Notes: generated by a model from the sequence alone, not told the origin. Positions 1-64,000 are shown, numbered from the stretch's first letter. The stretch: 64,000 bases of DNA from Pirellula sp. (GCA_013822735.1 PNKZ01000013.1:80076-144075); one strand, 5' to 3'. Translations and numbers: made by a program.

Positions 1-720
1 CACGAAAATGTCGCCGGCGCGATCGTTTCCTTTCGTGCTCAACGGACGCACGAACCCGAAGCCGGCCTGATGTCGGCGAAAGGTGCCGACGACGCCGGGG
101 AGGGGCTTGCCTGCTTGTTCGGCCAAGCGATCGGCGCGGCCGGTCGGCTTTTTGCCTTCGGTTTCACGCTTCGCGGATTTCTCGCGCCGTACCGAGCTTT
201 CTCGCGGCGCATCCGCCGGGGCAGGGGACCGCTTGCCGCTTTCGCCGGAACCTCCCTGTTCGTCAGCCGCAACGTTCTCCACCGGCAGCCGATTCGCCTC
301 CGGCGCTTTCGTCACATCGTCGGCCTCTTCCGCTTCCAGATCATCCAACGTCGGCAGCGCTTCCAAGTAGCGTTGCTCGCGGGGCGACTGCGGAATCACT
401 TTTGGCGGCGGCGCCGAGGCCGGGCCGATCAAATGGTTGGCCCCGTAAACGACTAGCCCGCGTTTGACGAGCTTTTTCACCAGCCGGCGCATTTCGCGCG
501 TTTCGACTTCCGATAGGCCGAGCTTCTTCGCGACGACGCGCGGCTTCACCGGCCGGTAGTTCGGGTTCTGCAAATGCGCGAGCAAGCGATGCTCCAGCGC
601 CGCGACGTCGGCAAAGCCTCCGCCGCTCGTTTCATCGTCGGCCGCGTCGTTTCCAACGTCTTCGCCGCCGACTTGATCATCCAAGTTTTCGTTTTCCAAC
701 GAATCATCCATTTCCGACAT
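1..720 (-). CDS. rnr: Ribonuclease R (VacB/RNase II family), N-terminal part; runs off the window start
   Basis: Not in the ORF track. Manual translation from ATG at 720 is open to position 1: MSEMDDSLEN...HLQNPNYRPVKPRVVAKKLGL (winged-HTH-like)...GVVGTFRRHQAGFGFVRP...GDIFV, which matches the CSD1 motif of RNase R. Confidence 0.85.
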   Translation of the reverse strand, partial: MSEMDDSLENENLDDQVGGEDVGNDAADDETSGGGFADVAALEHRLLAHLQNPNYRPVKPRVVAKKLGLSEVETREMRRLVKKLVKRGLVVYGANHLIGPASAPPPKVIPQSPREQRYLEALPTLDDLEAEEADDVTKAPEANRLPVENVAADEQGGSGESGKRSPAPADAPRESSVRREKSAKRETEGKKPTGRADRLAEQAGKPLPGVVGTFRRHQAGFGFVRPLSTKGNDRAGDIFV

Positions 721-822
721 TCTGTTCTCTTCTTCCATTCCAAACTTTGTTTTTCTTCCGACCGACTGAGCCGGTCGCGTTTGCGACGGCGAACTGCCGT
801 GCTGACTTCAATCGCTGTTCGG

Positions 823-1030
823 CGACGTAAGTCGCGCCGTCGCAGCGTTCCGCCGGAGGCACTTACGTCGACCTGACTATTTTCCACTGCGCAGATAACT
901 TCGATTATCTGCGCACCCCTTGTGGGTTTGGGGGTTGTGCGCAGATAACCCGAACTTATCTGCGCAATTGTTTTGGTTTGCTCGACGTAAGTCGCGCTTC
1001 CGCGATCGAGTCGCCGAACGACTTACGGCG
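823..1030. repeat. Cluster of four hairpins in A-B-B-A order (REP-like intergenic element)
   Basis: A: CGACGTAAGT 823-832 / ACTTACGTCG 861-870. B: TGCGCAGATAA 888-898 / TTATCTGCGCA 905-915. B': 938-948 / 956-966 with identical arms. A': CGTAAGTCG 986-994 / CGACTTACG 1019-1027. Confidence 0.85.
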
Positions 1031-1276
1031 CACGGCCGGGCCGACCTGATTGCCCTGAAGCGCGGCCCGGACATCGTCGGGTCCGAGAATCCGTACTATT
1101 CTACCAGATGAGGTCCGGCAGATTTGGCCGGCCCAAAACGGGCCTGAACGCCGCTTGACCACATCTTCCGCAACATGGTCGCGAAAATCGCCCCAACAGC
1201 GTCGAATCATTGGTTTTCGCCAGTTAGACGGCGAAGAACGACCTGCTCGTCGGCGGACCGTTGCGACAATTCTACG

Positions 1277-2248
1277 TTACTCTCCCGGGCTTCCCTTAAA
1301 AAACTTCCGGCCTAGGTTGGCGTGGTAGTTCGTCCAGGGGCTGTCGACGTTCGGGTCGTCGCGCATCAAGAGGTGGAAGCTGTGCATCTTCGCGTCGAGG
1401 TTATCGAGCAAGTGCAGGGCCACGGCTTCCAAGGTCATCGGCAGTTTCGGGCTGCCGAATTCGTATTCGCCGTGATGGCTCACGATCATGTGCTTCAATC
1501 TTAAGACGAGTTCCGCGGGAAAAGGTTCACCGGAAAGTTTTTCCGCCTCGCGGGCCTTCTGCTCCAGGGTCGACACGGCCATCACCAAATGGCCGATCAA
1601 TTGCCCTTCGTCCGTGTACGCAAAGCCACGGTCGTAGCTGAGTTCGTCGATCTTCCCCATGTCGTGCACGAAGGCGCCCATCAGGAGCAGATCGCCGTCG
1701 ACCTGCGGATAGAGCGGGCGCACGGCGGTGACCAAATCCATGAGCTGGACAATATGGTGCAACAACCCGCCGACGTAGGCGTGATGGTTCTTCACACCGG
1801 CCGGGCAACGCAGCAATTTCCCCATGAACGTTTGGTCCATCAGGAAACATTCGGCCAGATTGCGCAGGCTCAGGTTCTGCATTCCGCGCAGATGGGCCGT
1901 GAGCCGAATGACCAGTCGATCGAGTTCGGCCGGGGTCAGCGGCATGAAGTCGGCTTCGTCGACTTCCTCCGGCTTCGCCTTGCCGATCTTCGTGACGATC
2001 AGTTGCAACTGGCCCTGGAAGAGCTGCGTGTTCCCTTCGACGCGCACGTAGTCGCCGTCGTCGAAGCTGCGGTACTCGTGATCGCCGGCGTTCCACATTC
2101 GCCCGGCAATGCTACCGGTCCGGTCAGAAAGATCGACTTGCAGGTAGAGGTTGCCGTTTTTATTGGGCCGCAGTTGCTTCTGCGCGGCAAGAAACGTCTG
2201 GTCGATCTTATCGGTAGGCCCAAATTGCTGAATAAAACGACGCGGCAT
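1277..2248 (-). CDS. yhaM: YhaM/Cbf-like 3'-5' exoribonuclease (OB fold + HD domain)
   Basis: N-terminal OB-fold (LYLQVDLSDRTGSIAGRMW), HHAYVGGLLHH, HDMGK and SHHG...LDNLDA HD motifs. ATG at 2248 chosen as start. Confidence 0.85.
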   Translation of the reverse strand: MPRRFIQQFGPTDKIDQTFLAAQKQLRPNKNGNLYLQVDLSDRTGSIAGRMWNAGDHEYRSFDDGDYVRVEGNTQLFQGQLQLIVTKIGKAKPEEVDEADFMPLTPAELDRLVIRLTAHLRGMQNLSLRNLAECFLMDQTFMGKLLRCPAGVKNHHAYVGGLLHHIVQLMDLVTAVRPLYPQVDGDLLLMGAFVHDMGKIDELSYDRGFAYTDEGQLIGHLVMAVSTLEQKAREAEKLSGEPFPAELVLRLKHMIVSHHGEYEFGSPKLPMTLEAVALHLLDNLDAKMHSFHLLMRDDPNVDSPWTNYHANLGRKFFKGSPGE

Positions 2249-2339
2249 GTGCAAACGACCCCGACAAAAAGAACGACGGCGAACCTATTCATCGCAACTA
2301 ACGATGAAGGCAAACCGCGATTCTAGGGGGAAAGCCGTT

Positions 2340-2411
2340 TGTAGGGAACGCCCTCAGCGGCGTTCCGGGCCCAACGCGACGTGCGGAACGCCACGGAGGG
2401 CGTTCCCTACA
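2340..2411. repeat. GTAG-type REP doublet (REPIN-like element)
   Basis: TGTAGGGAACGCCCTC (2340-2355) is the perfect inverted repeat of GAGGGCGTTCCCTACA (2396-2411). Each half has an internal GGAACGCC..GGCGTTCC palindrome and a terminal GTAG. Confidence 0.85.
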
Positions 2412-2479
2412 GATTACGCGCTTTGTTAAAATTCGCGGCTGGCTTCGGCCGGGCAATGGCCTTCTTTCATCGGGCGGGG

Positions 2480-2731
2480 ATGATGCTCACGTTTGAATAT
2501 CGTGACGACGAAAAAACGCTCTTCGTTCACGGCGACATAGCCGGACTACGGTCGCTTGCGGAGTACATTCAACGATTGATCGCGCAAACCCCAGATGGCA
2601 CGTTCGATCATTCCCATCTGATGACGCCGGAATGGGGCGGCGAAGAACTCACGTCGACACCACAAGATCCCACGGCGGGACTAATCCATCATGTAAAGCT
2701 GTATTGCTGGAAGGGTGGACAACCCGCCTAG
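2480..2731 (+). CDS. Imm32-like polymorphic-toxin immunity protein (orphan)
   Basis: MMLTFEY...LFVHGDIAGLRSLA...DHSHLMTPEWGGEELTS...LIHHVKLYCW resembles the Imm32 HxHL-x-WGGxEL signature as I recall it. No toxin gene is adjacent. Confidence 0.7.
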   Translation: MMLTFEYRDDEKTLFVHGDIAGLRSLAEYIQRLIAQTPDGTFDHSHLMTPEWGGEELTSTPQDPTAGLIHHVKLYCWKGGQPA

Positions 2732-2875
2732 CACTGATAGGAATTGCCACGATTTCAGCGAACCTCTCCGAACTTGACCCGCTCTTTCTTCACGGCTAAA
2801 GTTGAATCGTCGGGCAGGGGTGTGACGATCGTTATTCCCAATTGTTTGCGACGATACCCAGTAAGCGAAATTACG

Positions 2876-2935
2876 ATGAACTTGCCGTTGAACCTTGAGC
2901 TTCTACTACTAGCGCTATTACAGCGCGGGCCGTAG
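2876..2935 (+). CDS. leuA attenuator leader peptide (MNLPLNLELLLLALLQRGP)
   Basis: 19 aa with 9 Leu codons (TTG x2, CTT x2, CTA x4, TTA). It lies upstream of leuA and overlaps the antiterminator arm. Confidence 0.85.
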   Translation: MNLPLNLELLLLALLQRGP

Positions 2936-3028
2936 GGTTCGTCGGCTGCCTCTGAAACGTTCAGAAGTGCGGCCGGCAAAGAAGCAACGAACCCCCGCGG
3001 CTACCAAAATGGCCGCGGGGGTTTTTTT
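2924..3028 (+). promoter_or_regulatory. Leucine transcription attenuator (antiterminator + terminator)
   Basis: GGGTTCGT 2935-2942 pairs with ACGAACCC 2987-2994, and CGCGGG 2924-2929 with CCCGCG 2994-2999. This competes with the terminator stem 2990-3001 / 3012-3023. Confidence 0.85.
2990..3028 (+). terminator. Intrinsic terminator of the leuA attenuator
   Basis: AACCCCCGCGGC-loop-GCCGCGGGGGTT followed by a T run (3022-3028). Confidence 0.9.
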
Positions 3029-3221
3029 GTTGATACATGCGGAAATTGCCTGAGGCGAGCGTCGAGGCGTCAGCCCGACGTGTCTGGGGCAACGGACGTG
3101 CCTGACGAACGACATGTCCGGAAGATGCGGATCGATTAAACTGAGAATCTCACGACGTTCGGTAAGCGGCGGCACGTCGGCCTTACGGCTCGACGCTCGC
3201 CCAGAAATAGGGAACTCTCCG

Positions 3222-4832
3222 ATGAGCGAAGTACGCCAGATCAAGATTTTCGACACCACGCTCCGCGACGGCGAGCAATCGCCCGGCTGCAGCATGAACA
3301 AGGCTGAGAAGCTGGAACTCGCGCAGGCGCTGGTCGATCTCGGCGTCGACATCATCGAAGCCGGCTTTCCGATCGCCTCGCCCGACGACTTCGACGCCGT
3401 CCGAGAAATCGCCTCGGTCGTACGCGGCAGCACCGTCTGCGGCTTGGCCCGTTGCAACGAGCAAGACATCGACCGAGCCTGGGACGCGCTCAAGCTCGCC
3501 AAACAGGCCCGCATCCATGTGTTCCTCGCCACCAGCGCGATCCATCGCGAATTCAAGCTCAAGATGACGCGGGAAGAGATCGTCGCGAGGGCCGTGGCCG
3601 GCGTGAAGCGGGCCGTCGGCTATTGCGACGACGTCGAATTCTCGCCTGAAGACGCGGCTCGCACGGAGAGCGATTTTCTTTGCGAGGTCGTGGAAGCGGC
3701 CATCGCCGCCGGTGCCACGACGATCAACATCCCCGACACCGTCGGCTACGCGACGCCGACGCACATGGGGAACGTGATTCGCAACCTCAAGAATCGCGTG
3801 CCGAATATCGACAAGGCGACGATCAGCATCCACTGCCATAACGATCTTGGCCTTGCCGTGGCCAACAGCCTCGCGGCGGTCGAAGCCGGGGCAGGGCAGA
3901 TCGAATGCACAATGAACGGCATCGGCGAACGGGCCGGCAATTGCTCGCTCGAAGAAGTAGTGATGGCGCTCCGCACGCGCTTCGACTACTACCAAGTAAC
4001 GACCGGCGTGCACACGAAGCGGCTTGTGCCGACGAGCCGGCTCTTGCAAAACATCACCGGCATGCAGGTGCAGCGCAATAAGGCGATCGTCGGGCGGAAC
4101 GCCTTCGCTCACGAGGCCGGCATCCATCAAGACGGCATGCTCAAGGAACGGAGCACCTACGAAATCATGCGCCCGGAAGACGTCGGGCTCACGAAGACCG
4201 ATCTCGTACTCGGCAAGCACTCGGGCCGCGCGGCTTTGGCCGATCGCGCCAAGGCGCTCGGCTATCAGCTCACGGGCGAGCAGCTTCAGGCGGTGTTCGA
4301 AAAGTTTAAGCGGCTCTGCGACAAGAAGAAGGAAGTATACGACGCCGATATCGCGGCAATTATCGAGCTCGAATTGCACGGTCTGCCCGAGGTGGAAGTC
4401 TGGACGATGTCGGGCTACAAGCTCACGGCCGCCGCGGGCCAAACGCCGAGCGTGGCTTTGTCGCTTTGCCGCGGCAAGGAAATCGTGACGAAGGAAGTGG
4501 CCGTCGGCGACGGGCCGTTCGACGCGCTGTTCCTCGCGATTGAGCAGATCACCGGCATCGAAGTCACCTGCCGCGACTTCAGCGTCCATAGCGTGACGGT
4601 GGGCAAGGATGCGCAAGGCGAGGTGACCGTCGAAGTCGAACACGGCGGACAGCTCTATCGCGGCCGGGGCGTGTCGACCGATAGCGTCGAAGCGAGCGCG
4701 CTGGCGTTCTTAAATGCGATCAATCGCGTGGCCGCAACCGCCGGTCGGCCGAAAGATCGCGTAAGCCCACACGAAGCGAACGCGGCGGCGACGACCGCGG
4801 CAGCTCCCAATGCGGAAACGACAAAGACCTGA
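3222..4832 (+). CDS. leuA: 2-isopropylmalate synthase
   Basis: IFDTTLRDGEQSPG, HCHNDLG, GIGERAGN and AHEAGIHQDG motifs, plus a C-terminal regulatory domain (GDGPFDA, GKDAQGEV). ATG 3222 preferred over the ORF start at 3114. Confidence 0.97.
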   Translation: MSEVRQIKIFDTTLRDGEQSPGCSMNKAEKLELAQALVDLGVDIIEAGFPIASPDDFDAVREIASVVRGSTVCGLARCNEQDIDRAWDALKLAKQARIHVFLATSAIHREFKLKMTREEIVARAVAGVKRAVGYCDDVEFSPEDAARTESDFLCEVVEAAIAAGATTINIPDTVGYATPTHMGNVIRNLKNRVPNIDKATISIHCHNDLGLAVANSLAAVEAGAGQIECTMNGIGERAGNCSLEEVVMALRTRFDYYQVTTGVHTKRLVPTSRLLQNITGMQVQRNKAIVGRNAFAHEAGIHQDGMLKERSTYEIMRPEDVGLTKTDLVLGKHSGRAALADRAKALGYQLTGEQLQAVFEKFKRLCDKKKEVYDADIAAIIELELHGLPEVEVWTMSGYKLTAAAGQTPSVALSLCRGKEIVTKEVAVGDGPFDALFLAIEQITGIEVTCRDFSVHSVTVGKDAQGEVTVEVEHGGQLYRGRGVSTDSVEASALAFLNAINRVAATAGRPKDRVSPHEANAAATTAAAPNAETTKT

Positions 4833-4842
4833 GCTCACTTAC

Positions 4843-4867
4843 GTCTCCGGTCTCCGGTCTCTAGTCT
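4843..4867. repeat. Short heptamer tandem repeat (GTCTCCG)n between convergent genes
   Basis: GTCTCCG GTCTCCG GTCTCTA GTCT followed by a T run. Confidence 0.6.
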
Positions 4868-4871
4868 TTTT

Positions 4872-5345
4872 TTACTTCGCGATGAACGCGAGGTAGTAGA
4901 AGACCCAGCCGGTGACGGAGGTGGCGAGCAAGTCGAGCGCGGCGATCCAGCCGAACCGCTTATGCCAGAGGCTGTGCGCACAGGGCCCCGGCGGCGATGG
5001 GATGTTGCGCAGCGCGCGCACGACGACCGTCGTCCAAATTAGAGCGGTTGTCACGGCAAAGCAGAGATGCAAGGCCAGAGCGCGCTCGACGAGACCGGTC
5101 GCATAATGCGGCGAATGTACGGCGCCGCTCCGCCAACCGGCGCCGAAGCGCATGTCGAGCTCGAAAAGCGTCACGGCGACCAGCAAGACCAAACTGAGCG
5201 TCACCTGCACGCGCTTGTGCAGCAGGTAGTTGCGGCGCACGCGCACCAGATAGATGCTCCAGAGCAAAACCGGCACGGCGACAAACATGGCCAGGAAGAC
5301 CACGTCGAGCATGAAGGAGGCAGGAGTGCCGAGAAAACCGTGCAT
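4872..5345 (-). CDS. DUF420-like membrane protein
   Basis: Four hydrophobic segments and conserved His residues (LHKRVQ, LHLCFA, WHKRFGW), ending TGWVFYYLAF. ATG at 5345. Confidence 0.75.
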   Translation of the reverse strand: MHGFLGTPASFMLDVVFLAMFVAVPVLLWSIYLVRVRRNYLLHKRVQVTLSLVLLVAVTLFELDMRFGAGWRSGAVHSPHYATGLVERALALHLCFAVTTALIWTTVVVRALRNIPSPPGPCAHSLWHKRFGWIAALDLLATSVTGWVFYYLAFIAK

Positions 5346-5520
5346 GAGCGCCGTCGCGTTTTGGTGAGCGGGTCCGCTGTCGCCGCGTATCGTAACCATT
5401 TCCCCTATCGGTCGGGAGACGTGCTTGCTTGAGCCGCCCGCGGTAAACCGTAGCAATTGGCAGAGCTTTGCCGGGTCGATACGATGAGGAGCCTGCGAAT
5501 CGTGCGATTCGCAAACCTTC

Positions 5521-5607
5521 GGCTGGGTGGCGAAATAGGCAGACGCACAGGACTTAAAATCCTGGGTCGGGTAAACCGACGTACGGGTTCGATTCCCGTC
5601 CCAGCTA
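5521..5607 (+). tRNA. tRNA-Leu, anticodon TAA
   Basis: Acceptor GGCTGGG/CCCAGCT, D-arm TGGCGAAATAGGCAGACGC, anticodon stem CAGGA/TCCTG with TAA at 5555-5557, long variable arm GTCGG-GTAAA-CCGAC, T-loop GGTTCGATTCC, discriminator A. CCA is not encoded. Confidence 0.97.
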
Positions 5608-5841
5608 CTGATTGGCGTTCGAATGAAGAATTATTCAGAATCGGGACTGGGACGCTTCCCCAGATGACTCCGCCCGAAGACGGGCAACAGCATCTCGCCC
5701 GATCGTTTTCTTACGCCAGATTGCCTCGCCGCAGAGGCAGGTAAGCTCGCAGACCTCGTCTTGCGACAGCATGAGAGCCGGCGGCAGCGTCAACCTGTTC
5801 GGGCGCGCGCTACTGAAACGCCTTGAAGTTTAGGACCTCGC

Positions 5842-8800
5842 CTAAGCTTTGAGTTCCGACGGGACCGCTCCGGTTTGTGATGCGTCTTCAACGCCGACTT
5901 CGGCCGTGCGGCGTTTGCGCCGTCGATATCCGGCGAAGCCGAGGCCGGCGAGTGCAACCATCAACAGGCTGCCGGGTTCGGGGACGGCGGAGTAGTTGAT
6001 ATAGAGAGCGTTGTTGTAGGAGCTGACCCAAAACTGGCCGCCGAGCGCCGAGCCGTACGACGAGCCCGCTCCGGTGCCAAAGATTGCGTCGCCGGTTTGG
6101 TTCGTGAAGACGTTGAAATAGGCCGACAGATCGGTGTCGACGAGCGGATTAATGGCCGCGGATGAGCCGTTGAGTTGAATTTCGTTGGCCGCGAGCCATT
6201 TCCAGGTGTAGGCGTAGGCGCGGCCGCCGGGCTCGTGTTGGCCGGCATTCGGCTCTTCGTCGATGGCGCTGGTAGGATCGAATGAGTTCGTGCCGTAGCC
6301 GGCCGTGCCGTTCCAGGAGTTGAGGTAGAGGTTGATCTTGTCGCCCGGAGAGAGCGCGAGATTCAACGCGCCGGACACCGCGAAGTAATCCCAATTGGTG
6401 CCGGGCGTAATTTCCGTGCCTGTGGGATTTCCGGCGGCGGCTTGGAAGTCGAACACCACGCTTGCTCCGGCGTTCCACGTGCTGCTCGCGATCGGGAGCG
6501 CGCCGACTCCGTTGCCCGCGGCGCCGTTGGTGTTGGAGCCGGCGCTGAGGACGCCGTTATTGTTGACGACGACCGGCGCGTTGATCGGTCCGGTGCCGTT
6601 GAAGGTGCCGACGTTGCCCGGGGTCGCAGCGTTGCCGACGTTCACACCGGAGCTGTTGTTTAGCGCGGTGTTGACGGTGAGCGAACCCTGATAGACGTTT
6701 GTCGCGCCGGAGTAGCTCGGCGTGTTCGTCAGGGTGAGGTTGCCGAGGCCGAGCTTCGTGAGGCTGCTGCCGGCGCTGCCGAACGCCGTGCCGAAGGAGA
6801 CAGATTGTGAATTGGTGTCGATGCGAAATAGCTGATTGGCGGCCGTGCTGAAGCGGGCGGAGTAATCGACGGCGTTGTTGGCCGAGTACTGGAGCGTGCC
6901 CCCTGAGAACGTGATAGAGCCTGCAGTGCCGAGCGCGCCAAGGCTGTCGACTTGGACGATGCCGTCGGCGAGCGCGGTGCCGCCGCTGTAGGTATTGGCG
7001 CCCGAGAGGGTGAGTTTGCCGAGCCCGTTCATGGTGAGCGAGCCGGTGGTGGTGGTGATGGCGCCTGCAATCGTGACGTCGCCCATGCCGGTGACGATGA
7101 GGCTTTGCGCAGCGCCGGCGATGGAGTTTGCAGCGCTGAGCGTGAGCAGGCCGGCGTCGGATTGGATAGTGGCGCCGCCGGTTGTTAAGGTGACGGTGCC
7201 GCCGTAGATGTTGTTGCCGCTCAGGTTGCGCAGTGCGCCGTTGGTGGCGGTGCCGGTGCCGGTAATGCTGAGCGGTTCGGCGCCGACGGTGATGTCGCCT
7301 TGCAGTTCGAGCGACGCGCCGGCTGCGACCGTCGTGCCGTTTGCGGTAGTGCCGAGCGCGGAGTTGTTGCCGATGCCGAGAATGCCGGCGCCGACCGTGG
7401 TCGCTCCGGTGTACGTGTTGGGACCCATGAGAATGAGTCGGCCGAGGCCGTTTTTCGTGAGAGCGTCGGCGCCCGAGCCGGTGCCGTCTTGAATTACGGC
7501 ATTGATCGTCGCATCCGCCGTGGGGGCAACGCTGATGGTGACCGTGCGGGCTTGATTGTTTTCCGCCAGCACGAACGTGTCCGATGCGGAATCGCCGATC
7601 GTCATCGTGCCGACGTTGCTGATGATCAAATTACGACTAGCTCCGGTGCTGCTCCAATTGCCCGTGAACGTGAAGTTGCCCGACCCTTGCAGGGTGCTGA
7701 CGCCGGTGAGAGTCACGGCGCTGGAGATCGTGCGGTTGCCGTCGTAATTGTCGAGAGTTCCGCCGGCGAGACCAAGCGCGGCGGTGCTAAGCGAGGCGTC
7801 GGATCCCACCTTCAGCACGCCTGCGGTAAGTGTGGTCGTGCCGGTATAAGTGTTGGGACCAAGGAGTACCCAGGTACTCGTGCCGGTCTTACTCAGGTTG
7901 AGCGTACTAACAATTTCTTGAATGAAGTTTACGGAGTTGTCGACCCCGGTCGATGTTCCGCCCAGCGTCAGCGTTTTGGTCCCGGCGGTAATGGTGCGAA
8001 TGGTACCGAGGCCGAGTGAGCCGGAACCATTGGCGTTGATGGTGAGGCCGCCGGTGGTCCCTTGCATTTCGACGATGCGGTCCGTCACGCTGCCTAAGCC
8101 GGTGTAGGTGAGCGTCACGGACGTAGTCGTGAGGCCGGTGCGAATGATGCCGCTCTCGACCGTCGTCGGGGCGCCCAGTGCGCTCGCTGCGCCGCCGACA
8201 TTGTCGACGCTCGCGAAGCTCAGCGTCCCGGATTGAAGTTCGACGGGGCCGGAGAACGTATTCGCGTTGGAAAGCGTTAAGACGTTCGTCTGTGTTTTCA
8301 GCAAGCCGCCGCTGCCGGCGAGAACCGCCGAGATGGTCGTGTCGACGGTATTGTTGAAGAAAAACCCGGAGGCGGCCGTGATCGTTCCGGTTCCGCTGAT
8401 AACCGGCCCGGCGCCGCTGGTCGTCATCGTGCCGACGGCGACGTTGTTCGTGCCGATATCGAACGTCGCTCCCGCGCCGATGCTGAGGTTGTTGCCGACG
8501 CCGATCGCGTTGCCGACGCCGAGGGTCAGCGTGCCGCCTGTGATAGACGTTGCGCCGGTGTAGTTGGCCGCCGCATTAAGCGTGAGATTTCCCGCTCCGG
8601 TCTTCGTGAAGCCGCCGCTGCCGGAGCCGACGCTATTGGCCAATACCAGGCTGATGCCGTTGGTGTCGATGGTGCCGCCGCCGCCGAGGAGTGTGATAGC
8701 ACGGAGGGAGATGTCATCGGTCAGCGACGACCCGAGACGAAGCGTTCCTCCGGCGAAGACGAGTGCTCCCGTATTACCGCCGATGTTATCGAGGTCGGCG

Positions 8801-11800
8801 ATTTCCAGAATGCCTTCGTTAATGGTCGTCTTTCTTGCGCCGCCGCCTGCGGTGTTGACGGCCGTGAGAATGAGCGTGCCGCGGCCCGACTTGGTGATGT
8901 CGGCATTGGAAGTGAGGGGCGAGCTAATCGTCGCCGTGAGCGAAGCGCTTCCTGCGGCCGACGACGGGTTCACGACGAACACGACGTACTCGTTGGTCGA
9001 ACCGACGGAGATGCCGTCGTCGAACCCGCCGAGGTTGATGCCGTTTGCCGAAGCCGCCGCGGCGCCCGAATTCAGCGTGAACAGGAACGTGCCGCTGGTG
9101 TTGACGAGCGATTGGCCGGCACCCGTGCCCATGAGGCTTACCGTCGAGGCGGTCGTATTGTTGTTGTGGATGACCAGAGCATTCAGCGTGCGCCCCGCCG
9201 CCGCAAGGTTGTCGGCCGTGAGATTTTCGCGGACGTTGGCACTGTTTCCGCCGGCGCTAAAAGGGGCGTAGTCCGTCGTTAAATCAAGGGCTACGAAACC
9301 TTGAGCCGCAACGTAAGTGATGAGGCTGTTTCCCATGTTCGTATCGGCAAGCGCAGCGGAGATCGATTCACCGATTCCCCACGGCACGATACTGCGCGTG
9401 GTCGTGCCTGCACCTCCGCCGCCGCCGATGAGTGAGCCGATAAACGCCGTTTCGTTGGCGGCTGGGCCGATTTTGAACTGATTGCGATCGCTTGCGGTGC
9501 CTCCCATGTTGCGACCGCGCGCATCGACCGTCGCATTGTTGGCTCGCACGAAATTGTCGGCGATGATATGCGCGATGCCGGTCGACCCGCTTGCCTCTCC
9601 GCTTAAGTAATTGGCGCCCGAGTTGAAATTCAATGCGCCGATCGTTTCATTGGTCGTGGCGTTAACATCGGTACGAATCGACAATCCCCGGACGATCGTT
9701 TGGCCGGAGAACGTGCCGTCGGCGGAGTTGAGCGTGATGGGCGTCGTATCGAGCACGCGCGAGCCGCTGCGGGTGCTCCCGGTGTTGTCGAGTAGGAATG
9801 TGCCTCCCTTATTGATGGTGATGGACGAAGCGGCGGACGCTCCGATTCCGGAGAAGTAGAAAAGGCCGCCGTTGATCGTGATGGTGCCGGTGAATCCGGA
9901 GCTGTTGTTGTTGAGTAGCTCATTTCCCGACCCAAGTTTCACGATATCGCCGCTTCCGACGATAAGCCCGGAGTAGGTCGCCGAGCTGGTCGAGTTTTGA
10001 TTGATGGTAAGCGTGTGCGCGCCGATGTCGACGACGGCGAGTAGATTGAGTCCCGTAGTGGCGCTGCCGCCGGCGAGGCGTCCGATCGTTTCGTCCGCCA
10101 GAAGTTGCAATGTGGAGAAGTGGTCGTTGCCGAGCGTGACGAGCGACGTATCGCCGATGGCGTTGCCCCCCGTAACTTGAACCGTTCCTTCTTGGATTTC
10201 GGTCTCGTCGGTGTAAACGTTGTTGCCGCTCAGCAGCAGCGTGCCGACTCCGGATTTCGTGAGGGAGTGATTGATGCGAATGTCGGCCGAGATCTCGAAG
10301 ACGCTTGCATTGTCCTGAGTGACGATGATTTCCGCGGCGCCCGAGGCCAGCGTGCCGTTGAGAATGCCGGCCGATCCGGTGACGTTGCTCGTGACGAGGA
10401 TTCCTCCCGTGGCGACGTACAATGCTCCGCCGGCCGACATCGCGAGGTCGGACCCCGCGGCGGCGTCGAATCGCAAGCTATTGATTCCGGATCCCGTGAG
10501 CGTTCCGGAGAACCCGGCCGAGCCGTCGGTCACGTGGTCGCCGGATTGCCACGTCGCGACGTCGTTCTTGAGCGTGGAAATCAGGGCCACGATGTTCCCG
10601 CCGGCCGTGTTCGTAGCGTTTGTGGCGAACCAGGTGCCGGTGCCGTCGTCTACGGTTGCAAAACCACTCGTCCCTAAAAGCCCGTTGGTGTTAAGCGTGT
10701 TGGTAATGATGCCGTTCGTGGCGGTCTGCGTTCCGGCGGGGAGAACGAAACGGATGGTGCCGTCTTGCGAACCGTTGGCGCGCGTGACGGCCTTGATGTC
10801 GAGCAGCGCGTCTTGACCGACTCCGGCGTTGACCACGATGCGGTTGGAACCGCCGCTGGAGAGTGTAAGGCTCGCGACCGCTTGCGCCGTGGCCGCGGAA
10901 GCGTTGCCGTTGAGCACAAGCGTGCCTCCTTGCATGTCGAGCCCGGCCACGGAGCTAATCTTGTTGTGGTTGTCGCTCGTGAAATCCAGGATGAGTCGAC
11001 CGGAGTCAATGCGTGTGGCCGCAACGGTTCCGGTGAGGCCGCTGTTGTCGCCGGAAAGCGTTACGTCGTCCAGGCCCTGCTTGAGTAACGAGGCCACGCC
11101 GGCGAGATTCGCCGAGATCGCTCCGCGGTACGTGCGGATGCCGCTACCGTAATCAGTCGCGGTGCTCGTGACGGTAATGGTCCCGGAGCCGATAGCTTGG
11201 CCTTCCAGGCCGTCGGCAATCGCTCCGATGAGCAGGCCGGGCGTGGTGATATTAAAGCTATTTGTGTTGAGCACGCCGGCGGCGCCTACCGTGGCGTCGC
11301 CGAGGTTGATGAAGTCGAGGCCGCCGCTGTTGCCGACGCCGTAAACGTCGTTTGCGTTGAGGTTGATGATCGCGCCCGCACGAGCGTAGAGTCCGGTGCT
11401 TGCTCCGGCCGGATTCTTCGCGGAGAGGACGCCGGTCGAGTTCAGATTTAATACGGTCGGTAAAGCGCCTCCCGTTGCGACGACGTCGTCGTTAACGCTG
11501 AAAACCATGTCTTCTAGATTCAAGGTGCCGCCGTTGAGGAGAAGGTCGTCGGCGATCGTGACGTTACCGTCGCGGATCGTCCAGGTGCCGTTGGTCACGA
11601 CGAGATCTGCCGTGGCTCCTCCCGCAGGCTGTGTAATGCCGCCGGTGATTCGCCCGGCACCAGTGCCGTTGAGCGTCAACGAATTGTCGGCCGCCTGCGT
11701 GACGGCTCCTGCGTATGTAATGACGGCGCCGGCGCTGCCGTTTGCGAACAGCGTGGCGCTGCCGGTGGTGGTGATGGTGCGATCCGTCGATTGGCTGTCT

Positions 11801-14800
11801 GCGCCGACAAAAGTGAGCGTGGCCGCCGCGAGAGTGATGGCCGAACCGCGACCGAGGCTGCTGGCCGGACCGCCGATATTGGAGACGGTGGTAAATTCGA
11901 GTCCCCCTTCGGCGACGGTGATGTCGCCGGTGAATGTGCTCGCGCCGCTGAGTCGAATAGTGCGGCTGGTTACGGCCCAGCCCCCGAGTTCGTCGTTGAT
12001 GGTGAGGTTGCGCGAGCCCCCCGTTTCAGAAATGACGGCGGAAATATCGAGGAATCGGGCGGCGGTGCCTTGGTAGCTGATGCTGGCATTGTTGCCGAGC
12101 ACGATGGAATTGGTGACGTGGAAGACGCTGAAGTTATCCGTAGCTTGGCTGAATCGCAGCGCGTTGTTGGCGTTGGCCGTACTGCCTAGCGTAATGATGC
12201 CGTTGAGGTTGACCGACATGTCGGAAGTGGGCGTGCCGGACGCGTCGGCCGAGAGTTCGAGGATGCCGCCGACGGCGTCGACGGTAATGTTTTGCGCGAG
12301 GTCGAACGACGTACCGCCCGCGGTGAGGAACTGGATTCGTCCGAGCGTCGCCGTGATATTGCCGGTGCCGAGGGCGTTGACGTTCGATGCGGCGACGGTG
12401 CCGCGCAGCAGGTCGAGGCCGCCGGACCAGCCGCTGTTGTCGTTGCTGAGCGTGAGCGAGCCGGTGAGTTGGTTGCCGCCCGACAGGGTGTTGACGCTAT
12501 CGACGGTGAGCTTGCCGGTGCCGCTCAAGACGCCGGTAAGATTGATGCTCCTTGCCGCCGTGCTGACGACGGCGGAGTTGTTATTTCGCATGTTGACCGT
12601 CGACGGCGCGGTGATGTTGACCGTGCCGGAATAGGTTTGCGTGGCGGAGCCTGCCGAGAGCGCGCCGCCGCCGAGAGTCAGCGGATTGGCGACGTTGCCG
12701 GAGGTGGCGTTGTTGTAGTAAAAGCCTCCGCCGTTGACGACGACGCGCGCCAGGTTGTCGGCCGCCGTCGTGCCGAGCGCCCCGACATTGCGCAACTCCA
12801 GCGCGCCGCCGATAATTGTGAAATCGGCGGTAAGGCCCGGGTTGAAGAGCAAGGGGTCCGCCACAGCGCTCAGAACGACGGTGCCTGCGCCGGAAACAGT
12901 GACGTCTTGTTCGCCTTGCAACGCGCCGGAGAACGTGAGCACGGACGCGGAATCGGCAACGCTCCAGGTTTGATTCGCTCCCAGGCTAAAGGGCGACGAA
13001 ATGGTGACGGCCGCGGGGCCGCCCGTCGTGATTTTGACGCCGTCCGTGGGAGTTTGCGGACTCACTTGGAGGCGGAAAGCGGGATTAACGCCGGCCGCGA
13101 TGGTGACCGCCGTGGGAGTGTTTGCGGGAGTCGTGGCGGCTTCAAACGTGAGCGAGTTGATCGTGAAGTTCTGTTCGAGCGTGGTGCTGACGGCCGCGTT
13201 CGTGGGTGCATTCCACTGGAAGACCACGTCGCTGCCGCTGCCGGGAAGGCTGCTTGAGGGATTTGTTCCGGCCTTGTCGAGCGACCAATTGTTCGCGGCG
13301 CCGTTCCACGCGGTGTTGGTGAGGCCGCGCCAATAGAGGCTGCCGGTGAGCAATCCGCCGACTTGCAACTGCACAAGATTGTCGGTCGTAATCCAGGCGT
13401 AGCTCGCGAAACCGCCGGGGGTGAGCCCTTGAAGGAGGTTGCTGAAGCCGTAGGCGCCGAGTCCCCCGTTCACGACGTTGAGCAATGTGTAGGTCTGGTT
13501 CGGACGCATGCCGGCATCCGTGAGGTTAAACGTGATGGTGCCTCCGAGGTTCAACGTGCCGCCGTTGAGAAGGCGGATTAGGTCGGTGTTGAGGTTGTCG
13601 CCTGCCGTGGCCAAATCGCCGACGTTGAGATTAAGCGTTGCCGTGCCGGTGCCGGTGTTGCCCAAGCTCAGCGAGGTGAGATTCAAGAGCTGCGTACCGC
13701 TCAAATCGAGGTCGAGCGTGAGCGATGATCCGGCCCCCACTTCAAGACTCGTGACGCCCGTCGAAGCGCTGAAGCCGTTATTGAACTCAAGCGTCGAGCC
13801 TCCGGTGACCGAAACGGCCGTGGTGGCGGACACATCACCGGCGAAGACCAAGCTGCCTCCGGTGACGTTCGTCGCTCCGCGATGGGCGTACGTGCCGCCG
13901 GTAAACAGGGCCGACGCGGTGCCGATTTTCGTGAGCGATAAGGCCCCGGTGCCCGTATTGATGACGCTTCCCGCAAAGGATACGGCCTGATCTCCCTTGC
14001 CGAAGCTGAGCGTGCCGGCCGTGGCAGCGGAGTTGTTGATGAACGACGAACCGGCGCTGGATACCGCGAGGCCGCGAATGGTGTCGGAGAAGCCGTTGAC
14101 GTCCAGCGTCGAACTGAGCGTCGCGGCCGGGTTGATGACGAGGTTCGTTTGCAGACTGAAATTCAGCACATTGTCGGCGCCGATTTTGAACGTACCGTTG
14201 GCAATGGTGATCACGCCGTTGTTAAACGTCGACGCAGTGCCTCCCAGCGTGAACGAACCCGAGCCGTTTTTGGTGAGGTTGATATTGAAGCCGGTCGTCG
14301 TGGTGATGTTGCCCGTTACGATGGTGTCGCCGGAGCCGTCGATGCTCCAAGTTCGGGCGGCCGTCAGGGATTCGGCCGTGACGTTGCCAAAGGTGACGGA
14401 CTTGCCCGGCGCGATGTTGTTGTTCAGGCCGACATTGTTTGCCGCCGCGAGGAGTTGAAGAGTGCTGGTAAACGTTAGGCTGTACTCGCCCATGAAGCCC
14501 GCAGTGGCGTTATTCACTATGCGTACGGGATTGGCCACGGTGCGATCGGCGCCGAAGGCGAAGGTGGTGCCGTTGCTCAGATCGAGATTGCCGCCGACGC
14601 CGACGGCCGTATCGTTGCCGATTCCGAGTGCGCCGCCGCTGACGGTCGTGGTGCCGGAATAATCGTTTGCGCCGGTGAGAATCCAAGTTGCCGAACTGTC
14701 GATCGTGATGCCTAGCGCACCGCCGTTGTCGGACAAGGTGCTCGTGATCATGTTGCCGCCGGCGTTGGTGCCGCGGAGGAAGAGGGTCTTCGCGCCGGCG

Positions 14801-17800
14801 ACCATGTCGTTGGCGACATTGGTCAGCACGATCGCCCCGGCGCCATCCGCATGGATCTGCGAGTTGCCGGTGGTGGAGTTGAGTCGAATCTTGCGATCGC
14901 TCGTTTCGCCGGCTCCCATGTATTGCAGAATGCCGCCCCCGGTGCCGCCGTTGCCGAGCGTGACGGCGTTGGAGTCGAGATTCGCGCCGGTCTCCGTGCC
15001 GACGCTCGACGTTCCGGAGCCGGCGCTATTGCCGAGCGAAGCGACAATGAGCGTCCCCTGGTAAACGTTGGTTTCGCCGCTGTAGGTATTGGCGCCCGAC
15101 AGGCGAAGGAAGCCGGCGCCGAGCTTGCGAATTCCCGAGCCCGCGGTGCCGGAAATGACGCCGCTGATCGTGGCGAAGTCGGATCCTGCGTTCGTATTGT
15201 CGTCGACGCGGATCGGTCGCAGCGCATACGCGGCGGCCGTGGCGACGATTCCTGAACCCGTAGCGGTAGCGTTGGCGCTGATGGTGATCTGCGTGGCGCT
15301 ATTGATGCTGATGATATACGCTCCGGACGGAATATTCGTGCCGATCAGAGTCTGACCGACGGCGAGGTTCGCGGTGGAATCGACGGTGACCGTACTGCTG
15401 CCGTTGGCGGTGGTGATGGTCGGGGACGATGCCGCAAGGGCGGCCGTGCCGAGCGAGAAATTGCCGGCGATGTCGACTTCCGAAAGGGCGATCGATGCCG
15501 TGGCGCCCTGCGCGCGGGCCTGAGAGCTTTGCAGAATGAGGCCGTCGCGCGTGTTGAGGAAACCTGCCGTGCTTCCCCACACGGGCACGCCGCTCCAGGT
15601 AACAGTGAGCTTGGAATCGCCCCCCGCGAATCCGCCGGAGAACTGCGCCGTGTTGGCGGCCGGAGTTGCGAACTGCATTTCGCCGCCGGCAGTGCCGATG
15701 TTGCGCGTGAGCAATCCTTGGCTTTGGAGGATACCGCCGTCGAAAACAAGATTTGAGTTGAGCGACAGGCCTTTGCCGTTCTCGGCGATGAGGATGCCCT
15801 GGGTGATGGTCGTGGCGCCGCTGTAGGTGTTGCCGGTGAGACCGCCGCCGAGTTCCCAGATGCCGGTGCCGGTCTTCGTGACGCTCGTGATGTTCAGGCC
15901 GGTGCCGCTATCGGTGAGCCGCGGATTGAACGTATTGTCTCCTTGCGACGTACCGGTAAGCGTCAGTAATTGCGGCCCGACGATACCGAAGGCGACGTCG
16001 CCGGTGTTGCTCCAGATGATCGCGTTATTCGTGTTCGTCGCGGGAGCGCTCGAAAGCGTGGCGCCGGTTCCGGAAAGGGTAAACAATCGATTGGTGCTCA
16101 TGGAGACGCTTCCCAGGATGAGTTCGCCGTCGCGCACGTTGCCGGCGAACACCAAGCCCCCGGTCGAACCGTTGAAGATCAAGCTGCCTGCGTTATTGGC
16201 GATGTCTCCACGGCCGATGCCGCTTACTTCGCCGATGTCCGCCAACGTTTCGACGGTGACAAGTCCCGTCGAACCGATCGTCGTCGAGCCGGTGTAGTTG
16301 CTCAGGCCGAGCCAGCTTTGTGCGCCGCTTCCGGTTTTTACGATCGAGATTCTTCCCGCGACCTCGTTGAACGAGCCGAACGATGTTCCGGTTCCGTTGC
16401 TGCCGCCGACATTGAAGACGACCGCGGTCGCACTGGTGTTGGTGAGTGTGCCGTTGTTGTTCCACGAGTTCGTGCTTCCGCTCGGGGTAACTCCGTTGAG
16501 ATCGATCGTCGCCCCCTGACGCATCGTTACGGAAACGTTGTTGGCGGCGATTCGGCCGACGCCGGAGAGCTTGACCGTTCCTTCATTGATGGAAATGGTG
16601 CCGGTTAGCGCGTTTGCAGCCGACAACAGGAGCGTACCGGCTCCCGACTTCGTAAATCCGCCGGTCGTCGTGCTGGTGATGGGCGCCGAAAGTTCGAGCG
16701 TATCGGAAGCGCCATCGACGCGAATCATCAAGGTGCCTGAGCCGCCGGTGCTAATGCCTGTTCCGGCAATGACCGCCGAACCGCCGGTTTGCAGGATGCC
16801 GCCGGAGGCGTTCGTCGTGCCCGCAGTGCGTACGGTTAACAATCCGGTGAGCGTCAGCGTCGGGCCGCCGCTGATTTTCAAAGAGTCGATCGTCACGGCG
16901 CCGTTGGTGAGACTGGCCGTGATTTGGTTGCTCATACCGGTCGTGAGCGACGACGCGGCGTTTACGAAGTCGATGTCGGAACCGCCGCTTCCTGCGCCGT
17001 CGCCGTAGACGGGTGCCCGAATCGCTATGCCTGCTCCGCTGACAAAGGCGAAGTCGACTGAAGCCGGGGTGCTGTAGTACGCGCCGCCGTGCAGGATGTT
17101 ATTTGTGATGCCGGTAGCGGCGAAGGCAATGGTATCGGCCGACGTAGGAGCGAAGAAGTTGACGCTTCCCCCGGCAGCTCCCGTCGCGGGAATCGAAATG
17201 CTCGCGAACGACAGCGATGCGGTCCCTCCGACGCCGGGCGTCAACTTGATCGTATTCGCTCCATTGGTGACGGTTAGAGCACCGAGAGTTTGCAAATTGT
17301 TCGTCGCCGCTTGTCCCACAAATTCGAGCGTGCTTCCGGCGAAGGCGTTGCTTGCGTCAAAGGTAACGGGGGTGGAGTTGAGCAGAATGGTCGAAGTAGC
17401 CGCGTTGGCTTTCAGTTTCAACGTGCCGTCGTTGAGCGTTACCGCGCCGCTGAATGTGTTGGCTCCGGCAAGAACCCAAGTTCCGCCGCCGATCTTGCGG
17501 AGTGCCACGGAGCCTCCGGCGTCGTTGTTGGGGATGACGCCGTTGACCAAGTTGTCTGCGGTGTTGGTACCGCCGAGGACTAACGTCTTCGCGTTGGCAG
17601 CGGTCCCGCCGGTGGCGCCGAAATCGGCGTTGAGCACCACGGGCGTGCTGCCGGATTGATTGGCGTAGATCGTCGCCGATCCGGTTGTTCCGGCCATGTT
17701 AATGGTCTTGCTCGTCGTAAGACCGCCGGCCGCAGGAGCAAAGCCGTCGACGCCGATGATCAGCGCCGCGCCGGTTGTGCCCGTGCCGATATTGATCGTT

Positions 17801-19605
17801 CCCGTGTTGTTGTTCACTGCGCCGAAATCGCGGATCGCCACGGTGCCGCCGTTGACATTAATCGCACCGTCGATCGTGGAGGCCGTACCGGCAAGGGTGA
17901 GCACCCCGGCTCCGGTCTTCGTCAGGTTGTGCGCGAATCCGGCGGATGCGGCAATGATGTTGCCGTTAATGAGCGTGTTGCCGTTGCCGCTGATCGTCAT
18001 GGTACGGTTGCCGGCGTCGGAATTGCTCCAGAAGTTGCCGGTGAAAGTGAGCAAGCCTCCGAGGTTGTTGGCGAAGCCGCTGTCGGCGTTACCGCCGCTG
18101 ACCGGTGCGGTCGTGAAGGCGAACCCGTAGCCGTTGCGGCTATTGAAGGTCAGCGTGATGTTGTCTTCATAAATCAAGTTGCCGAAGTTCACCGTTCCGT
18201 TGATTGCATCGCTGTCGACGCCGTGGTTGGCGACGAAGATGCTGGAGGCGCGACCGTACACGTTGGCGTTGGCGCCGCCGGTCACCTGCACAAGCGGCGT
18301 GTCCATCAATATGGAGAGAATTCCGCCGTTCATATCGAGCAAGGAACTCGTCGTCGTTACGGTGCGCGACCCGAGCACGTTGTTGGCGACGATGCGTATC
18401 TCGCTTTGACCGCTCGCGGCGCTGCTTGCGGCGCGAATCGTTCCGGAAAAGCCCGACGAATTCGACGCGGCCAAGATCAACGTGCCTGCGCCGGACTTCT
18501 CCAGCGTGCCCGTTCCCGTTAGTGCCCCGCTGAGATTGTAAATTCCGGCGCTGGTTTGATTCACGCCGCCTAGCGTGCTGATCGTCGTCGCGGCGGTGCC
18601 GAGTACGTTGAGACTTCCCGTGAAGTTGAGGGTGCCGACTCCGGCGAACAGCACGCGTGTGTTTAGGTTCGTCACACCGGCAGGCGCCGCCATCGTCACC
18701 GCGCCCGACAGTGAGTTGGTGCCGATGCTGATGAGCGCGGCGCCGCGGTCGCCGTTCGGGCCTTGCCCTTGCAAGGAAATGTCGCGTGATAGCGTGACTG
18801 CCGTGCTGAGACCATCGAGCACCAATGAGCCGCCGCCGAAGCCGCGATTGTTGGTCGATGCCGGAGTCGGATTGAAACCGGTAACGATGATCGCGGACGT
18901 GTCGAGGCCTAAGGCGGCCTCGTTGGAAATGATCAATGAGCCGTTGCGCAGCGTCGTCGTTCCGGTATACGCGTTGGTACTGTTGCTTAGCCGGATCGTG
19001 CCGCCGCCGCTGAGCGTGAGCCCTGCAGATCCGAGAAGCCGGCTTTCGATCGTTGCGAACGTACCGACCGCGGAAAACAGCGTCGGCGTCGTGCCGGCAA
19101 GTGTTAGGTCGCCGCCGGTGAGCGTGTAGCCGCTCCGCAGAAACGAGAGTTGATTGGCGGTGATTCCGTTCGAAAGCGTGACGGTGTTCACCGAGGGTAC
19201 GCCAAAAGCCGGAAACGGGCCGCTAAACACCGCAAGATCCGCAGCGGTGTTGGGCCAGGCCGCAAGGCTCGTCGTATTCCACCAGTTGGCCGTCGAAGTG
19301 TTCCAGGCACCGCCTCCGCCGAGATTGGCGCCTTCAACGTTGTTTCCAATCGCGTTCAGGTCCGGGTCCCAGTACAGCGTGGCGGCGCTGAGCGGCGTGC
19401 CTGACGCAATCAGGGCGCAGATACAAGCGAAGACCAAAGAACATCGCGTGCGATAGTGGCGGTCGCGACGATGTTCCGATCGCCGCGGGGGCCGCTGAGC
19501 GCTACGCATCGCTCGTGGCTCCGGTCGCGGCATAACTCGATTGAAAGAAAGGAGCGAAATTGGATTGACCGAAGTGTTGTCATGCGATTGCGGCAAGAGC
19601 TTCAT
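5842..19605 (-). CDS. Giant (4587 aa) beta-helix surface protein with autotransporter-associated beta-strand repeats and PEP-CTERM anchor (giant A)
   Basis: Dozens of LTKxGxGxLxLxxxNTYxGxTxxxxG repeats; G/T/A/S/N-rich. Signal peptide ends PLSA-ATLYWD. C-terminus is VPEPGS + TM + RRRKRR. Start uncertain (19605, 19533 or 19509). Confidence 0.92.
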   Translation of the reverse strand: MKLLPQSHDNTSVNPISLLSFNRVMPRPEPRAMRSAQRPPRRSEHRRDRHYRTRCSLVFACICALIASGTPLSAATLYWDPDLNAIGNNVEGANLGGGGAWNTSTANWWNTTSLAAWPNTAADLAVFSGPFPAFGVPSVNTVTLSNGITANQLSFLRSGYTLTGGDLTLAGTTPTLFSAVGTFATIESRLLGSAGLTLSGGGTIRLSNSTNAYTGTTTLRNGSLIISNEAALGLDTSAIIVTGFNPTPASTNNRGFGGGSLVLDGLSTAVTLSRDISLQGQGPNGDRGAALISIGTNSLSGAVTMAAPAGVTNLNTRVLFAGVGTLNFTGSLNVLGTAATTISTLGGVNQTSAGIYNLSGALTGTGTLEKSGAGTLILAASNSSGFSGTIRAASSAASGQSEIRIVANNVLGSRTVTTTSSLLDMNGGILSILMDTPLVQVTGGANANVYGRASSIFVANHGVDSDAINGTVNFGNLIYEDNITLTFNSRNGYGFAFTTAPVSGGNADSGFANNLGGLLTFTGNFWSNSDAGNRTMTISGNGNTLINGNIIAASAGFAHNLTKTGAGVLTLAGTASTIDGAINVNGGTVAIRDFGAVNNNTGTINIGTGTTGAALIIGVDGFAPAAGGLTTSKTINMAGTTGSATIYANQSGSTPVVLNADFGATGGTAANAKTLVLGGTNTADNLVNGVIPNNDAGGSVALRKIGGGTWVLAGANTFSGAVTLNDGTLKLKANAATSTILLNSTPVTFDASNAFAGSTLEFVGQAATNNLQTLGALTVTNGANTIKLTPGVGGTASLSFASISIPATGAAGGSVNFFAPTSADTIAFAATGITNNILHGGAYYSTPASVDFAFVSGAGIAIRAPVYGDGAGSGGSDIDFVNAASSLTTGMSNQITASLTNGAVTIDSLKISGGPTLTLTGLLTVRTAGTTNASGGILQTGGSAVIAGTGISTGGSGTLMIRVDGASDTLELSAPITSTTTGGFTKSGAGTLLLSAANALTGTISINEGTVKLSGVGRIAANNVSVTMRQGATIDLNGVTPSGSTNSWNNNGTLTNTSATAVVFNVGGSNGTGTSFGSFNEVAGRISIVKTGSGAQSWLGLSNYTGSTTIGSTGLVTVETLADIGEVSGIGRGDIANNAGSLIFNGSTGGLVFAGNVRDGELILGSVSMSTNRLFTLSGTGATLSSAPATNTNNAIIWSNTGDVAFGIVGPQLLTLTGTSQGDNTFNPRLTDSGTGLNITSVTKTGTGIWELGGGLTGNTYSGATTITQGILIAENGKGLSLNSNLVFDGGILQSQGLLTRNIGTAGGEMQFATPAANTAQFSGGFAGGDSKLTVTWSGVPVWGSTAGFLNTRDGLILQSSQARAQGATASIALSEVDIAGNFSLGTAALAASSPTITTANGSSTVTVDSTANLAVGQTLIGTNIPSGAYIISINSATQITISANATATGSGIVATAAAYALRPIRVDDNTNAGSDFATISGVISGTAGSGIRKLGAGFLRLSGANTYSGETNVYQGTLIVASLGNSAGSGTSSVGTETGANLDSNAVTLGNGGTGGGILQYMGAGETSDRKIRLNSTTGNSQIHADGAGAIVLTNVANDMVAGAKTLFLRGTNAGGNMITSTLSDNGGALGITIDSSATWILTGANDYSGTTTVSGGALGIGNDTAVGVGGNLDLSNGTTFAFGADRTVANPVRIVNNATAGFMGEYSLTFTSTLQLLAAANNVGLNNNIAPGKSVTFGNVTAESLTAARTWSIDGSGDTIVTGNITTTTGFNINLTKNGSGSFTLGGTASTFNNGVITIANGTFKIGADNVLNFSLQTNLVINPAATLSSTLDVNGFSDTIRGLAVSSAGSSFINNSAATAGTLSFGKGDQAVSFAGSVINTGTGALSLTKIGTASALFTGGTYAHRGATNVTGGSLVFAGDVSATTAVSVTGGSTLEFNNGFSASTGVTSLEVGAGSSLTLDLDLSGTQLLNLTSLSLGNTGTGTATLNLNVGDLATAGDNLNTDLIRLLNGGTLNLGGTITFNLTDAGMRPNQTYTLLNVVNGGLGAYGFSNLLQGLTPGGFASYAWITTDNLVQLQVGGLLTGSLYWRGLTNTAWNGAANNWSLDKAGTNPSSSLPGSGSDVVFQWNAPTNAAVSTTLEQNFTINSLTFEAATTPANTPTAVTIAAGVNPAFRLQVSPQTPTDGVKITTGGPAAVTISSPFSLGANQTWSVADSASVLTFSGALQGEQDVTVSGAGTVVLSAVADPLLFNPGLTADFTIIGGALELRNVGALGTTAADNLARVVVNGGGFYYNNATSGNVANPLTLGGGALSAGSATQTYSGTVNITAPSTVNMRNNNSAVVSTAARSINLTGVLSGTGKLTVDSVNTLSGGNQLTGSLTLSNDNSGWSGGLDLLRGTVAASNVNALGTGNITATLGRIQFLTAGGTSFDLAQNITVDAVGGILELSADASGTPTSDMSVNLNGIITLGSTANANNALRFSQATDNFSVFHVTNSIVLGNNASISYQGTAARFLDISAVISETGGSRNLTINDELGGWAVTSRTIRLSGASTFTGDITVAEGGLEFTTVSNIGGPASSLGRGSAITLAAATLTFVGADSQSTDRTITTTGSATLFANGSAGAVITYAGAVTQAADNSLTLNGTGAGRITGGITQPAGGATADLVVTNGTWTIRDGNVTIADDLLLNGGTLNLEDMVFSVNDDVVATGGALPTVLNLNSTGVLSAKNPAGASTGLYARAGAIINLNANDVYGVGNSGGLDFINLGDATVGAAGVLNTNSFNITTPGLLIGAIADGLEGQAIGSGTITVTSTATDYGSGIRTYRGAISANLAGVASLLKQGLDDVTLSGDNSGLTGTVAATRIDSGRLILDFTSDNHNKISSVAGLDMQGGTLVLNGNASAATAQAVASLTLSSGGSNRIVVNAGVGQDALLDIKAVTRANGSQDGTIRFVLPAGTQTATNGIITNTLNTNGLLGTSGFATVDDGTGTWFATNATNTAGGNIVALISTLKNDVATWQSGDHVTDGSAGFSGTLTGSGINSLRFDAAAGSDLAMSAGGALYVATGGILVTSNVTGSAGILNGTLASGAAEIIVTQDNASVFEISADIRINHSLTKSGVGTLLLSGNNVYTDETEIQEGTVQVTGGNAIGDTSLVTLGNDHFSTLQLLADETIGRLAGGSATTGLNLLAVVDIGAHTLTINQNSTSSATYSGLIVGSGDIVKLGSGNELLNNNSSGFTGTITINGGLFYFSGIGASAASSITINKGGTFLLDNTGSTRSGSRVLDTTPITLNSADGTFSGQTIVRGLSIRTDVNATTNETIGALNFNSGANYLSGEASGSTGIAHIIADNFVRANNATVDARGRNMGGTASDRNQFKIGPAANETAFIGSLIGGGGGAGTTTRSIVPWGIGESISAALADTNMGNSLITYVAAQGFVALDLTTDYAPFSAGGNSANVRENLTADNLAAAGRTLNALVIHNNNTTASTVSLMGTGAGQSLVNTSGTFLFTLNSGAAAASANGINLGGFDDGISVGSTNEYVVFVVNPSSAAGSASLTATISSPLTSNADITKSGRGTLILTAVNTAGGGARKTTINEGILEIADLDNIGGNTGALVFAGGTLRLGSSLTDDISLRAITLLGGGGTIDTNGISLVLANSVGSGSGGFTKTGAGNLTLNAAANYTGATSITGGTLTLGVGNAIGVGNNLSIGAGATFDIGTNNVAVGTMTTSGAGPVISGTGTITAASGFFFNNTVDTTISAVLAGSGGLLKTQTNVLTLSNANTFSGPVELQSGTLSFASVDNVGGAASALGAPTTVESGIIRTGLTTTSVTLTYTGLGSVTDRIVEMQGTTGGLTINANGSGSLGLGTIRTITAGTKTLTLGGTSTGVDNSVNFIQEIVSTLNLSKTGTSTWVLLGPNTYTGTTTLTAGVLKVGSDASLSTAALGLAGGTLDNYDGNRTISSAVTLTGVSTLQGSGNFTFTGNWSSTGASRNLIISNVGTMTIGDSASDTFVLAENNQARTVTISVAPTADATINAVIQDGTGSGADALTKNGLGRLILMGPNTYTGATTVGAGILGIGNNSALGTTANGTTVAAGASLELQGDITVGAEPLSITGTGTATNGALRNLSGNNIYGGTVTLTTGGATIQSDAGLLTLSAANSIAGAAQSLIVTGMGDVTIAGAITTTTGSLTMNGLGKLTLSGANTYSGGTALADGIVQVDSLGALGTAGSITFSGGTLQYSANNAVDYSARFSTAANQLFRIDTNSQSVSFGTAFGSAGSSLTKLGLGNLTLTNTPSYSGATNVYQGSLTVNTALNNSSGVNVGNAATPGNVGTFNGTGPINAPVVVNNNGVLSAGSNTNGAAGNGVGALPIASSTWNAGASVVFDFQAAAGNPTGTEITPGTNWDYFAVSGALNLALSPGDKINLYLNSWNGTAGYGTNSFDPTSAIDEEPNAGQHEPGGRAYAYTWKWLAANEIQLNGSSAAINPLVDTDLSAYFNVFTNQTGDAIFGTGAGSSYGSALGGQFWVSSYNNALYINYSAVPEPGSLLMVALAGLGFAGYRRRKRRTAEVGVEDASQTGAVPSELKA

Positions 19606-19728
19606 TGCAGACGTTCCGATCCTGAGAGGCTTCGAGTGAAGTGGGCGGTAGTCGAGCGACGAAAATGGATCGCGATCCGGAAGCGGAGAGCTGCCGTCGC
19701 TTGCAACTGCGAGGTCGTCTACTTGCCG

Positions 19729-19756
19729 ACTATAAGTGCATTAACCGAGCTCACAA
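19729..19756 (-). promoter_or_regulatory. Putative sigma70-type promoter of giant A
   Basis: Minus strand TTGTGA-GCTCGGTTAATGCACT(16)-TATAGT; homologous to the element upstream of giant B. Confidence 0.6.
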
Positions 19757-19990
19757 CGAATTGGATCGCTGGATAAAAAAGTAAAAAACGCCGCGAATAA
19801 CGCTGCGAAAATTGATCGCGCGCGCAACGCCGTTCGTTCGCTCCGACACGGCGACGCAGCCCCGCGGAGGCACCTCGGTAGGTGCGACAAGTTCGCCGGT
19901 TGCAACTGCTCGATGAAGCGGTCGGTCCGTACACACTGTCGCGGTGACCGGCGATTACCTAACACCTTCGAGGGTGCGTCATCACAAGAC

Positions 19991-20010
19991 CGCGACATTT
20001 TCGCGCGGTG
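19991..20010. promoter_or_regulatory. Conserved 20-bp upstream motif, copy 1 (candidate operator/activator site)
   Basis: CGCGACATTTTCGCGCGGTG, 18/20 identical to 36229-36248; contains a CGCGA-N5-TCGCG dyad. Confidence 0.5.
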
Positions 20011-20293
20011 AAAACGGGGGAATGTCGTCGAACCCCTAAGAGGCCGGCAGAGGCACGTCGGCGACATGTTGTCGCGTCCGCAAGACGGTTGGCGTCAAGT
20101 TGTCACCATGGCAAATCTCGTCAACCCAAATATTCTTCGCAGGACAAAGATCAACGTCGCTGCCGCAACGAATTCTTATTACTTGTTTGCATCCACGTTT
20201 GCCGGCACGCGCGTTGCAAAAGAAAGGGTTCAACGCGGCAATATTTTTGTGGGCAGATTTGGCAACTCCCTCAACAGCAGCATCTCTAACACC

Positions 20294-21280
20294 ATGATTC
20301 GCACTTCACGCAATACGACGTATTCGGAGTGGGTCGCGACGGAATTGGAATGGCGCCGCATAGCGATCCAACTCCAGGAGCTGGACGCGACCATGCAACA
20401 ACGCTCTCTTTCGGACTACGTACGTCGCGGAGATAGCTTCTTACCGTTGGGCGTATTGGAAATGTCGGTAGCGTCTGCATCGCGTCTTACGCTCGACGAG
20501 CTGCGGCGTTTTCCCGGCGTAGGTCTTGTGAAGATTCGCAATCTTTGCGGCTTGCTGCGGCGAATCGTGCAAGTGGATGCCCGTTTCGAGCATGAACCAT
20601 ATGCTTTGGCCACCGCCGGCGATTCCGACACGGTGTCGGAAGTTACTTGGTCGCAGTGGTGCAACGAGCTCCGCGGTTCCTCGGAGCTAAGAGATCCCGT
20701 CGGACGATATGTTGAAAAGCTTGATGAACTCCCCCGCGGTAGCTGGGTCATACCCGTCGGCGATTTCGCGGCGCTGTCGTTGCATGAGCTGCTTCGACTG
20801 CCGGGCTACGGCGCACAACGAGCCGGCGCGGTGATCGCAACCATCCGAATGCTCGCGAATCTTCGTTCGGCATTGAATCGTCAAACCGGTGCGACGGTGA
20901 TGTGCACCCGCGTGGAGATCGCTCGCGCCGACGCCTGGTTTGTAGCCGCGCTCTGCGCTCCCGAGTCGATGAACTTTGCGGATCTGCGGCGCGAAGTTCT
21001 GGAACCGTTGGGGCGGCAAATTCGTGCTGATCTAGGCGAAGCGTATGCGGATCGCGACTGCGACGGCACGCTGTCGGCGTCGCGTGTCCGTCAGGTTCGC
21101 CAAGAAGTGTTCGCGGCGATTCAGGTCCGTTGGCCGCGCGGCGAACGACTCGTGGAAGCTTTTTTAAGCACGATCAATGCGTCGTGGAAGCCCGACGAGC
21201 AAGCGTCCGCCGTTAGAGAATTGACGAGATTTTTTCCAAGTGCACGCCGCGCGACACCGGAAACCGGCGAGAAACGGTAG
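20294..21280 (+). CDS. Uncharacterised protein with two RNA-polymerase alphaCTD/HhH-like motifs; putative transcriptional regulator
   Basis: LTLDELRRFPGVGLVKIRNL and LSLHELLRLPGYGAQRAG. C-terminal SASRVRQV resembles a sigma4 recognition helix. From memory it is similar to a conserved planctomycete hypothetical family. The ORF is open from 20066; ATG 20294 chosen. Confidence 0.6.
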   Translation: MIRTSRNTTYSEWVATELEWRRIAIQLQELDATMQQRSLSDYVRRGDSFLPLGVLEMSVASASRLTLDELRRFPGVGLVKIRNLCGLLRRIVQVDARFEHEPYALATAGDSDTVSEVTWSQWCNELRGSSELRDPVGRYVEKLDELPRGSWVIPVGDFAALSLHELLRLPGYGAQRAGAVIATIRMLANLRSALNRQTGATVMCTRVEIARADAWFVAALCAPESMNFADLRREVLEPLGRQIRADLGEAYADRDCDGTLSASRVRQVRQEVFAAIQVRWPRGERLVEAFLSTINASWKPDEQASAVRELTRFFPSARRATPETGEKR

Positions 21281-21502
21281 CGCCTTTTTGCGTTCTCAGT
21301 TCGCTACGAGGACGCCCGCCGACGCCGTTTGAAGCGACCGCTCCGTCGCGCGTCCTGATCGCTAACGGATTGAAATCCGTCTAGCGCACCGAGAGCATGA
21401 CTTTATCAATCAGGCGGCAGCGAACGGCGCAGAAACGCAGATTAATGCAAGGAGAATTCGAATGTGCCCGAAAGCATCTTCTGCCAGCTAGATCGGCAGC
21501 GT

Positions 21503-24500
21503 CTACTTGCTTGCGATCGATTCCGACTGCGAGGATTCCACGTCGGCGTCGAGTTTCCGCTTCCGCCGGCGATAACCGGCGAACCCGATTCCGGCCAGGC
21601 TGATTAGCAGCAGGCTCCCGGGTTCGGGAACGGCCGAATAGTTGACGTAGAGACTGTTTCCGACGGCGCTCACCCAGAATTGGCCGCCGATTGTGCCGGG
21701 ACCGTAGGCCGTGTTGCTGAACACGCCCGTTCCGGCGCGGGAGTCGACCACGTTGAAGTTGGCAAGGTAGGTATAGTTCCCGTTGTCGATCTCGTTCTGA
21801 CCGAGAATGCCGTTGGTCGTCATCCACTTCCACTGGTACGCGTCGGCGAACGGTTGTTCGGGATTGAAGTCGTTGGGGCCCGGCGCGTTCCCCCCTTCGT
21901 TCTTGCCATAAGCGGCGTTGTTCAAAGTCCACGAGTCGATGTAAAGGGTGAGATTCGTCCCCAAGGTCACGGTTCCCGCGACGTTCAAGTAGTCCCAGTT
22001 GGTCCCTTCGACTCCGACCGCCTGATTGAAATCGAACACGAGCGAGGAATTGTTACCGAGGACGATTCCGCCGGTCCCGACGTCGAGCCGACCGACGCCG
22101 TTGCCGTTGTTGCCCGCGTCGTTGGCGCCCGCGCTCAACTGCCCGCCGGCGGCCGGAGATCCTCCGGCGGCGATCGTAATTGCCGCCGCAGCGTTGATGG
22201 CGGCTCCCGGCGTAGCGGCGGGCGCACCGCCGTTGAGCGTAGCCCCCGCCGCGACCAACACGTCGCTGCCGGCGAGAGTGCCGTTGACGGTTAAGACGCC
22301 GGCGTTGACGGTCGTCGAGCCGGCATAATTGTTCGTGCCGTTGAGTACGAGGATGCCGGTGCTCTCCTTGAACAGCGCGCCGGCTCCCGTCACGCCGCTA
22401 TTGACCGTCAGTTTCGTGGCTGCGGCGACGTCGAATGCGCCGCCTCCCGCGCTAAGCGTCACGCCGCGATTCGCACTCAACGACGTGCTTCCCGTGGTCT
22501 TCAGCGTTCCCTTCGTCGCGCCGCCGCCGAGCGTCAGTTGGTTGGCGGCGAAAGCTCCCGGCGATGCGCCGAGGTTCGCTTCGGAGGCAATCTGCAGAGT
22601 TCCGTTGCCGACAGACGTTCGTCCGGTGAACGTGACGCTGTTGTCGCCGCTTAGGATCCAGGTGCCCGTGCCGACGGAACTCTTGAAGAGCCGCTGCCCC
22701 CCGGTGATTTGGCCGCTGATTTCGCCGTTGCCGTCGCCCCGCAACACGAAGTCTTGCGCTCCGGCGGCAAGGTTGACGTCGCCGCTGATGGTGAGTGTGC
22801 CGGCGTCGGAATTGAGCACAGCGCGGTTGGCGCCGTCGGTGCCCGTATCGACCGTGAGGTTGCCGGTCCAGGTGTTATTGCCGCTTTGGTTGTTGAGGGC
22901 CGCATTGCCGCCCGCTCCCGCCGAGAGAGAGAGCAACTCGCCGGCGACCGTGATATTGCCCGACAGCGAAAGCGTGCCGCCCGCGGCGACACTCGTGCCG
23001 TTGGTCGTGCCGCCGAGCGCACCACCGTGGGCGACGGCCAGCACGCCGGCCGACACGGTGGTCAGTCCGGCGTAGTTGTTCGCGACATTCAGGCTCAGGA
23101 TCCCGACGCCGTCCTTGGTCAGCCCGCCGGCGCCCAGGGCGATGGCGTCGGCGACGATGATGTTGCCGATGCCGCCGAAGGTGAGGTCGACGTCGGCGCC
23201 GGTGACGGCGTTGCCGGACGCGACGTCGAGCGTCAGCGTGTCGCCGGCTCCGTTAGAATTGATGCGCGCGGCCGAGGCGAGGGTAATGTTGCCCGCGTAG
23301 GTGTTATTGCCCGCAGCACTGCGAAGTGCGCCATCGTCGCTGATGCCGGTGCCGTTGAGCGTTAGCGCTTCGGCCAGCGTGGTGATGTTGTTGGAGATCT
23401 CCAAGGCGGCGCCGGTGCCCGCCACGGTCGTGCCGCGGGCCGTGCCGCCGAGCGCACTGCCGTGCCTGATCTGCAGCACGCCCGCCGTCACTGTCGTGAA
23501 GCCGGTGTAGCTGTTAAGCGTGTCCAGCAACAAAGTACCGGTCGTCGTCTTATCGAGCGTCGCGTTGACCGTGGCACCGCCGGCGTTGAGTTCCGCCAAG
23601 TTTCGCAACGTGCCGGATTGCGCGTTGAAAGTGATGAACGCTCCGGCAGCGCCGATGTTGCCGGACGTCATATCGAGGAGGCCGCCGTTGAGCGCGAGCG
23701 TCACGTTTTCCACACCGAGTCCGTTGGTATACGCGATGTTCCCTCCGACGGTGAGCGAGCCACCTGTGATGTTGATCGTATTCGTGATCACGTTCAGAGC
23801 ATTGACCGTCGTGTTGCCCATACTGATATTGCCGGTGACGTTGACAGTGCCGGCGCTAATGTTGAGCGTCGAGGCGGCCGTGGTCACCGTCGTGACGGCG
23901 GCGGTCGCCGAGTTGACGGCCATATTGATCGCGCCGATCGTCGTCGTGCTGCCGGCAATGTTCACCGTGGCCGACGATCCGCCGGTCGCGTTGACGCCGC
24001 TCAGCGTCACGGAGCCCATGTTTAACGTCGTGATCGACGTGGTGCCGATGCCGCCGATATCAATCGTAGCCGCGGCGTTGCCGGACGAATCGGCGGTGCT
24101 CGCCGAGTTCTGACTCATCGTCACGGTGCCCAGCGTTACCGTGGTCCCCGCCGTCGTGCCGCCCAACGTGAGATTGGCCGTGGTACCGCCGGTCGTGAAG
24201 CTGGAGCCGGCGCGATTGCTGAGCACGGCCGTGGTTGCCGCGAACGTTCCCTGATCGAAGGTCAACGTACTGACATTCGTCTGGGTTGTCGTATTAGCGG
24301 TCGGGTTGCGCGAGGCCATCGTGAGCGTGCCGAGCAGGAGGTCGGCACTGTGACCTGCAAGAGACAGCGTCGAAGTCATCGACGTACCCGTATTGGTAGT
24401 GCTATTGATCATGTTCAATGTCGCGGCGGCAGTTCCGTTTTCGCCGCGAACGGTGACGCTGCCCTGAGTCGGATTGGCGAAGTTGACGGCTCCGCTGCTG

Positions 24501-27500
24501 CGCAGCGCCGTGGTTCCGGACGCCAGAAAGCTGCCGATGTTGAACGTGTTGGCGAAGAGATTGGTTTGACCGGTTCCCATCGTCAGCGTCGCGGTGCCGG
24601 CGCGCGTCGTGGTGCCGCCGACATCGAGCGTGCCCGCCTGAATCGTACTGTTTACGGCGAGCAGCGCAGTATTCGTGTCCGTAGCGCTGCCGCCATCCGC
24701 ACTACCGACTCGGAACGCGCCGGCCGTTCCCAGGTCGGTCGTAAACGAACCGAGATTGGTCATCGTCAGGATGACGGTACCCGTCGCGGTGCTGCTGCCG
24801 CCGACGCGAAACGTGAGGTTCGTGCCGGAAACATTCCAAGCGCTCGTCGCGCCGGCGACGGTAAGACGGGCATTTGTGCCGGTTCCGGCGGAGCCGATGG
24901 TGACGTTAGCGTTGTTGGTCAGCGTGCGCCCGGCGCCGAGCGTAATCGTGTTCTGGCTCGACGAATTGGTTTGCACGAGCATCGCTCCGCCGATCGTCAG
25001 ATTGGCGGAAGAAAGATCGAGCGTACTGACGATGGTTCCTGCCGAAGTGCCGAAGGTCAGGCCGCCGCTCAACGACGTGTTGGTGGCGATGGTCGTCGTT
25101 CCTCCGACGAGAGTCGTCGTGCCCGAGTAGTTGTCGGCGGCGTTGTTGCTTAGGCCTGAAAGCACCAAGGTTCCGGCGCCGTCTTTGTTCAGATTGAATG
25201 AATTGATGCCGTCGTTAATCACTCCGCCGACCGTGAGCGTGTTGGCGGTGGTCGTTACGGTGACGTTCGCTCCCAACAGCACGGACCCGGTGCCGAGGTT
25301 GTAACTGCTTCCCCCGGTGAAAACGAAACTCCCGTTCCAAACTTGGGAGTTGTTGTTGGCGTTGACGATAGCGGCGCCGGAAAGGTTGTTGATGATGCCG
25401 CCGTTAATGGTGAAGAGTCCGGTGCCGAGAGCACCGGCGTGGTTGATATTTAGCGTCGTGGCTGCAGCCATCATGACGCCGCCGGTCGCGTCGGTGTTGT
25501 CTCCGTTGAGCGTGAGAATGCCGCCGCTGAGATCGGTGAGGCCGTCGTAGGTGTTTGCGCCATTGAGAACGAGCGTGCCCGCTCCGGCTTTGCCGAGTCC
25601 GCGATTGCCGCCGCTTTGACCGATGGCCCCGCCCACCGTCAGCGTGCCGGCCGCGCCGGTAACGACAGTATTGTTCGTGAGCGTGACGCCGCCGGCGCCG
25701 AGGTTGAGGCTCTGCGTACCGGTGAACGTAAAGTTGCCGTTCCAGGTCTGAACGTTGTTGGTGCTGAGCGTAACCGCTGCGCCCGACGAGTTGTTGATCG
25801 TCGTACCGGAACCGATGACCAGCGTGCCGGTGCCGAGGGCAGTTGCCGTATTGATATTCAAAGTGCCGTCGGTAAGCGTGATGCCGCCGGCTCCGCTATT
25901 GGCGCCGCTGAGCGTAAGCATGCCGGCGCCGGTCTTATTTACCGAACTGGTAAAGGTCGTGTTGCCGCTGACGACGAGCGAAGCCCCCACGGCGGACACT
26001 TGCCAGGTTTGCGGCGATGATGCCGTGAGCGGGGCGGCGATCGTGATCGTGCCGGCGTTATTGCGAATTTCGATTCCGGACGAGCTGCTCACCGGGGCCA
26101 ACTCGAGCGTGCCGCCGGTGCCGGGATTGATCGTGACGGCCGTCACGCCGGCAGGTACGGAATCGAACACGAGGCTGTCGATGGTAAACGCCGCATCCAG
26201 CGTGGTGGTAATGACCGTCGTGGAGGTAAACGGCGTCCCCAACGCGCTAAACACGACGGTTTCCGACGGCAGCGGCTTGTGCGCCGAGTCGACCGTTCCG
26301 TTACTATCCGACGTCCAATTGGCGGTACCCGCGCCGAGCGTGTTCCAGGAGGCATTCTGTCCGCCCCGCCAGTAGATCGGCAGGAACGGCGATGCCGTAA
26401 GGCTCACAAGCGAATCGGTCCGATTGATGACCAGATTCCAACCGTTGATGCCGGCGCCCAGTACGAAGTTGGCGCCGAGAAGTCCGCTTGGCGCCGAAAT
26501 CAGATTGTAGGTCGTGGCCGAAACGCCGGCGCCGAAGTTGATGAAATCAAGAATAACGGTCCCGGATACCACGGCCGGATTCGTCACGGCCAGGCTGTCC
26601 GAGAGTAGCGCGTCGAGTTCGAACGCGAGTCGCGAGCCGTTGGCAAGCGTAAGCCCGCTTAACCCTCCGAGGGCCTGCACTGCGCCGTTGCCGAAGTTCA
26701 TCACGCCGGAGGCCCCGACGGTAAGGGCACTGATCCCGCCGACGCCGAAACCCGCGCGAAGCGCGCCGTCGCTCACGGTGACGGCCCCGCCGTTGAGATT
26801 CGTCGTGTTGGCAAGAATCACCGTGCCGGGCCCCAGCTTGATCAGGCTGCCGCTGCTGGCCGCATCCACGCCGGCGGAAAATTGCAGCACCCCGGTGGAA
26901 CTCGTAACGTCTAGCGTAGCGCCGGCCGCGGCGACGGTGAGAACGCGATTCGCGCCGAGGTCGAGCGTGGTGCTCGCCGTGTAGCGGAGCGTACCGCCGT
27001 TGACCGCGACGGTGTTGGTCGCGGAGGCGTTACCAAGGTTGCCGCTCGTGGAAAACGCCAGCACCCCGGAATTGACGTTTACCGGGCCGCTAAACGTATT
27101 CAATCCGCCGAGCGTCACGGTCCCCACCGTCGATTTGATGACGCCGACGCCGCCGGCCAAAATTGCCGCGACCGTGCCGGAGCGCAAGTCATAGTCCGCC
27201 GACGCGGTGAGAATTCCCGTGGTGCCGTTGATGCTGCCGCTTTGCAGGCTGACGGTCCCGACGGTTTCCGCGAACGTGGCGACGTCGAATGTGCCGCCGT
27301 TGATCGTGACGTTGCCCGTATCGGCAAGCACGCCGGCCGCTCCCAAAGCCAAGATGCCGCCGGTGATTGTCGTACCGCCGGTATAGGTGTTGGCTCCCGA
27401 AAGCGTCAGCGTGCCGCCGTTGATCTTGGTGAGGCCGCCGCTGACGTTCGCCGTGTTGAGTGCGCCGGCCGTCACCGCGGCTCCCGTTCCGCCGCCGCCC

Positions 27501-30500
27501 ATCAGGGTGATCGTCGGAACGGTTCCGGGAGTATAGGTGCCGGGATTCGTAATCACGATGCCGACGACCGCTCCGCCGCTAATGAGCGCATAGCCGGAGG
27601 CCGGCGTGCCGCCGGCAACGACGCCTGCGGTGCTAAACACGACTGCCGGAGCGCCCACATAGCCGCTGCCGCCGGTTACGGTGAGATTACTTTGCGTGAC
27701 GCCCGCGCCCGACGCGCCGACGAAGATGTTGGAAAGGGAACTGTTGGCGCCGTTGGAATCGAAGACGAGTCCGCCGGCGAAGTCTTGCGAATCGTCTCCC
27801 GTGGCCGACGTATTATCGACGGCTCCGAAGAGCGTGGCAGTATAGGTAATCCCTGCGGAGGACGCCGGAATCCAATTGGAAACGCCCACGCTCGTTTGTA
27901 GCGTACCGCCGACAAAATTGAGGTAGGCATTGTTGCCGCCGGCCGCGTTCACGCTCTGCGTGATGGCGGTTCCTACGCTCAAGGTACCGTCGGCCAGATT
28001 GATGAAGCCGGAGTTCCCGCTGCCGTTGGTGGTGCTATTACCGAAGCGGATACTGGTGCCGCCGACGGTGACGCTACCTCCCGCGACATTCAAAACACCG
28101 AAGGTGCCGCCGGCGGTCGTCGAGTTCATGAAGATGGCGAACGGCTGCGTGGCGCCGGTGTGATCAATCATGCCGTTGCCGGCTACGGTGATCTGCCCCA
28201 TGCTGTAGCCGTTGATAAACCATTCGCCGCCGGTGTGGTCGAGGAATCCGTCGCCGCCGACGTATACGACGCCCACCGAGGCGGTGGCCGTATCTAACGC
28301 GCTGCCGAGATTCGCGCTGCCGTTGACGTCAAAACGGTTAAGTACCTTGTAGACGCCCCCGGTGAGATTGAAGTAACCGTAGGAACCCGCGGCGCGCGCA
28401 ACATATTGAGAGTCGCCGGTGCCCGGGCTCAGCGTCACGGTGCCGGCCGTTTGGTTGTAGATCGCCACCGATCCGAGAATGTTGCCGCCGGTGGTGGCGA
28501 ACGCGGTGACGTTTCCGGAAACGTTGACGATCGTGTTGCCCGCCGTGCTCCCGTAACTGAGCGTCGACGCCGTCGTGTTGCCGGTCCACGTGCCGGTGAT
28601 GTTCAAAGTACCGGCGCTCAGGGTCGTGTTGCCGGTGTGCGAGTAGATGCCGCTTAAGGTGAACGTGCCGGAGCCGGTTTTGGCGATTCCCAAGGTTCCG
28701 GCTCCCGTATTCTGCGACGTCCCGCTGAAAATAGTGCTGGAGTTGTCGCCGCCGACGGTCAGCGTTCGATTCGCGGCACCGCCGTTTTCTACGAGGCCCG
28801 AGCCGGCAAGTGAGCCGATCGTGGTATTAAAGTTGTTCAGTCGCAACGTGGCTGCGGCGGCGAGGATGTGGGCCGACGTTTGGTTGAGGCCGTTGGTCGC
28901 CGCCGCCTGGAGAATGCCTGCGTTGATCGTCGTCGTGCCGACATAGGAGTTTGTGCCGCTGAGGGTCAGAATTCCGTCGCCGGATTTCGTGAGGTTGCCC
29001 GTGCCGGTTATGCCTCCGCTCGAAACGAGCGCCGTCAGCGCGTCGGCGACGGTCCATGTCTGACTCGCGCCCAGAATGATTGGCGCCGACAGTGTGATTG
29101 TCGGGGGGGCGCCGGTGGCCACATCGATTCCCGCCGTGGGCAATGTCGGCGTAATGGTCAACGTTCCGCCCGTCCCCGGCGCAATGGCGATCGACAATAG
29201 AGGTCCGGAGCCGACGGCGTTGTTGAACGCCAAGCTACCGATACTGAAGGCTCCGTCGAGCGTAGTGCTGAGCGTCGTAGCCGTCTGCGTGGTTGTGCTG
29301 AAGATTACGTCCGTCGCAATGCCGGGCGTACCGTTCGCATTCGTATTACCCGCGAGGTCCGTCGTCCAGTTCGTCGTGATACCGGTGTTTCCCCTCCAGC
29401 TGGAATTGATTCCGCCTTTCCAGTAGAAGTCGCCGGTGGAGGCCGCCGCGGCAAGTTGCACCAGCGTGTCGCTCGTGTTCAAGCCGAGCGTAACGCCCAA
29501 TAAAGTCCCGCCGAGGGATCCGAGCGAATAGGTTGCGCCGTTTAATCCGCCCGCGGCGGTGAGCAGATCGTAGTTGCCGGTACCGAAGCCGCTGAGTCCG
29601 GTGAGGTTGAAAACAATACTATTGGCGGTCGTCGCGGAAGCCGAGGTCGTGAAACGATCGTAAGCCGAGGTCGAGCCTAGTTCGAACGCGAGCGTCGTCG
29701 TGCCGGTACCTGCGCCAAGATTCAAAGCGCCGGAGCCGAGATCGACCGCCCAGCCGGCCGTGTTGACCAAATTGAGCGTGGCGCCCGCCGCGACCGTAAT
29801 GGCGTTGGTCGTGAGCGCGGCGCCCGCACCACCGGTGATGTTGAGCGTGCCGGCGGTAACCGTCGTGGCCCCGACATAGCCGATGCTCGAACCGCCGAGG
29901 GTGAGCGCCGACGTCGGGCTCATCTGCACGATATTTGTTACGTTGGAGCCGACGTTGGCGCTAATGGTCGTCGTGCCCGTGGCGATGCCGCGATTTGTGA
30001 TTGATCCGGAATGGTTGACCGCCAAGGTGGTCAGCGCTATGGCGCCCGTGGTCCCGTTGTTGCCGATCGAAAGATCGCCCGAGCCGGTGATGCCGCCGGA
30101 TACGGTGAATGTGCCGGTCGTTCCTTCCTTGGTAAGCAGCAAGTTATTGTTGAGCGTGATGCCGCCGCTGAGGTTGGGACTTCCCGTCGTCGTACCGCCG
30201 AAGATGGTCAGCAAGCCGCTGGTGCCGGCCGCAACCACGATCGGGTTCGCGTAGACGCCGCTATTGAAGAACGTCAGCGCGGCATTAGCGCTTCCCGTTG
30301 TGTCGCCCAACGTGATGACGTTGGTGCTCGCGCCGAACGTGTTGACATTGTTGCCGCCGACGACCGTTCCCGATTTGATCACGAGGCCGCCGGTAAAGGT
30401 GCTGGCGACGGCGCCCAAAGTCAGAACGCCGGAGCCGCGTTTGACGATGCCGACGTTGTTTTCGTCGGTCCCCGCACCGCCGATGATGCCGGAGAAGGTC

Positions 30501-33500
30501 GTGTTGGTGTTCTGATTGACGGTGAGCAGCGAAACTACGGGATTGCCGCCTACGAGCCCGCCCGCGCCCGACAACTCGCTAATCGATTGGTTGGATGCGC
30601 CGGCGACATTGCCGAGTTGCAATGCGCCGCCGGATACGACGACGCTCGTCGTGGTGAGGATGCGATCGTCGGCGCCGCCGGCCAGGATGAGTCGCCCCGC
30701 GGCGATGGTCGTCGCTCCGAGATAGGTCGTCGTCGCGCCGAGCGTCAGGTTGCCGGCGCCGGCTTTCGTCATCCCTCCCGTACCGCCGTTGCCGACGGCG
30801 TTGGCAAACGTGATATCGATGCTGTTCGTATCGAACGTTCCTCCGCCGATTCCCATCGACAATACTTTCGACGATGGATCGAAAACGCCGGCAAACTTCA
30901 ACGTGCCGCCGAAGAAGTTGAGAGCTCCCCCGCCCAGTTTTGCTAAGGCGTCCGTCTGCACGTTTCCTTGATTGAGGTAGATATCCGTAAACGCGTTGCT
31001 TACGTTGTCGAGCACGATCGTGCCGGCGCCCGACTTGACCAGCGGCACCGCCGACGTCAGCGGCGTCGTCAACGTCAGTACGCCGGTCGCTTCGGTGACG
31101 TACACGGTGTAGTCGCGACCGCCGCCCGTCGTCAGGGCGCTAATGCCCGCGATGCTGTGGGCTCCGGTGTTGGCGGCCAAAATGGCGCCTGAGAACACCT
31201 GCATGCTGCTCGCCGAGCCGGTCAAAGCGACTCCGGTCGCGGAATCGAGCACCAGGGAATTGATCGTGGTCGGAGTGTTGGTGATCGCCGCCGTGGCGGT
31301 GAAGCGAATGTTGTCGTTGAGCGATCCGGTGATCCCGATGTTGTCGTTGATGTATTCGTTCGTCAGATCCAGCGGCTTGATGCCGTTGGTGCCGTCTCCG
31401 GCGCGCACGAAACTGTTGCCCAGACCGGTATCGGTGACGGCGCCGACCATGTACGGGTAGACCGGAAAGGCGGTGCCCGACGTTCCATTGCCGACCGGCG
31501 CCAGAGTGAGCGTAGGGGCCGTCGTGAAGATGATCCGACCTCGATTGCCGGACGACGCGCCCAAATTGACGCCGCGGACCAGCACCGTGGCATGGCGGTC
31601 GACCGAGGCCAGCGTCCCGAACGTCAAAGTTCCTGCAACCGTGCCGGCGGCCGTCGCCCGGACGACGTTGTGCCCGGCGCCCAACGTCAACGAAGCGAGT
31701 GTTTCCGCGCCGGAGGTCGTTCCCGCGCTACGGGAATATGCGAATCCGATGCCGGTACCGGCCGTGTTGTAGAGAGTGAGCGTGGCATTGTCGTTGATCT
31801 TGTTGTTCGACGCCGTATTCTGATCGTTCAAGATCGACATGCCGCTCGCCGGGCCGTTGAGCACGATGGCGGCGATCCCCGTCAGCTGCGCGAAGTTCCC
31901 GCTCAGCGTCACTTGCCCCTGGTTCACCTGAAAGGTTCCCAGGAAATTGGACGAGTTGCTCTGGAAGGTGAATGTGCTTGCGCCCGATTTCACCAAAGTA
32001 CCCGCATTGGTGCTGGTGACGATGCCGGAAAAGGTGTCGTTGCCGGTTTGATTAAATGTGAGTCGGTTGCCGTTGAGACGGATTTCATTCACGATTCCCG
32101 TTTGGTTCAAGCCGCCGGTTTCGATGAATCCGATCGTCTCGTCGCTTAGCAGCTCAAAAACGGAACCTTGGCTCGCACCGAAGACGAGGGACGATGCGTC
32201 GCCGAAGGCGTTGCCGCCGGACACTTGCAACGTGCCGCTCATAATACTGGTGACGCCGGTATAGTTATTGTTCGATCCGCTGAGCCGCAGCGTGCCGTTG
32301 CCGACCTTGGAAATGGTCGTGGCTCCGGAAAAAGCGGAAGCAACTTCCAACACTTGAGCGGGAGAGTCGACGGTAAAAATCAACTCGTTGCCGGTGTTCG
32401 ACGACAACCGTCCGCCGGTTATGAGCGACAAGCCCGCCGTGACGTTGCTCGTTTGCAGAATGCCGCCGCTATCGATGCGCAATAGTCCGCCGGAACTAAT
32501 GGTTACGGTCGAAGGCCCCGCGGCGTTGAAGCGGAGGCTGGCAATCGTCGTTTCTAAATCCAGCGTGCCGGTGAATCCGGACGAATCCGAGATATTTTGC
32601 CCTCCGCTCCACAACGTTACGTTGTCTTGAAGGGTCGATGTCACGCCGACGATGTTTCCGCCGAGGTTCGTCGCGAAATTAGTGGCTCCCAGCTCGTCCG
32701 TCACGGTGGCAAACGGGCCGATCAAACCGTTGGCGTCATTAGCCTGAGTCGTAAGGATACCGTTCGCGGCGTTCTGCGTTCCGCTCGGAAGATTGAAACG
32801 AATTGCTCCGGAGCTCGCGGCCCGACTGATCGCTCCGACGCTCATCGCGATCTGTTGCGAATTCCGCGGCGAGAGCGTGATCGTGCTGAATCCGGCCCCG
32901 GTGAGCGTCAGGCTGGAGGCGTTTTGCGTTGTGGCGGCCGAAGCGTTGCCGAGCAACACCAACGTTCCGCCTCCCATCGTCAGAGCACCCGAACTGAGCT
33001 TCGCATTATTGTCCGTGGCAAAGTCGAGCCAAGTGATGCCGGCGTTGAACGTATTGGCCCCCGTCGTCGTGTTTGTTCCGGTGATGCGCAGATTGCCGCC
33101 GCCCGTCTTGGTGATGCCGCCGCCCGTACCGCTGATGGGACCGAGAATCGTCAGTTCCGCTTCGCTCGCTTCGACGGCCGTGCTGTCGGCAACGCTCACC
33201 GTGGTGACGGCGTTGATCACCAGCCCGCCTGCCGAAGCATCGAGCAGCGCCGCTTGAGGGTTGCCCGAATTGCCGACGGAGAGTGCTCCCGAGAGCGTTA
33301 GGATCCCGGTACCGGTGGTCAACGTTCCTTGGCTCGTGGCGCCGGTCGACGTCCCGTAGAACGTGAGAGCGGCGGCAGTAAAATTGAAGTTGTTCAAGTC
33401 CAACAGGGCAGGCCCGGTGCCGTTGCCGACGAACACCGTGCCGGTGCTGGCCAGCGCGTTGGCATTGCCGAAGCGCAGCGTCCCGCTCGTGACGACCTTA

Positions 33501-35956
33501 TTCCCCGTCCAAGGATTCGGTGCGCTGAGCGTCAAGACGAGCGTCCCCGTACCGGTCTTGCTCATGGCGTGCCCCGCCGCGCCGGTAAACGTGCCGGTGA
33601 ACGTCGTCGAAGTATTGTCGCCGCCGAAGGTCACCGTCCGCGCGGTGCCCGTCCCGCCGGCGATTGTTCCCGAGCCGGAAATAGAGCCGACCGTCTCGTT
33701 GCCGCTGGCGAAATCCCAGGTAGCCCCCGAAGCGATGACCAGCGGCGACACATCGGAAAGCATATCCGCCGCGCCATTCTTCAACGTTCCTTCGTTGAGG
33801 AACGTCGTCCCCAAATAACCGGCCGTGGTTCCATTGAGGATAAGAACGCCCGGCCCCAGCTTGATGAGTCCGCCGCCGCCCGTAACCGCCCCTTGAAGAG
33901 TGAGGGTTGTGAGGGAGTTCGTCACGTCGATGGTCGCATTACCGCCGGGCAACGTGTAGGTATGGCCGCCGGCGCCCGTGTCGGCAATCGTTCCCGTAGC
34001 GCCCGTGTACTGCAGCGTCGCGCCCTGGCCGATCGTGACGACCGTTGCCGCGCCGGCGCCGAGGCTTCCCGCGCCGCCTGATGTAACGTTGCTGAAGCTG
34101 AGAATGCCGCCGCTGACGAACACGCCCCCGGTGGCGCTGTTGACCCCGGTAAGCGTGAGTTTGCCCGGGCCCGTCTTGGTTAGAATTTGGTTCCCGACGC
34201 CGGAGCCGATATTTGCGCTAAGGGTGAGGTTGCCGGTACCGTAGTGGTGAATGAGGATTTCGGAGTTGCTGCCGAGCGAGCTATTGAGCGCGCCGCCCGA
34301 ACCGCCGATGGTGTAATCGTTCGCTCCGGTGAACAGGAGGCCCCCCGCGGTGAGCGTGAGATTGTTCAAACCAAGGTCCAACGACTGGCCCGCGGCGTCG
34401 GCGTTGATCTTCAAGGTGTTCGTCGTCCAAGGGCTGGCGAGCGCCGTGATTTGATTGACGATCGCGGAATCAATGCGCGAGTTATTGGTATCCGTTCCGC
34501 CCGGAGTGAGGCCCGCCACGTCGAAATACGAACCGGAAGCCAGGGCAATCGTGTTCGTCGTCGCGCCGGTGTTAATTGCCCAGTTGTAATTGGTGCCGTC
34601 GGGCGTAAAGAGCAGGCGGGCATTAACCGTGGTAAACGCCGTACCCAAGCGCACATTGGTGTTCGCGGGCGCGTTAATCAAGAGCGTGCCGCCGGCCGCC
34701 GTCGCGGTGACGGCGAGGGTCGTAAGTTGCGTGCCGATGGCACTACCGTTGGCGTCCATGATGATCGCGCCGCCCGTCGCGCCGATGGTCAAGGCACCGA
34801 CCGTTTGCGCAATAGCGGCGCCGCTGTTGCGGCCGCGCACTTCGAGGTTGCCGCCGGCGATGGTGATCGGAGTACCCGCCAACATGCTCGTCAAAGAGCC
34901 CGCGGAGAAATCGAGGCGCAATGCGCCTCCGTTGATGACCGTGGCGCCGGTATAGGTGCTGGCCGCCGTCGGCGCGAGCGTCAGCGTTCCGGCGCCGGTC
35001 TTCGTGATGGCCATTCGAGAAACGGTCGTCGGAAGGAACCGTCCGGAAAACGTCGTACTGGTATCATCACGTCCGATCGTGAAGATGCGCGTGGCCGAGG
35101 CCGTGCTGGTCGTAACCGTGCCGCCGCCGGAAAGCGAGCCGATGGTCGTTGCCGTATTCAGGTAATCGAGCGTCGCACCTGCGGCGACGGTGACCGCGGA
35201 ACGTGCGGGCAGGGCCGCGGCATTGCTGATCTGCAACGTTCCATTGCTGACGAGCGTCGCGCCCGAATAGGTGTTTGCTCCCGAGAGAAGAAACGTCCCG
35301 CTACCTGTCTTGGTCAGTCCTCCGCCGGTGCCGATCACGCCGGATATCGTCGTTACGCCGGGGCCGGTGCCGGTCAGGGTGATGTCGGAGTTGATCGAAC
35401 GTAAGCCGCCGGAAATCGTCAGCGTGCCGCTGGAGTTATTGGTGATCGTCAGCGCGTCGTAGAACTGGATGTTCGTGGAGATCGTATCGGCGCCTCCCGT
35501 AAGCTTGTTGAGCAACACCGGCCCGCTCACGGCGTCGAGATGGAGATAACCGCCGGCCAGCGCAAACGTATCGGTGCCCGCGGCATCGCCGATGTTGAGC
35601 GTCCCCAAGACAATCGGTTGATCGAGGTTGATCGTTTGATTGCCGAGGATATCGATATTCAAATTCGCCGTATCGCCGACCGCGTCCGGAAATCCGGCGG
35701 GGGACCAGTTTGCGTTCGTAGGCCACGAATACGTACCTGCTGCGGTTTGATTCCACGTATAGGTCGCGGCGCGCAGGGGAAGACCTGCGACAGAAGTCGC
35801 GCAAACAGCGGCGAAGACGGCGACACGATGGAACTGCCGTTGCCAAGCGCGGCGCCGCATTGAGCGATGGCGCAGCCGGACGGCGCACGTTGCCGCACTC
35901 CATACAGGCGCAATGCGATGGAGACTTGGGCAGACATGGTCAGATAGATACTTCAT
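21503..35956 (-). CDS. Giant (4817 aa) beta-helix surface protein with autotransporter-associated beta-strand repeats and PEP-CTERM anchor (giant B)
   Basis: Same repeat type as giant A. Signal peptide ends PLRA-ATYTWN. C-terminus is YSAVPEPGSLL + TM + RRRKRK. Confidence 0.92.
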   Translation of the reverse strand: MKYLSDHVCPSLHRIAPVWSAATCAVRLRHRSMRRRAWQRQFHRVAVFAAVCATSVAGLPLRAATYTWNQTAAGTYSWPTNANWSPAGFPDAVGDTANLNIDILGNQTINLDQPIVLGTLNIGDAAGTDTFALAGGYLHLDAVSGPVLLNKLTGGADTISTNIQFYDALTITNNSSGTLTISGGLRSINSDITLTGTGPGVTTISGVIGTGGGLTKTGSGTFLLSGANTYSGATLVSNGTLQISNAAALPARSAVTVAAGATLDYLNTATTIGSLSGGGTVTTSTASATRIFTIGRDDTSTTFSGRFLPTTVSRMAITKTGAGTLTLAPTAASTYTGATVINGGALRLDFSAGSLTSMLAGTPITIAGGNLEVRGRNSGAAIAQTVGALTIGATGGAIIMDANGSAIGTQLTTLAVTATAAGGTLLINAPANTNVRLGTAFTTVNARLLFTPDGTNYNWAINTGATTNTIALASGSYFDVAGLTPGGTDTNNSRIDSAIVNQITALASPWTTNTLKINADAAGQSLDLGLNNLTLTAGGLLFTGANDYTIGGSGGALNSSLGSNSEILIHHYGTGNLTLSANIGSGVGNQILTKTGPGKLTLTGVNSATGGVFVSGGILSFSNVTSGGAGSLGAGAATVVTIGQGATLQYTGATGTIADTGAGGHTYTLPGGNATIDVTNSLTTLTLQGAVTGGGGLIKLGPGVLILNGTTAGYLGTTFLNEGTLKNGAADMLSDVSPLVIASGATWDFASGNETVGSISGSGTIAGGTGTARTVTFGGDNTSTTFTGTFTGAAGHAMSKTGTGTLVLTLSAPNPWTGNKVVTSGTLRFGNANALASTGTVFVGNGTGPALLDLNNFNFTAAALTFYGTSTGATSQGTLTTGTGILTLSGALSVGNSGNPQAALLDASAGGLVINAVTTVSVADSTAVEASEAELTILGPISGTGGGITKTGGGNLRITGTNTTTGANTFNAGITWLDFATDNNAKLSSGALTMGGGTLVLLGNASAATTQNASSLTLTGAGFSTITLSPRNSQQIAMSVGAISRAASSGAIRFNLPSGTQNAANGILTTQANDANGLIGPFATVTDELGATNFATNLGGNIVGVTSTLQDNVTLWSGGQNISDSSGFTGTLDLETTIASLRFNAAGPSTVTISSGGLLRIDSGGILQTSNVTAGLSLITGGRLSSNTGNELIFTVDSPAQVLEVASAFSGATTISKVGNGTLRLSGSNNNYTGVTSIMSGTLQVSGGNAFGDASSLVFGASQGSVFELLSDETIGFIETGGLNQTGIVNEIRLNGNRLTFNQTGNDTFSGIVTSTNAGTLVKSGASTFTFQSNSSNFLGTFQVNQGQVTLSGNFAQLTGIAAIVLNGPASGMSILNDQNTASNNKINDNATLTLYNTAGTGIGFAYSRSAGTTSGAETLASLTLGAGHNVVRATAAGTVAGTLTFGTLASVDRHATVLVRGVNLGASSGNRGRIIFTTAPTLTLAPVGNGTSGTAFPVYPYMVGAVTDTGLGNSFVRAGDGTNGIKPLDLTNEYINDNIGITGSLNDNIRFTATAAITNTPTTINSLVLDSATGVALTGSASSMQVFSGAILAANTGAHSIAGISALTTGGGRDYTVYVTEATGVLTLTTPLTSAVPLVKSGAGTIVLDNVSNAFTDIYLNQGNVQTDALAKLGGGALNFFGGTLKFAGVFDPSSKVLSMGIGGGTFDTNSIDITFANAVGNGGTGGMTKAGAGNLTLGATTTYLGATTIAAGRLILAGGADDRILTTTSVVVSGGALQLGNVAGASNQSISELSGAGGLVGGNPVVSLLTVNQNTNTTFSGIIGGAGTDENNVGIVKRGSGVLTLGAVASTFTGGLVIKSGTVVGGNNVNTFGASTNVITLGDTTGSANAALTFFNSGVYANPIVVAAGTSGLLTIFGGTTTGSPNLSGGITLNNNLLLTKEGTTGTFTVSGGITGSGDLSIGNNGTTGAIALTTLAVNHSGSITNRGIATGTTTISANVGSNVTNIVQMSPTSALTLGGSSIGYVGATTVTAGTLNITGGAGAALTTNAITVAAGATLNLVNTAGWAVDLGSGALNLGAGTGTTTLAFELGSTSAYDRFTTSASATTANSIVFNLTGLSGFGTGNYDLLTAAGGLNGATYSLGSLGGTLLGVTLGLNTSDTLVQLAAAASTGDFYWKGGINSSWRGNTGITTNWTTDLAGNTNANGTPGIATDVIFSTTTQTATTLSTTLDGAFSIGSLAFNNAVGSGPLLSIAIAPGTGGTLTITPTLPTAGIDVATGAPPTITLSAPIILGASQTWTVADALTALVSSGGITGTGNLTKSGDGILTLSGTNSYVGTTTINAGILQAAATNGLNQTSAHILAAAATLRLNNFNTTIGSLAGSGLVENGGAANRTLTVGGDNSSTIFSGTSQNTGAGTLGIAKTGSGTFTLSGIYSHTGNTTLSAGTLNITGTWTGNTTASTLSYGSTAGNTIVNVSGNVTAFATTGGNILGSVAIYNQTAGTVTLSPGTGDSQYVARAAGSYGYFNLTGGVYKVLNRFDVNGSANLGSALDTATASVGVVYVGGDGFLDHTGGEWFINGYSMGQITVAGNGMIDHTGATQPFAIFMNSTTAGGTFGVLNVAGGSVTVGGTSIRFGNSTTNGSGNSGFINLADGTLSVGTAITQSVNAAGGNNAYLNFVGGTLQTSVGVSNWIPASSAGITYTATLFGAVDNTSATGDDSQDFAGGLVFDSNGANSSLSNIFVGASGAGVTQSNLTVTGGSGYVGAPAVVFSTAGVVAGGTPASGYALISGGAVVGIVITNPGTYTPGTVPTITLMGGGGTGAAVTAGALNTANVSGGLTKINGGTLTLSGANTYTGGTTITGGILALGAAGVLADTGNVTINGGTFDVATFAETVGTVSLQSGSINGTTGILTASADYDLRSGTVAAILAGGVGVIKSTVGTVTLGGLNTFSGPVNVNSGVLAFSTSGNLGNASATNTVAVNGGTLRYTASTTLDLGANRVLTVAAAGATLDVTSSTGVLQFSAGVDAASSGSLIKLGPGTVILANTTNLNGGAVTVSDGALRAGFGVGGISALTVGASGVMNFGNGAVQALGGLSGLTLANGSRLAFELDALLSDSLAVTNPAVVSGTVILDFINFGAGVSATTYNLISAPSGLLGANFVLGAGINGWNLVINRTDSLVSLTASPFLPIYWRGGQNASWNTLGAGTANWTSDSNGTVDSAHKPLPSETVVFSALGTPFTSTTVITTTLDAAFTIDSLVFDSVPAGVTAVTINPGTGGTLELAPVSSSSGIEIRNNAGTITIAAPLTASSPQTWQVSAVGASLVVSGNTTFTSSVNKTGAGMLTLSGANSGAGGITLTDGTLNINTATALGTGTLVIGSGTTINNSSGAAVTLSTNNVQTWNGNFTFTGTQSLNLGAGGVTLTNNTVVTGAAGTLTVGGAIGQSGGNRGLGKAGAGTLVLNGANTYDGLTDLSGGILTLNGDNTDATGGVMMAAATTLNINHAGALGTGLFTINGGIINNLSGAAIVNANNNSQVWNGSFVFTGGSSYNLGTGSVLLGANVTVTTTANTLTVGGVINDGINSFNLNKDGAGTLVLSGLSNNAADNYSGTTTLVGGTTTIATNTSLSGGLTFGTSAGTIVSTLDLSSANLTIGGAMLVQTNSSSQNTITLGAGRTLTNNANVTIGSAGTGTNARLTVAGATSAWNVSGTNLTFRVGGSSTATGTVILTMTNLGSFTTDLGTAGAFRVGSADGGSATDTNTALLAVNSTIQAGTLDVGGTTTRAGTATLTMGTGQTNLFANTFNIGSFLASGTTALRSSGAVNFANPTQGSVTVRGENGTAAATLNMINSTTNTGTSMTSTLSLAGHSADLLLGTLTMASRNPTANTTTQTNVSTLTFDQGTFAATTAVLSNRAGSSFTTGGTTANLTLGGTTAGTTVTLGTVTMSQNSASTADSSGNAAATIDIGGIGTTSITTLNMGSVTLSGVNATGGSSATVNIAGSTTTIGAINMAVNSATAAVTTVTTAASTLNISAGTVNVTGNISMGNTTVNALNVITNTINITGGSLTVGGNIAYTNGLGVENVTLALNGGLLDMTSGNIGAAGAFITFNAQSGTLRNLAELNAGGATVNATLDKTTTGTLLLDTLNSYTGFTTVTAGVLQIRHGSALGGTARGTTVAGTGAALEISNNITTLAEALTLNGTGISDDGALRSAAGNNTYAGNITLASAARINSNGAGDTLTLDVASGNAVTGADVDLTFGGIGNIIVADAIALGAGGLTKDGVGILSLNVANNYAGLTTVSAGVLAVAHGGALGGTTNGTSVAAGGTLSLSGNITVAGELLSLSAGAGGNAALNNQSGNNTWTGNLTVDTGTDGANRAVLNSDAGTLTISGDVNLAAGAQDFVLRGDGNGEISGQITGGQRLFKSSVGTGTWILSGDNSVTFTGRTSVGNGTLQIASEANLGASPGAFAANQLTLGGGATKGTLKTTGSTSLSANRGVTLSAGGGAFDVAAATKLTVNSGVTGAGALFKESTGILVLNGTNNYAGSTTVNAGVLTVNGTLAGSDVLVAAGATLNGGAPAATPGAAINAAAAITIAAGGSPAAGGQLSAGANDAGNNGNGVGRLDVGTGGIVLGNNSSLVFDFNQAVGVEGTNWDYLNVAGTVTLGTNLTLYIDSWTLNNAAYGKNEGGNAPGPNDFNPEQPFADAYQWKWMTTNGILGQNEIDNGNYTYLANFNVVDSRAGTGVFSNTAYGPGTIGGQFWVSAVGNSLYVNYSAVPEPGSLLLISLAGIGFAGYRRRKRKLDADVESSQSESIASK

Positions 35957-36144
35957 CTAGTTCCGTACTCCATGAGCACTCACCAACATCAAAGGCATTC
36001 GCACGCCGGGCGGGATCGATCTTCGCGACCTTCGTTTCGAACTTGCTAAGAAGTCAGATTCGACTCCCAAAGAGGTCATCTGGGCACATCGTCCAGATCG
36101 CGATTTTTTTAGTTTTTTACTTACGAAACAGGCAACTATCGCCC

Positions 36145-36172
36145 ACTATAAGCCCCTTGAACGAGCGGTCAA
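36145..36172 (-). promoter_or_regulatory. Putative sigma70-type promoter of giant B
   Basis: Minus strand TTGACC-GCTCGTTCAAGGGGCT(16)-TATAGT, near-consensus; homologous to 19729-19756. Confidence 0.65.
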
Positions 36173-36228
36173 AACAATTGCAAGAACGCTAAGCCGGTTC
36201 CTTAAAATCGCCCATACAATGCGAATTA

Positions 36229-36248
36229 CGCGACATTTTGACGCGGTG
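36229..36248. promoter_or_regulatory. Conserved 20-bp upstream motif, copy 2
   Basis: CGCGACATTTTGACGCGGTG, in the same orientation relative to the giant gene as copy 1. Confidence 0.5.
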
Positions 36249-36879
36249 GTATATCCCTTTCGGATCCGATGCCCGTCGCGGCAACGTACAACAATTGGGT
36301 GGGTCGGTCGCGTTTCAGAAAATCCAGATTGGCTGCGGATGCTGGACCAAAAAGGGCTCGTTTTTGTATCGTCGGACCGAGCTCAGAGGCCCGGAGTCAA
36401 TCCGATGATTGCGCGCTTACGAGCAAGCGGTCGCCGCACTGCGGAACCGCAATCGCGGAGGGCGTCGTAGAACCTCGGCTCCCAAAAAATCCCCACCCGA
36501 TGCCGACGAGTTGCGCACGCGTCGAGAAGACGGATGAGATCGCCATGACCTTTACGGAAGGTGCTTTGCGTGCGGAGGAGGCAGATCGGTAAGACTGCTC
36601 TTCGGACCGGCAAACCCATCAGGCGTATTTCTCACAACGTCGCAACCGACGCGACGCGGCATTGTTTGAGTTCGTCGATCTCTGTCCGGCTTCGCAATTC
36701 GCCCCTCCGCGAGAAGTTGGTCCTGCGGCAAGAAGCCCCTTAGCGCCGGTCTGGATGATTCGGTGCGCATGGGATCGCTGCCTGAAGCCACGCCGTGAGC
36801 CTGTATCCGTACTCAGCCTCGGCGATTTCAGCTTTGACTCCCTGAATCGCTTTTAATTGAATTCCCGAGGTAGCTCACG

Positions 36880-37528
36880 ATGCTCCCGTGTCTCGGCCTC
36901 CCATTCACCTGGCCGGTCCTTGTGAATGTCTATCCGCAAGGACGTGCGGAAGCCGCGACGGTAGCGGTGCGAGTTACGGTCGAATGTCCCGGACTCACTC
37001 CCCTCGATTCAGAACGCTCAATCGCATTCCCGCTCGAACTCGTAGGCCGCGGCTTGCCGAGAATGAGGGAATCCGGAGCAATTTGCTCCAGTGATGTCGT
37101 CGAAATAGATTTTACGTTCGAGCGCAATGACGACGTAATTCGCGAGGTCCGCAGTCGAATAGATTTCATTCATGACTGGCCGGTCGAAACGGGCAAACCG
37201 CAACGGGTTGTCTTGCCGAAAGTCGATCACGTGCTTTTTTGCGAAAGCTGCCCAACAGATGGAAGCACGGCAAAGCGCGGTGCAGCTCGTCGTCGACGCG
37301 CCGTCGTTACAGAAGGCGAGCCTCACGACATCGGACCTTTGGCGACAGATCGCACGCGTATGCGATCCGAAGGATACGCCGGAAAGGCGATTTCAAAAGC
37401 TCAATGAGCTGATGATTAGAATGGACGCCGGGGAACGATCATTGAAGTCTTCGGCAGCGATCAAGATCGTATCGCAATCGAAGGCGATCGTCCGGCGCGA
37501 CGGCCGGCGACTTAGGGAGCTCGAGTAG
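36880..37528 (+). pseudogene. Decayed fragment resembling the N-terminus of an RND (AcrB/CzcA-like) efflux transporter
   Basis: VRVTVECPGLTPLDSERSIAFPLE..GLP..EIDFTF..EVRSRID resembles the PN1 subdomain. A second frame gives QLVVDAPSLQKASLTTSDL. Far too short for an RND protein and frameshifted. Confidence 0.4.
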
Positions 37529-37547
37529 GCGCCCGTCCAGCGCGATG

Positions 37548-37673
37548 TTAGCGCACGAAGAACGGGCCGAGGATGAGGGCCAAGCCGATCGTGAGTAGAG
37601 CCGTGGTGGCCAATGCGCAGAAGCCGATGCCGAAGCTTAGCCAGCCGTTTACGTTGCGAGATTCGTCTTTCAT
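37548..37673 (-). CDS. Small single-pass membrane protein (41 aa)
   Basis: MKDESRNVNGWLSFGIGFCALATTALLTIGLALILGPFFVR, with GAGGG 7 nt upstream of the ATG. Below the ORF-track cut-off. Confidence 0.5.
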   Translation of the reverse strand: MKDESRNVNGWLSFGIGFCALATTALLTIGLALILGPFFVR

Positions 37674-38105
37674 CGTAGACCCTCTAGGTAACGATCCAAC
37701 GTCGGTGTCGAATCCATTTCTCGTCACTCGACGACTTCATCATCGCCACCATCCGGATTTGCACAAACGGATTTAGCACGTCCTTAATGCACAGGCGCTA
37801 AGTTCGACCGCTTTCCTGCCGGCAACTACCGCGCTGGAGCCCGAACACCGTGCCCGACGAAGTCGCCGAGCGCAACGCATACGTTGCAACTTCCGCGGCA
37901 CATTCGCGGTTTTGTGGCGTCGTCGAAATCCGGTGGTTTCGGCGTTGCGCCGTCGGCAAGGAAATCTGAGTTCAGTCGTTTAATCTGTCGGCTTTTTTCT
38001 TACAATCGCGTCGAGTTTTATGTGCTTCCTCATTCCCCACCGCAGCGAAGCTATGTTGCGACGACTGCGGACAGTATTGAACGCGGCTCCCCAGGTGCGT
38101 ACTCG

Positions 38106-38492
38106 ATGGCGATGATTCTCTGTCCCGGATGTTCGAGCGAGATCTCCGACAACGTGTATCGATGCCCTTTGTGCGCGCAGTACATCGGCGGCGACATTGC
38201 GCCGCGCAACCGGACCGACGAAGCGGAGAGCGCAGGCATGCGCATCCTGTTCCCCGTCGGTCGTTCAGGGTGGGCCATCGCTTCCGGCTACTTGGGCCTG
38301 ATCTCCATCTTGTTGATTCCGGCGCCCATGGCACTGTTCACAGGCATCATGGCCATTCGCGACATCCGGCGCAACCCGAAGAAACACGGCATGGGTCGCG
38401 CGGTCTTCGGCATTGTGATGGGTGCGTTCGGAACCCTCTCGCTCTTGTTCGTCGGCATCATCATGTTGGGCGACGCAGCGCGAGGCCGCTGA
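38106..38492 (+). CDS. Zinc-ribbon + DUF4190-like membrane protein
   Basis: CPGC..CPLC ribbon, then GWAIASGYLGL..GIMAIRDI..HGMGRAVFGIVMG. Confidence 0.75.
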   Translation: MAMILCPGCSSEISDNVYRCPLCAQYIGGDIAPRNRTDEAESAGMRILFPVGRSGWAIASGYLGLISILLIPAPMALFTGIMAIRDIRRNPKKHGMGRAVFGIVMGAFGTLSLLFVGIIMLGDAARGR

Positions 38493-38682
38493 TCTCGCGC
38501 CGCATGCCGACGGCTTTCCGCAGCGGTCGGCTACGGCGTCCTATTCAAACCCGGAGAAGGCCCTTAAACTCTCGTTTAATTGCCCGACGCCGCGACAGGA
38601 AGCGGTCGGCGCACTATGCCAACGTGCAACAGCTACTACCAGGAAGGGCGACAGTAATGATGCGATCGGCGACGCAGTTCTC

Positions 38683-40959
38683 ATGAATTCGATCTTCCGC
38701 AATTGCTGTCGCATTTCGATCGGCTTCATGCTGCTTACGGCGCCGTTCTTGGCTTACGGCGCCTGGCAAGCGTTGCAGTTGAACGCGAACTCGCCGATCG
38801 ATTGGATGCCGACGGATTTTCCGGCGCGGCTCGACTATGAGCGTTTCGATGCGGCGTTTGAAAGCGGCGAAGTTGTCGTCGTCAGTTGGCCCGGCTGCGC
38901 GATCGACGACGCGCGGCTCGAGACTTTCGGACGGGTCGCAAGCAGTTCGGCCGAAGCGCACGACACGGACGGCCGCCCCTACTTTAGCCGCGTCCTCACG
39001 GCGAGCGGCATCCTCCGCGACCTGACTTCGCCGCCGCTCGATCTGCCGCAAGCCGAGGCCGTGAGGCGGTTACAAGGTTCGCTGATCGGTCCCGACGGGC
39101 GCTCCGCCTGCGCCGTCGTGGTGTTTACTTCGGAGGGCTTGCGCGACCGCGCGCGGGCCGTGCCGCTGCTGCGCCGCATTCTCGCCGAAGATTGCGGCGT
39201 CGGTCCCGACGACCAACGCTTGGCCGGGCCGATCATGGACGGATTGGCCGTCGACGTCGCATCGCTCGAATCGCTGAATCGTTTCGCGGGCCCGTCGTCG
39301 CTGGTCATCTTTTTACTTGTTTGGCGCTGTTTGAAATCCTGGCGATCGGCGCTCTTGGTGTTTCTCATTGCCACGTATTGCCAATTGGCATCGCTGGCGC
39401 TCGTGCACTTTTGCGGCGAAGCGATGAACGCCGTGCTCATCGTCATGCCGCCGCTAGTGCTGGTGCTCGGCGTCTCCGGCGGCATCCATTTGGTGAATTA
39501 TTTGTACGACGCGGTTTGCCACGGCGGGCATTCGGGCGTTGCGGGGCGCGCGGTGCGACTCGGTTGGATACCATGCGCGCTTTCCAGCGGCACGACCGCC
39601 ATCGGCCTCGCCTCGCTGATGATCAGCGACATCGTGCCGATTCGGCAGTTTGGGTTCTACGGCGCATTCGGCGTGTCGGCGACCTTCGTTATGCTCTTCC
39701 TCGTGCTGCCCGGCGCGTTTGAGATTTGGCCGGGGCTGAATCGCGAATCGCATTCGGAGGCCGACTCCGACGCTCCGAGCTTGCCGGAATCGCGACTCAT
39801 GGATTTCATTCGCAAGTATGCAAACTCGATCGTCGTCGCGAGTTTCGTGCTGATGCTGGCGACCGGCTGGGGGATGCCGCGGATCAAGACGTCGGTGCGA
39901 ATTCAAACGCTCTTCGGCGCCGATAGTCGCATCCTTACCGATTATCGCTGGATCGAAGATCATGTCGTGCCGCTGGTGCCGATCGAGGTGATCGTGCATT
40001 GCCAAAAGGACTGCTCGCTCACGACGCTGGAACGGCTGGCGCTGGTGCAACGGGTCGAGAACCGCCTTGCCGAATTGCCGGAAGTACGCGGCACGCTTTC
40101 GGCGATGGCGTTCTTGCCGAAGCTCAGCGATCCGGGCGGGGCGATGTCGACGGTAGCCCGGACGGTCTTGCGACGGAAGCTGGAAAGCAATCTCGATCGC
40201 TTCGTCGAGCTGCGCTATCTCTCGATGCAAGCGGGGGAACAGAATTGGCGAGTGACGGCCCGCGTGAGTTCGCTAGCGGACATCGACTACGGCGACTTTC
40301 TCAAGGAAGTACACGACGCGGTGACGCCGATCGTCGAGGAGTACACGGCTCGCGGCGTGAAGGGGATCAATATTACATCGACCGGGGCCATGCCGCTGGT
40401 GCACGAGGTGCAGCGCGGGCTTGTGAACGACTTGTTCAGCAGCTTTCTGTCCGCGCTGGTTCTGATCACGATCATCATGATGCTGATCGAACGGGGCGTC
40501 GCGGCCGGACTCGTGTCGATGGTGCCGAATTTCTTCCCCGTGGTGCTGCTCTTTGGTCTGCTCGGTTGGATTGGTCGGCCGATGGATATCGGCTCGATCA
40601 TGACGGCGAGCATTGCGCTGGGAATGGCGATCGACGGCACGCTGCACTACCTAACGTTTTACCGGCGCGATATTTTGAAGACCGATTCCCCCGCGTCGGC
40701 GACGCACGCGGCCTACGCGCATTGCGCGGCGGCGATGACGGAGAGCACCGTCGTGTGCGGCTTCGGCCTGATGCCGTTTGCATTGAGCGAATTCTTGCCG
40801 ACGAGCCGATTTCCCTGGATGATCTTATGGCTGATATGGGTGGCGCTGATCGGCGACCTGATCGTGCTGCCGGCCCTATTGCTGAGCCCGCTCGGCCGAT
40901 TTTTCCGCCGCCGGCGCGGCGAGAAAGCCGCGGTGGTGCCTGCCGATTCGCAAGACTGA
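38683..40959 (+). CDS. MMPL/RND-superfamily transporter
   Basis: Two repeats of 1 TM + periplasmic loop + 5 TM; motifs GTTAIGLASL and GMAIDGTLHY. ATG 38683 chosen. Confidence 0.88.
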   Translation: MNSIFRNCCRISIGFMLLTAPFLAYGAWQALQLNANSPIDWMPTDFPARLDYERFDAAFESGEVVVVSWPGCAIDDARLETFGRVASSSAEAHDTDGRPYFSRVLTASGILRDLTSPPLDLPQAEAVRRLQGSLIGPDGRSACAVVVFTSEGLRDRARAVPLLRRILAEDCGVGPDDQRLAGPIMDGLAVDVASLESLNRFAGPSSLVIFLLVWRCLKSWRSALLVFLIATYCQLASLALVHFCGEAMNAVLIVMPPLVLVLGVSGGIHLVNYLYDAVCHGGHSGVAGRAVRLGWIPCALSSGTTAIGLASLMISDIVPIRQFGFYGAFGVSATFVMLFLVLPGAFEIWPGLNRESHSEADSDAPSLPESRLMDFIRKYANSIVVASFVLMLATGWGMPRIKTSVRIQTLFGADSRILTDYRWIEDHVVPLVPIEVIVHCQKDCSLTTLERLALVQRVENRLAELPEVRGTLSAMAFLPKLSDPGGAMSTVARTVLRRKLESNLDRFVELRYLSMQAGEQNWRVTARVSSLADIDYGDFLKEVHDAVTPIVEEYTARGVKGINITSTGAMPLVHEVQRGLVNDLFSSFLSALVLITIIMMLIERGVAAGLVSMVPNFFPVVLLFGLLGWIGRPMDIGSIMTASIALGMAIDGTLHYLTFYRRDILKTDSPASATHAAYAHCAAAMTESTVVCGFGLMPFALSEFLPTSRFPWMILWLIWVALIGDLIVLPALLLSPLGRFFRRRRGEKAAVVPADSQD

Positions 40960-41034
40960 CAAGGTGTCGCCAAGGTATGATGTCCGGCGGCGACTTTGTT
41001 TCGGGACAATCCATCGTTGATCGAGAGGGCTTGC

Positions 41035-41778
41035 GTGACGGACAGCGTACCAGTGACGGATGGCGCACCCGCGGCGCCGAAATCGATTCTGCGTCGGCGG
41101 CTTACTTGGTTCTTCGGCTTTCTCGCGCTCTGGGCGATCGGCGCGTATCTGCTAATGCCTGAAGGTTGGTACCGCTACGCGAAGCGGCATCCTTCGCTGG
41201 ACGACGTGCCGACAATCACCTACACGAAAGACGGCATCCCGGGCGATCCGCTGAACATCGGAGCGATCGGAACGGAGCGGGAACTAAAGAAGATCATGAT
41301 TGCGGCGCATTGGTACCCGGCCGATCCGCTGACGCTGAAGAGTTGCTTGGAGATCGCCGAGGCGACGGTGTTGAAACGACCTTACGACGAAGCGCCGGTG
41401 AGCAACCTGTATTTATGGCACCGCAAGGAAGACCTGGCCTTTGAAAAGCCGGTGGGAGACGATCCGCGGCAGCGGCACCATGTGCGGTTTTGGAAGTCGG
41501 AAAAAATCGACTCCGACGGCCGTCCCGTTTGGCTCGGCTCCGCGACGTACGACCGTGCGGTCGGCTTAAGCCACACCACGGGTCAGATCACGCACCATAT
41601 CGCCGCCGACATCGACGCCGAACGCAACGGACTCATCGCCGACTGGCAAGCGACCGGGCGCGTGGAAGAAGTCTACACCGTGCAGGACTTCCAAAAAAAC
41701 AAGTCGGGGCGCAACGGCGGCGGCGATCCGTGGGAGACCGACGGCAACTTAAAAGTCGGCGTGTTTAAGCCGGAATAA
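41035..41778 (+). CDS. LssY C-terminal domain protein
   Basis: GDPLNI, APVSNLYLW, RHHVRFW, ATYDRAVG and THHIAADIDAER motifs; GTG start after GAGAGGG. Confidence 0.8.
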   Translation: MTDSVPVTDGAPAAPKSILRRRLTWFFGFLALWAIGAYLLMPEGWYRYAKRHPSLDDVPTITYTKDGIPGDPLNIGAIGTERELKKIMIAAHWYPADPLTLKSCLEIAEATVLKRPYDEAPVSNLYLWHRKEDLAFEKPVGDDPRQRHHVRFWKSEKIDSDGRPVWLGSATYDRAVGLSHTTGQITHHIAADIDAERNGLIADWQATGRVEEVYTVQDFQKNKSGRNGGGDPWETDGNLKVGVFKPE

Positions 41779-41820
41779 GAAGCGCGGTGCGCGTTGAAAC
41801 GAGTCACGAGAGACGAGCTC

Positions 41821-43155
41821 ATGCACTTCAGAATAGTACTCGTACTACTGGTAGCACTAGAGGGCTGTTCGCGCGCCGGCGAGGCGCTTCCGGAGAAGGT
41901 CGGGCCGCTGCCCGCAGCGAGTACGACGGGGGAGCGGGGGATGCTCGACTTCCCGGCGCTCGACCCGGTGCGCGATTGGCCTTGGTGGCGCGGCCCGACT
42001 CGCAACGGCGTTGCCGGCGCAGACGCGAAGCCTCCGGTGCGTTTCGGCGATTCGGAGAACGTCGTCTGGCGCACGCCGGTGCCGGGACGCGGTCATTCGT
42101 CGCCGATCGTCGTCGGCGAGCGTGTCTTCCTCACCACGGCCGACGAAGCCGCGCAGATCCATTCGGTCCTGGCTTTCGATCGGGCGACCGGCCGACAACT
42201 TTGGCAAACCGAAGTGAGCCGCGGCGGCTTCCCGGCTAGGATTCACGGCAACAACACGCATGCCACGCCGACCATCGCCTGCGACGGCAAGCAACTGATT
42301 GCCGTGTTCATTCGCAATGAAGCGATCGAGGCGACTTGGCTCGACCTCGAAGGAAAGCAACTGCGGCAAGCCGTGATCGGCCCGTTCCACCCGAAACAGT
42401 ACGAATTCGGCTATGGTCCGTCGCCGCTGCTCTTCAAGAATATGTGCATCTTTGCCAGCGAGTTCGACGGAGCGAGCTTTCTCGCCGCGGTAGATATCGC
42501 TTCGGGCCAAGACGTTTGGCGTACCTCACGCCCGAAAAACATCAGCTTCTCGTCGCCGGTTGTAGCGCCGATCGCCGGACGCGATCAACTCCTCATCAGC
42601 GGAGCCCATGCGTTGGCGAGCTACGATCCCAACACCGGCTCCGAACTCTGGTCGGCAAAAGCCACGACGGCGGCGACCTGCGGCACCGTGGTGTGGCACG
42701 ACGACATCATCATGGCCAGCGGCGGCTACCCGGATAGCGTCACGTGCGCCGTCCGCGGCGACGGCTCCGGCAACGTGCTCTGGCAAAACAAAGAGAAGTG
42801 CTACGAACAATCGATGATCGAGCACGAAGGCTCCCTTTACGCGCTCACCGATAAAGGGGTGATGTACTGTTGGAATGCCGCCGATGGTACCGAACGCTGG
42901 AAACAACGGCTGCGCGGGCCCGTCAGCAGTTCGCCGGTGTTGGCCGATGGTCGCATTTATTGGGCCAACGAACGCGGCACATATTACGTCGTTCGTGCGA
43001 CGCCCGAGACGTTCGACTTGCTAGCCGAAAACCAAGTGGGGGACGAATCCTTCGCGAGCCCGGCGGCCGTCGGCGATCGGCTCTTCCTCCGTATTGCGTC
43101 GAGCGCCTCAGACTCGCGCCAAGAATACCTCGTTTGCGTCGGTGACAAGAAGTAG
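41821..43155 (+). CDS. PQQ-like beta-propeller (BamB-like) exported protein
   Basis: DWPWWRGPTRNG, GHSSPIV and repeated TG.ELW blades; hydrophobic N-terminus with a possible lipobox (LEGC). Confidence 0.88.
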   Translation: MHFRIVLVLLVALEGCSRAGEALPEKVGPLPAASTTGERGMLDFPALDPVRDWPWWRGPTRNGVAGADAKPPVRFGDSENVVWRTPVPGRGHSSPIVVGERVFLTTADEAAQIHSVLAFDRATGRQLWQTEVSRGGFPARIHGNNTHATPTIACDGKQLIAVFIRNEAIEATWLDLEGKQLRQAVIGPFHPKQYEFGYGPSPLLFKNMCIFASEFDGASFLAAVDIASGQDVWRTSRPKNISFSSPVVAPIAGRDQLLISGAHALASYDPNTGSELWSAKATTAATCGTVVWHDDIIMASGGYPDSVTCAVRGDGSGNVLWQNKEKCYEQSMIEHEGSLYALTDKGVMYCWNAADGTERWKQRLRGPVSSSPVLADGRIYWANERGTYYVVRATPETFDLLAENQVGDESFASPAAVGDRLFLRIASSASDSRQEYLVCVGDKK

Positions 43156-43260
43156 CCTTGCGTGCATTCATCGGCAGTTGAATTCGCCGTCGGATTCGCG
43201 TATAGAAACGTCGCTCGCAACCTCGCCTCGCCGCCGCCCCACCTTGCCAGGACCCTCGCC

Positions 43261-43983
43261 ATGCTCGGATTTCGCTTCGTCGCTTTCAGCGCGTTGTTAT
43301 GCCTCACCGTTACTTCGCTCGACGCGGCCGATCCGTCCGTGAATCCGTTCAACAACAGCAATCTCGCCGGCTGGACCACGACGGCCGGCAAACCCGCGCC
43401 CGCCGGCTGGGAAGTCGTCGACGGCGTCATCCATTTGAAGCCCGGCAAATCGCAAGGGGGCAACATCGTCACGGCACACGACTACGGCGACTTCTCGCTC
43501 TCGTTCGATTGGAAGATCGCCCCCAAAGGCAACAGCGGCATCAAGTACCGCGTGCGCGACTACAACGGCAAAGTACTCGGCCTCGAGTACCAGATGTACG
43601 ACGACAACGCGACGAAGAAGCCCGGCCCCGCGAAAGGTTCCACAGGCTCTTTGTACGATCTCTACGAGCCGAATAGCGCCAAGCAAGTCAATCCGCCCGG
43701 CGAATGGAATACCGGTCGGATCGTCGTCCGCAACAATCGCATCGAGCATTGGCTCAACGGCAAACTCGTCGTCACGGCGTACGTCGGCAGCAGCGAATGG
43801 AACAAGCGCGTCGCGGAAAGCAAGTTCGGCGACGTACCCAATTTCGCGCAGAATTCCGTCGGAAAACTGATGCTGACCGATCACGGGAGCGAAGTGTGGA
43901 TTCGCAACGCCCGCTTCGAAACGTTCTCCGGCGGCAAGTCTGCTCCGCGTAGATTTCTCTCGCGACTGCGCGCTTGGAACTAA
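43261..43983 (+). CDS. DUF1080 (3-keto-disaccharide hydrolase-like) exported protein
   Basis: GNSGIKY, EYQMYDD, GSLYD, GEWN, IEHWLNG and DHGSEVWIRN motifs; signal peptide. Confidence 0.9.
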   Translation: MLGFRFVAFSALLCLTVTSLDAADPSVNPFNNSNLAGWTTTAGKPAPAGWEVVDGVIHLKPGKSQGGNIVTAHDYGDFSLSFDWKIAPKGNSGIKYRVRDYNGKVLGLEYQMYDDNATKKPGPAKGSTGSLYDLYEPNSAKQVNPPGEWNTGRIVVRNNRIEHWLNGKLVVTAYVGSSEWNKRVAESKFGDVPNFAQNSVGKLMLTDHGSEVWIRNARFETFSGGKSAPRRFLSRLRAWN

Positions 43984-43993
43984 ACGGCCCGAG

Positions 43994-44749
43994 CTACGGC
44001 TTTGACGCCAGTTCCCGCAAGATATACGCCGTGGTCGTATCCGCCAGCACCTGATAAGCCCCCGGCTTCCAATGAAATTGGTCGCCGCGAGCCCACTCCA
44101 ACTTATCGGCCAGCAGCCCGTAGAAATCGTTGACGGGGACGTCGAGCCGCTTCATCACGCCGGCCGCCATCCGGTTATGCTCGACGATCGTCGCATTGAT
44201 CTCCGGATCGAGTTCCGTGGGCTTCCCTTTTACCGTCACGGGGGTGCTGGAAGCCCAGACGATCTTGGCATTCGGCAGCTTTTCACGAATCACTTCGACG
44301 TAAGCCTGCGTTAACGGCTCAAACGTCCCCTCTTTGATACGCCCCGCCTGCCAGCCGTGCAGCCCCATATTGAAGTGGACCACGTCGTAAGGCCCGTTGG
44401 CCAAAACTTCGGCGAGTAGCTTATTCGTGTGGGGCGACTGGCAATACGGATTGACCCAGGCATCGACGTAAACTTTGCCGTCGAGCGCCTTCGTCGTCGG
44501 CTTGAGATAGCCGTTGAGAATCGAGTCGCCGATCAGCAGCACGCGCGGCCGTTTGGGGTCGACGATGCGCGCCTTGTCGACGCGCCACCCTTTGCCGTCG
44601 GCATGCAGCCGCGCGTCGCTCTCGACCACCGTACTCGGAGCATTCGTAAAAGCACCCGGCCGGTCGGCCGCCGATGCAAGCGAGGCGAAGAGAAAACAAA
44701 GTGCCGGTGGGACGGCAACGAATCGAACGGAGAGAGTGCGCATGCACAT
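43994..44749 (-). CDS. SGNH/GDSL hydrolase, exported
   Basis: [14 protein letters not shown] and DQFH motifs; signal peptide ending ASA. Start 44749 or 44743. Confidence 0.88.
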
Positions 44750-45106
44750 GTTTCGTCTCGGAAAAGAGTCGCTTACTGCAACGAACGGGAAAGCTCGACA
44801 TTGTAGCCTCACCGCAAGGCGCGCAAACGACCTGAGCTTACAAAGTTGCGCTGCCGAAAACAGCGTGACGCGGCTTTACGATCGCGCAGGCCGGCCTTCA
44901 CTCGCGCAACAGCCTGCTGCCGTTTTTGCCGACAACCAGGAAAAATGGCCGTTCTTACCTCATTTACCGCAGTTTGGGGAAGTTGCAACCGCAGGGGTCC
45001 GCGAATTGCATTTCAGGTTCTAAATCGCGGCACAAACAGTCGTCGCTCAAATCAAAACAGATTTCGCACCACGAATACTTCGGAACTTCGAACCAAGGGA
45101 TTGATC

Positions 45107-47101
45107 ATGAAAACGTCTTACTTCAGCATCGCGCTTGCCGCCGTGCTTTCCTGCGCGGTTGCTTGCGACTCGGCGCTTGCCCAACGGGGCGGCGGCGGTC
45201 GAGGAAATGGGGGCGGCGGCGGTAATCGCGGCGGGGGACAAGGCCAAGGGGGCGGCCAAGCCCAACGGTCTGGAGGGGGTCCGGGTGCCGGCGCTCAAAT
45301 CCATGTCGGCGGTCAAGCAGGTTCGGGCAATGCGAATCGCGGCAACGGAAATTCTGGGCAAGTAAATCCGGGCGCAGCAAATCCAGGTGCTGGGAAAACG
45401 CCCCGCGTAAATACGCCCGGCTCGCAAGGCCCTAGCGCGATCCAAGGTCAAGTTCAAGGCCAGGGTAATGCAGCGGTGAATGGAAATCGCGGCAACTTCA
45501 ATCCCGGCAGCACGAACCGCGGACCGCAGAATGTTCAAGTTCCCGGTGTTACGACGCCGAACGCCTCCGGCGGCGCCGCGGTCTCTGGTAACGCCAATAC
45601 CGACGCCGGCCCGCGTCACGTCGGACCTCAAGGCAATGATCCGCGCAACAACAACTTTCGGGACAACGATCCTCGCAACAACAACGTGCGAAACAACGAC
45701 CAGCGTTCCAACGGTCCCGGCAACGATTTCGATCGTCGCAATAACAACGGACCGAACTACAACGGACCGAACAACGGCGGCAACGCCGTCGCCCGACACT
45801 CGTTTTATCGCGGCGGCTGGAACCAGAACAAAAACCTCGCCGGCCGAAATCTCAACGGCGGTGCGGGCAACTTCAATCGTGCCTACAGCATGAACGGATA
45901 TGGACTTGGCGGCTATGGACTCGGTGGATATAGCGGCTACGGTGCCGGCTACGGCTCAGGCTACGGCAGCGGTTACGGACTTGGCGGCGGCGGCGGAGGC
46001 CTCGGCGGTCTCGGCTCGCTCTTGCAAGTCGGCATGGCGCTCGCCGGTTACGGCGGCGGCCTCGGTGGATCGGGCCTCGGTGGATACGGCGGCGGCTATG
46101 GCCTTGGTGGGCTCGGCGGTTATGGAGGCAATGGCCTCTACGGCGGCTATCCTCTCGGCTGGGGCCTCGGCGGCGGACTCGGCAACATGGCGTACGGCAG
46201 CGGCTATCTCCCGTATAGCAATCCGTACTATGCCACGAACATGACCGGCTACAATTATTCGCAACCTATCCAAGTTGCGGCAGTGGTAGCTCCGAACCCG
46301 ACCTCGCAACAGCTATTCGATACGGCGGTGGCTCAGTTCAAAGCGGGCGATTACACGACGGCCCTCACCTCCGTGGATAATGCGATCTCGCAAAATCCCT
46401 CGGATCCCGTCATGCATGAGTTCCGAGCTCTCGACTTGTTTGCTCTGAAGAATTACCAAGCCTCTGCGGCGACGATCCATTCCGTCTTGGCCGTCGGCCC
46501 GGGCTGGAATTGGGAGACGCTCAGCAGCTTGTATCCGGACGTCAACGTGTACGAGGCCCAGCTACGTTCGCTAGAGCAGGCCGCCACCGCTCAACAGAAC
46601 GCGGCTGATCTGCACTTCCTGCTGGCCTACCACTATATGTCGGAAGGTCACGCAGACGCCGCGTCGCAACAGTTGGCACATGTCGTTAAGCTTGCACCGA
46701 CGGATCGCTTAGCGGCGGACTTGTTGAAAATGAATAGCGTCAGCCAAACGGCGGACGCGACCCCTGCACCTCCTGTCGAGCCGACTGCTCAACAAGCGAC
46801 GCCGGAACCGAAGGCGATTGATCCGGGCGCTCTCGTGGGAACGTGGCATGCCACGCGCCCCGACGGTTCGAAGTTTGACCTCAATATCGATAACGACAAC
46901 AAGTTTACTTGGAAGGTCGATCAACAAGGCAAGCAACAGAACATGACCGGCACGTTCGACATCGCCAAGGATCTCTTGGCTCTCCAGAGTGACACGGCCG
47001 GCAGCATGGTCGGTCACGTCACGCAAACCGGCAGCAACCAGTTCACGTTTAAGCTGCTGGGCGCTCCAGCCGACGATCAGGGCTTGGCGTTCAGCAAATA
47101 G
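45107..47101 (+). CDS. Exported Gly/Asn/Tyr-rich low-complexity protein with TPR region and C-terminal beta domain
   Basis: Signal peptide (ALA-QRGG), G/N/Q-rich and GGYGLGG tracts, then a TPR-like region (FKAGDY..HEFRAL..HFLLAYHY) and an LVGTW beta-barrel-like tail. Confidence 0.8.
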   Translation: MKTSYFSIALAAVLSCAVACDSALAQRGGGGRGNGGGGGNRGGGQGQGGGQAQRSGGGPGAGAQIHVGGQAGSGNANRGNGNSGQVNPGAANPGAGKTPRVNTPGSQGPSAIQGQVQGQGNAAVNGNRGNFNPGSTNRGPQNVQVPGVTTPNASGGAAVSGNANTDAGPRHVGPQGNDPRNNNFRDNDPRNNNVRNNDQRSNGPGNDFDRRNNNGPNYNGPNNGGNAVARHSFYRGGWNQNKNLAGRNLNGGAGNFNRAYSMNGYGLGGYGLGGYSGYGAGYGSGYGSGYGLGGGGGGLGGLGSLLQVGMALAGYGGGLGGSGLGGYGGGYGLGGLGGYGGNGLYGGYPLGWGLGGGLGNMAYGSGYLPYSNPYYATNMTGYNYSQPIQVAAVVAPNPTSQQLFDTAVAQFKAGDYTTALTSVDNAISQNPSDPVMHEFRALDLFALKNYQASAATIHSVLAVGPGWNWETLSSLYPDVNVYEAQLRSLEQAATAQQNAADLHFLLAYHYMSEGHADAASQQLAHVVKLAPTDRLAADLLKMNSVSQTADATPAPPVEPTAQQATPEPKAIDPGALVGTWHATRPDGSKFDLNIDNDNKFTWKVDQQGKQQNMTGTFDIAKDLLALQSDTAGSMVGHVTQTGSNQFTFKLLGAPADDQGLAFSK

Positions 47102-47132
47102 CTAACGCGAGGCTCTTTACAACGACGAATCT

Positions 47133-47172
47133 GCAGCGGCTCGAAACTCCGATGTTTCGAGCCGCTGCTTTC
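47133..47172 (+). terminator. Intrinsic terminator between convergent genes
   Basis: GCAGCGGCTCGAAAC / GTTTCGAGCCGCTGC 15-bp stem followed by TTTCGTTT. Confidence 0.75.
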
Positions 47173-47209
47173 GTTTAGCGAGGATGAAACCGCGCCGCTA
47201 GAGTCGATC

Positions 47210-48991
47210 CTACGATGCCTGCTCCGCGTTCACCGTCTCCACGTTGGCAACCGGCGGCGGGCGACGACGCTTTCCGAGGCTCACGCCCACAGCGGCGACG
47301 AACAACGCCAATCCCGCGGCGATGGCATCGAGTCCCGCGACGTAAGTCTTGAGCCAAAGATAGCTGCGCAATCCATAACGCCCCGCGACTCCGAGCAACA
47401 TGGCGATCGACACCGTCGTCAACCACGGATCGCGCAGCCAATAACCCGACGACGCGGTAAAGAGGAAGACCGCCGGTAAGTACCAATTGTATGCCGTCGC
47501 CGGAAGTTGCATGAACAGCCCGCGCCAACCATGCACGGTGTGCTCGATGCCGGCAAAAAGAATCATCAGCGCGACGACGCCGGTCAGCAAACTGCGTCGG
47601 TCGCCGGTAGTGCGCGTTGCCAGCAACACCAACAGCACCACGACGAGGTGATAGCCGAAGAATAACGCCGGCGCCGCAGGGAACCGGCTCGACCACAACA
47701 CAACGAACAGTCCCCAGCAAAGTGCGCCGAGTAACCCCTTGGCAACTTCGCCTCGCATCAGCCCCCGGCCATACAACAACGCTCCGGCCACGAGCAACGG
47801 CCAAGGATTCGTGGGCACGCTGCGATCGGCCCACCAATTCGAATCCGGCCCGGCAAACGCTGCAGCAGCTAGTGCCGCGTTGAAGCACAAGTAGGCCCGC
47901 GGCACGCGTAAAAGCGCCGCCGTACCGTAATAGGCAACGGCACAACAAAGCACGGCCAGCGGCGGCAAGGTGCCGTACGCTGCGCGAAAGTGCCCGAGGA
48001 ACTCCCGAGCTGCAGGGTCGCCCGCTGGCCCGAGATCGACGGACGTAATGAGAACGGCGACGGCCGGCAAGGCCAACCCGACGCGCAACGCAAACGGGCC
48101 CGAAGCGTGGCGCCGACCGATCAAGAACAGCGCCCCGATCACCAACAACAAAGGCGAAAGAAAATAGAAACCAAAGATCGACTGCCCGACGTCGACGGCA
48201 TGAAACGCTTCACAAAGGTAGTAGGCACGGCCGGCGACACAGAGCACGATCGGCACGAAGATCGTTAGCGGATACCAAGGCCAACTCCATGGCGTCCCAC
48301 TTTGCGAAACATACGCCGGACCCTGCCAGACGGCTGGGGCAAGCATGAGCAATATTGCCGCAGCTGCTGTAGCGAATCCGAACAGCAGCCATTGCAATGG
48401 CAGATCACGCGGATCGATCGCGCGGGCCTGTACGAGGGGCGGATACAAGAAGAAGAACGTCATCAGCAGGTGATAGGGAACACGATATCCGACCGGCAGC
48501 CGGACGCGCAAACCTCGTAACAACGCCTCGCCGACGACGACGGCGAACAACGCCCCGCCGATCGACCAAAGCCTGCCCACGTCGGGCCGCGACTGCAACA
48601 TCGCGTCGAGGCCCACGCTGACCATCGGCAACAGCAACACGGCCAATAGCCCGAGCATTCGCAAGTCTTCCCAGAGCACGCCGAGCCGGCGAAGTATCCA
48701 CGCAGTGCCTCCGAGCAAAAGCACGTATGTAGCGAGACTTAAGGCGAGCAGCGGCACGCCCCCGCTCGTTTTGTCGACGGGAAACGAAACGAACAATCCG
48801 TACACGACCAGGGATGCGCTCAGGACATAAAACGGATTGTGCGTGCAGAGTCGCAGTGGTGGATGACGCACCGGGGGCGACGCGCGCAACGGCGGCGGTT
48901 GCTGCATCACCTGTTCCGTCGACATCGGCGGCGGCGAAGGCGGCGTCTCCGAATTTTCCGAGGCGTGAGTCTGGGGATCGTCCGACATCAT
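47210..48991 (-). CDS. Polytopic membrane protein of unknown function
   Basis: Many hydrophobic segments after a Pro-rich N-terminus (HNPFYVLSA...). Start uncertain; the ORF is open from 49048. Confidence 0.7.
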   Translation of the reverse strand: MMSDDPQTHASENSETPPSPPPMSTEQVMQQPPPLRASPPVRHPPLRLCTHNPFYVLSASLVVYGLFVSFPVDKTSGGVPLLALSLATYVLLLGGTAWILRRLGVLWEDLRMLGLLAVLLLPMVSVGLDAMLQSRPDVGRLWSIGGALFAVVVGEALLRGLRVRLPVGYRVPYHLLMTFFFLYPPLVQARAIDPRDLPLQWLLFGFATAAAAILLMLAPAVWQGPAYVSQSGTPWSWPWYPLTIFVPIVLCVAGRAYYLCEAFHAVDVGQSIFGFYFLSPLLLVIGALFLIGRRHASGPFALRVGLALPAVAVLITSVDLGPAGDPAAREFLGHFRAAYGTLPPLAVLCCAVAYYGTAALLRVPRAYLCFNAALAAAAFAGPDSNWWADRSVPTNPWPLLVAGALLYGRGLMRGEVAKGLLGALCWGLFVVLWSSRFPAAPALFFGYHLVVVLLVLLATRTTGDRRSLLTGVVALMILFAGIEHTVHGWRGLFMQLPATAYNWYLPAVFLFTASSGYWLRDPWLTTVSIAMLLGVAGRYGLRSYLWLKTYVAGLDAIAAGLALFVAAVGVSLGKRRRPPPVANVETVNAEQAS

Positions 48992-49205
48992 GCGCGGGTC
49001 TCCCTCGCGAAAAGGCTGCGCGTCGAACGTCGCGGCGTGAGTCGGCAAGCTCGGGCTTTGCTCGTCTCACTCTGCGACTTTTCGGCAGCGCGGCAGATTG
49101 CCCCCGCACTGCGTCATGCATGTCGTGCGCCGTACGCGCGATTTGCTAAAATAGGCTTCTGGACTGCCCTCAATCGACGATTGCTCTCATTCTGCGACGA
49201 CGCGC

Positions 49206-49682
49206 ATGCCGATTTGCTTTACCTGCAACGCTCTGCTTTCGAGCCCTCCACGTCGGATCGCCGAACAGATTCTGAACCTCGACAACTGGACGAACTTCCG
49301 CGGCTACGGACCGTTGCCGGGAATTCTCTCGGCCGAGTTCGAACGACGAACGCCGGATGTGATCGGTACCCGCATTCAAGTCGTCAACACCGACGGCTCT
49401 CGACACGTGGAAGAGATCACGCGTTGGGAGCCGGAGCAGGGGGTGACGCTCAAGATGCACGAGTTCACGCCGCCGCTGGCCCGACTGGCGACGCACATCG
49501 ACGAAGTGTGGCGATTCACGCCCACCGCCGACGGCACGCGCGTCGAACGTGCGTTCACGCTACATCCTCGCTCGCTGCCGGCGGGACTCTTGCTCCGATT
49601 GATCGCCCCGCTCCTGCGCCGCGCCATCGATCGGCATTTGGCTCAGATGCGGGCCGAAGAACAAGCGGCTCCTCGCGGCTAG
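49206..49682 (+). CDS. SRPBCC (polyketide cyclase/START-like) protein
   Basis: 158 aa with the helix-grip pattern: ILNLDNW, HVEEITRWEP, GTRVERAF and a long C-terminal helix. Confidence 0.75.
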   Translation: MPICFTCNALLSSPPRRIAEQILNLDNWTNFRGYGPLPGILSAEFERRTPDVIGTRIQVVNTDGSRHVEEITRWEPEQGVTLKMHEFTPPLARLATHIDEVWRFTPTADGTRVERAFTLHPRSLPAGLLLRLIAPLLRRAIDRHLAQMRAEEQAAPRG

Positions 49683-52600
49683 CGATCTAGCCGACCGGCC
49701 AGAGACTGAAGATAGGCGTACAGGTCGGCGAGATCGTCCGAGGAAAAATCCGTCAGCATCCCCAGCGGCATGATCGACTGCGTCGTCGTGCGGCGCGCCG
49801 CGATTTCGTCGCCTCGAATCCGCACGACCGTATCCGCGCCGGTTTGCAGCAACAGTAGATCGCCGGCTTCAGCGATCGGAATGCCGCTGAATTGGCGGCC
49901 GTCTGCGAGGTCGACGGTCGTCGGCCGGTAGCGCGGCGGCACGAATCGGCTGGGTTCGAACACGGTCGCCATCAGTTCCGAGCGCGCGTAGCGACTGGCC
50001 GCATCGTCGAGGTTCGGACCCAGCACGCTATCGCCCATGTGGCAGCGGACGCAAAGCTTCTTGTCGAACAGTTCCCGGCCGCGCACCGGGTTGCCGTGCT
50101 CCCAATCAACCACGAGCAATTGCTTCCGCCACTTGGCCGGTGCGACCCCGTGCGGCGCTGCGGCTCCGGCCGAGGCCTGATAGTGCTTCAGCGTAAACCA
50201 CAGGAAAACCGGTTGGTAGGCGTCGCGTATCGCCGCGGCGTCGGCAACAACTCGGTCTGCGGCAGGTTCGACGATCTCGAAATCGGCGTCTCCCCAAAGG
50301 CCGATCAACGTCGTAAGTTCATTCCGTGCGCGACCGGCGCTTGGCACGGTGCACATTTGCCGTAGCCCGCGCACCGCGGCGGCCATCTCCGCCTCATCGC
50401 CCCACTCGGGCGCAGGACGCCGCAGCACGACGGCGGCTCTGGCGACGACCTCCGGATCGGCGCTGGTGAGCCGATCGACGAACTTTGGGCGGTCGTCCGG
50501 CACCGAAGCTTGGAGCAGGGCAGGGAACAGGAAATCGCGCAAGCCCGGCTCGCGCCAGAGCTCGCGTAACTTCGCGAGGGCTTCCGGCCGCGACGTCTGC
50601 GCGAACACGTCGATCAATGTTTTTGTCCACGTCACCTCTTCTTCGGGCAGCTTGAGCACCGCGTCGACCAACCGCTGCGCTGCGGCAACGCGGGCTTCGG
50701 CGGGCAGCAGTTCAACGTACCGCGCATGCTCCGGCCGCCCAAACTCCGGCGAAACGGCCAGCAACTCCACCAACTGCGCGTCACGCTCGACGGAGGCGAC
50801 GAACAACTCCGTTAACCGCGGCGACCAATTGACGCCGGGGCGCATCTGCTCAACCCTCAGCTTGGCATCCAGCCGTAGCAGTGCGGCGGCGGTTCGCGCG
50901 GCAAGGTCCGGCGAACGCAACTGAATAATTGTCGACGCTGCGGTCAGGTAGTGCACGTCGTCGGCTGCGCGACTCTTCGACGTACACATCGTCACCAAGC
51001 GATCGACGAACGTCGGATCGACGTCGCGGAATACGAGTAACGTCCGCGTTAGTTCACGGTCGACCTCCCGATGGCCTGAAGGGAAAGACGCCGTGAGCAG
51101 TTTGCACAGCTCCGTTTGATGCACGGTCGGCGCGCTTTCGGCAAGTCTCCGATAGCCCGCATGTACTTCCGGTTGTGCACTCTTGTGGGCAAAGTTGCCG
51201 TAGAACCGTTGAATGCGCCGCAATTGCCGCAGCCGCTCGGCCGGTTCGGCATCGGGCGAATACTGCATGCCGAGCTCTTGCGATTCGCCGGCCCAAAACT
51301 GGTCGTACGCCGCCCGCTGCTCCTTAATCGCACGCTCTCCGTTTGGGCCGCTAGGCGGCGCAGGAGGAAGCGACGCCCGAAAGTCGACTAAGAAATTCCG
51401 CACGCGTTCGTCGAGTGCCGGCTCCGCCGTACAAAGCCAATTAGGAAATTCGGGATTGATGCGAGCGAAGCTAAATCCACTTCGCGGAAGTCCCTCCCAA
51501 GCCGCGAGCCGTACGCGCGGGTCGGGATCGAACGTTAGTTCGCAAAGCACGTCGGGCCAGGAAATACCGACGCGCTGCCGCGCGACCAGCCAGGCAATGC
51601 GCGCCGAAAGCTCCGGACGCCCCAACTTGACGGCTTCGCGTGCTTCCTCGAGCGCGAGCGGCTCAAAAAGCTCGAGCAACACTTCCACGGCCCGCACCTG
51701 CTCGGCAACAGTTCGTCGCGGATCGGCGATCGCGGCGATGAAAGGCTCCTTGCCGATTTGTTTGGCAATCGGAATCCAACCGGCCCGTGACCATGCGGCG
51801 AGGGGCTGGTGCGCCAGGAGCACCGCTTCCAAGCGGGAGTAGTCCTTTTCCACCTCGCGTGCCGCTTGATCTCGGGCTTGGTCCTCCGCGTTGCCTACGT
51901 ACCGCACGCGCCAAACCGTGCCGCGCGTCCCTCGTCCGCCGCAGGCCACGAAAAGTGAACCATCCGGGCCGACGGCCAGATCAACCGGGGTGAGACCCGT
52001 ATCGCCGGTGATTTCCAAGAACGTTTCCGGCTGGGCCGTATACGACGAGCCTTGCGGAACCAGCGGCAAAAATTGCACGCGCCCGAACATCCAACACGCG
52101 CTAAACGCGCCATCGCGGTAGCGCTCGGGAAATTGCCGATGTCGATAAAACGTCAGGCCGGTCGGAGCCGCGCGCCCGAGTTCGCAGACCGGTCGCACGC
52201 TATCGTAAAAATAGCCGGGGCGATTCCAACCTTGCTCGCGTCCGGCATTGAGCCAACCATGATCGCGGCCCCATGCGACGTCGAACAATCGCGCCGGCGT
52301 GTACCACGGCAAACCGACATCGCGTTCGTTATCCGCATCCGCCGTGAAGAGCCGACCGGCGGCGTTGAAGTCGAGGTCGTGCGGATTGCAAAAGCCGGTC
52401 GCGGCGATTTCCAACATCGGCACGGTAAGGCCGAAGCCGTCTTTCGACTTGAACGACGCGCGATAGACCAGCCCGCATTGCTCCGTCGTGCGGGAAATTC
52501 CTTGCGTCACTCCGGCAACCGTTTTCGCCGCCGGATCGTTGCCGTAAAGAATATACAAGTCGCCGTCGGGCCCTTGGCAGATGCCGTGCAAACCATGTTC

Positions 52601-53059
52601 ACCGCCGCCGAATGCCAACACGCTCTTCAGCGGCCCATCTACTCGATCATCATTGTTGAGTCGGCAGATGCGGATACCGTCGTCGTCACTGCAATAAAGG
52701 ACCGCCCCGCGATCTTCCGGCACGAAGACCATGCCGCGCGCTCCGGTCGCGTGTCCGTCAACAAATTGCCGTGCCCAATCGGCACGGCCGTCGTTGTCGT
52801 CGTCGTGCAAGATGCGAATGTAGCCGGGCCCCGCGACCACCACGCGGCCCCGGTGATCCACGGTCATCGCCGTGATGTTCGTGGCGAGATCGTCGTCGGC
52901 ATAGAGTTCGACGACGAAGCCCTCCGGGACACGAACCGGCAACGACTGCGGCACGGCTGCTTGCAAGCGTGCGATGGCCGAAACGGCGAACAAGATCGCC
53001 GAGCACCAGCAAGCTCGCCATCCACCGCGCCTGTTCATCGCCGCCCTCTCTTGAACCAC
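49679..53059 (-). CDS. PVC-type heme-binding protein (sorbosone-dehydrogenase-like propeller, HEAT repeats, C-terminal cytochrome c)
   Basis: RVPEGFVVELYA, GPDG propeller motifs, GRELF..CVRCH..GPNL and SIMPLG. Confidence 0.88.
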   Translation of the reverse strand: MVQERAAMNRRGGWRACWCSAILFAVSAIARLQAAVPQSLPVRVPEGFVVELYADDDLATNITAMTVDHRGRVVVAGPGYIRILHDDDNDGRADWARQFVDGHATGARGMVFVPEDRGAVLYCSDDDGIRICRLNNDDRVDGPLKSVLAFGGGEHGLHGICQGPDGDLYILYGNDPAAKTVAGVTQGISRTTEQCGLVYRASFKSKDGFGLTVPMLEIAATGFCNPHDLDFNAAGRLFTADADNERDVGLPWYTPARLFDVAWGRDHGWLNAGREQGWNRPGYFYDSVRPVCELGRAAPTGLTFYRHRQFPERYRDGAFSACWMFGRVQFLPLVPQGSSYTAQPETFLEITGDTGLTPVDLAVGPDGSLFVACGGRGTRGTVWRVRYVGNAEDQARDQAAREVEKDYSRLEAVLLAHQPLAAWSRAGWIPIAKQIGKEPFIAAIADPRRTVAEQVRAVEVLLELFEPLALEEAREAVKLGRPELSARIAWLVARQRVGISWPDVLCELTFDPDPRVRLAAWEGLPRSGFSFARINPEFPNWLCTAEPALDERVRNFLVDFRASLPPAPPSGPNGERAIKEQRAAYDQFWAGESQELGMQYSPDAEPAERLRQLRRIQRFYGNFAHKSAQPEVHAGYRRLAESAPTVHQTELCKLLTASFPSGHREVDRELTRTLLVFRDVDPTFVDRLVTMCTSKSRAADDVHYLTAASTIIQLRSPDLAARTAAALLRLDAKLRVEQMRPGVNWSPRLTELFVASVERDAQLVELLAVSPEFGRPEHARYVELLPAEARVAAAQRLVDAVLKLPEEEVTWTKTLIDVFAQTSRPEALAKLRELWREPGLRDFLFPALLQASVPDDRPKFVDRLTSADPEVVARAAVVLRRPAPEWGDEAEMAAAVRGLRQMCTVPSAGRARNELTTLIGLWGDADFEIVEPAADRVVADAAAIRDAYQPVFLWFTLKHYQASAGAAAPHGVAPAKWRKQLLVVDWEHGNPVRGRELFDKKLCVRCHMGDSVLGPNLDDAASRYARSELMATVFEPSRFVPPRYRPTTVDLADGRQFSGIPIAEAGDLLLLQTGADTVVRIRGDEIAARRTTTQSIMPLGMLTDFSSDDLADLYAYLQSLAGRLDR

Positions 53060-53178
53060 GGCTCGTTGAAGCGGTTAGCCTACCTCAATGCGATGCACGG
53101 CGAAAACTTTTTTCGGCGGGAGCAAGCCGAGCGGCAAAAAACATTGCCGACATCCGGCATTCGTTTACCATCTACCGC

Positions 53179-54504
53179 ATGCATATCCCCACGCAGCGCG
53201 TGCTATTCGTGAATCGTGGCATCCAACTATTCCGCGGCATATTCCTCGGCGCTCTCGCCACACTCGCAGCTTGCGTCGCGACGGCATCCGCCGAAACACC
53301 GCCGGCCGTCGAAGTTCGGCAACTCACCCACGGCCCCAAGCATCACTTCTTCGGCTACATCGGGCACGTGCGCACCATTCCTTGGAACCGGAGCGGGCGC
53401 TACATCGTCGCGCTGGAGACCGATTTCCAAGATCACATGCCGCGACCCGACGAAGCAGCCGGCATCGTGCTCATCGACACGCAAGACCAGGACAAGCTTC
53501 GCGTCGTCGATCACACGCGCGCCTGGAACTTCCAGCAGGGGACCATGCTTTATTGGAACCCGCAGAATCCGGAGACGCAGTTCTTCTTCAACGATCGCGA
53601 CCTGACGACGAACCGCATCTACACGGTGTTGTTCGACATCACCGCAGGGGCAGGTAGCCATGCGGTCGGCAAGCGCATCACCGAGTATCGCTACGACGAC
53701 GCCTCGCTCGGCAATAGCGGTGTGGCCCAACAAGGTGGTTCGTTCCTGGCTCTCAACTACGGCCGGCTCGCAAGGCTCCGCCCAGTAACCGGCTATCCCG
53801 GTGCGCTCGACCCGACGCTCGACGACACTTCGGGCCGCCCGAGCGACGACGGCGTGTTCCTCATCGACATTGCGACGAAGCGGAAATCACTGCTCGTCTC
53901 GTTCGCGCAGCTTTACGAGCAACTGAAAACCGTGCGACCTGATGCCGAAGGGAAGCCGCTCTTCATCAACCACACGCTCTGGAGCCGCAACGATCGCCGG
54001 ATCTTCTTCTACGTGCGGGCCGACTTCGAGAAGCCGGAAGGAGAACGCATCAACGTGCCGTTCGTCATCCGACCCGACGGCACCGGCCTCACGATGCTCG
54101 ACCATCACCTCGGCGGCCATCCCGAGTGGCTCGACGACGTGCGCATGATCGGCAGTCGTGACGACCGGCAAGTGATCTTCGACGTCGAACAGCGAAAGTT
54201 TGTCGAAACGCTCGGAACGCCGGCAGTGTTTCCCGAGCCGGGAGGCGATAAGGCCCTTTCGCCGCAGGGGGACTGGCTCGTCAACGGCTACCGTCTCAAG
54301 GGCTCGAACTTTTACACGCTGTATCGATTTCGCGACGGCGCCAACGTGCGCTCCCCCGGCTTCGATCAGTTCGGCTGGACCCAAGGAGAACTACGCGTGG
54401 ATGGAGCGCCGTGCTGGAATCGCGACGGCACGCAAATCCTCTTTCCGTCGCTCACGCCCGACGGAAAAACGCGGCAGCTCTTCGTGCTGACGAGGAGACC
54501 ATAA
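53179..54504 (+). CDS. Exported TolB/WD40-like beta-propeller protein
   Basis: Signal peptide (ASA-ETP), HHFFGY..PWN, AWNFQQG, PCWNRDGTQILF. Start 53179 or GTG 53209. Confidence 0.7.
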   Translation: MHIPTQRVLFVNRGIQLFRGIFLGALATLAACVATASAETPPAVEVRQLTHGPKHHFFGYIGHVRTIPWNRSGRYIVALETDFQDHMPRPDEAAGIVLIDTQDQDKLRVVDHTRAWNFQQGTMLYWNPQNPETQFFFNDRDLTTNRIYTVLFDITAGAGSHAVGKRITEYRYDDASLGNSGVAQQGGSFLALNYGRLARLRPVTGYPGALDPTLDDTSGRPSDDGVFLIDIATKRKSLLVSFAQLYEQLKTVRPDAEGKPLFINHTLWSRNDRRIFFYVRADFEKPEGERINVPFVIRPDGTGLTMLDHHLGGHPEWLDDVRMIGSRDDRQVIFDVEQRKFVETLGTPAVFPEPGGDKALSPQGDWLVNGYRLKGSNFYTLYRFRDGANVRSPGFDQFGWTQGELRVDGAPCWNRDGTQILFPSLTPDGKTRQLFVLTRRP

Positions 54505-54506
54505 CG

Positions 54507-55208
54507 CTAGCTGCCGAGAAAGCGTACGCGGCCGGTCGTAAGTTCATACACCGCGCCGATAATCGCGATGCGTCCGGCGTCGATGGCCCGTTTCGCTTCG
54601 GGAAGTCCGGCGAGTTGCAGCATCGACCAACGAACATTGGCCTCGACCGCAACATTGACGCGCTCGTCGGCCGCGACACTCGCAAGGTCTTTCGGCAACC
54701 CCGGCTTGATCAGCTTCACCAGATCTTGAATCCCGGGTAGTTCTTTCTTTTCGGCGGCTATGGACGCCAGCGCCGCCGTAACGGCTCCGCAGCTTTGATG
54801 CCCCAGCACCACGATCACCGGCGTCGACAAATGGGCTGCGGCGTACTCCAAACTCCCGACGACGTCCGGCGCAATTACATTTCCGGCCACGCGTACCACG
54901 AACAAATCGCCGAAGCCTTGATCGAAGACAAGCTCGACGGGCACGCGCGAGTCGGCGCAGCCGAGAATCGTCGCGAACGGCTGCTGTCCGGCGACGAGAT
55001 GCTTGCGCCAATCCGCGCTTTCGTGCGCGTGATGCGTTTTTCCCGCGGCGAAGCGAGCATTGCCCCGTTTCAGCCGGTCGATGGCCTCGGGAATCGTTTC
55101 CGGAAACGGCTCTGACGTAGCAGTCGGTTCGGCGGCAATTACCGGCGATACGGCGGCCGCCGCCGCACACGCGAACAAACCGCGTCGCGTCCATTGGGGA
55201 GAATTCAT
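54507..55208 (-). CDS. Beta-class carbonic anhydrase with Tat-like signal
   Basis: CADSRVP, RVAGN and GHQSCGAV zinc motifs; TRRGLF twin-arginine N-terminus. Confidence 0.93.
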   Translation of the reverse strand: MNSPQWTRRGLFACAAAAAVSPVIAAEPTATSEPFPETIPEAIDRLKRGNARFAAGKTHHAHESADWRKHLVAGQQPFATILGCADSRVPVELVFDQGFGDLFVVRVAGNVIAPDVVGSLEYAAAHLSTPVIVVLGHQSCGAVTAALASIAAEKKELPGIQDLVKLIKPGLPKDLASVAADERVNVAVEANVRWSMLQLAGLPEAKRAIDAGRIAIIGAVYELTTGRVRFLGS

Positions 55209-55403
55209 TGCCGCCGACTCCGTGAAAACTTGGTGGCCTTGCGGCGAATTGCCGCGCGCTGTTTGCTAGCGTACCCCAGCCCCGCCGACATGCCTACCTG
55301 AGCTGTCTACGTCCGTCCCGTTCGCATCGCCGGGACTCGACCAAGCGGGCCGGCTTTGGCATGCTACACGCATCGCACCGCCCCTAACTCGCGCCCACGA
55401 CCG

Positions 55404-56333
55404 ATGCCTGCCGAACTCGATGAACTTCTTCGCGGTCTCAGCGTCTACCAAGACATTGTCTTGGCCGGTCGCACGGAGCGCCGCGGAGAGCGCGATTGTG
55501 AAGAGCGTTGGACCGCTCTGGCGCCGCACTTGCCTGCCGACGGATCGTTGCTCGATGTCGGCGCCAACTTCGCCTGGTTCTGCCTTCGCTGGTGCCGCGA
55601 GGGGGCCGATCGTATCGCCGTGGCCTGGGAGGCCGATCTGCGCAGCGCAGCGGTCGCACGATATGTGCTCGAATCGAATACCGCACACCGCGTCTGCCTC
55701 ATCACCGCGCGGGCCGACACCGAGAACCTGGAACTTTTCGCTCAGAGCGGCCAACGGTTCTCGGCGGCGCTTTGCTTGTCGGTGCTCCATTGGCTGCCCG
55801 ACCATCGCACGTTTTTGCGCGCGCTGGGAAGCGTCACCCCGAAAATCTTCATCGAACATTGCAATCCGCGCGAAGAAGGGGCCGGCATCGAACAGGTTCG
55901 TCGCGAAATCGGCTCGATTGGCGAATATCTCCGCGAAACGTTTCCCGAGCGCAGCGTGCAACGTTTGGCGGTGTGGAAATCGCACCTCACCGACGAGTTC
56001 GCGCGCGAGCTCTGGTCGGTGGAAGAAGTGGAGGGAGACCCGACGACGGCCGTTGCAATTCCTCCGGTTGCGGCGCGGCCGCTGCTCGAACTCGATCCGG
56101 TCTGGCCGCCGCATTCGTGGTGGCTCAGAGAACTGAAACGTCCGGAGCTGCTCAAGGCGTCGCACGTCGCCTTCACACCGCAAGGGCTCACGAGCATTCC
56201 ATCGACTCAGCCCGGCAATACGCGTGCCCGGCTCAAGAGCCTCATCGCGCAAATGCCACGACGCGGCGTAACGACACTGCGGCGCAGGGTGCACCGCTTA
56301 TGGCTGGCTCTCCTACGCAGATTGCGAAGCTAA
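55404..56333 (+). CDS. Class I SAM-dependent methyltransferase-like protein
   Basis: LLDVGANFAWF (motif I variant) and LCLSVLHW; ATG 55404. Confidence 0.72.
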   Translation: MPAELDELLRGLSVYQDIVLAGRTERRGERDCEERWTALAPHLPADGSLLDVGANFAWFCLRWCREGADRIAVAWEADLRSAAVARYVLESNTAHRVCLITARADTENLELFAQSGQRFSAALCLSVLHWLPDHRTFLRALGSVTPKIFIEHCNPREEGAGIEQVRREIGSIGEYLRETFPERSVQRLAVWKSHLTDEFARELWSVEEVEGDPTTAVAIPPVAARPLLELDPVWPPHSWWLRELKRPELLKASHVAFTPQGLTSIPSTQPGNTRARLKSLIAQMPRRGVTTLRRRVHRLWLALLRRLRS

Positions 56334-56430
56334 GCTCCGCACCCCCAGGATCAGTGGACACCGGCGTGCGTTTCAAGCGCAGCGGAAGCCTCGGTATTAA
56401 AAACGGCCGGAATTGATTGGGCGCTAACGA

Positions 56431-56694
56431 TTGCGACCACTATCCTCAGATGGGGTAGTCGTTCAGTGCGACAAATTGCCGTGGATGCCGTCTTCAATGA
56501 TTGATATGCAGTTATTTGGTGGGGTGTTTGCTACAGTCCCCGCGTGTTCGGCGATCTTTGCAGCGCTCATCGGCGGGCTCGTCGTCAGCCGCCGCTTCGA
56601 CCGACAAACGGCCGTTTTTGCGATCCCGCTCCTAACGATCAGCGGCTACAACGTCGCCCTGGCGATTCTGGCCGTCGCCGGATTCATTCGCTGA
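56431..56694 (+). CDS. Possible small two-TM membrane protein
   Basis: Two hydrophobic stretches separated by SRRFDRQ. True start unclear and no family recognised. Confidence 0.35.
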   Translation: MRPLSSDGVVVQCDKLPWMPSSMIDMQLFGGVFATVPACSAIFAALIGGLVVSRRFDRQTAVFAIPLLTISGYNVALAILAVAGFIR

Positions 56695-57170
56695 AAACCG
56701 CGTGCTCGCTGTGTCTTCTCCGGGCGGTGCTTGTTGAAATGTCGGCCGCTATCCGTACGTCTCCGTTGCCGGCCTGCTCGAGTCGCAGTGAGCGGTTTTC
56801 GGTGACAAGGCCGATCCTCACCGAAGCTGCGACGCATGACCTCGGTGCGATGGAGGCGCTTGAGCATTTCCGATGCGGGCCATCAATGCATCAAGTGTCA
56901 CCCAGTGCACCACGGCGCACTCCTTGGCGCCTTCTCCTACACGCTCCTGCGCGATGCTCGGCTCACGGCCAAAGAACCCGACGGCGACGAACTAGTCCAA
57001 TAACCGGTTAGCCGCCGTGCGCAGCCGTGCGCGCCGTCCGTCCGTTGCCTAGCCGGCAACAATTCCCCGCAATTCCGCGTCGTTTTGCCCGCTCCGGCCG
57101 CCGGGCACTTGCCGGCGGGGGCCGTGTTTTCTAGTCTCTGGGTTTCCCGATTCTCGTCCGGGTGCCCATC

Positions 57171-57983
<813 letters not shown>

Positions 57984-57989
57984 ACGGCA

Positions 57990-58092
57990 AATACTGAATG
58001 CTGAGTGCTGAATAACTGAACGGCAGAATCGGTAGCACGACGCGACTATCGGCAGTTCGTCTTCAGCATTCAGTCATTCAGCATTCAGCATT
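57990..58092. repeat. Inverted pair of heptamer tandem arrays (TGCTGAA)n / (TTCAGCA)n
   Basis: Left arm AATACTGAATGCTGAGTGCTGAATAACTGAA 57990-58020; right arm TTCAGCATTCAGTCATTCAGCATTCAGCATT 58062-58092. Confidence 0.85.
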
Positions 58093-58142
58093 TGAAAACC
58101 GACATACATTCCTCCACTTCCATTTTCTCATAGGACCGTCTC

Positions 58143-59228
58143 ATGTGCGCTTTGAAGATTCGCCAAGATGCTTGTGAACTCGATTTCCTCTCGCTCGGCG
58201 CGCTTGTGCACCGGCTCGATCCGGGCATCATTCCGTTTCGCAAGGCGACTTCGTTCGACGTGCACGTCTCCGGCGGCGAGTACAACGTGTCGGCCAACCT
58301 CAGCGATTGCTTCGGCCTCAAGACCGGCGTCGCCTCGGCCATGGTCAACAACGGCATCGGCGAACTCGTCCAGGCCCGCGTCCGTGAAAAAGGCGTGAAG
58401 CCGTACTACAAGCACTTCGAGCACGACGGCGTCCGCGGCCCGAACATTGCCACGGTGTACAGCGACCAGGGGCACGGCGTTCGCGCTCCCGTGGTGTTTT
58501 ACAACCGGGCGAACGAAGCCGGCGCCATGCTGAAGCCGGGCGACTTCGATTGGAAGGCGATCCACGCCGCAGGCTGCAAGTGGTTCCACTCCGGCGGCAT
58601 CTTCGCGGCCCTTTCGCCGACGACGTCGGAACTGATCGTCGAAGGGATGCAAGCCGCCAAGGCCGCCGGCGCCGTCACTTCGTTCGACTTGAACTACCGC
58701 GCCAAGCTCTGGGCCGCTCTGCCCGGCGGCGCCGCGAAGGGGCAAGAGATGATCGCGAAGATCGTCAACAACGTCGACGTGCTCATCGGCAACGAAGAAG
58801 ACCTGCAAAAGGGGCTCGGCATCGAAGGGCAAGACGTCGAATCGTCATCGAAGCTCGATCCGAATGCGTTCTTCTCCGTCATTGAAAAGGCCGTGAAGAA
58901 GTTTCCGAACGTGAAGGCCGTGGCGACGACGCTCCGCGAAGTGCACTCGACCAACCGTCACGATTGGGCCGCCGTGGTTTGGATCGAAGGGGAGAAGTTC
59001 GTCAGCCCGACGATGCAACTCGACGTCATCGACCGCATCGGCGGCGGCGACGGCTTTGCCGCCGGCCTGATCTACGGATTGCTCGCCGGCAAGAAGCCGG
59101 AAGAAGCGCTACGACTCGGCTGGGCGCACGGCGCTCTGCTCACGACGTTCCCCGGCGACGTGACGATGGCGAAGCTTCCTGAAGTCGAGCAACTCGCCAA
59201 GGGCGGCAGTGCTCGCGTGCAACGGTAA
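58143..59228 (+). CDS. kdgK: PfkB-family sugar kinase, probably 2-keto-3-deoxygluconate kinase
   Basis: GGEYNV, SFDLNYRAKLW, GNEED and DRIGGGDGFAAG motifs. Confidence 0.85.
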   Translation: MCALKIRQDACELDFLSLGALVHRLDPGIIPFRKATSFDVHVSGGEYNVSANLSDCFGLKTGVASAMVNNGIGELVQARVREKGVKPYYKHFEHDGVRGPNIATVYSDQGHGVRAPVVFYNRANEAGAMLKPGDFDWKAIHAAGCKWFHSGGIFAALSPTTSELIVEGMQAAKAAGAVTSFDLNYRAKLWAALPGGAAKGQEMIAKIVNNVDVLIGNEEDLQKGLGIEGQDVESSSKLDPNAFFSVIEKAVKKFPNVKAVATTLREVHSTNRHDWAAVVWIEGEKFVSPTMQLDVIDRIGGGDGFAAGLIYGLLAGKKPEEALRLGWAHGALLTTFPGDVTMAKLPEVEQLAKGGSARVQR

Positions 59229-59262
59229 CGTCACGAACCGCATCGCTTTGATAAACAATCGC

Positions 59263-59302
59263 GCGACGCCGCTTCACCACCAGGGAGCGGCGTCGCTTTT
59301 TT
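59263..59302 (+). terminator. Intrinsic terminator after kdgK
   Basis: GCGACGCCGCT / AGCGGCGTCGC stem followed by TTTTTT. Confidence 0.85.
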
Positions 59303-59421
59303 ATTGCGCGAACGCATGCGGGCCGGCGCATGTGAATGGCTGCGTCGGTAGGTTGCGTTGCAATTGCGCGGCGGCCGACATACGCTCGAAGTACTCGGCT
59401 GTACGACCGTGACTCTCGGCG

Positions 59422-61845
59422 GTGGATGACTTGCACATGCGCGTATCGGTGGCGACGTTTCCAAGGAGGTTGGTCGGCGCGTGCATGTCGCTATACCTGT
59501 GCGCGAGTTCGGCGACCGCCGGCGATGCGCCGGGGAACGCCAAGCACGAGATCGTGATCGACGGGGAACTCACGACGTTCTTCCGGAGCCATTGCTACGA
59601 TTGCCACGGCGCCGACGTGCAAGAAGGGAAGCTGCGGCTCGACACGCTTTCCGGCGCGTTGCAAACTTCCGAGGCTCAGGAGACCTGGAGCAAGATTCTT
59701 ACGCGGCTGGCCGCCGGGGAAATGCCGCCGGAAGATCAGCCTCGCCCCGAGAGAGCCCCCCTGCAAAACGCGCTCTCGGCCATTCGCGCTCCGCTCGTGG
59801 CCGCGGTGCGTAGTTCCGTTGCCGGCCGGCCGGGAAGGGGGCCTCGGCGCTTGAATCGGGCCGAGTATCAGAACTCCGTCAACGCGCTACTCGGCACCGA
59901 CCTCGACCTCGCCGGCTATCTGCCGGAAGACGGCATCGCCGACGGCTTCGACAAAGTCGGCCGGGCCCTGAACATTTCCTCCGTGCAAGTGGAGCGCTAT
60001 CTCGAAGCATCCGAGGAAGCGCTCGACGCGGTGCTTTACGAGCAACCGAAAATTCCTTCGACGACCCGGCGGTACAACATCTGGGACGACTGCGGCATCG
60101 CCCGGCGGACGTTCACGTACAACGGCGTCTTCGCGGAGAGCAAGGACGCCGTGCTGGCCTGGTACACGAGCGACAAGTTCTATTACGTCGAGACGTTCAA
60201 AGCGCCGGTGCGCGGCAAGTACCGCATTCGCATTTCGGCTTACGGCACGTTGCTCGGCAAGGGCGCCGAGCGTTCCGCCGCGCCGGTGCAGCTTGCGCTA
60301 CATGGTGGTGATTTCAAGTCGAGCAATCGCGTCTCCCATCGCGTCGGCTTCTTTTCCACCGACTGGGAACAGCCGCGCGTGATCGAGGCCGTCGATCTGC
60401 TCGAGGCGGGCCATTCCTTCAAGCTGACGATCGCCGGCCGGCAGACCACGAATACCAAAGTCGCCGAATACGCCGGTCCGGCGCTGGCCGTGCAATGGAT
60501 GGAGATCGAAGGGCCGCTCGATGAAGGGGTCGCCGAGCGCCGACGGCAACTGGTGTTCGACCACGTCGATCCCGACCGCGGCACGCCCGCTGACGCCGAG
60601 CGACTACTGCAACGCTTCGCAGAGCGCGCTTTTCGCCGGCCGATCGACGCGCCGGACGTCGAGCCGTATGCAGCCGTGATGCGGGCACAATTCGCCGCCG
60701 GTGCTTCATTTCGCGAAGGGCTCAAGGTCGGCATGCAGGCGGTGCTCTGCGCGCCGGAGTTCCTCTTCGTGAACCCGGAAGCTGCCGACGACTACGCCGT
60801 TGCGAGTCGGCTGTCGTACTTTCTCTGGAGCGCGCCGCCGGACGCGGAACTCTTGCAGGCCGCGGCCTCGGGCAAGTTGCGCCGCGCCGACGAGCGCCGT
60901 CGTCACGTGGACCGCATGCTCGCCGACGGACGGGCGCAGTTCTTCGCGCACCATTTCCTCGACCACTGGCTCGACCTGAAGAAGATCGACTTCACGACGC
61001 CGGACAAAGACATCTATCCGGAGTACGACGAGCCGCTCCGCGACGCGATGGTCCGTGAGACGCGTATGTTCTTCGCCGATCTGCTTCAGAACGACGGCAG
61101 CGTCCGCAACATCATCGATTCGGACTACGCTATGCTCAACGCCCGGCTGGCGAGACATTACGACATCTCCGGCGTGGTCGGCGACGACATTCGTAAAGTG
61201 CCGCTACCCGCCGATTCGCTGCGCGGCGGATTGCTCACGCAAGCGAGCGTCCTCAAGGTCACGGCCGACGGTACCGCGACGTCCCCCGTGCTGCGCGGCG
61301 TTTGGTTGCTCGATCGCATTCTCGGCAGGCCCGTTCCTCCGCCTCCTCCGGGAGTGCCGGGCGTGGAGCCCGACGTGCGCGGGGCAACGACCATACGCGA
61401 GCAGTTGGCGAAGCATCGCCAGTCGGAGTCGTGCGCCACGTGCCACAAGCGCATCGATCCGCCGGGCTTCGCCTTAGAATGCTTCGATGCCATCGGCGGC
61501 TTTCGCGACCGCTACCGCGTGGTCGATCCCGAGCGCCCGGGCGCCGAGGTGGACGGCGTGCGCAAGAAGTACGCGTTGGGTCGCAAAGTGGAAACGGGCG
61601 ATCAAATGCCCGACGGTCGAAAGTTTGCCGACGTGCGCGAGTTTCAACGGTTGCTCGCCGCCGATCCGCGACCGGTCGTCGAGAATGTGGCCATGAAACT
61701 GCTGACTTACGCGTTGGGGCGCGAGCTCGACATCGCCGACCGAGAAGACGTGCGCCAGATCGTCGACGGCTTGAAGTCGCGCGACTTCGGTCTCCGCTCG
61801 ATGATCAAAGAGCTGGCGGCAAGCGACGCGTTCATCGCCCCATAA
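59422..61845 (+). CDS. DUF1592-family planctomycete cytochrome c protein (DUF1587/1595/1592/1588/1585 architecture)
   Basis: CYDCH, RRLNRAEY, SRLSYFLW, RGGLLTQ, TSPVLRGVW and CATCH motifs. Start may be later (59437 or 59485). Confidence 0.92.
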   Translation: MDDLHMRVSVATFPRRLVGACMSLYLCASSATAGDAPGNAKHEIVIDGELTTFFRSHCYDCHGADVQEGKLRLDTLSGALQTSEAQETWSKILTRLAAGEMPPEDQPRPERAPLQNALSAIRAPLVAAVRSSVAGRPGRGPRRLNRAEYQNSVNALLGTDLDLAGYLPEDGIADGFDKVGRALNISSVQVERYLEASEEALDAVLYEQPKIPSTTRRYNIWDDCGIARRTFTYNGVFAESKDAVLAWYTSDKFYYVETFKAPVRGKYRIRISAYGTLLGKGAERSAAPVQLALHGGDFKSSNRVSHRVGFFSTDWEQPRVIEAVDLLEAGHSFKLTIAGRQTTNTKVAEYAGPALAVQWMEIEGPLDEGVAERRRQLVFDHVDPDRGTPADAERLLQRFAERAFRRPIDAPDVEPYAAVMRAQFAAGASFREGLKVGMQAVLCAPEFLFVNPEAADDYAVASRLSYFLWSAPPDAELLQAAASGKLRRADERRRHVDRMLADGRAQFFAHHFLDHWLDLKKIDFTTPDKDIYPEYDEPLRDAMVRETRMFFADLLQNDGSVRNIIDSDYAMLNARLARHYDISGVVGDDIRKVPLPADSLRGGLLTQASVLKVTADGTATSPVLRGVWLLDRILGRPVPPPPPGVPGVEPDVRGATTIREQLAKHRQSESCATCHKRIDPPGFALECFDAIGGFRDRYRVVDPERPGAEVDGVRKKYALGRKVETGDQMPDGRKFADVREFQRLLAADPRPVVENVAMKLLTYALGRELDIADREDVRQIVDGLKSRDFGLRSMIKELAASDAFIAP

Positions 61846-61882
61846 CACTTTTCCCTCGATCCGTTCGCGGAAGACCTCAACC

Positions 61883-63154
61883 ATGCACAACACCGCGATT
61901 TCTCGACGCCGCTTCCTCCGAGCGGCCGGCGTAACGCTGGCGTTACCGCTTCTCGACGGCCTCGCCCCGCGCGCAGAAGGCACGGCCTCGACGGAGCCGC
62001 CGCGTCGCTTCCTCGGTATTTGTCATTCGCTCGGGTTCCACGCACCTAACTTGTTCCCCGAAACAGCCGGGCCGAACTACGAGCTCACGCCGTATCTAAA
62101 GCTGGTCGAGCGGCACCGGGAGCGATTTACGCTTCTCTCCGGCGTTTCCCATCCCGACGTCGACGGGGGACACTTTGCCGAAGCTTCGTTTCTCACCTCC
62201 GCGCCGCATCCGAAAGGAAGCAGCTTCCGAAACACCATCTCGCTCGATCAATACATCGTCGAGCGGACTGCGCCGCCGACGCGATTTCCGTTCCTCGCGC
62301 TGGCCACGCGCAGCGGTAGTTTGTCGTGGACGTCCGGCGGCGTGCCGATCCCGTCGGAGAGCAGTCCGTCGCGAGTGTTTCGCAGGTTGTTCGTCGAGGG
62401 GACGCCCGATGAAACGGCCGCCCAAATGCACAAGCTCGCCACCGGCCGGAGCGTGCTCGATGCGGTGCTCGATCAAACGCGGAAAATGCACGGTTCGCTC
62501 GGCTCGACCGATCGCGACAAGCTCGATCAATACATGACGTCGGTCCGCGACGTCGAGCAACGTCTGCACGCCGGCCAAGCGTGGATCAAGCGCCCCAAGC
62601 CCAAGGTCGACGTGCCGCCGCCGGTCGATATTCCGAACGAGGCCGACCTGTTCGGGCGTAGCCGACTGCTCTTCGACCTGATCCAACTCGCGTTCACGAC
62701 CGACTCCACGCGCGTCGTCACGGTGAGCATGGATGCCTACGGGCCGGGGCTCACGCCGGTGCCGGGCGTCACGCAAGGGCATCACAATCTTTCGCACCAC
62801 GGGCTCGACCCGGAGAAGCTCGCCGAGCTCCGCCTGATCGAAGAAGCGCAGATGAATACCTTCGGCTACTTGCTCGACCGACTACTCGGAGCCTCGGAAC
62901 ATGGCGGAACGCTGCTCGATCGCACGGCGGTGCTCTTCGGCAGCAACCTGGGCAATGCTAGCAGTCACGACACGCGTAATATGCCGATCCTGCTCGCCGG
63001 CGGCGGACTCAAACACGGCCGACATCTCGCTTTCGATCGAAACAACAATTACCCGCTCTGCAATGCGTATGTCTCGTTGTTGCAACGGTTAGGAATTGAA
63101 ACGGATCGCTTCGGCTCGAGCACGGGCACCATGACCGGTCTGGACCTCGCGTGA
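61883..63154 (+). CDS. DUF1552-family protein
   Basis: SRRRFLR Tat-like N-terminus, NTISLDQ, TDSTRV, HHNLSHH and HDTRNMP motifs; the usual partner of DUF1592. Confidence 0.92.
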   Translation: MHNTAISRRRFLRAAGVTLALPLLDGLAPRAEGTASTEPPRRFLGICHSLGFHAPNLFPETAGPNYELTPYLKLVERHRERFTLLSGVSHPDVDGGHFAEASFLTSAPHPKGSSFRNTISLDQYIVERTAPPTRFPFLALATRSGSLSWTSGGVPIPSESSPSRVFRRLFVEGTPDETAAQMHKLATGRSVLDAVLDQTRKMHGSLGSTDRDKLDQYMTSVRDVEQRLHAGQAWIKRPKPKVDVPPPVDIPNEADLFGRSRLLFDLIQLAFTTDSTRVVTVSMDAYGPGLTPVPGVTQGHHNLSHHGLDPEKLAELRLIEEAQMNTFGYLLDRLLGASEHGGTLLDRTAVLFGSNLGNASSHDTRNMPILLAGGGLKHGRHLAFDRNNNYPLCNAYVSLLQRLGIETDRFGSSTGTMTGLDLA

Positions 63155-63294
63155 GCTGGTCGCCGACCGACCACATGCTCGAGCGTGTTAAGCTTTGACG
63201 GTGCTCCGATTTAATGCGTGGTTATCGCCGCACACTTCACGATGAAAGGAGAGTACGACCCGGTTGATTCACACTACACGGCGGTAGGTGTGTT

Positions 63295-64000
63295 ATGAAA
63301 AGACTCCTAAGCATCGCGCTCGTTTGCTTGCTGACGCGTACTGCGTCGGCAGAAACCACCCAAATTGATCTCGGCTCGGAATTCGAGCCGTTTACCTACG
63401 CGAGCGCGAAGGCTCCGACGCTTGATCTCGTCGAGTGTTGCGCGAAGTGCCGGGCCAACGCCGCAGCGTCGGGGACGACGAAGCCGTGGGCCTTTAGCCT
63501 GACGCAAACTTCGGACTACGGCACGAGCCTGGCGCTGCCGATCGGTTTGACGCCGGCCAATACGCTGCTCGCGCCGGCCGGCAACGCTGCACAGGCCGGC
63601 ATCTTGAACAACGCCCAAGCAGCGACGCTCGGCTTGCTCGGCAACTTGGGTTTGGCCCCGGTGCCGCCGGGAACCGACGCCGTCGGCGTGTTCGAAGACG
63701 ACTTCCAATTTCAAACGACCGGCGCGCTCTCGTATCAGCGGCAAGTCGGCGAGTTCGGCACGTTGACGGCGAGTTACACCTACTATCAAAACCTGCACCC
63801 CGACGTGAAGCAGCTCGACTTGATGAGCCACACGCCGTCGGTGCAATACGCCCTGAAGCTCACCGACCGGCTCACCAACGCGACGTACTACAACTACGCG
63901 TATTACTTCCTGTCGGGCAGTTCGTTCGTCACGCAAAACCGGATCGGCAACATCACGACGTTTCGCGTAAACGATCGCTGGGATCTCGCCGGCGGCACGA
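63295..64000 (+). CDS. Exported protein, probably an outer-membrane beta-barrel; runs off the window end
   Basis: Not in the ORF track. MKRLLSIALVCLLTRTASA signal, then alternating aromatic strands (GALSYQR, LTASYTYYQN, SVQYALK, YYNYAYYF); open to 64000. Confidence 0.7.
   Translation, partial: MKRLLSIALVCLLTRTASAETTQIDLGSEFEPFTYASAKAPTLDLVECCAKCRANAAASGTTKPWAFSLTQTSDYGTSLALPIGLTPANTLLAPAGNAAQAGILNNAQAATLGLLGNLGLAPVPPGTDAVGVFEDDFQFQTTGALSYQRQVGEFGTLTASYTYYQNLHPDVKQLDLMSHTPSVQYALKLTDRLTNATYYNYAYYFLSGSSFVTQNRIGNITTFRVNDRWDLAGGT

What the first reader, a model, noticed from the sequence alone, without database searches (positions are those of the whole stretch)
5842..36248. Candidate new system: two giant PEP-CTERM beta-helix proteins with shared cis-elements flanking an alphaCTD-like regulator
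Seen: two co-oriented 13.8 and 14.5 kb paralogous genes enclose a single small oppositely oriented gene, and both giants have homologous promoters and a shared upstream 20-mer. Known: PEP-CTERM tails are exosortase sorting signals, and these strand repeats form beta-helical passenger domains. Inference: a self-contained, co-regulated (possibly alternately expressed) cassette for very long surface filaments or adhesins, for example for biofilm, rosette or particle attachment, controlled by the central gene.
Basis: partly seen in the sequence, partly recalled or inferred. Interest (0 to 1): 0.85.

Follow-up and report, generated by a model that had tools for sequence, protein, structure and literature searches.

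The report
Giant surface-protein genes sharing control elements
Two huge cell-surface protein genes of a planctomycete and the small DNA-binding protein gene between them carry control sequences that recur at other giant genes and in related species, so this is one branch of a wider giant-protein control network, not a stand-alone unit.

Summary
Two co-oriented ORFs of 4587 and 4817 aa, each with PATR repeats and a PEP-CTERM tail, flank one opposite-strand gene. Both giants have a TTGnnn-16-TATAGT promoter and a shared 20-mer.

- The cassette is not self-contained. The only exosortase (XrtU type) lies on another contig beside three larger giants. All 14 PEP-CTERM hits in the genome sit in ORFs of 1174 aa or more.
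- The 20-mer contains a 15-bp palindrome, GCGACA-N3-TGTCGC. It lies upstream of 7 of the 8 largest giants.
- A T-tract, TTTTTTACTTTTTTA, occurs only three times in 6.9 Mb, each time at a giant promoter near a central-type gene.
- The same promoter layout recurs in three related genomes.

The central protein starts at 20294. It belongs to an unnamed family with 655 cluster representatives. It has two helix-hairpin-helix domains and a sigma-region-4-like helix-turn-helix, and it is predicted to form a symmetric dimer. Its gene has a sigma-54-type promoter, with palindromes at -130 and -161.

Only a narrow clade of the family is linked to giants (8 of 11 rows). I read it as a lineage-specific transcription factor in a sigma-54-fed cascade. 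What binds the palindrome (this protein or an NtrC-type activator) is unresolved. This is a new variant of PEP-CTERM regulation.

The parts
5842..19605 (-). Giant 1, 4587 aa: arginine-rich N-terminus with a hydrophobic signal-like stretch, PATR repeats, a conserved C-terminal domain and a PEP-CTERM tail (VPEPGSLL..., hydrophobic helix, RRRKRR).
   Evidence: 13 PATR stretches, E 1.1e-42; PEP-CTERM 21.2 bits against cut-off 20.7; closest paralogues are on C20 and C1.
19729..19756 (-). Sigma-70-like promoter of giant 1: -35 TTGTGA (19751-19756), 16-nt spacer, -10 TATAGT (19729-19734), within the conserved block CTTATAGTCGGC (19725-19736).
   Evidence: The same block is present in own contig C1, G002:C17 and G005:C6.
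19774..19788 (-). T-tract TTTTTTACTTTTTTA, 17 nt upstream of the -35 hexamer and centred near -60.
   Evidence: Only 3 matches with up to 2 mismatches in the whole genome, all at giant promoters. The geometry is the same in C1, G002:C17 and G005:C6.
19991..20010 (-). It contains a degenerate palindrome at 19992-20006 (2 mismatches).
20061..20075 (.). Perfect palindrome GCGACA-ACA-TGTCGC, 161 nt upstream of the predicted sigma-54 start site of the central gene.
20092..20106 (.). Second palindrome (GTGACAACTTGACGC, 2 mismatches), 31 nt from the perfect one and at -130 from the predicted sigma-54 start site.
   Evidence: The spacing and positions are the same in C1 and C3.
20203..20218 (+). Sigma-54-type promoter CGGCACGCGCGTTGCA (GG-N10-GC), about 75 nt upstream of the central gene's ATG.
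   Evidence: It is conserved at own C1 and C3, G002:C17, G004:C315 and G005:C168.
20294..21280 (+). Central gene, 328 aa: N-terminal helix, two helix-hairpin-helix domains, a helical dimer interface and a C-terminal sigma-region-4-like helix-turn-helix.
   Evidence: (pLDDT 89.2).
21503..35956 (-). Giant 2, 4817 aa: same architecture as giant 1.
   Evidence: (15 PATR stretches, E 7.9e-58; PEP-CTERM 21.3 bits).
36078..36119 (+). Hairpin (36078-36098) followed by the T-tract in inverted orientation (TTTTTTAGTTTTTTA, 36105-36119). This lies downstream of giant 2's -10, inside its predicted 5' leader.
36145..36172 (-). Sigma-70-like promoter of giant 2: TTGACC, 16-nt spacer, TATAGT.
36229..36248 (-). 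The 20-mer, copy 2 (CACCGCGTCAAAATGTCGCG), with a palindrome at 36230-36244 (1 mismatch), centred about 99 nt upstream of the predicted start site of giant 2.

Best explanation
The window holds two members of a 14-member family of very large PATR-repeat surface proteins. Each ends in a PEP-CTERM sorting signal and is handled by the genome's single XrtU-type exosortase, which is encoded elsewhere. These points are shown.

Between the giants lies a lineage-specific paralogue of an uncharacterised planctomycetal DNA-binding family. The protein has two helix-hairpin-helix domains and a sigma-region-4-like helix-turn-helix, and it is predicted to be a symmetric homodimer. The domain signals are weak but consistent.

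The gene and the giants are tied together by a conserved cis-regulatory code:
- a sigma-54-type promoter in front of the small gene, with two GCGACA-N3-TGTCGC palindromes at -130 and -161;
- the same palindrome upstream of most of the largest giants;
- at the giants that lie next to such a gene, a T-tract centred near -60 in front of a TTGnnn-16-TATAGT promoter.

Inferred mechanism: a signal acts through an NtrC-type activator and sigma-54 to switch on the small gene. Its dimeric product then acts at the neighbouring giants' sigma-70-type promoters, through the palindrome, the T-tract or both. The giants then build long surface fibres or adhesins anchored by the exosortase. My odds for what binds the palindrome are about 50% the central-type protein and about 35% the sigma-54 activator.
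For: Giants: PATR and PEP-CTERM hits. The genome has one exosortase match, 2e-35, and its C-terminal domain passes the XrtU model at 119.8 bits against a cut-off of 40. It sits in a polysaccharide locus just upstream of giants of 12557, 8901 and 7841 aa. All 14 PEP-CTERM matches lie in open frames of 1174 aa or more.

Central protein:
- The AF2 model has pLDDT 89.2.
- HHH_5 hits 8 of 33 family members at E<=0.01 and 18 of 33 at E<=10.
- The best PDB profile hit is SigA region 4 (E 0.085), aligned across the helix-turn-helix and the following RWP motif.
- RNA polymerase alphaCTD (1z3e_B) matches at Z 5.7, rmsd 2.4, 61 of 67 residues.
- The homodimer score is 0.77 against a best control of 0.01. 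That mark was reached by 20 of 30 proteins solved as pairs of one chain and by 1 of 23 solved as single chains. The three runs share at least 76% of their contacts, and the partner's pLDDT is at least 79.

Linkage: a 99%-supported clade of 11 rows has 8 rows beside giants. These are in the window, own C1 (two tandem genes), G002 (three genes at two loci) and G004 (two tandem genes). The label needs 3 changes on the tree, against a mean of 9.1 in shuffles, and 0 of 500 shuffles were as low.

Cis-code:
- A palindrome with up to 2 mismatches lies within 800 nt upstream of 7 of the 8 PEP-CTERM giants of 4500 aa or more. It is upstream of 0 of the 6 smaller ones. The background is 9.5% per 800-nt stretch, giving binomial P 5e-7, or 5 of 6 and P 4e-5 without the two window giants.
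- 7 of the 57 genome-wide sites with up to 1 mismatch fall in those 6.4 kb.
- The T-tract occurs 3 times in the genome, all at giants g1, g2 and C1. It has 1 hit in G002 and 1 in G005, both at giant promoters with the same spacing.
- The sigma-54 motif with up to 1 mismatch lies 60-110 nt before the ATG of all 3 own-genome clade loci (127 such sites genome-wide on both strands). The palindromes sit at identical -130/-161 positions.
- The genome has one rpoN and 20 sigma-54 activators.
Against: - There are no expression or binding data. No RNA run was listed.
- The domain assignments are all below curated thresholds. HHH_5 scores 18.4 against 27. RNA_pol_A_CTD and Sigma70_r4 each hit 2 of 33 members, at E 0.064 or worse. 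The comparison with an alphaCTD profile gave probability 3.5% over 25 columns. Foldseek found nothing at E<=0.001.
- The palindrome is not enriched genome-wide. There are 5 perfect copies and 57 with up to 1 mismatch. The 25 composition-matched control palindromes averaged 1.7 and 44, with maxima of 10 and 144.
- The motif was refined after seeing the loci, so the statistics are partly circular.
- The -130/-161 geometry and 31-nt spacing are what a sigma-54 activator site looks like (recalled from NtrC). That argues against the central protein as the palindrome binder.
- Giant 1 has no palindrome nearer than about -277.
- Five giants with a palindrome have no central-type gene beside them.
- 2 of the 11 clade rows are not giant-adjacent, and 1 has unknown context.
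- Linked loci come from only 3 species of one genus, plus G014. Kin are not independent.
Confidence: 0.55

Rival explanations
1. A pure sigma-54 regulon. The palindromes are upstream activating sites of one NtrC-type activator, which turns on the central-type genes and some giants directly. The central protein is a co-regulated passenger (for example a nucleoid or accessory factor) and does not control the giants.
For: Sigma-54 motifs with paired palindromes at -130/-161 occur at three regulator loci, and at -108/-142 at giant C1:278846. No other conserved block lies upstream of the sigma-54 motif in the C13/C1 alignment. The genome has 20 activators and one rpoN. In Proteobacteria, PEP-CTERM genes are preceded by an activator site plus a sigma-54 motif (PMC1569441, passages read). 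'Housekeeping' family members of the same taxonomic family also carry a sigma-54 motif about 120 nt before the ATG (5 of 25 non-clade loci).
Against: No sigma-54 motif with up to 3 mismatches lies in a workable position on the giant strand upstream of giant 1, giant 2, the C1:294497 giant or the G002:C17 giant. The palindromes at -98 to -120 there face sigma-70-type promoters. At giant 2 there is no sigma-54 motif on either strand within 1 kb. The one nearby activator (C1:323453) is below every NCBIfam cut-off, including PrsR (395.7 against 502.6). It has no counterpart in the flanks of the related loci or in the window.
Confidence: 0.3
2. One reading: a self-contained cassette. Its central gene alone decides which of two alternative giant adhesins is made.
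For: The T-tract lies upstream of the promoter at giant 1 but is inverted and inside the leader at giant 2. One factor could therefore activate one giant and block the other.
Against: The exosortase and the palindrome-bearing giants lie on other contigs. A second giant/central module exists on C1. No flanking inverted repeats suggest an invertible switch (11 weak pairs only). There are no expression data.
Confidence: 0.1
3. The shared upstream motifs are leftovers of duplication, without function.
For: Pairwise similarity of the two upstream regions is modest (E 0.005 and 0.014).
Against: The giants are only 37% identical as proteins, and each has a closer paralogue elsewhere. The T-tract, its spacing and the -10 block are nevertheless near-identical across g1, C1, G002:C17 and G005:C6, while the flanking DNA has diverged.
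Confidence: 0.05

Closest known systems
PEP-CTERM/exosortase (EpsH) sorting system with its PrsK/PrsR/PrsT sigma-54 control (Haft et al. 2006, PMC1569441; abstract and passages read)
   Same: C-terminal PEP motif followed by a helix and a basic cluster. One exosortase sits in a polysaccharide locus with TPR proteins. The PEP-CTERM genes are single genes behind long intergenic regions that share a DNA motif. Sigma-54 is involved.
   Different: The exosortase is the XrtU type. All 14 substrates are 1174 aa or longer. The motif is a different 15-bp palindrome. The window's giants have sigma-70-type promoters, not sigma-54 ones. No protein passes the PrsR or PrsT cut-offs. A helix-hairpin-helix/helix-turn-helix protein family is linked instead. 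The paper states that its motif is confined to Proteobacteria and that other regulators remain to be found.
Autotransporter passenger domains with PATR repeats (for example antigen 43, IgA1 protease)
   Same: PATR repeats. The model is all-beta with a short-strand periodicity. The weak Foldseek list consists almost entirely of right-handed beta-helix proteins, including antigen 43.
   Different: No beta-barrel translocator domain was found. The C-terminus is a PEP-CTERM anchor instead. These proteins are roughly 4 to 10 times larger than typical passengers (my recollection of passenger sizes). The fold match is not significant (best E 1.5).
Giant genes of Planctomycetes (Kohn et al. 2016, PMC5177795; passages read)
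   Same: Genes over 5 kb were found in all 29 planctomycetal genomes the authors examined. Most are thought to encode surface proteins.
   Different: In the passages I read, that work gives no sorting signal, regulator or promoter motif for them.
NtrC-type activator sites at sigma-54 promoters, and class I activation or UP elements at sigma-70 promoters (recalled textbook knowledge, from no call)
   Same: Paired dyad sites about 30 nt apart, 110-160 nt upstream of a GG-N10-GC promoter. An A/T tract centred near -60 in front of a -35/-10 promoter.
   Different: Both layouts occur in one divergent control region. The half-site sequence is new to me. No binding has been shown.

Membership tests
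PEP-CTERM exosortase substrate | C-terminal PEP motif, hydrophobic helix and basic cluster | tested here: met
   PF07589 scores 21.2 and 21.3 bits against a cut-off of 20.7. The tails read VPEPGSLL...GYRRRKR.
PEP-CTERM exosortase substrate | An exosortase is encoded in the same genome | tested here: met
   One PF09721 match, 8e-36, at C11:13070-13825. The XrtU C-terminal domain scores 119.8 against 40.
PEP-CTERM exosortase substrate | N-terminal signal peptide | not tested
   Read by eye only: a basic stretch, then a hydrophobic stretch ending ...LSAAT or ...LRAAT. No predictor was available.
Classical autotransporter | C-terminal beta-barrel translocator domain | tested here: not met
   Pfam finds only PATR and PEP-CTERM at E<=0.001.
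Beta-helix (solenoid) fold | A confident solenoid model or a significant fold match | tested here: inconclusive
   Single-sequence AF2 model of giant 2 residues 61-500: pLDDT 53.4, all-beta. Best Foldseek E is 1.5.
PrsR/PrsK/PrsT control of PEP-CTERM genes | A sigma-54 motif upstream of the PEP-CTERM genes | tested here: not met
   No motif with up to 3 mismatches upstream of either window giant. Of the 8 own-genome giants scanned, 1 (C1:278846) has one well placed relative to palindromes.
PrsR/PrsK/PrsT control of PEP-CTERM genes | PrsR and PrsT equivalogs are present | tested here: not met
   TIGR02915 scores 395.7 against 502.6 for the C1 activator. TIGR02917 scores 54.1 against 312.2 for the TPR protein. 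The other 19 activators were not scanned.
RNA polymerase alpha C-terminal domain (PF03118) | Sequence-profile match | tested here: not met
   2 of 33 family members match, best E 0.064. hhalign against 15 genuine alphaCTDs gives probability 3.5% over 25 columns.
RNA polymerase alpha C-terminal domain (PF03118) | Fold match | tested here: inconclusive
   1z3e_B: Z 5.7, rmsd 2.4, 61 of 67 residues, rank 26. 8w9z_A: Z 5.3. Z below 8 is common by chance.
Sigma-70 region 4 (PF04545) | Sequence-profile match to the helix-turn-helix | tested here: inconclusive
   The best PDB profile hits are SigA region 4, at E 0.085 and 0.69. 2 of 33 members hit Pfam, best E 0.079. An Atlas lead is a cluster with RNA_pol_A_CTD in 97% and Sigma70_r4 in 77% of members, score 0.83.
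Helix-hairpin-helix (HHH_5, PF14520) | Pfam match over the gathering score | tested here: inconclusive
   The window protein scores 18.4 bits against 27. 8 of 33 members match at E<=0.01, best 3e-5.

The most novel reading that the evidence does not exclude
The central protein is a new kind of promoter-specific factor. It joins two alphaCTD-like helix-hairpin-helix modules to a sigma-region-4-like module. As a dimer it reads the T-tract at -60 (and perhaps the palindrome). It activates giant 1, where the tract is upstream of the promoter, and blocks giant 2, where the tract is inverted inside the leader. A sigma-54-triggered pulse of this factor would then switch the cell between alternative giant surface fibres.
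Probability: 0.12. Interest if true: 0.85.

Novelty: new variant of a known kind. Interest (0 to 1): 0.55.

Why it matters
PEP-CTERM/exosortase sorting is widespread in environmental bacteria. Its regulation is described only for Proteobacteria, through the PrsK/PrsR sigma-54 system. The founding paper says that regulators and motifs outside that group remain to be found (PMC1569441). Giant genes are a hallmark of planctomycetes, and how they are controlled is unknown (PMC5177795).

This locus offers a concrete, testable control code for them:
- a 15-bp palindrome;
- a genome-unique T-tract promoter module;
- a sigma-54-driven gene for an uncharacterised DNA-binding family with 655 cluster representatives and no Pfam model.

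It also shows a genome in which the exosortase appears to serve only giant proteins. The giants themselves are ordinary for this phylum.

Tried and rejected
- Global MAFFT alignment of the two upstream regions was uninformative because the spacing differs. Local blastn was used instead.
- The word-index protein search found only 3 proteins. The exhaustive profile search was needed.
- Foldseek of the whole central model found nothing at E<=0.001. The VIA-wide list is dominated by generic helical hits with Z<7.
- A remnant of a central-type gene upstream of giant 2 was sought. The own-genome search at E<=1 found none there, and the 35957-38400 stretch holds only short, unconvincing ORFs.
- An invertible promoter switch at giant 2 was considered. 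Only 11 short, weak inverted pairs were found, so I rejected it.
- Reading the T-tract as a terminator tail was considered. Only giant 2's inverted copy follows a good hairpin. At g1, C1, G002 and G005 the dyads before it are 3-4 bp by eye. I judged a promoter element with fixed spacing more likely.
- The activator gene near the C1 module was tested as the conserved partner. It has no counterpart in the flanks of L020-L022, L035, L047, L044, L077 or in the window, so it is not supported.
- The order-wide search covered 301 genomes at E<=1e-25. It added only G132 and G164. Their genes have no ORF of 330 aa or more with GTSNA above 0.4 within 20 kb.
- The scan of species-representative genomes returned 2 loci, L080 and L081. 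Their record titles name a Pirellulales MAG and a Planctomycetaceae MAG. Both have a giant ORF and palindromes upstream.
- Of the 37 related loci fetched had a tblastn hit and 5 had a giant-like neighbour. Six lie on contigs under 8 kb and cannot be judged.
- RNA evidence: no RNA holder was listed.
- Literature searches found no paper on XrtU, on PATR with PEP-CTERM, or on a helix-hairpin-helix/region-4 factor in planctomycetes. Subscription journals are not covered.
- Supplements of PMC1569441 and PMC5177795 were closed. They may list planctomycetal PEP-CTERM proteins or giant-gene annotations that I could not see.
- The other four perfect palindromes in the genome were looked at only for ORF context and were not followed.

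Full report
**1. What is in the sequence**

The window is contig C13:80076-144075 of a 6.88 Mb, 38-contig genome that is 99% complete. The ORF scan gives 5842-19605 (-) at 4587 aa and 21503-35956 (-) at 4817 aa. A single + strand ORF, 20066-21280, lies between them.

Pfam finds 13 and 15 PATR stretches (E 1e-42 and 8e-58). It also finds a PEP-CTERM hit just over the cut-off in each giant, and nothing else at E<=0.001. There is therefore no autotransporter barrel. The tails read VPEPGSLL, then a hydrophobic stretch, then RRRKR.

Genes outside the finding are unrelated. They include a LeuA-type synthase, a DUF420 protein and an MMPL-type transporter.

**2. The two giants are distant relatives**

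They align at 37% identity over only the last 733 columns. Giant 1 is closer to a C20 giant (41.6% over 2620 columns) and to the C1:294497 giant. Giant 2 is closest to a C12 protein (30% over 1882 columns). They are two members of a family, not a recent tandem duplicate.

**3. The sorting machinery is elsewhere and serves only giants**

The genome has one exosortase match, at C11:12923-14686 (587 aa). Its C-terminal domain passes the XrtU model. Around it lie glycosyltransferases, a Wzz/tyrosine-kinase-type protein and two TPR proteins. Immediately downstream are giants of 12557, 8901 and 7841 aa. All 14 PEP-CTERM matches in the genome lie in open frames of 1174 aa or more. The locus is therefore not self-contained.

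**4. The central protein**

- Start codon. Homologues start MIR/MIK at the position of M77, which supports 20294 as the start. The predicted sigma-54 promoter lies downstream of the two earlier ATGs, which agrees.
- Family size. A profile of 33 family members finds 655 cluster representatives at E<=0.001 and 358 at E<=1e-30. No Pfam or NCBIfam model passes.
- Fold. The AF2 model is confident (pLDDT 89.2) and all-helical.
- Domain signals are weak but point one way:
  - HHH_5 hits 8 of 33 members at E<=0.01.
  - The best PDB profile hits are SigA region 4 (E 0.085 and 0.69). They align over the helix-turn-helix (...TRARVYQL...) and the RWP motif that follows it.
  - AlphaCTD matches model residues 31-93 at Z 5.7, rmsd 2.4, 61 of 67 residues.
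  - An Atlas neighbour cluster carries RNA_pol_A_CTD plus Sigma70_r4. Its score of 0.83 makes it a lead only.
- Against specific alphaCTD homology: a direct profile comparison with 15 genuine alphaCTDs from this order gave probability 3.5% over the 25-column hairpin motif. 'AlphaCTD-like' therefore means a helix-hairpin-helix domain with an alphaCTD-like shape, not a family member.
- Dimer. A homodimer prediction scored 0.77 against a best control of 0.01. That mark was reached by 20 of 30 proteins solved as pairs of one chain and by 1 of 23 solved as single chains. The three runs share at least 76% of their contacts, and the partner's pLDDT is at least 79. The interface is symmetric over residues 182-222 and 282-289. 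This supports, but does not show, a dimer that would suit a palindromic site.

**5.

- Distribution. In 41 related genomes the family is found in 30, and in 23 of 32 genera. It is mostly single-copy.
- Paralogues. The own genome has four. C1:317241 is 54% identical and lies divergent from the 7325-aa C1 giant. A tandem second gene follows it. Two more copies are on C3.
- Related loci. Of the 37 fetched, 36 had a hit and 5 have a giant-like neighbour (L020, L021, L022, L035, L047). Six lie on contigs under 8 kb and cannot be judged.
- Extended flanks. The neighbours in G002 and G004 are giants of 7000 to more than 9400 aa. Those fully covered end in the same ...YINYSAVPEP... tail.
- Tree. A tree of 40 rows puts the window's protein in a 99%-supported clade of 11 rows. 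Of these, 8 are giant-adjacent, 1 has unknown context and 2 are not adjacent.
  - The clade has two subclades, which correspond to the first and second gene of a tandem pair.
  - The two G014 copies, also amid giants, group apart.
  - None of the other 27 rows is giant-adjacent.
  - The label needs 3 changes on the tree, against 9.1 in shuffles (0 of 500 as low).
- Rarity. Only 5 of 301 genomes of the order match at E<=1e-25. A scan of species-representative genomes returned 2 loci. Close homologues are therefore linked to giants and distant ones are not.

**6. The cis-elements are real and form a wider code**

(a) The palindrome
- The 20-mer is unique to the two upstream regions. Its core is an imperfect palindrome, GCGACA-N3-TGTCGC.
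- A perfect copy lies at 20061-20075, and a copy with 2 mismatches at 20092-20106.
- The palindrome is not over-represented genome-wide. Counts are 5 perfect and 57 with up to 1 mismatch. The 25 control palindromes averaged 1.7 and 44.
- However, 7 of the 57 sites fall in the 6.4 kb upstream of the eight largest giants.
- 7 of these 8 giants have a site with up to 2 mismatches within 800 nt. Background is 9.5%, giving P 5e-7. Without the window's giants it is 5 of 6, P 4e-5.
- None of the 6 smaller PEP-CTERM genes has a site.
- The motif was refined after looking at the loci, so these P values are generous.

(b) The T-tract
- TTTTTTACTTTTTTA with up to 2 mismatches occurs 3 times in the genome: 19774-19788, inverted at 36105-36119, and at the C1 giant.
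- The pattern search with up to 1 mismatch gave 4 hits in 5 related genomes.
  - The 2 perfect hits (1 in G002, 1 in G005) lie at giant promoters.
  - The 2 one-mismatch hits in G004 do not lie at giants.

(c) Promoter geometry
- The layout is fixed in g1, C1, G002:C17 and G005:C6: T-tract, 16-17 nt, -35, 16 nt, TATAGT(C/G)G. The T-tract is centred near -60.
- The scanner picks exactly these promoters in the window.
- Palindromes lie at about -98 to -120 from the predicted start at giant 2, G005:C6, G002:C17 and G004:C315. At giant 1 the nearest is at about -277.

(d) The sigma-54 promoter
- A GG-N10-GC motif, CGGCACGCGCGTTGCA, lies at 20203-20218, about 75 nt before the central ATG.
- It recurs at own C1 and C3, G002:C17, G004:C315 and G005:C168.
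- Palindromes sit at exactly -130 and -161 in all three own-genome loci.
- Giant C1:278846 has its own such motif, with palindromes at -108 and -142.
- The window's giants have none.
- The genome has one rpoN and 20 activators.

**7. How it most likely works**

Shown: the gene content, the sorting signal, the exosortase elsewhere, the conserved motifs and their geometry, and the linkage of a narrow clade to giants.

Inferred: a sigma-54 activator switches on the central-type gene. Its dimeric product then acts at the sigma-70-type promoters of the adjacent giants.

Two readings of the palindrome remain open:
- For the central protein. The motif occurs both at the regulator genes themselves and at giants, which is the usual signature of an autoregulated factor. 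At giant 2, G002, G004 and G005 it faces promoters without a sigma-54 motif.
- For an NtrC-type activator. The paired sites lie 31 nt apart at -130/-161 from a sigma-54 promoter (recalled NtrC geometry). No other conserved block is available upstream.

My odds are about 50% for the central protein and 35% for the activator.

The inverted T-tract in giant 2's leader allows opposite effects on the two giants. I cannot test that.

**8. Comparison with what is known**

- Haft et al. 2006 described long upstream regions, a shared motif, sigma-54 and PrsK/PrsR/PrsT for proteobacterial PEP-CTERM genes. They state that the motif is confined to Proteobacteria and that other regulators await discovery.
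- Here the logic is similar, but the parts differ: an XrtU exosortase, a different palindrome, sigma-70-type target promoters and a new factor family. No protein passes the PrsR or PrsT cut-offs.
- Giant genes as such are ordinary in planctomycetes.
- Five literature searches found nothing on these elements or on this protein family.

**9. Verdict**

This is a new variant of a known kind. Interest is moderate, at 0.55. The giants are ordinary, but the control code and the unnamed factor family are concrete, testable and address an open point. The main limits are:
- there are no expression or binding data;
- the domain signals are below threshold;
- the motif was refined after the loci had been seen;
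- linked loci come from few, related genomes.

Noticed in passing
G000 contig C11:1-108903 (L058 covers 1-20000): The genome's only exosortase (XrtU type, 587 aa) sits in a polysaccharide-synthesis locus. Directly downstream are three tandem PEP-CTERM giants of 12557, 8901 and 7841 aa. The first two have the palindrome upstream.
   Followed up: partly
whole genome G000: All 14 PEP-CTERM matches lie in open frames of 1174 aa or more. The exosortase here seems dedicated to very large proteins.
   Followed up: partly
G000:C29:40072-40515, C2:462995-463180 and counterparts in 14 related genomes: Besides RpoA, these genomes carry strong extra alphaCTD domains: a protein with two tandem alphaCTDs (ORFs of about 450-520 aa) and a small stand-alone alphaCTD protein (about 90-190 aa). 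This gives 2-5 matches per genome.
   Followed up: no
window 35957-38400: About 2.4 kb upstream of giant 2 has the lowest G+C in the window (0.564 for 36001-38000). It holds only short ORFs without convincing family hits. It may be an unusually long non-coding control region or degraded genes.
   Followed up: partly
window 36078-36119: An 8-pair hairpin followed by the inverted T-tract looks like a + strand intrinsic terminator. It lies inside giant 2's predicted 5' leader.
   Followed up: no
G000:C3:431757-432700 (L015, L079) and G005:C168 (L044): An 'orphan' second-type family member has the same sigma-54 motif and two palindromes but no giant nearby. Its neighbours are a GDSL lipase, an EF-hand protein and a sulfatase.
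   Followed up: partly
L014, L023, L025, L026, L028 (single-copy family members in the same taxonomic family): These 'housekeeping' copies carry a TGGCAC-N5-TTGCC motif at a conserved 118-123 nt before the ATG. Only one of them has the palindrome. The whole gene family in this lineage may be sigma-54-dependent.
   Followed up: no
G014:C3 (L035, L047): A second genus has diverged family members between co-oriented giants, with CGACA-N3-TGTCG palindromes nearby. The genes and giants appear frameshifted, possibly through assembly errors.
   Followed up: partly
G132:C1 and G164:C8 (L071-L074): In another taxonomic family of the order, the best-scoring homologues lie beside what look like polysaccharide-synthesis genes rather than giants. 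I judged this from sequence by eye and did not scan them against Pfam.
   Followed up: no
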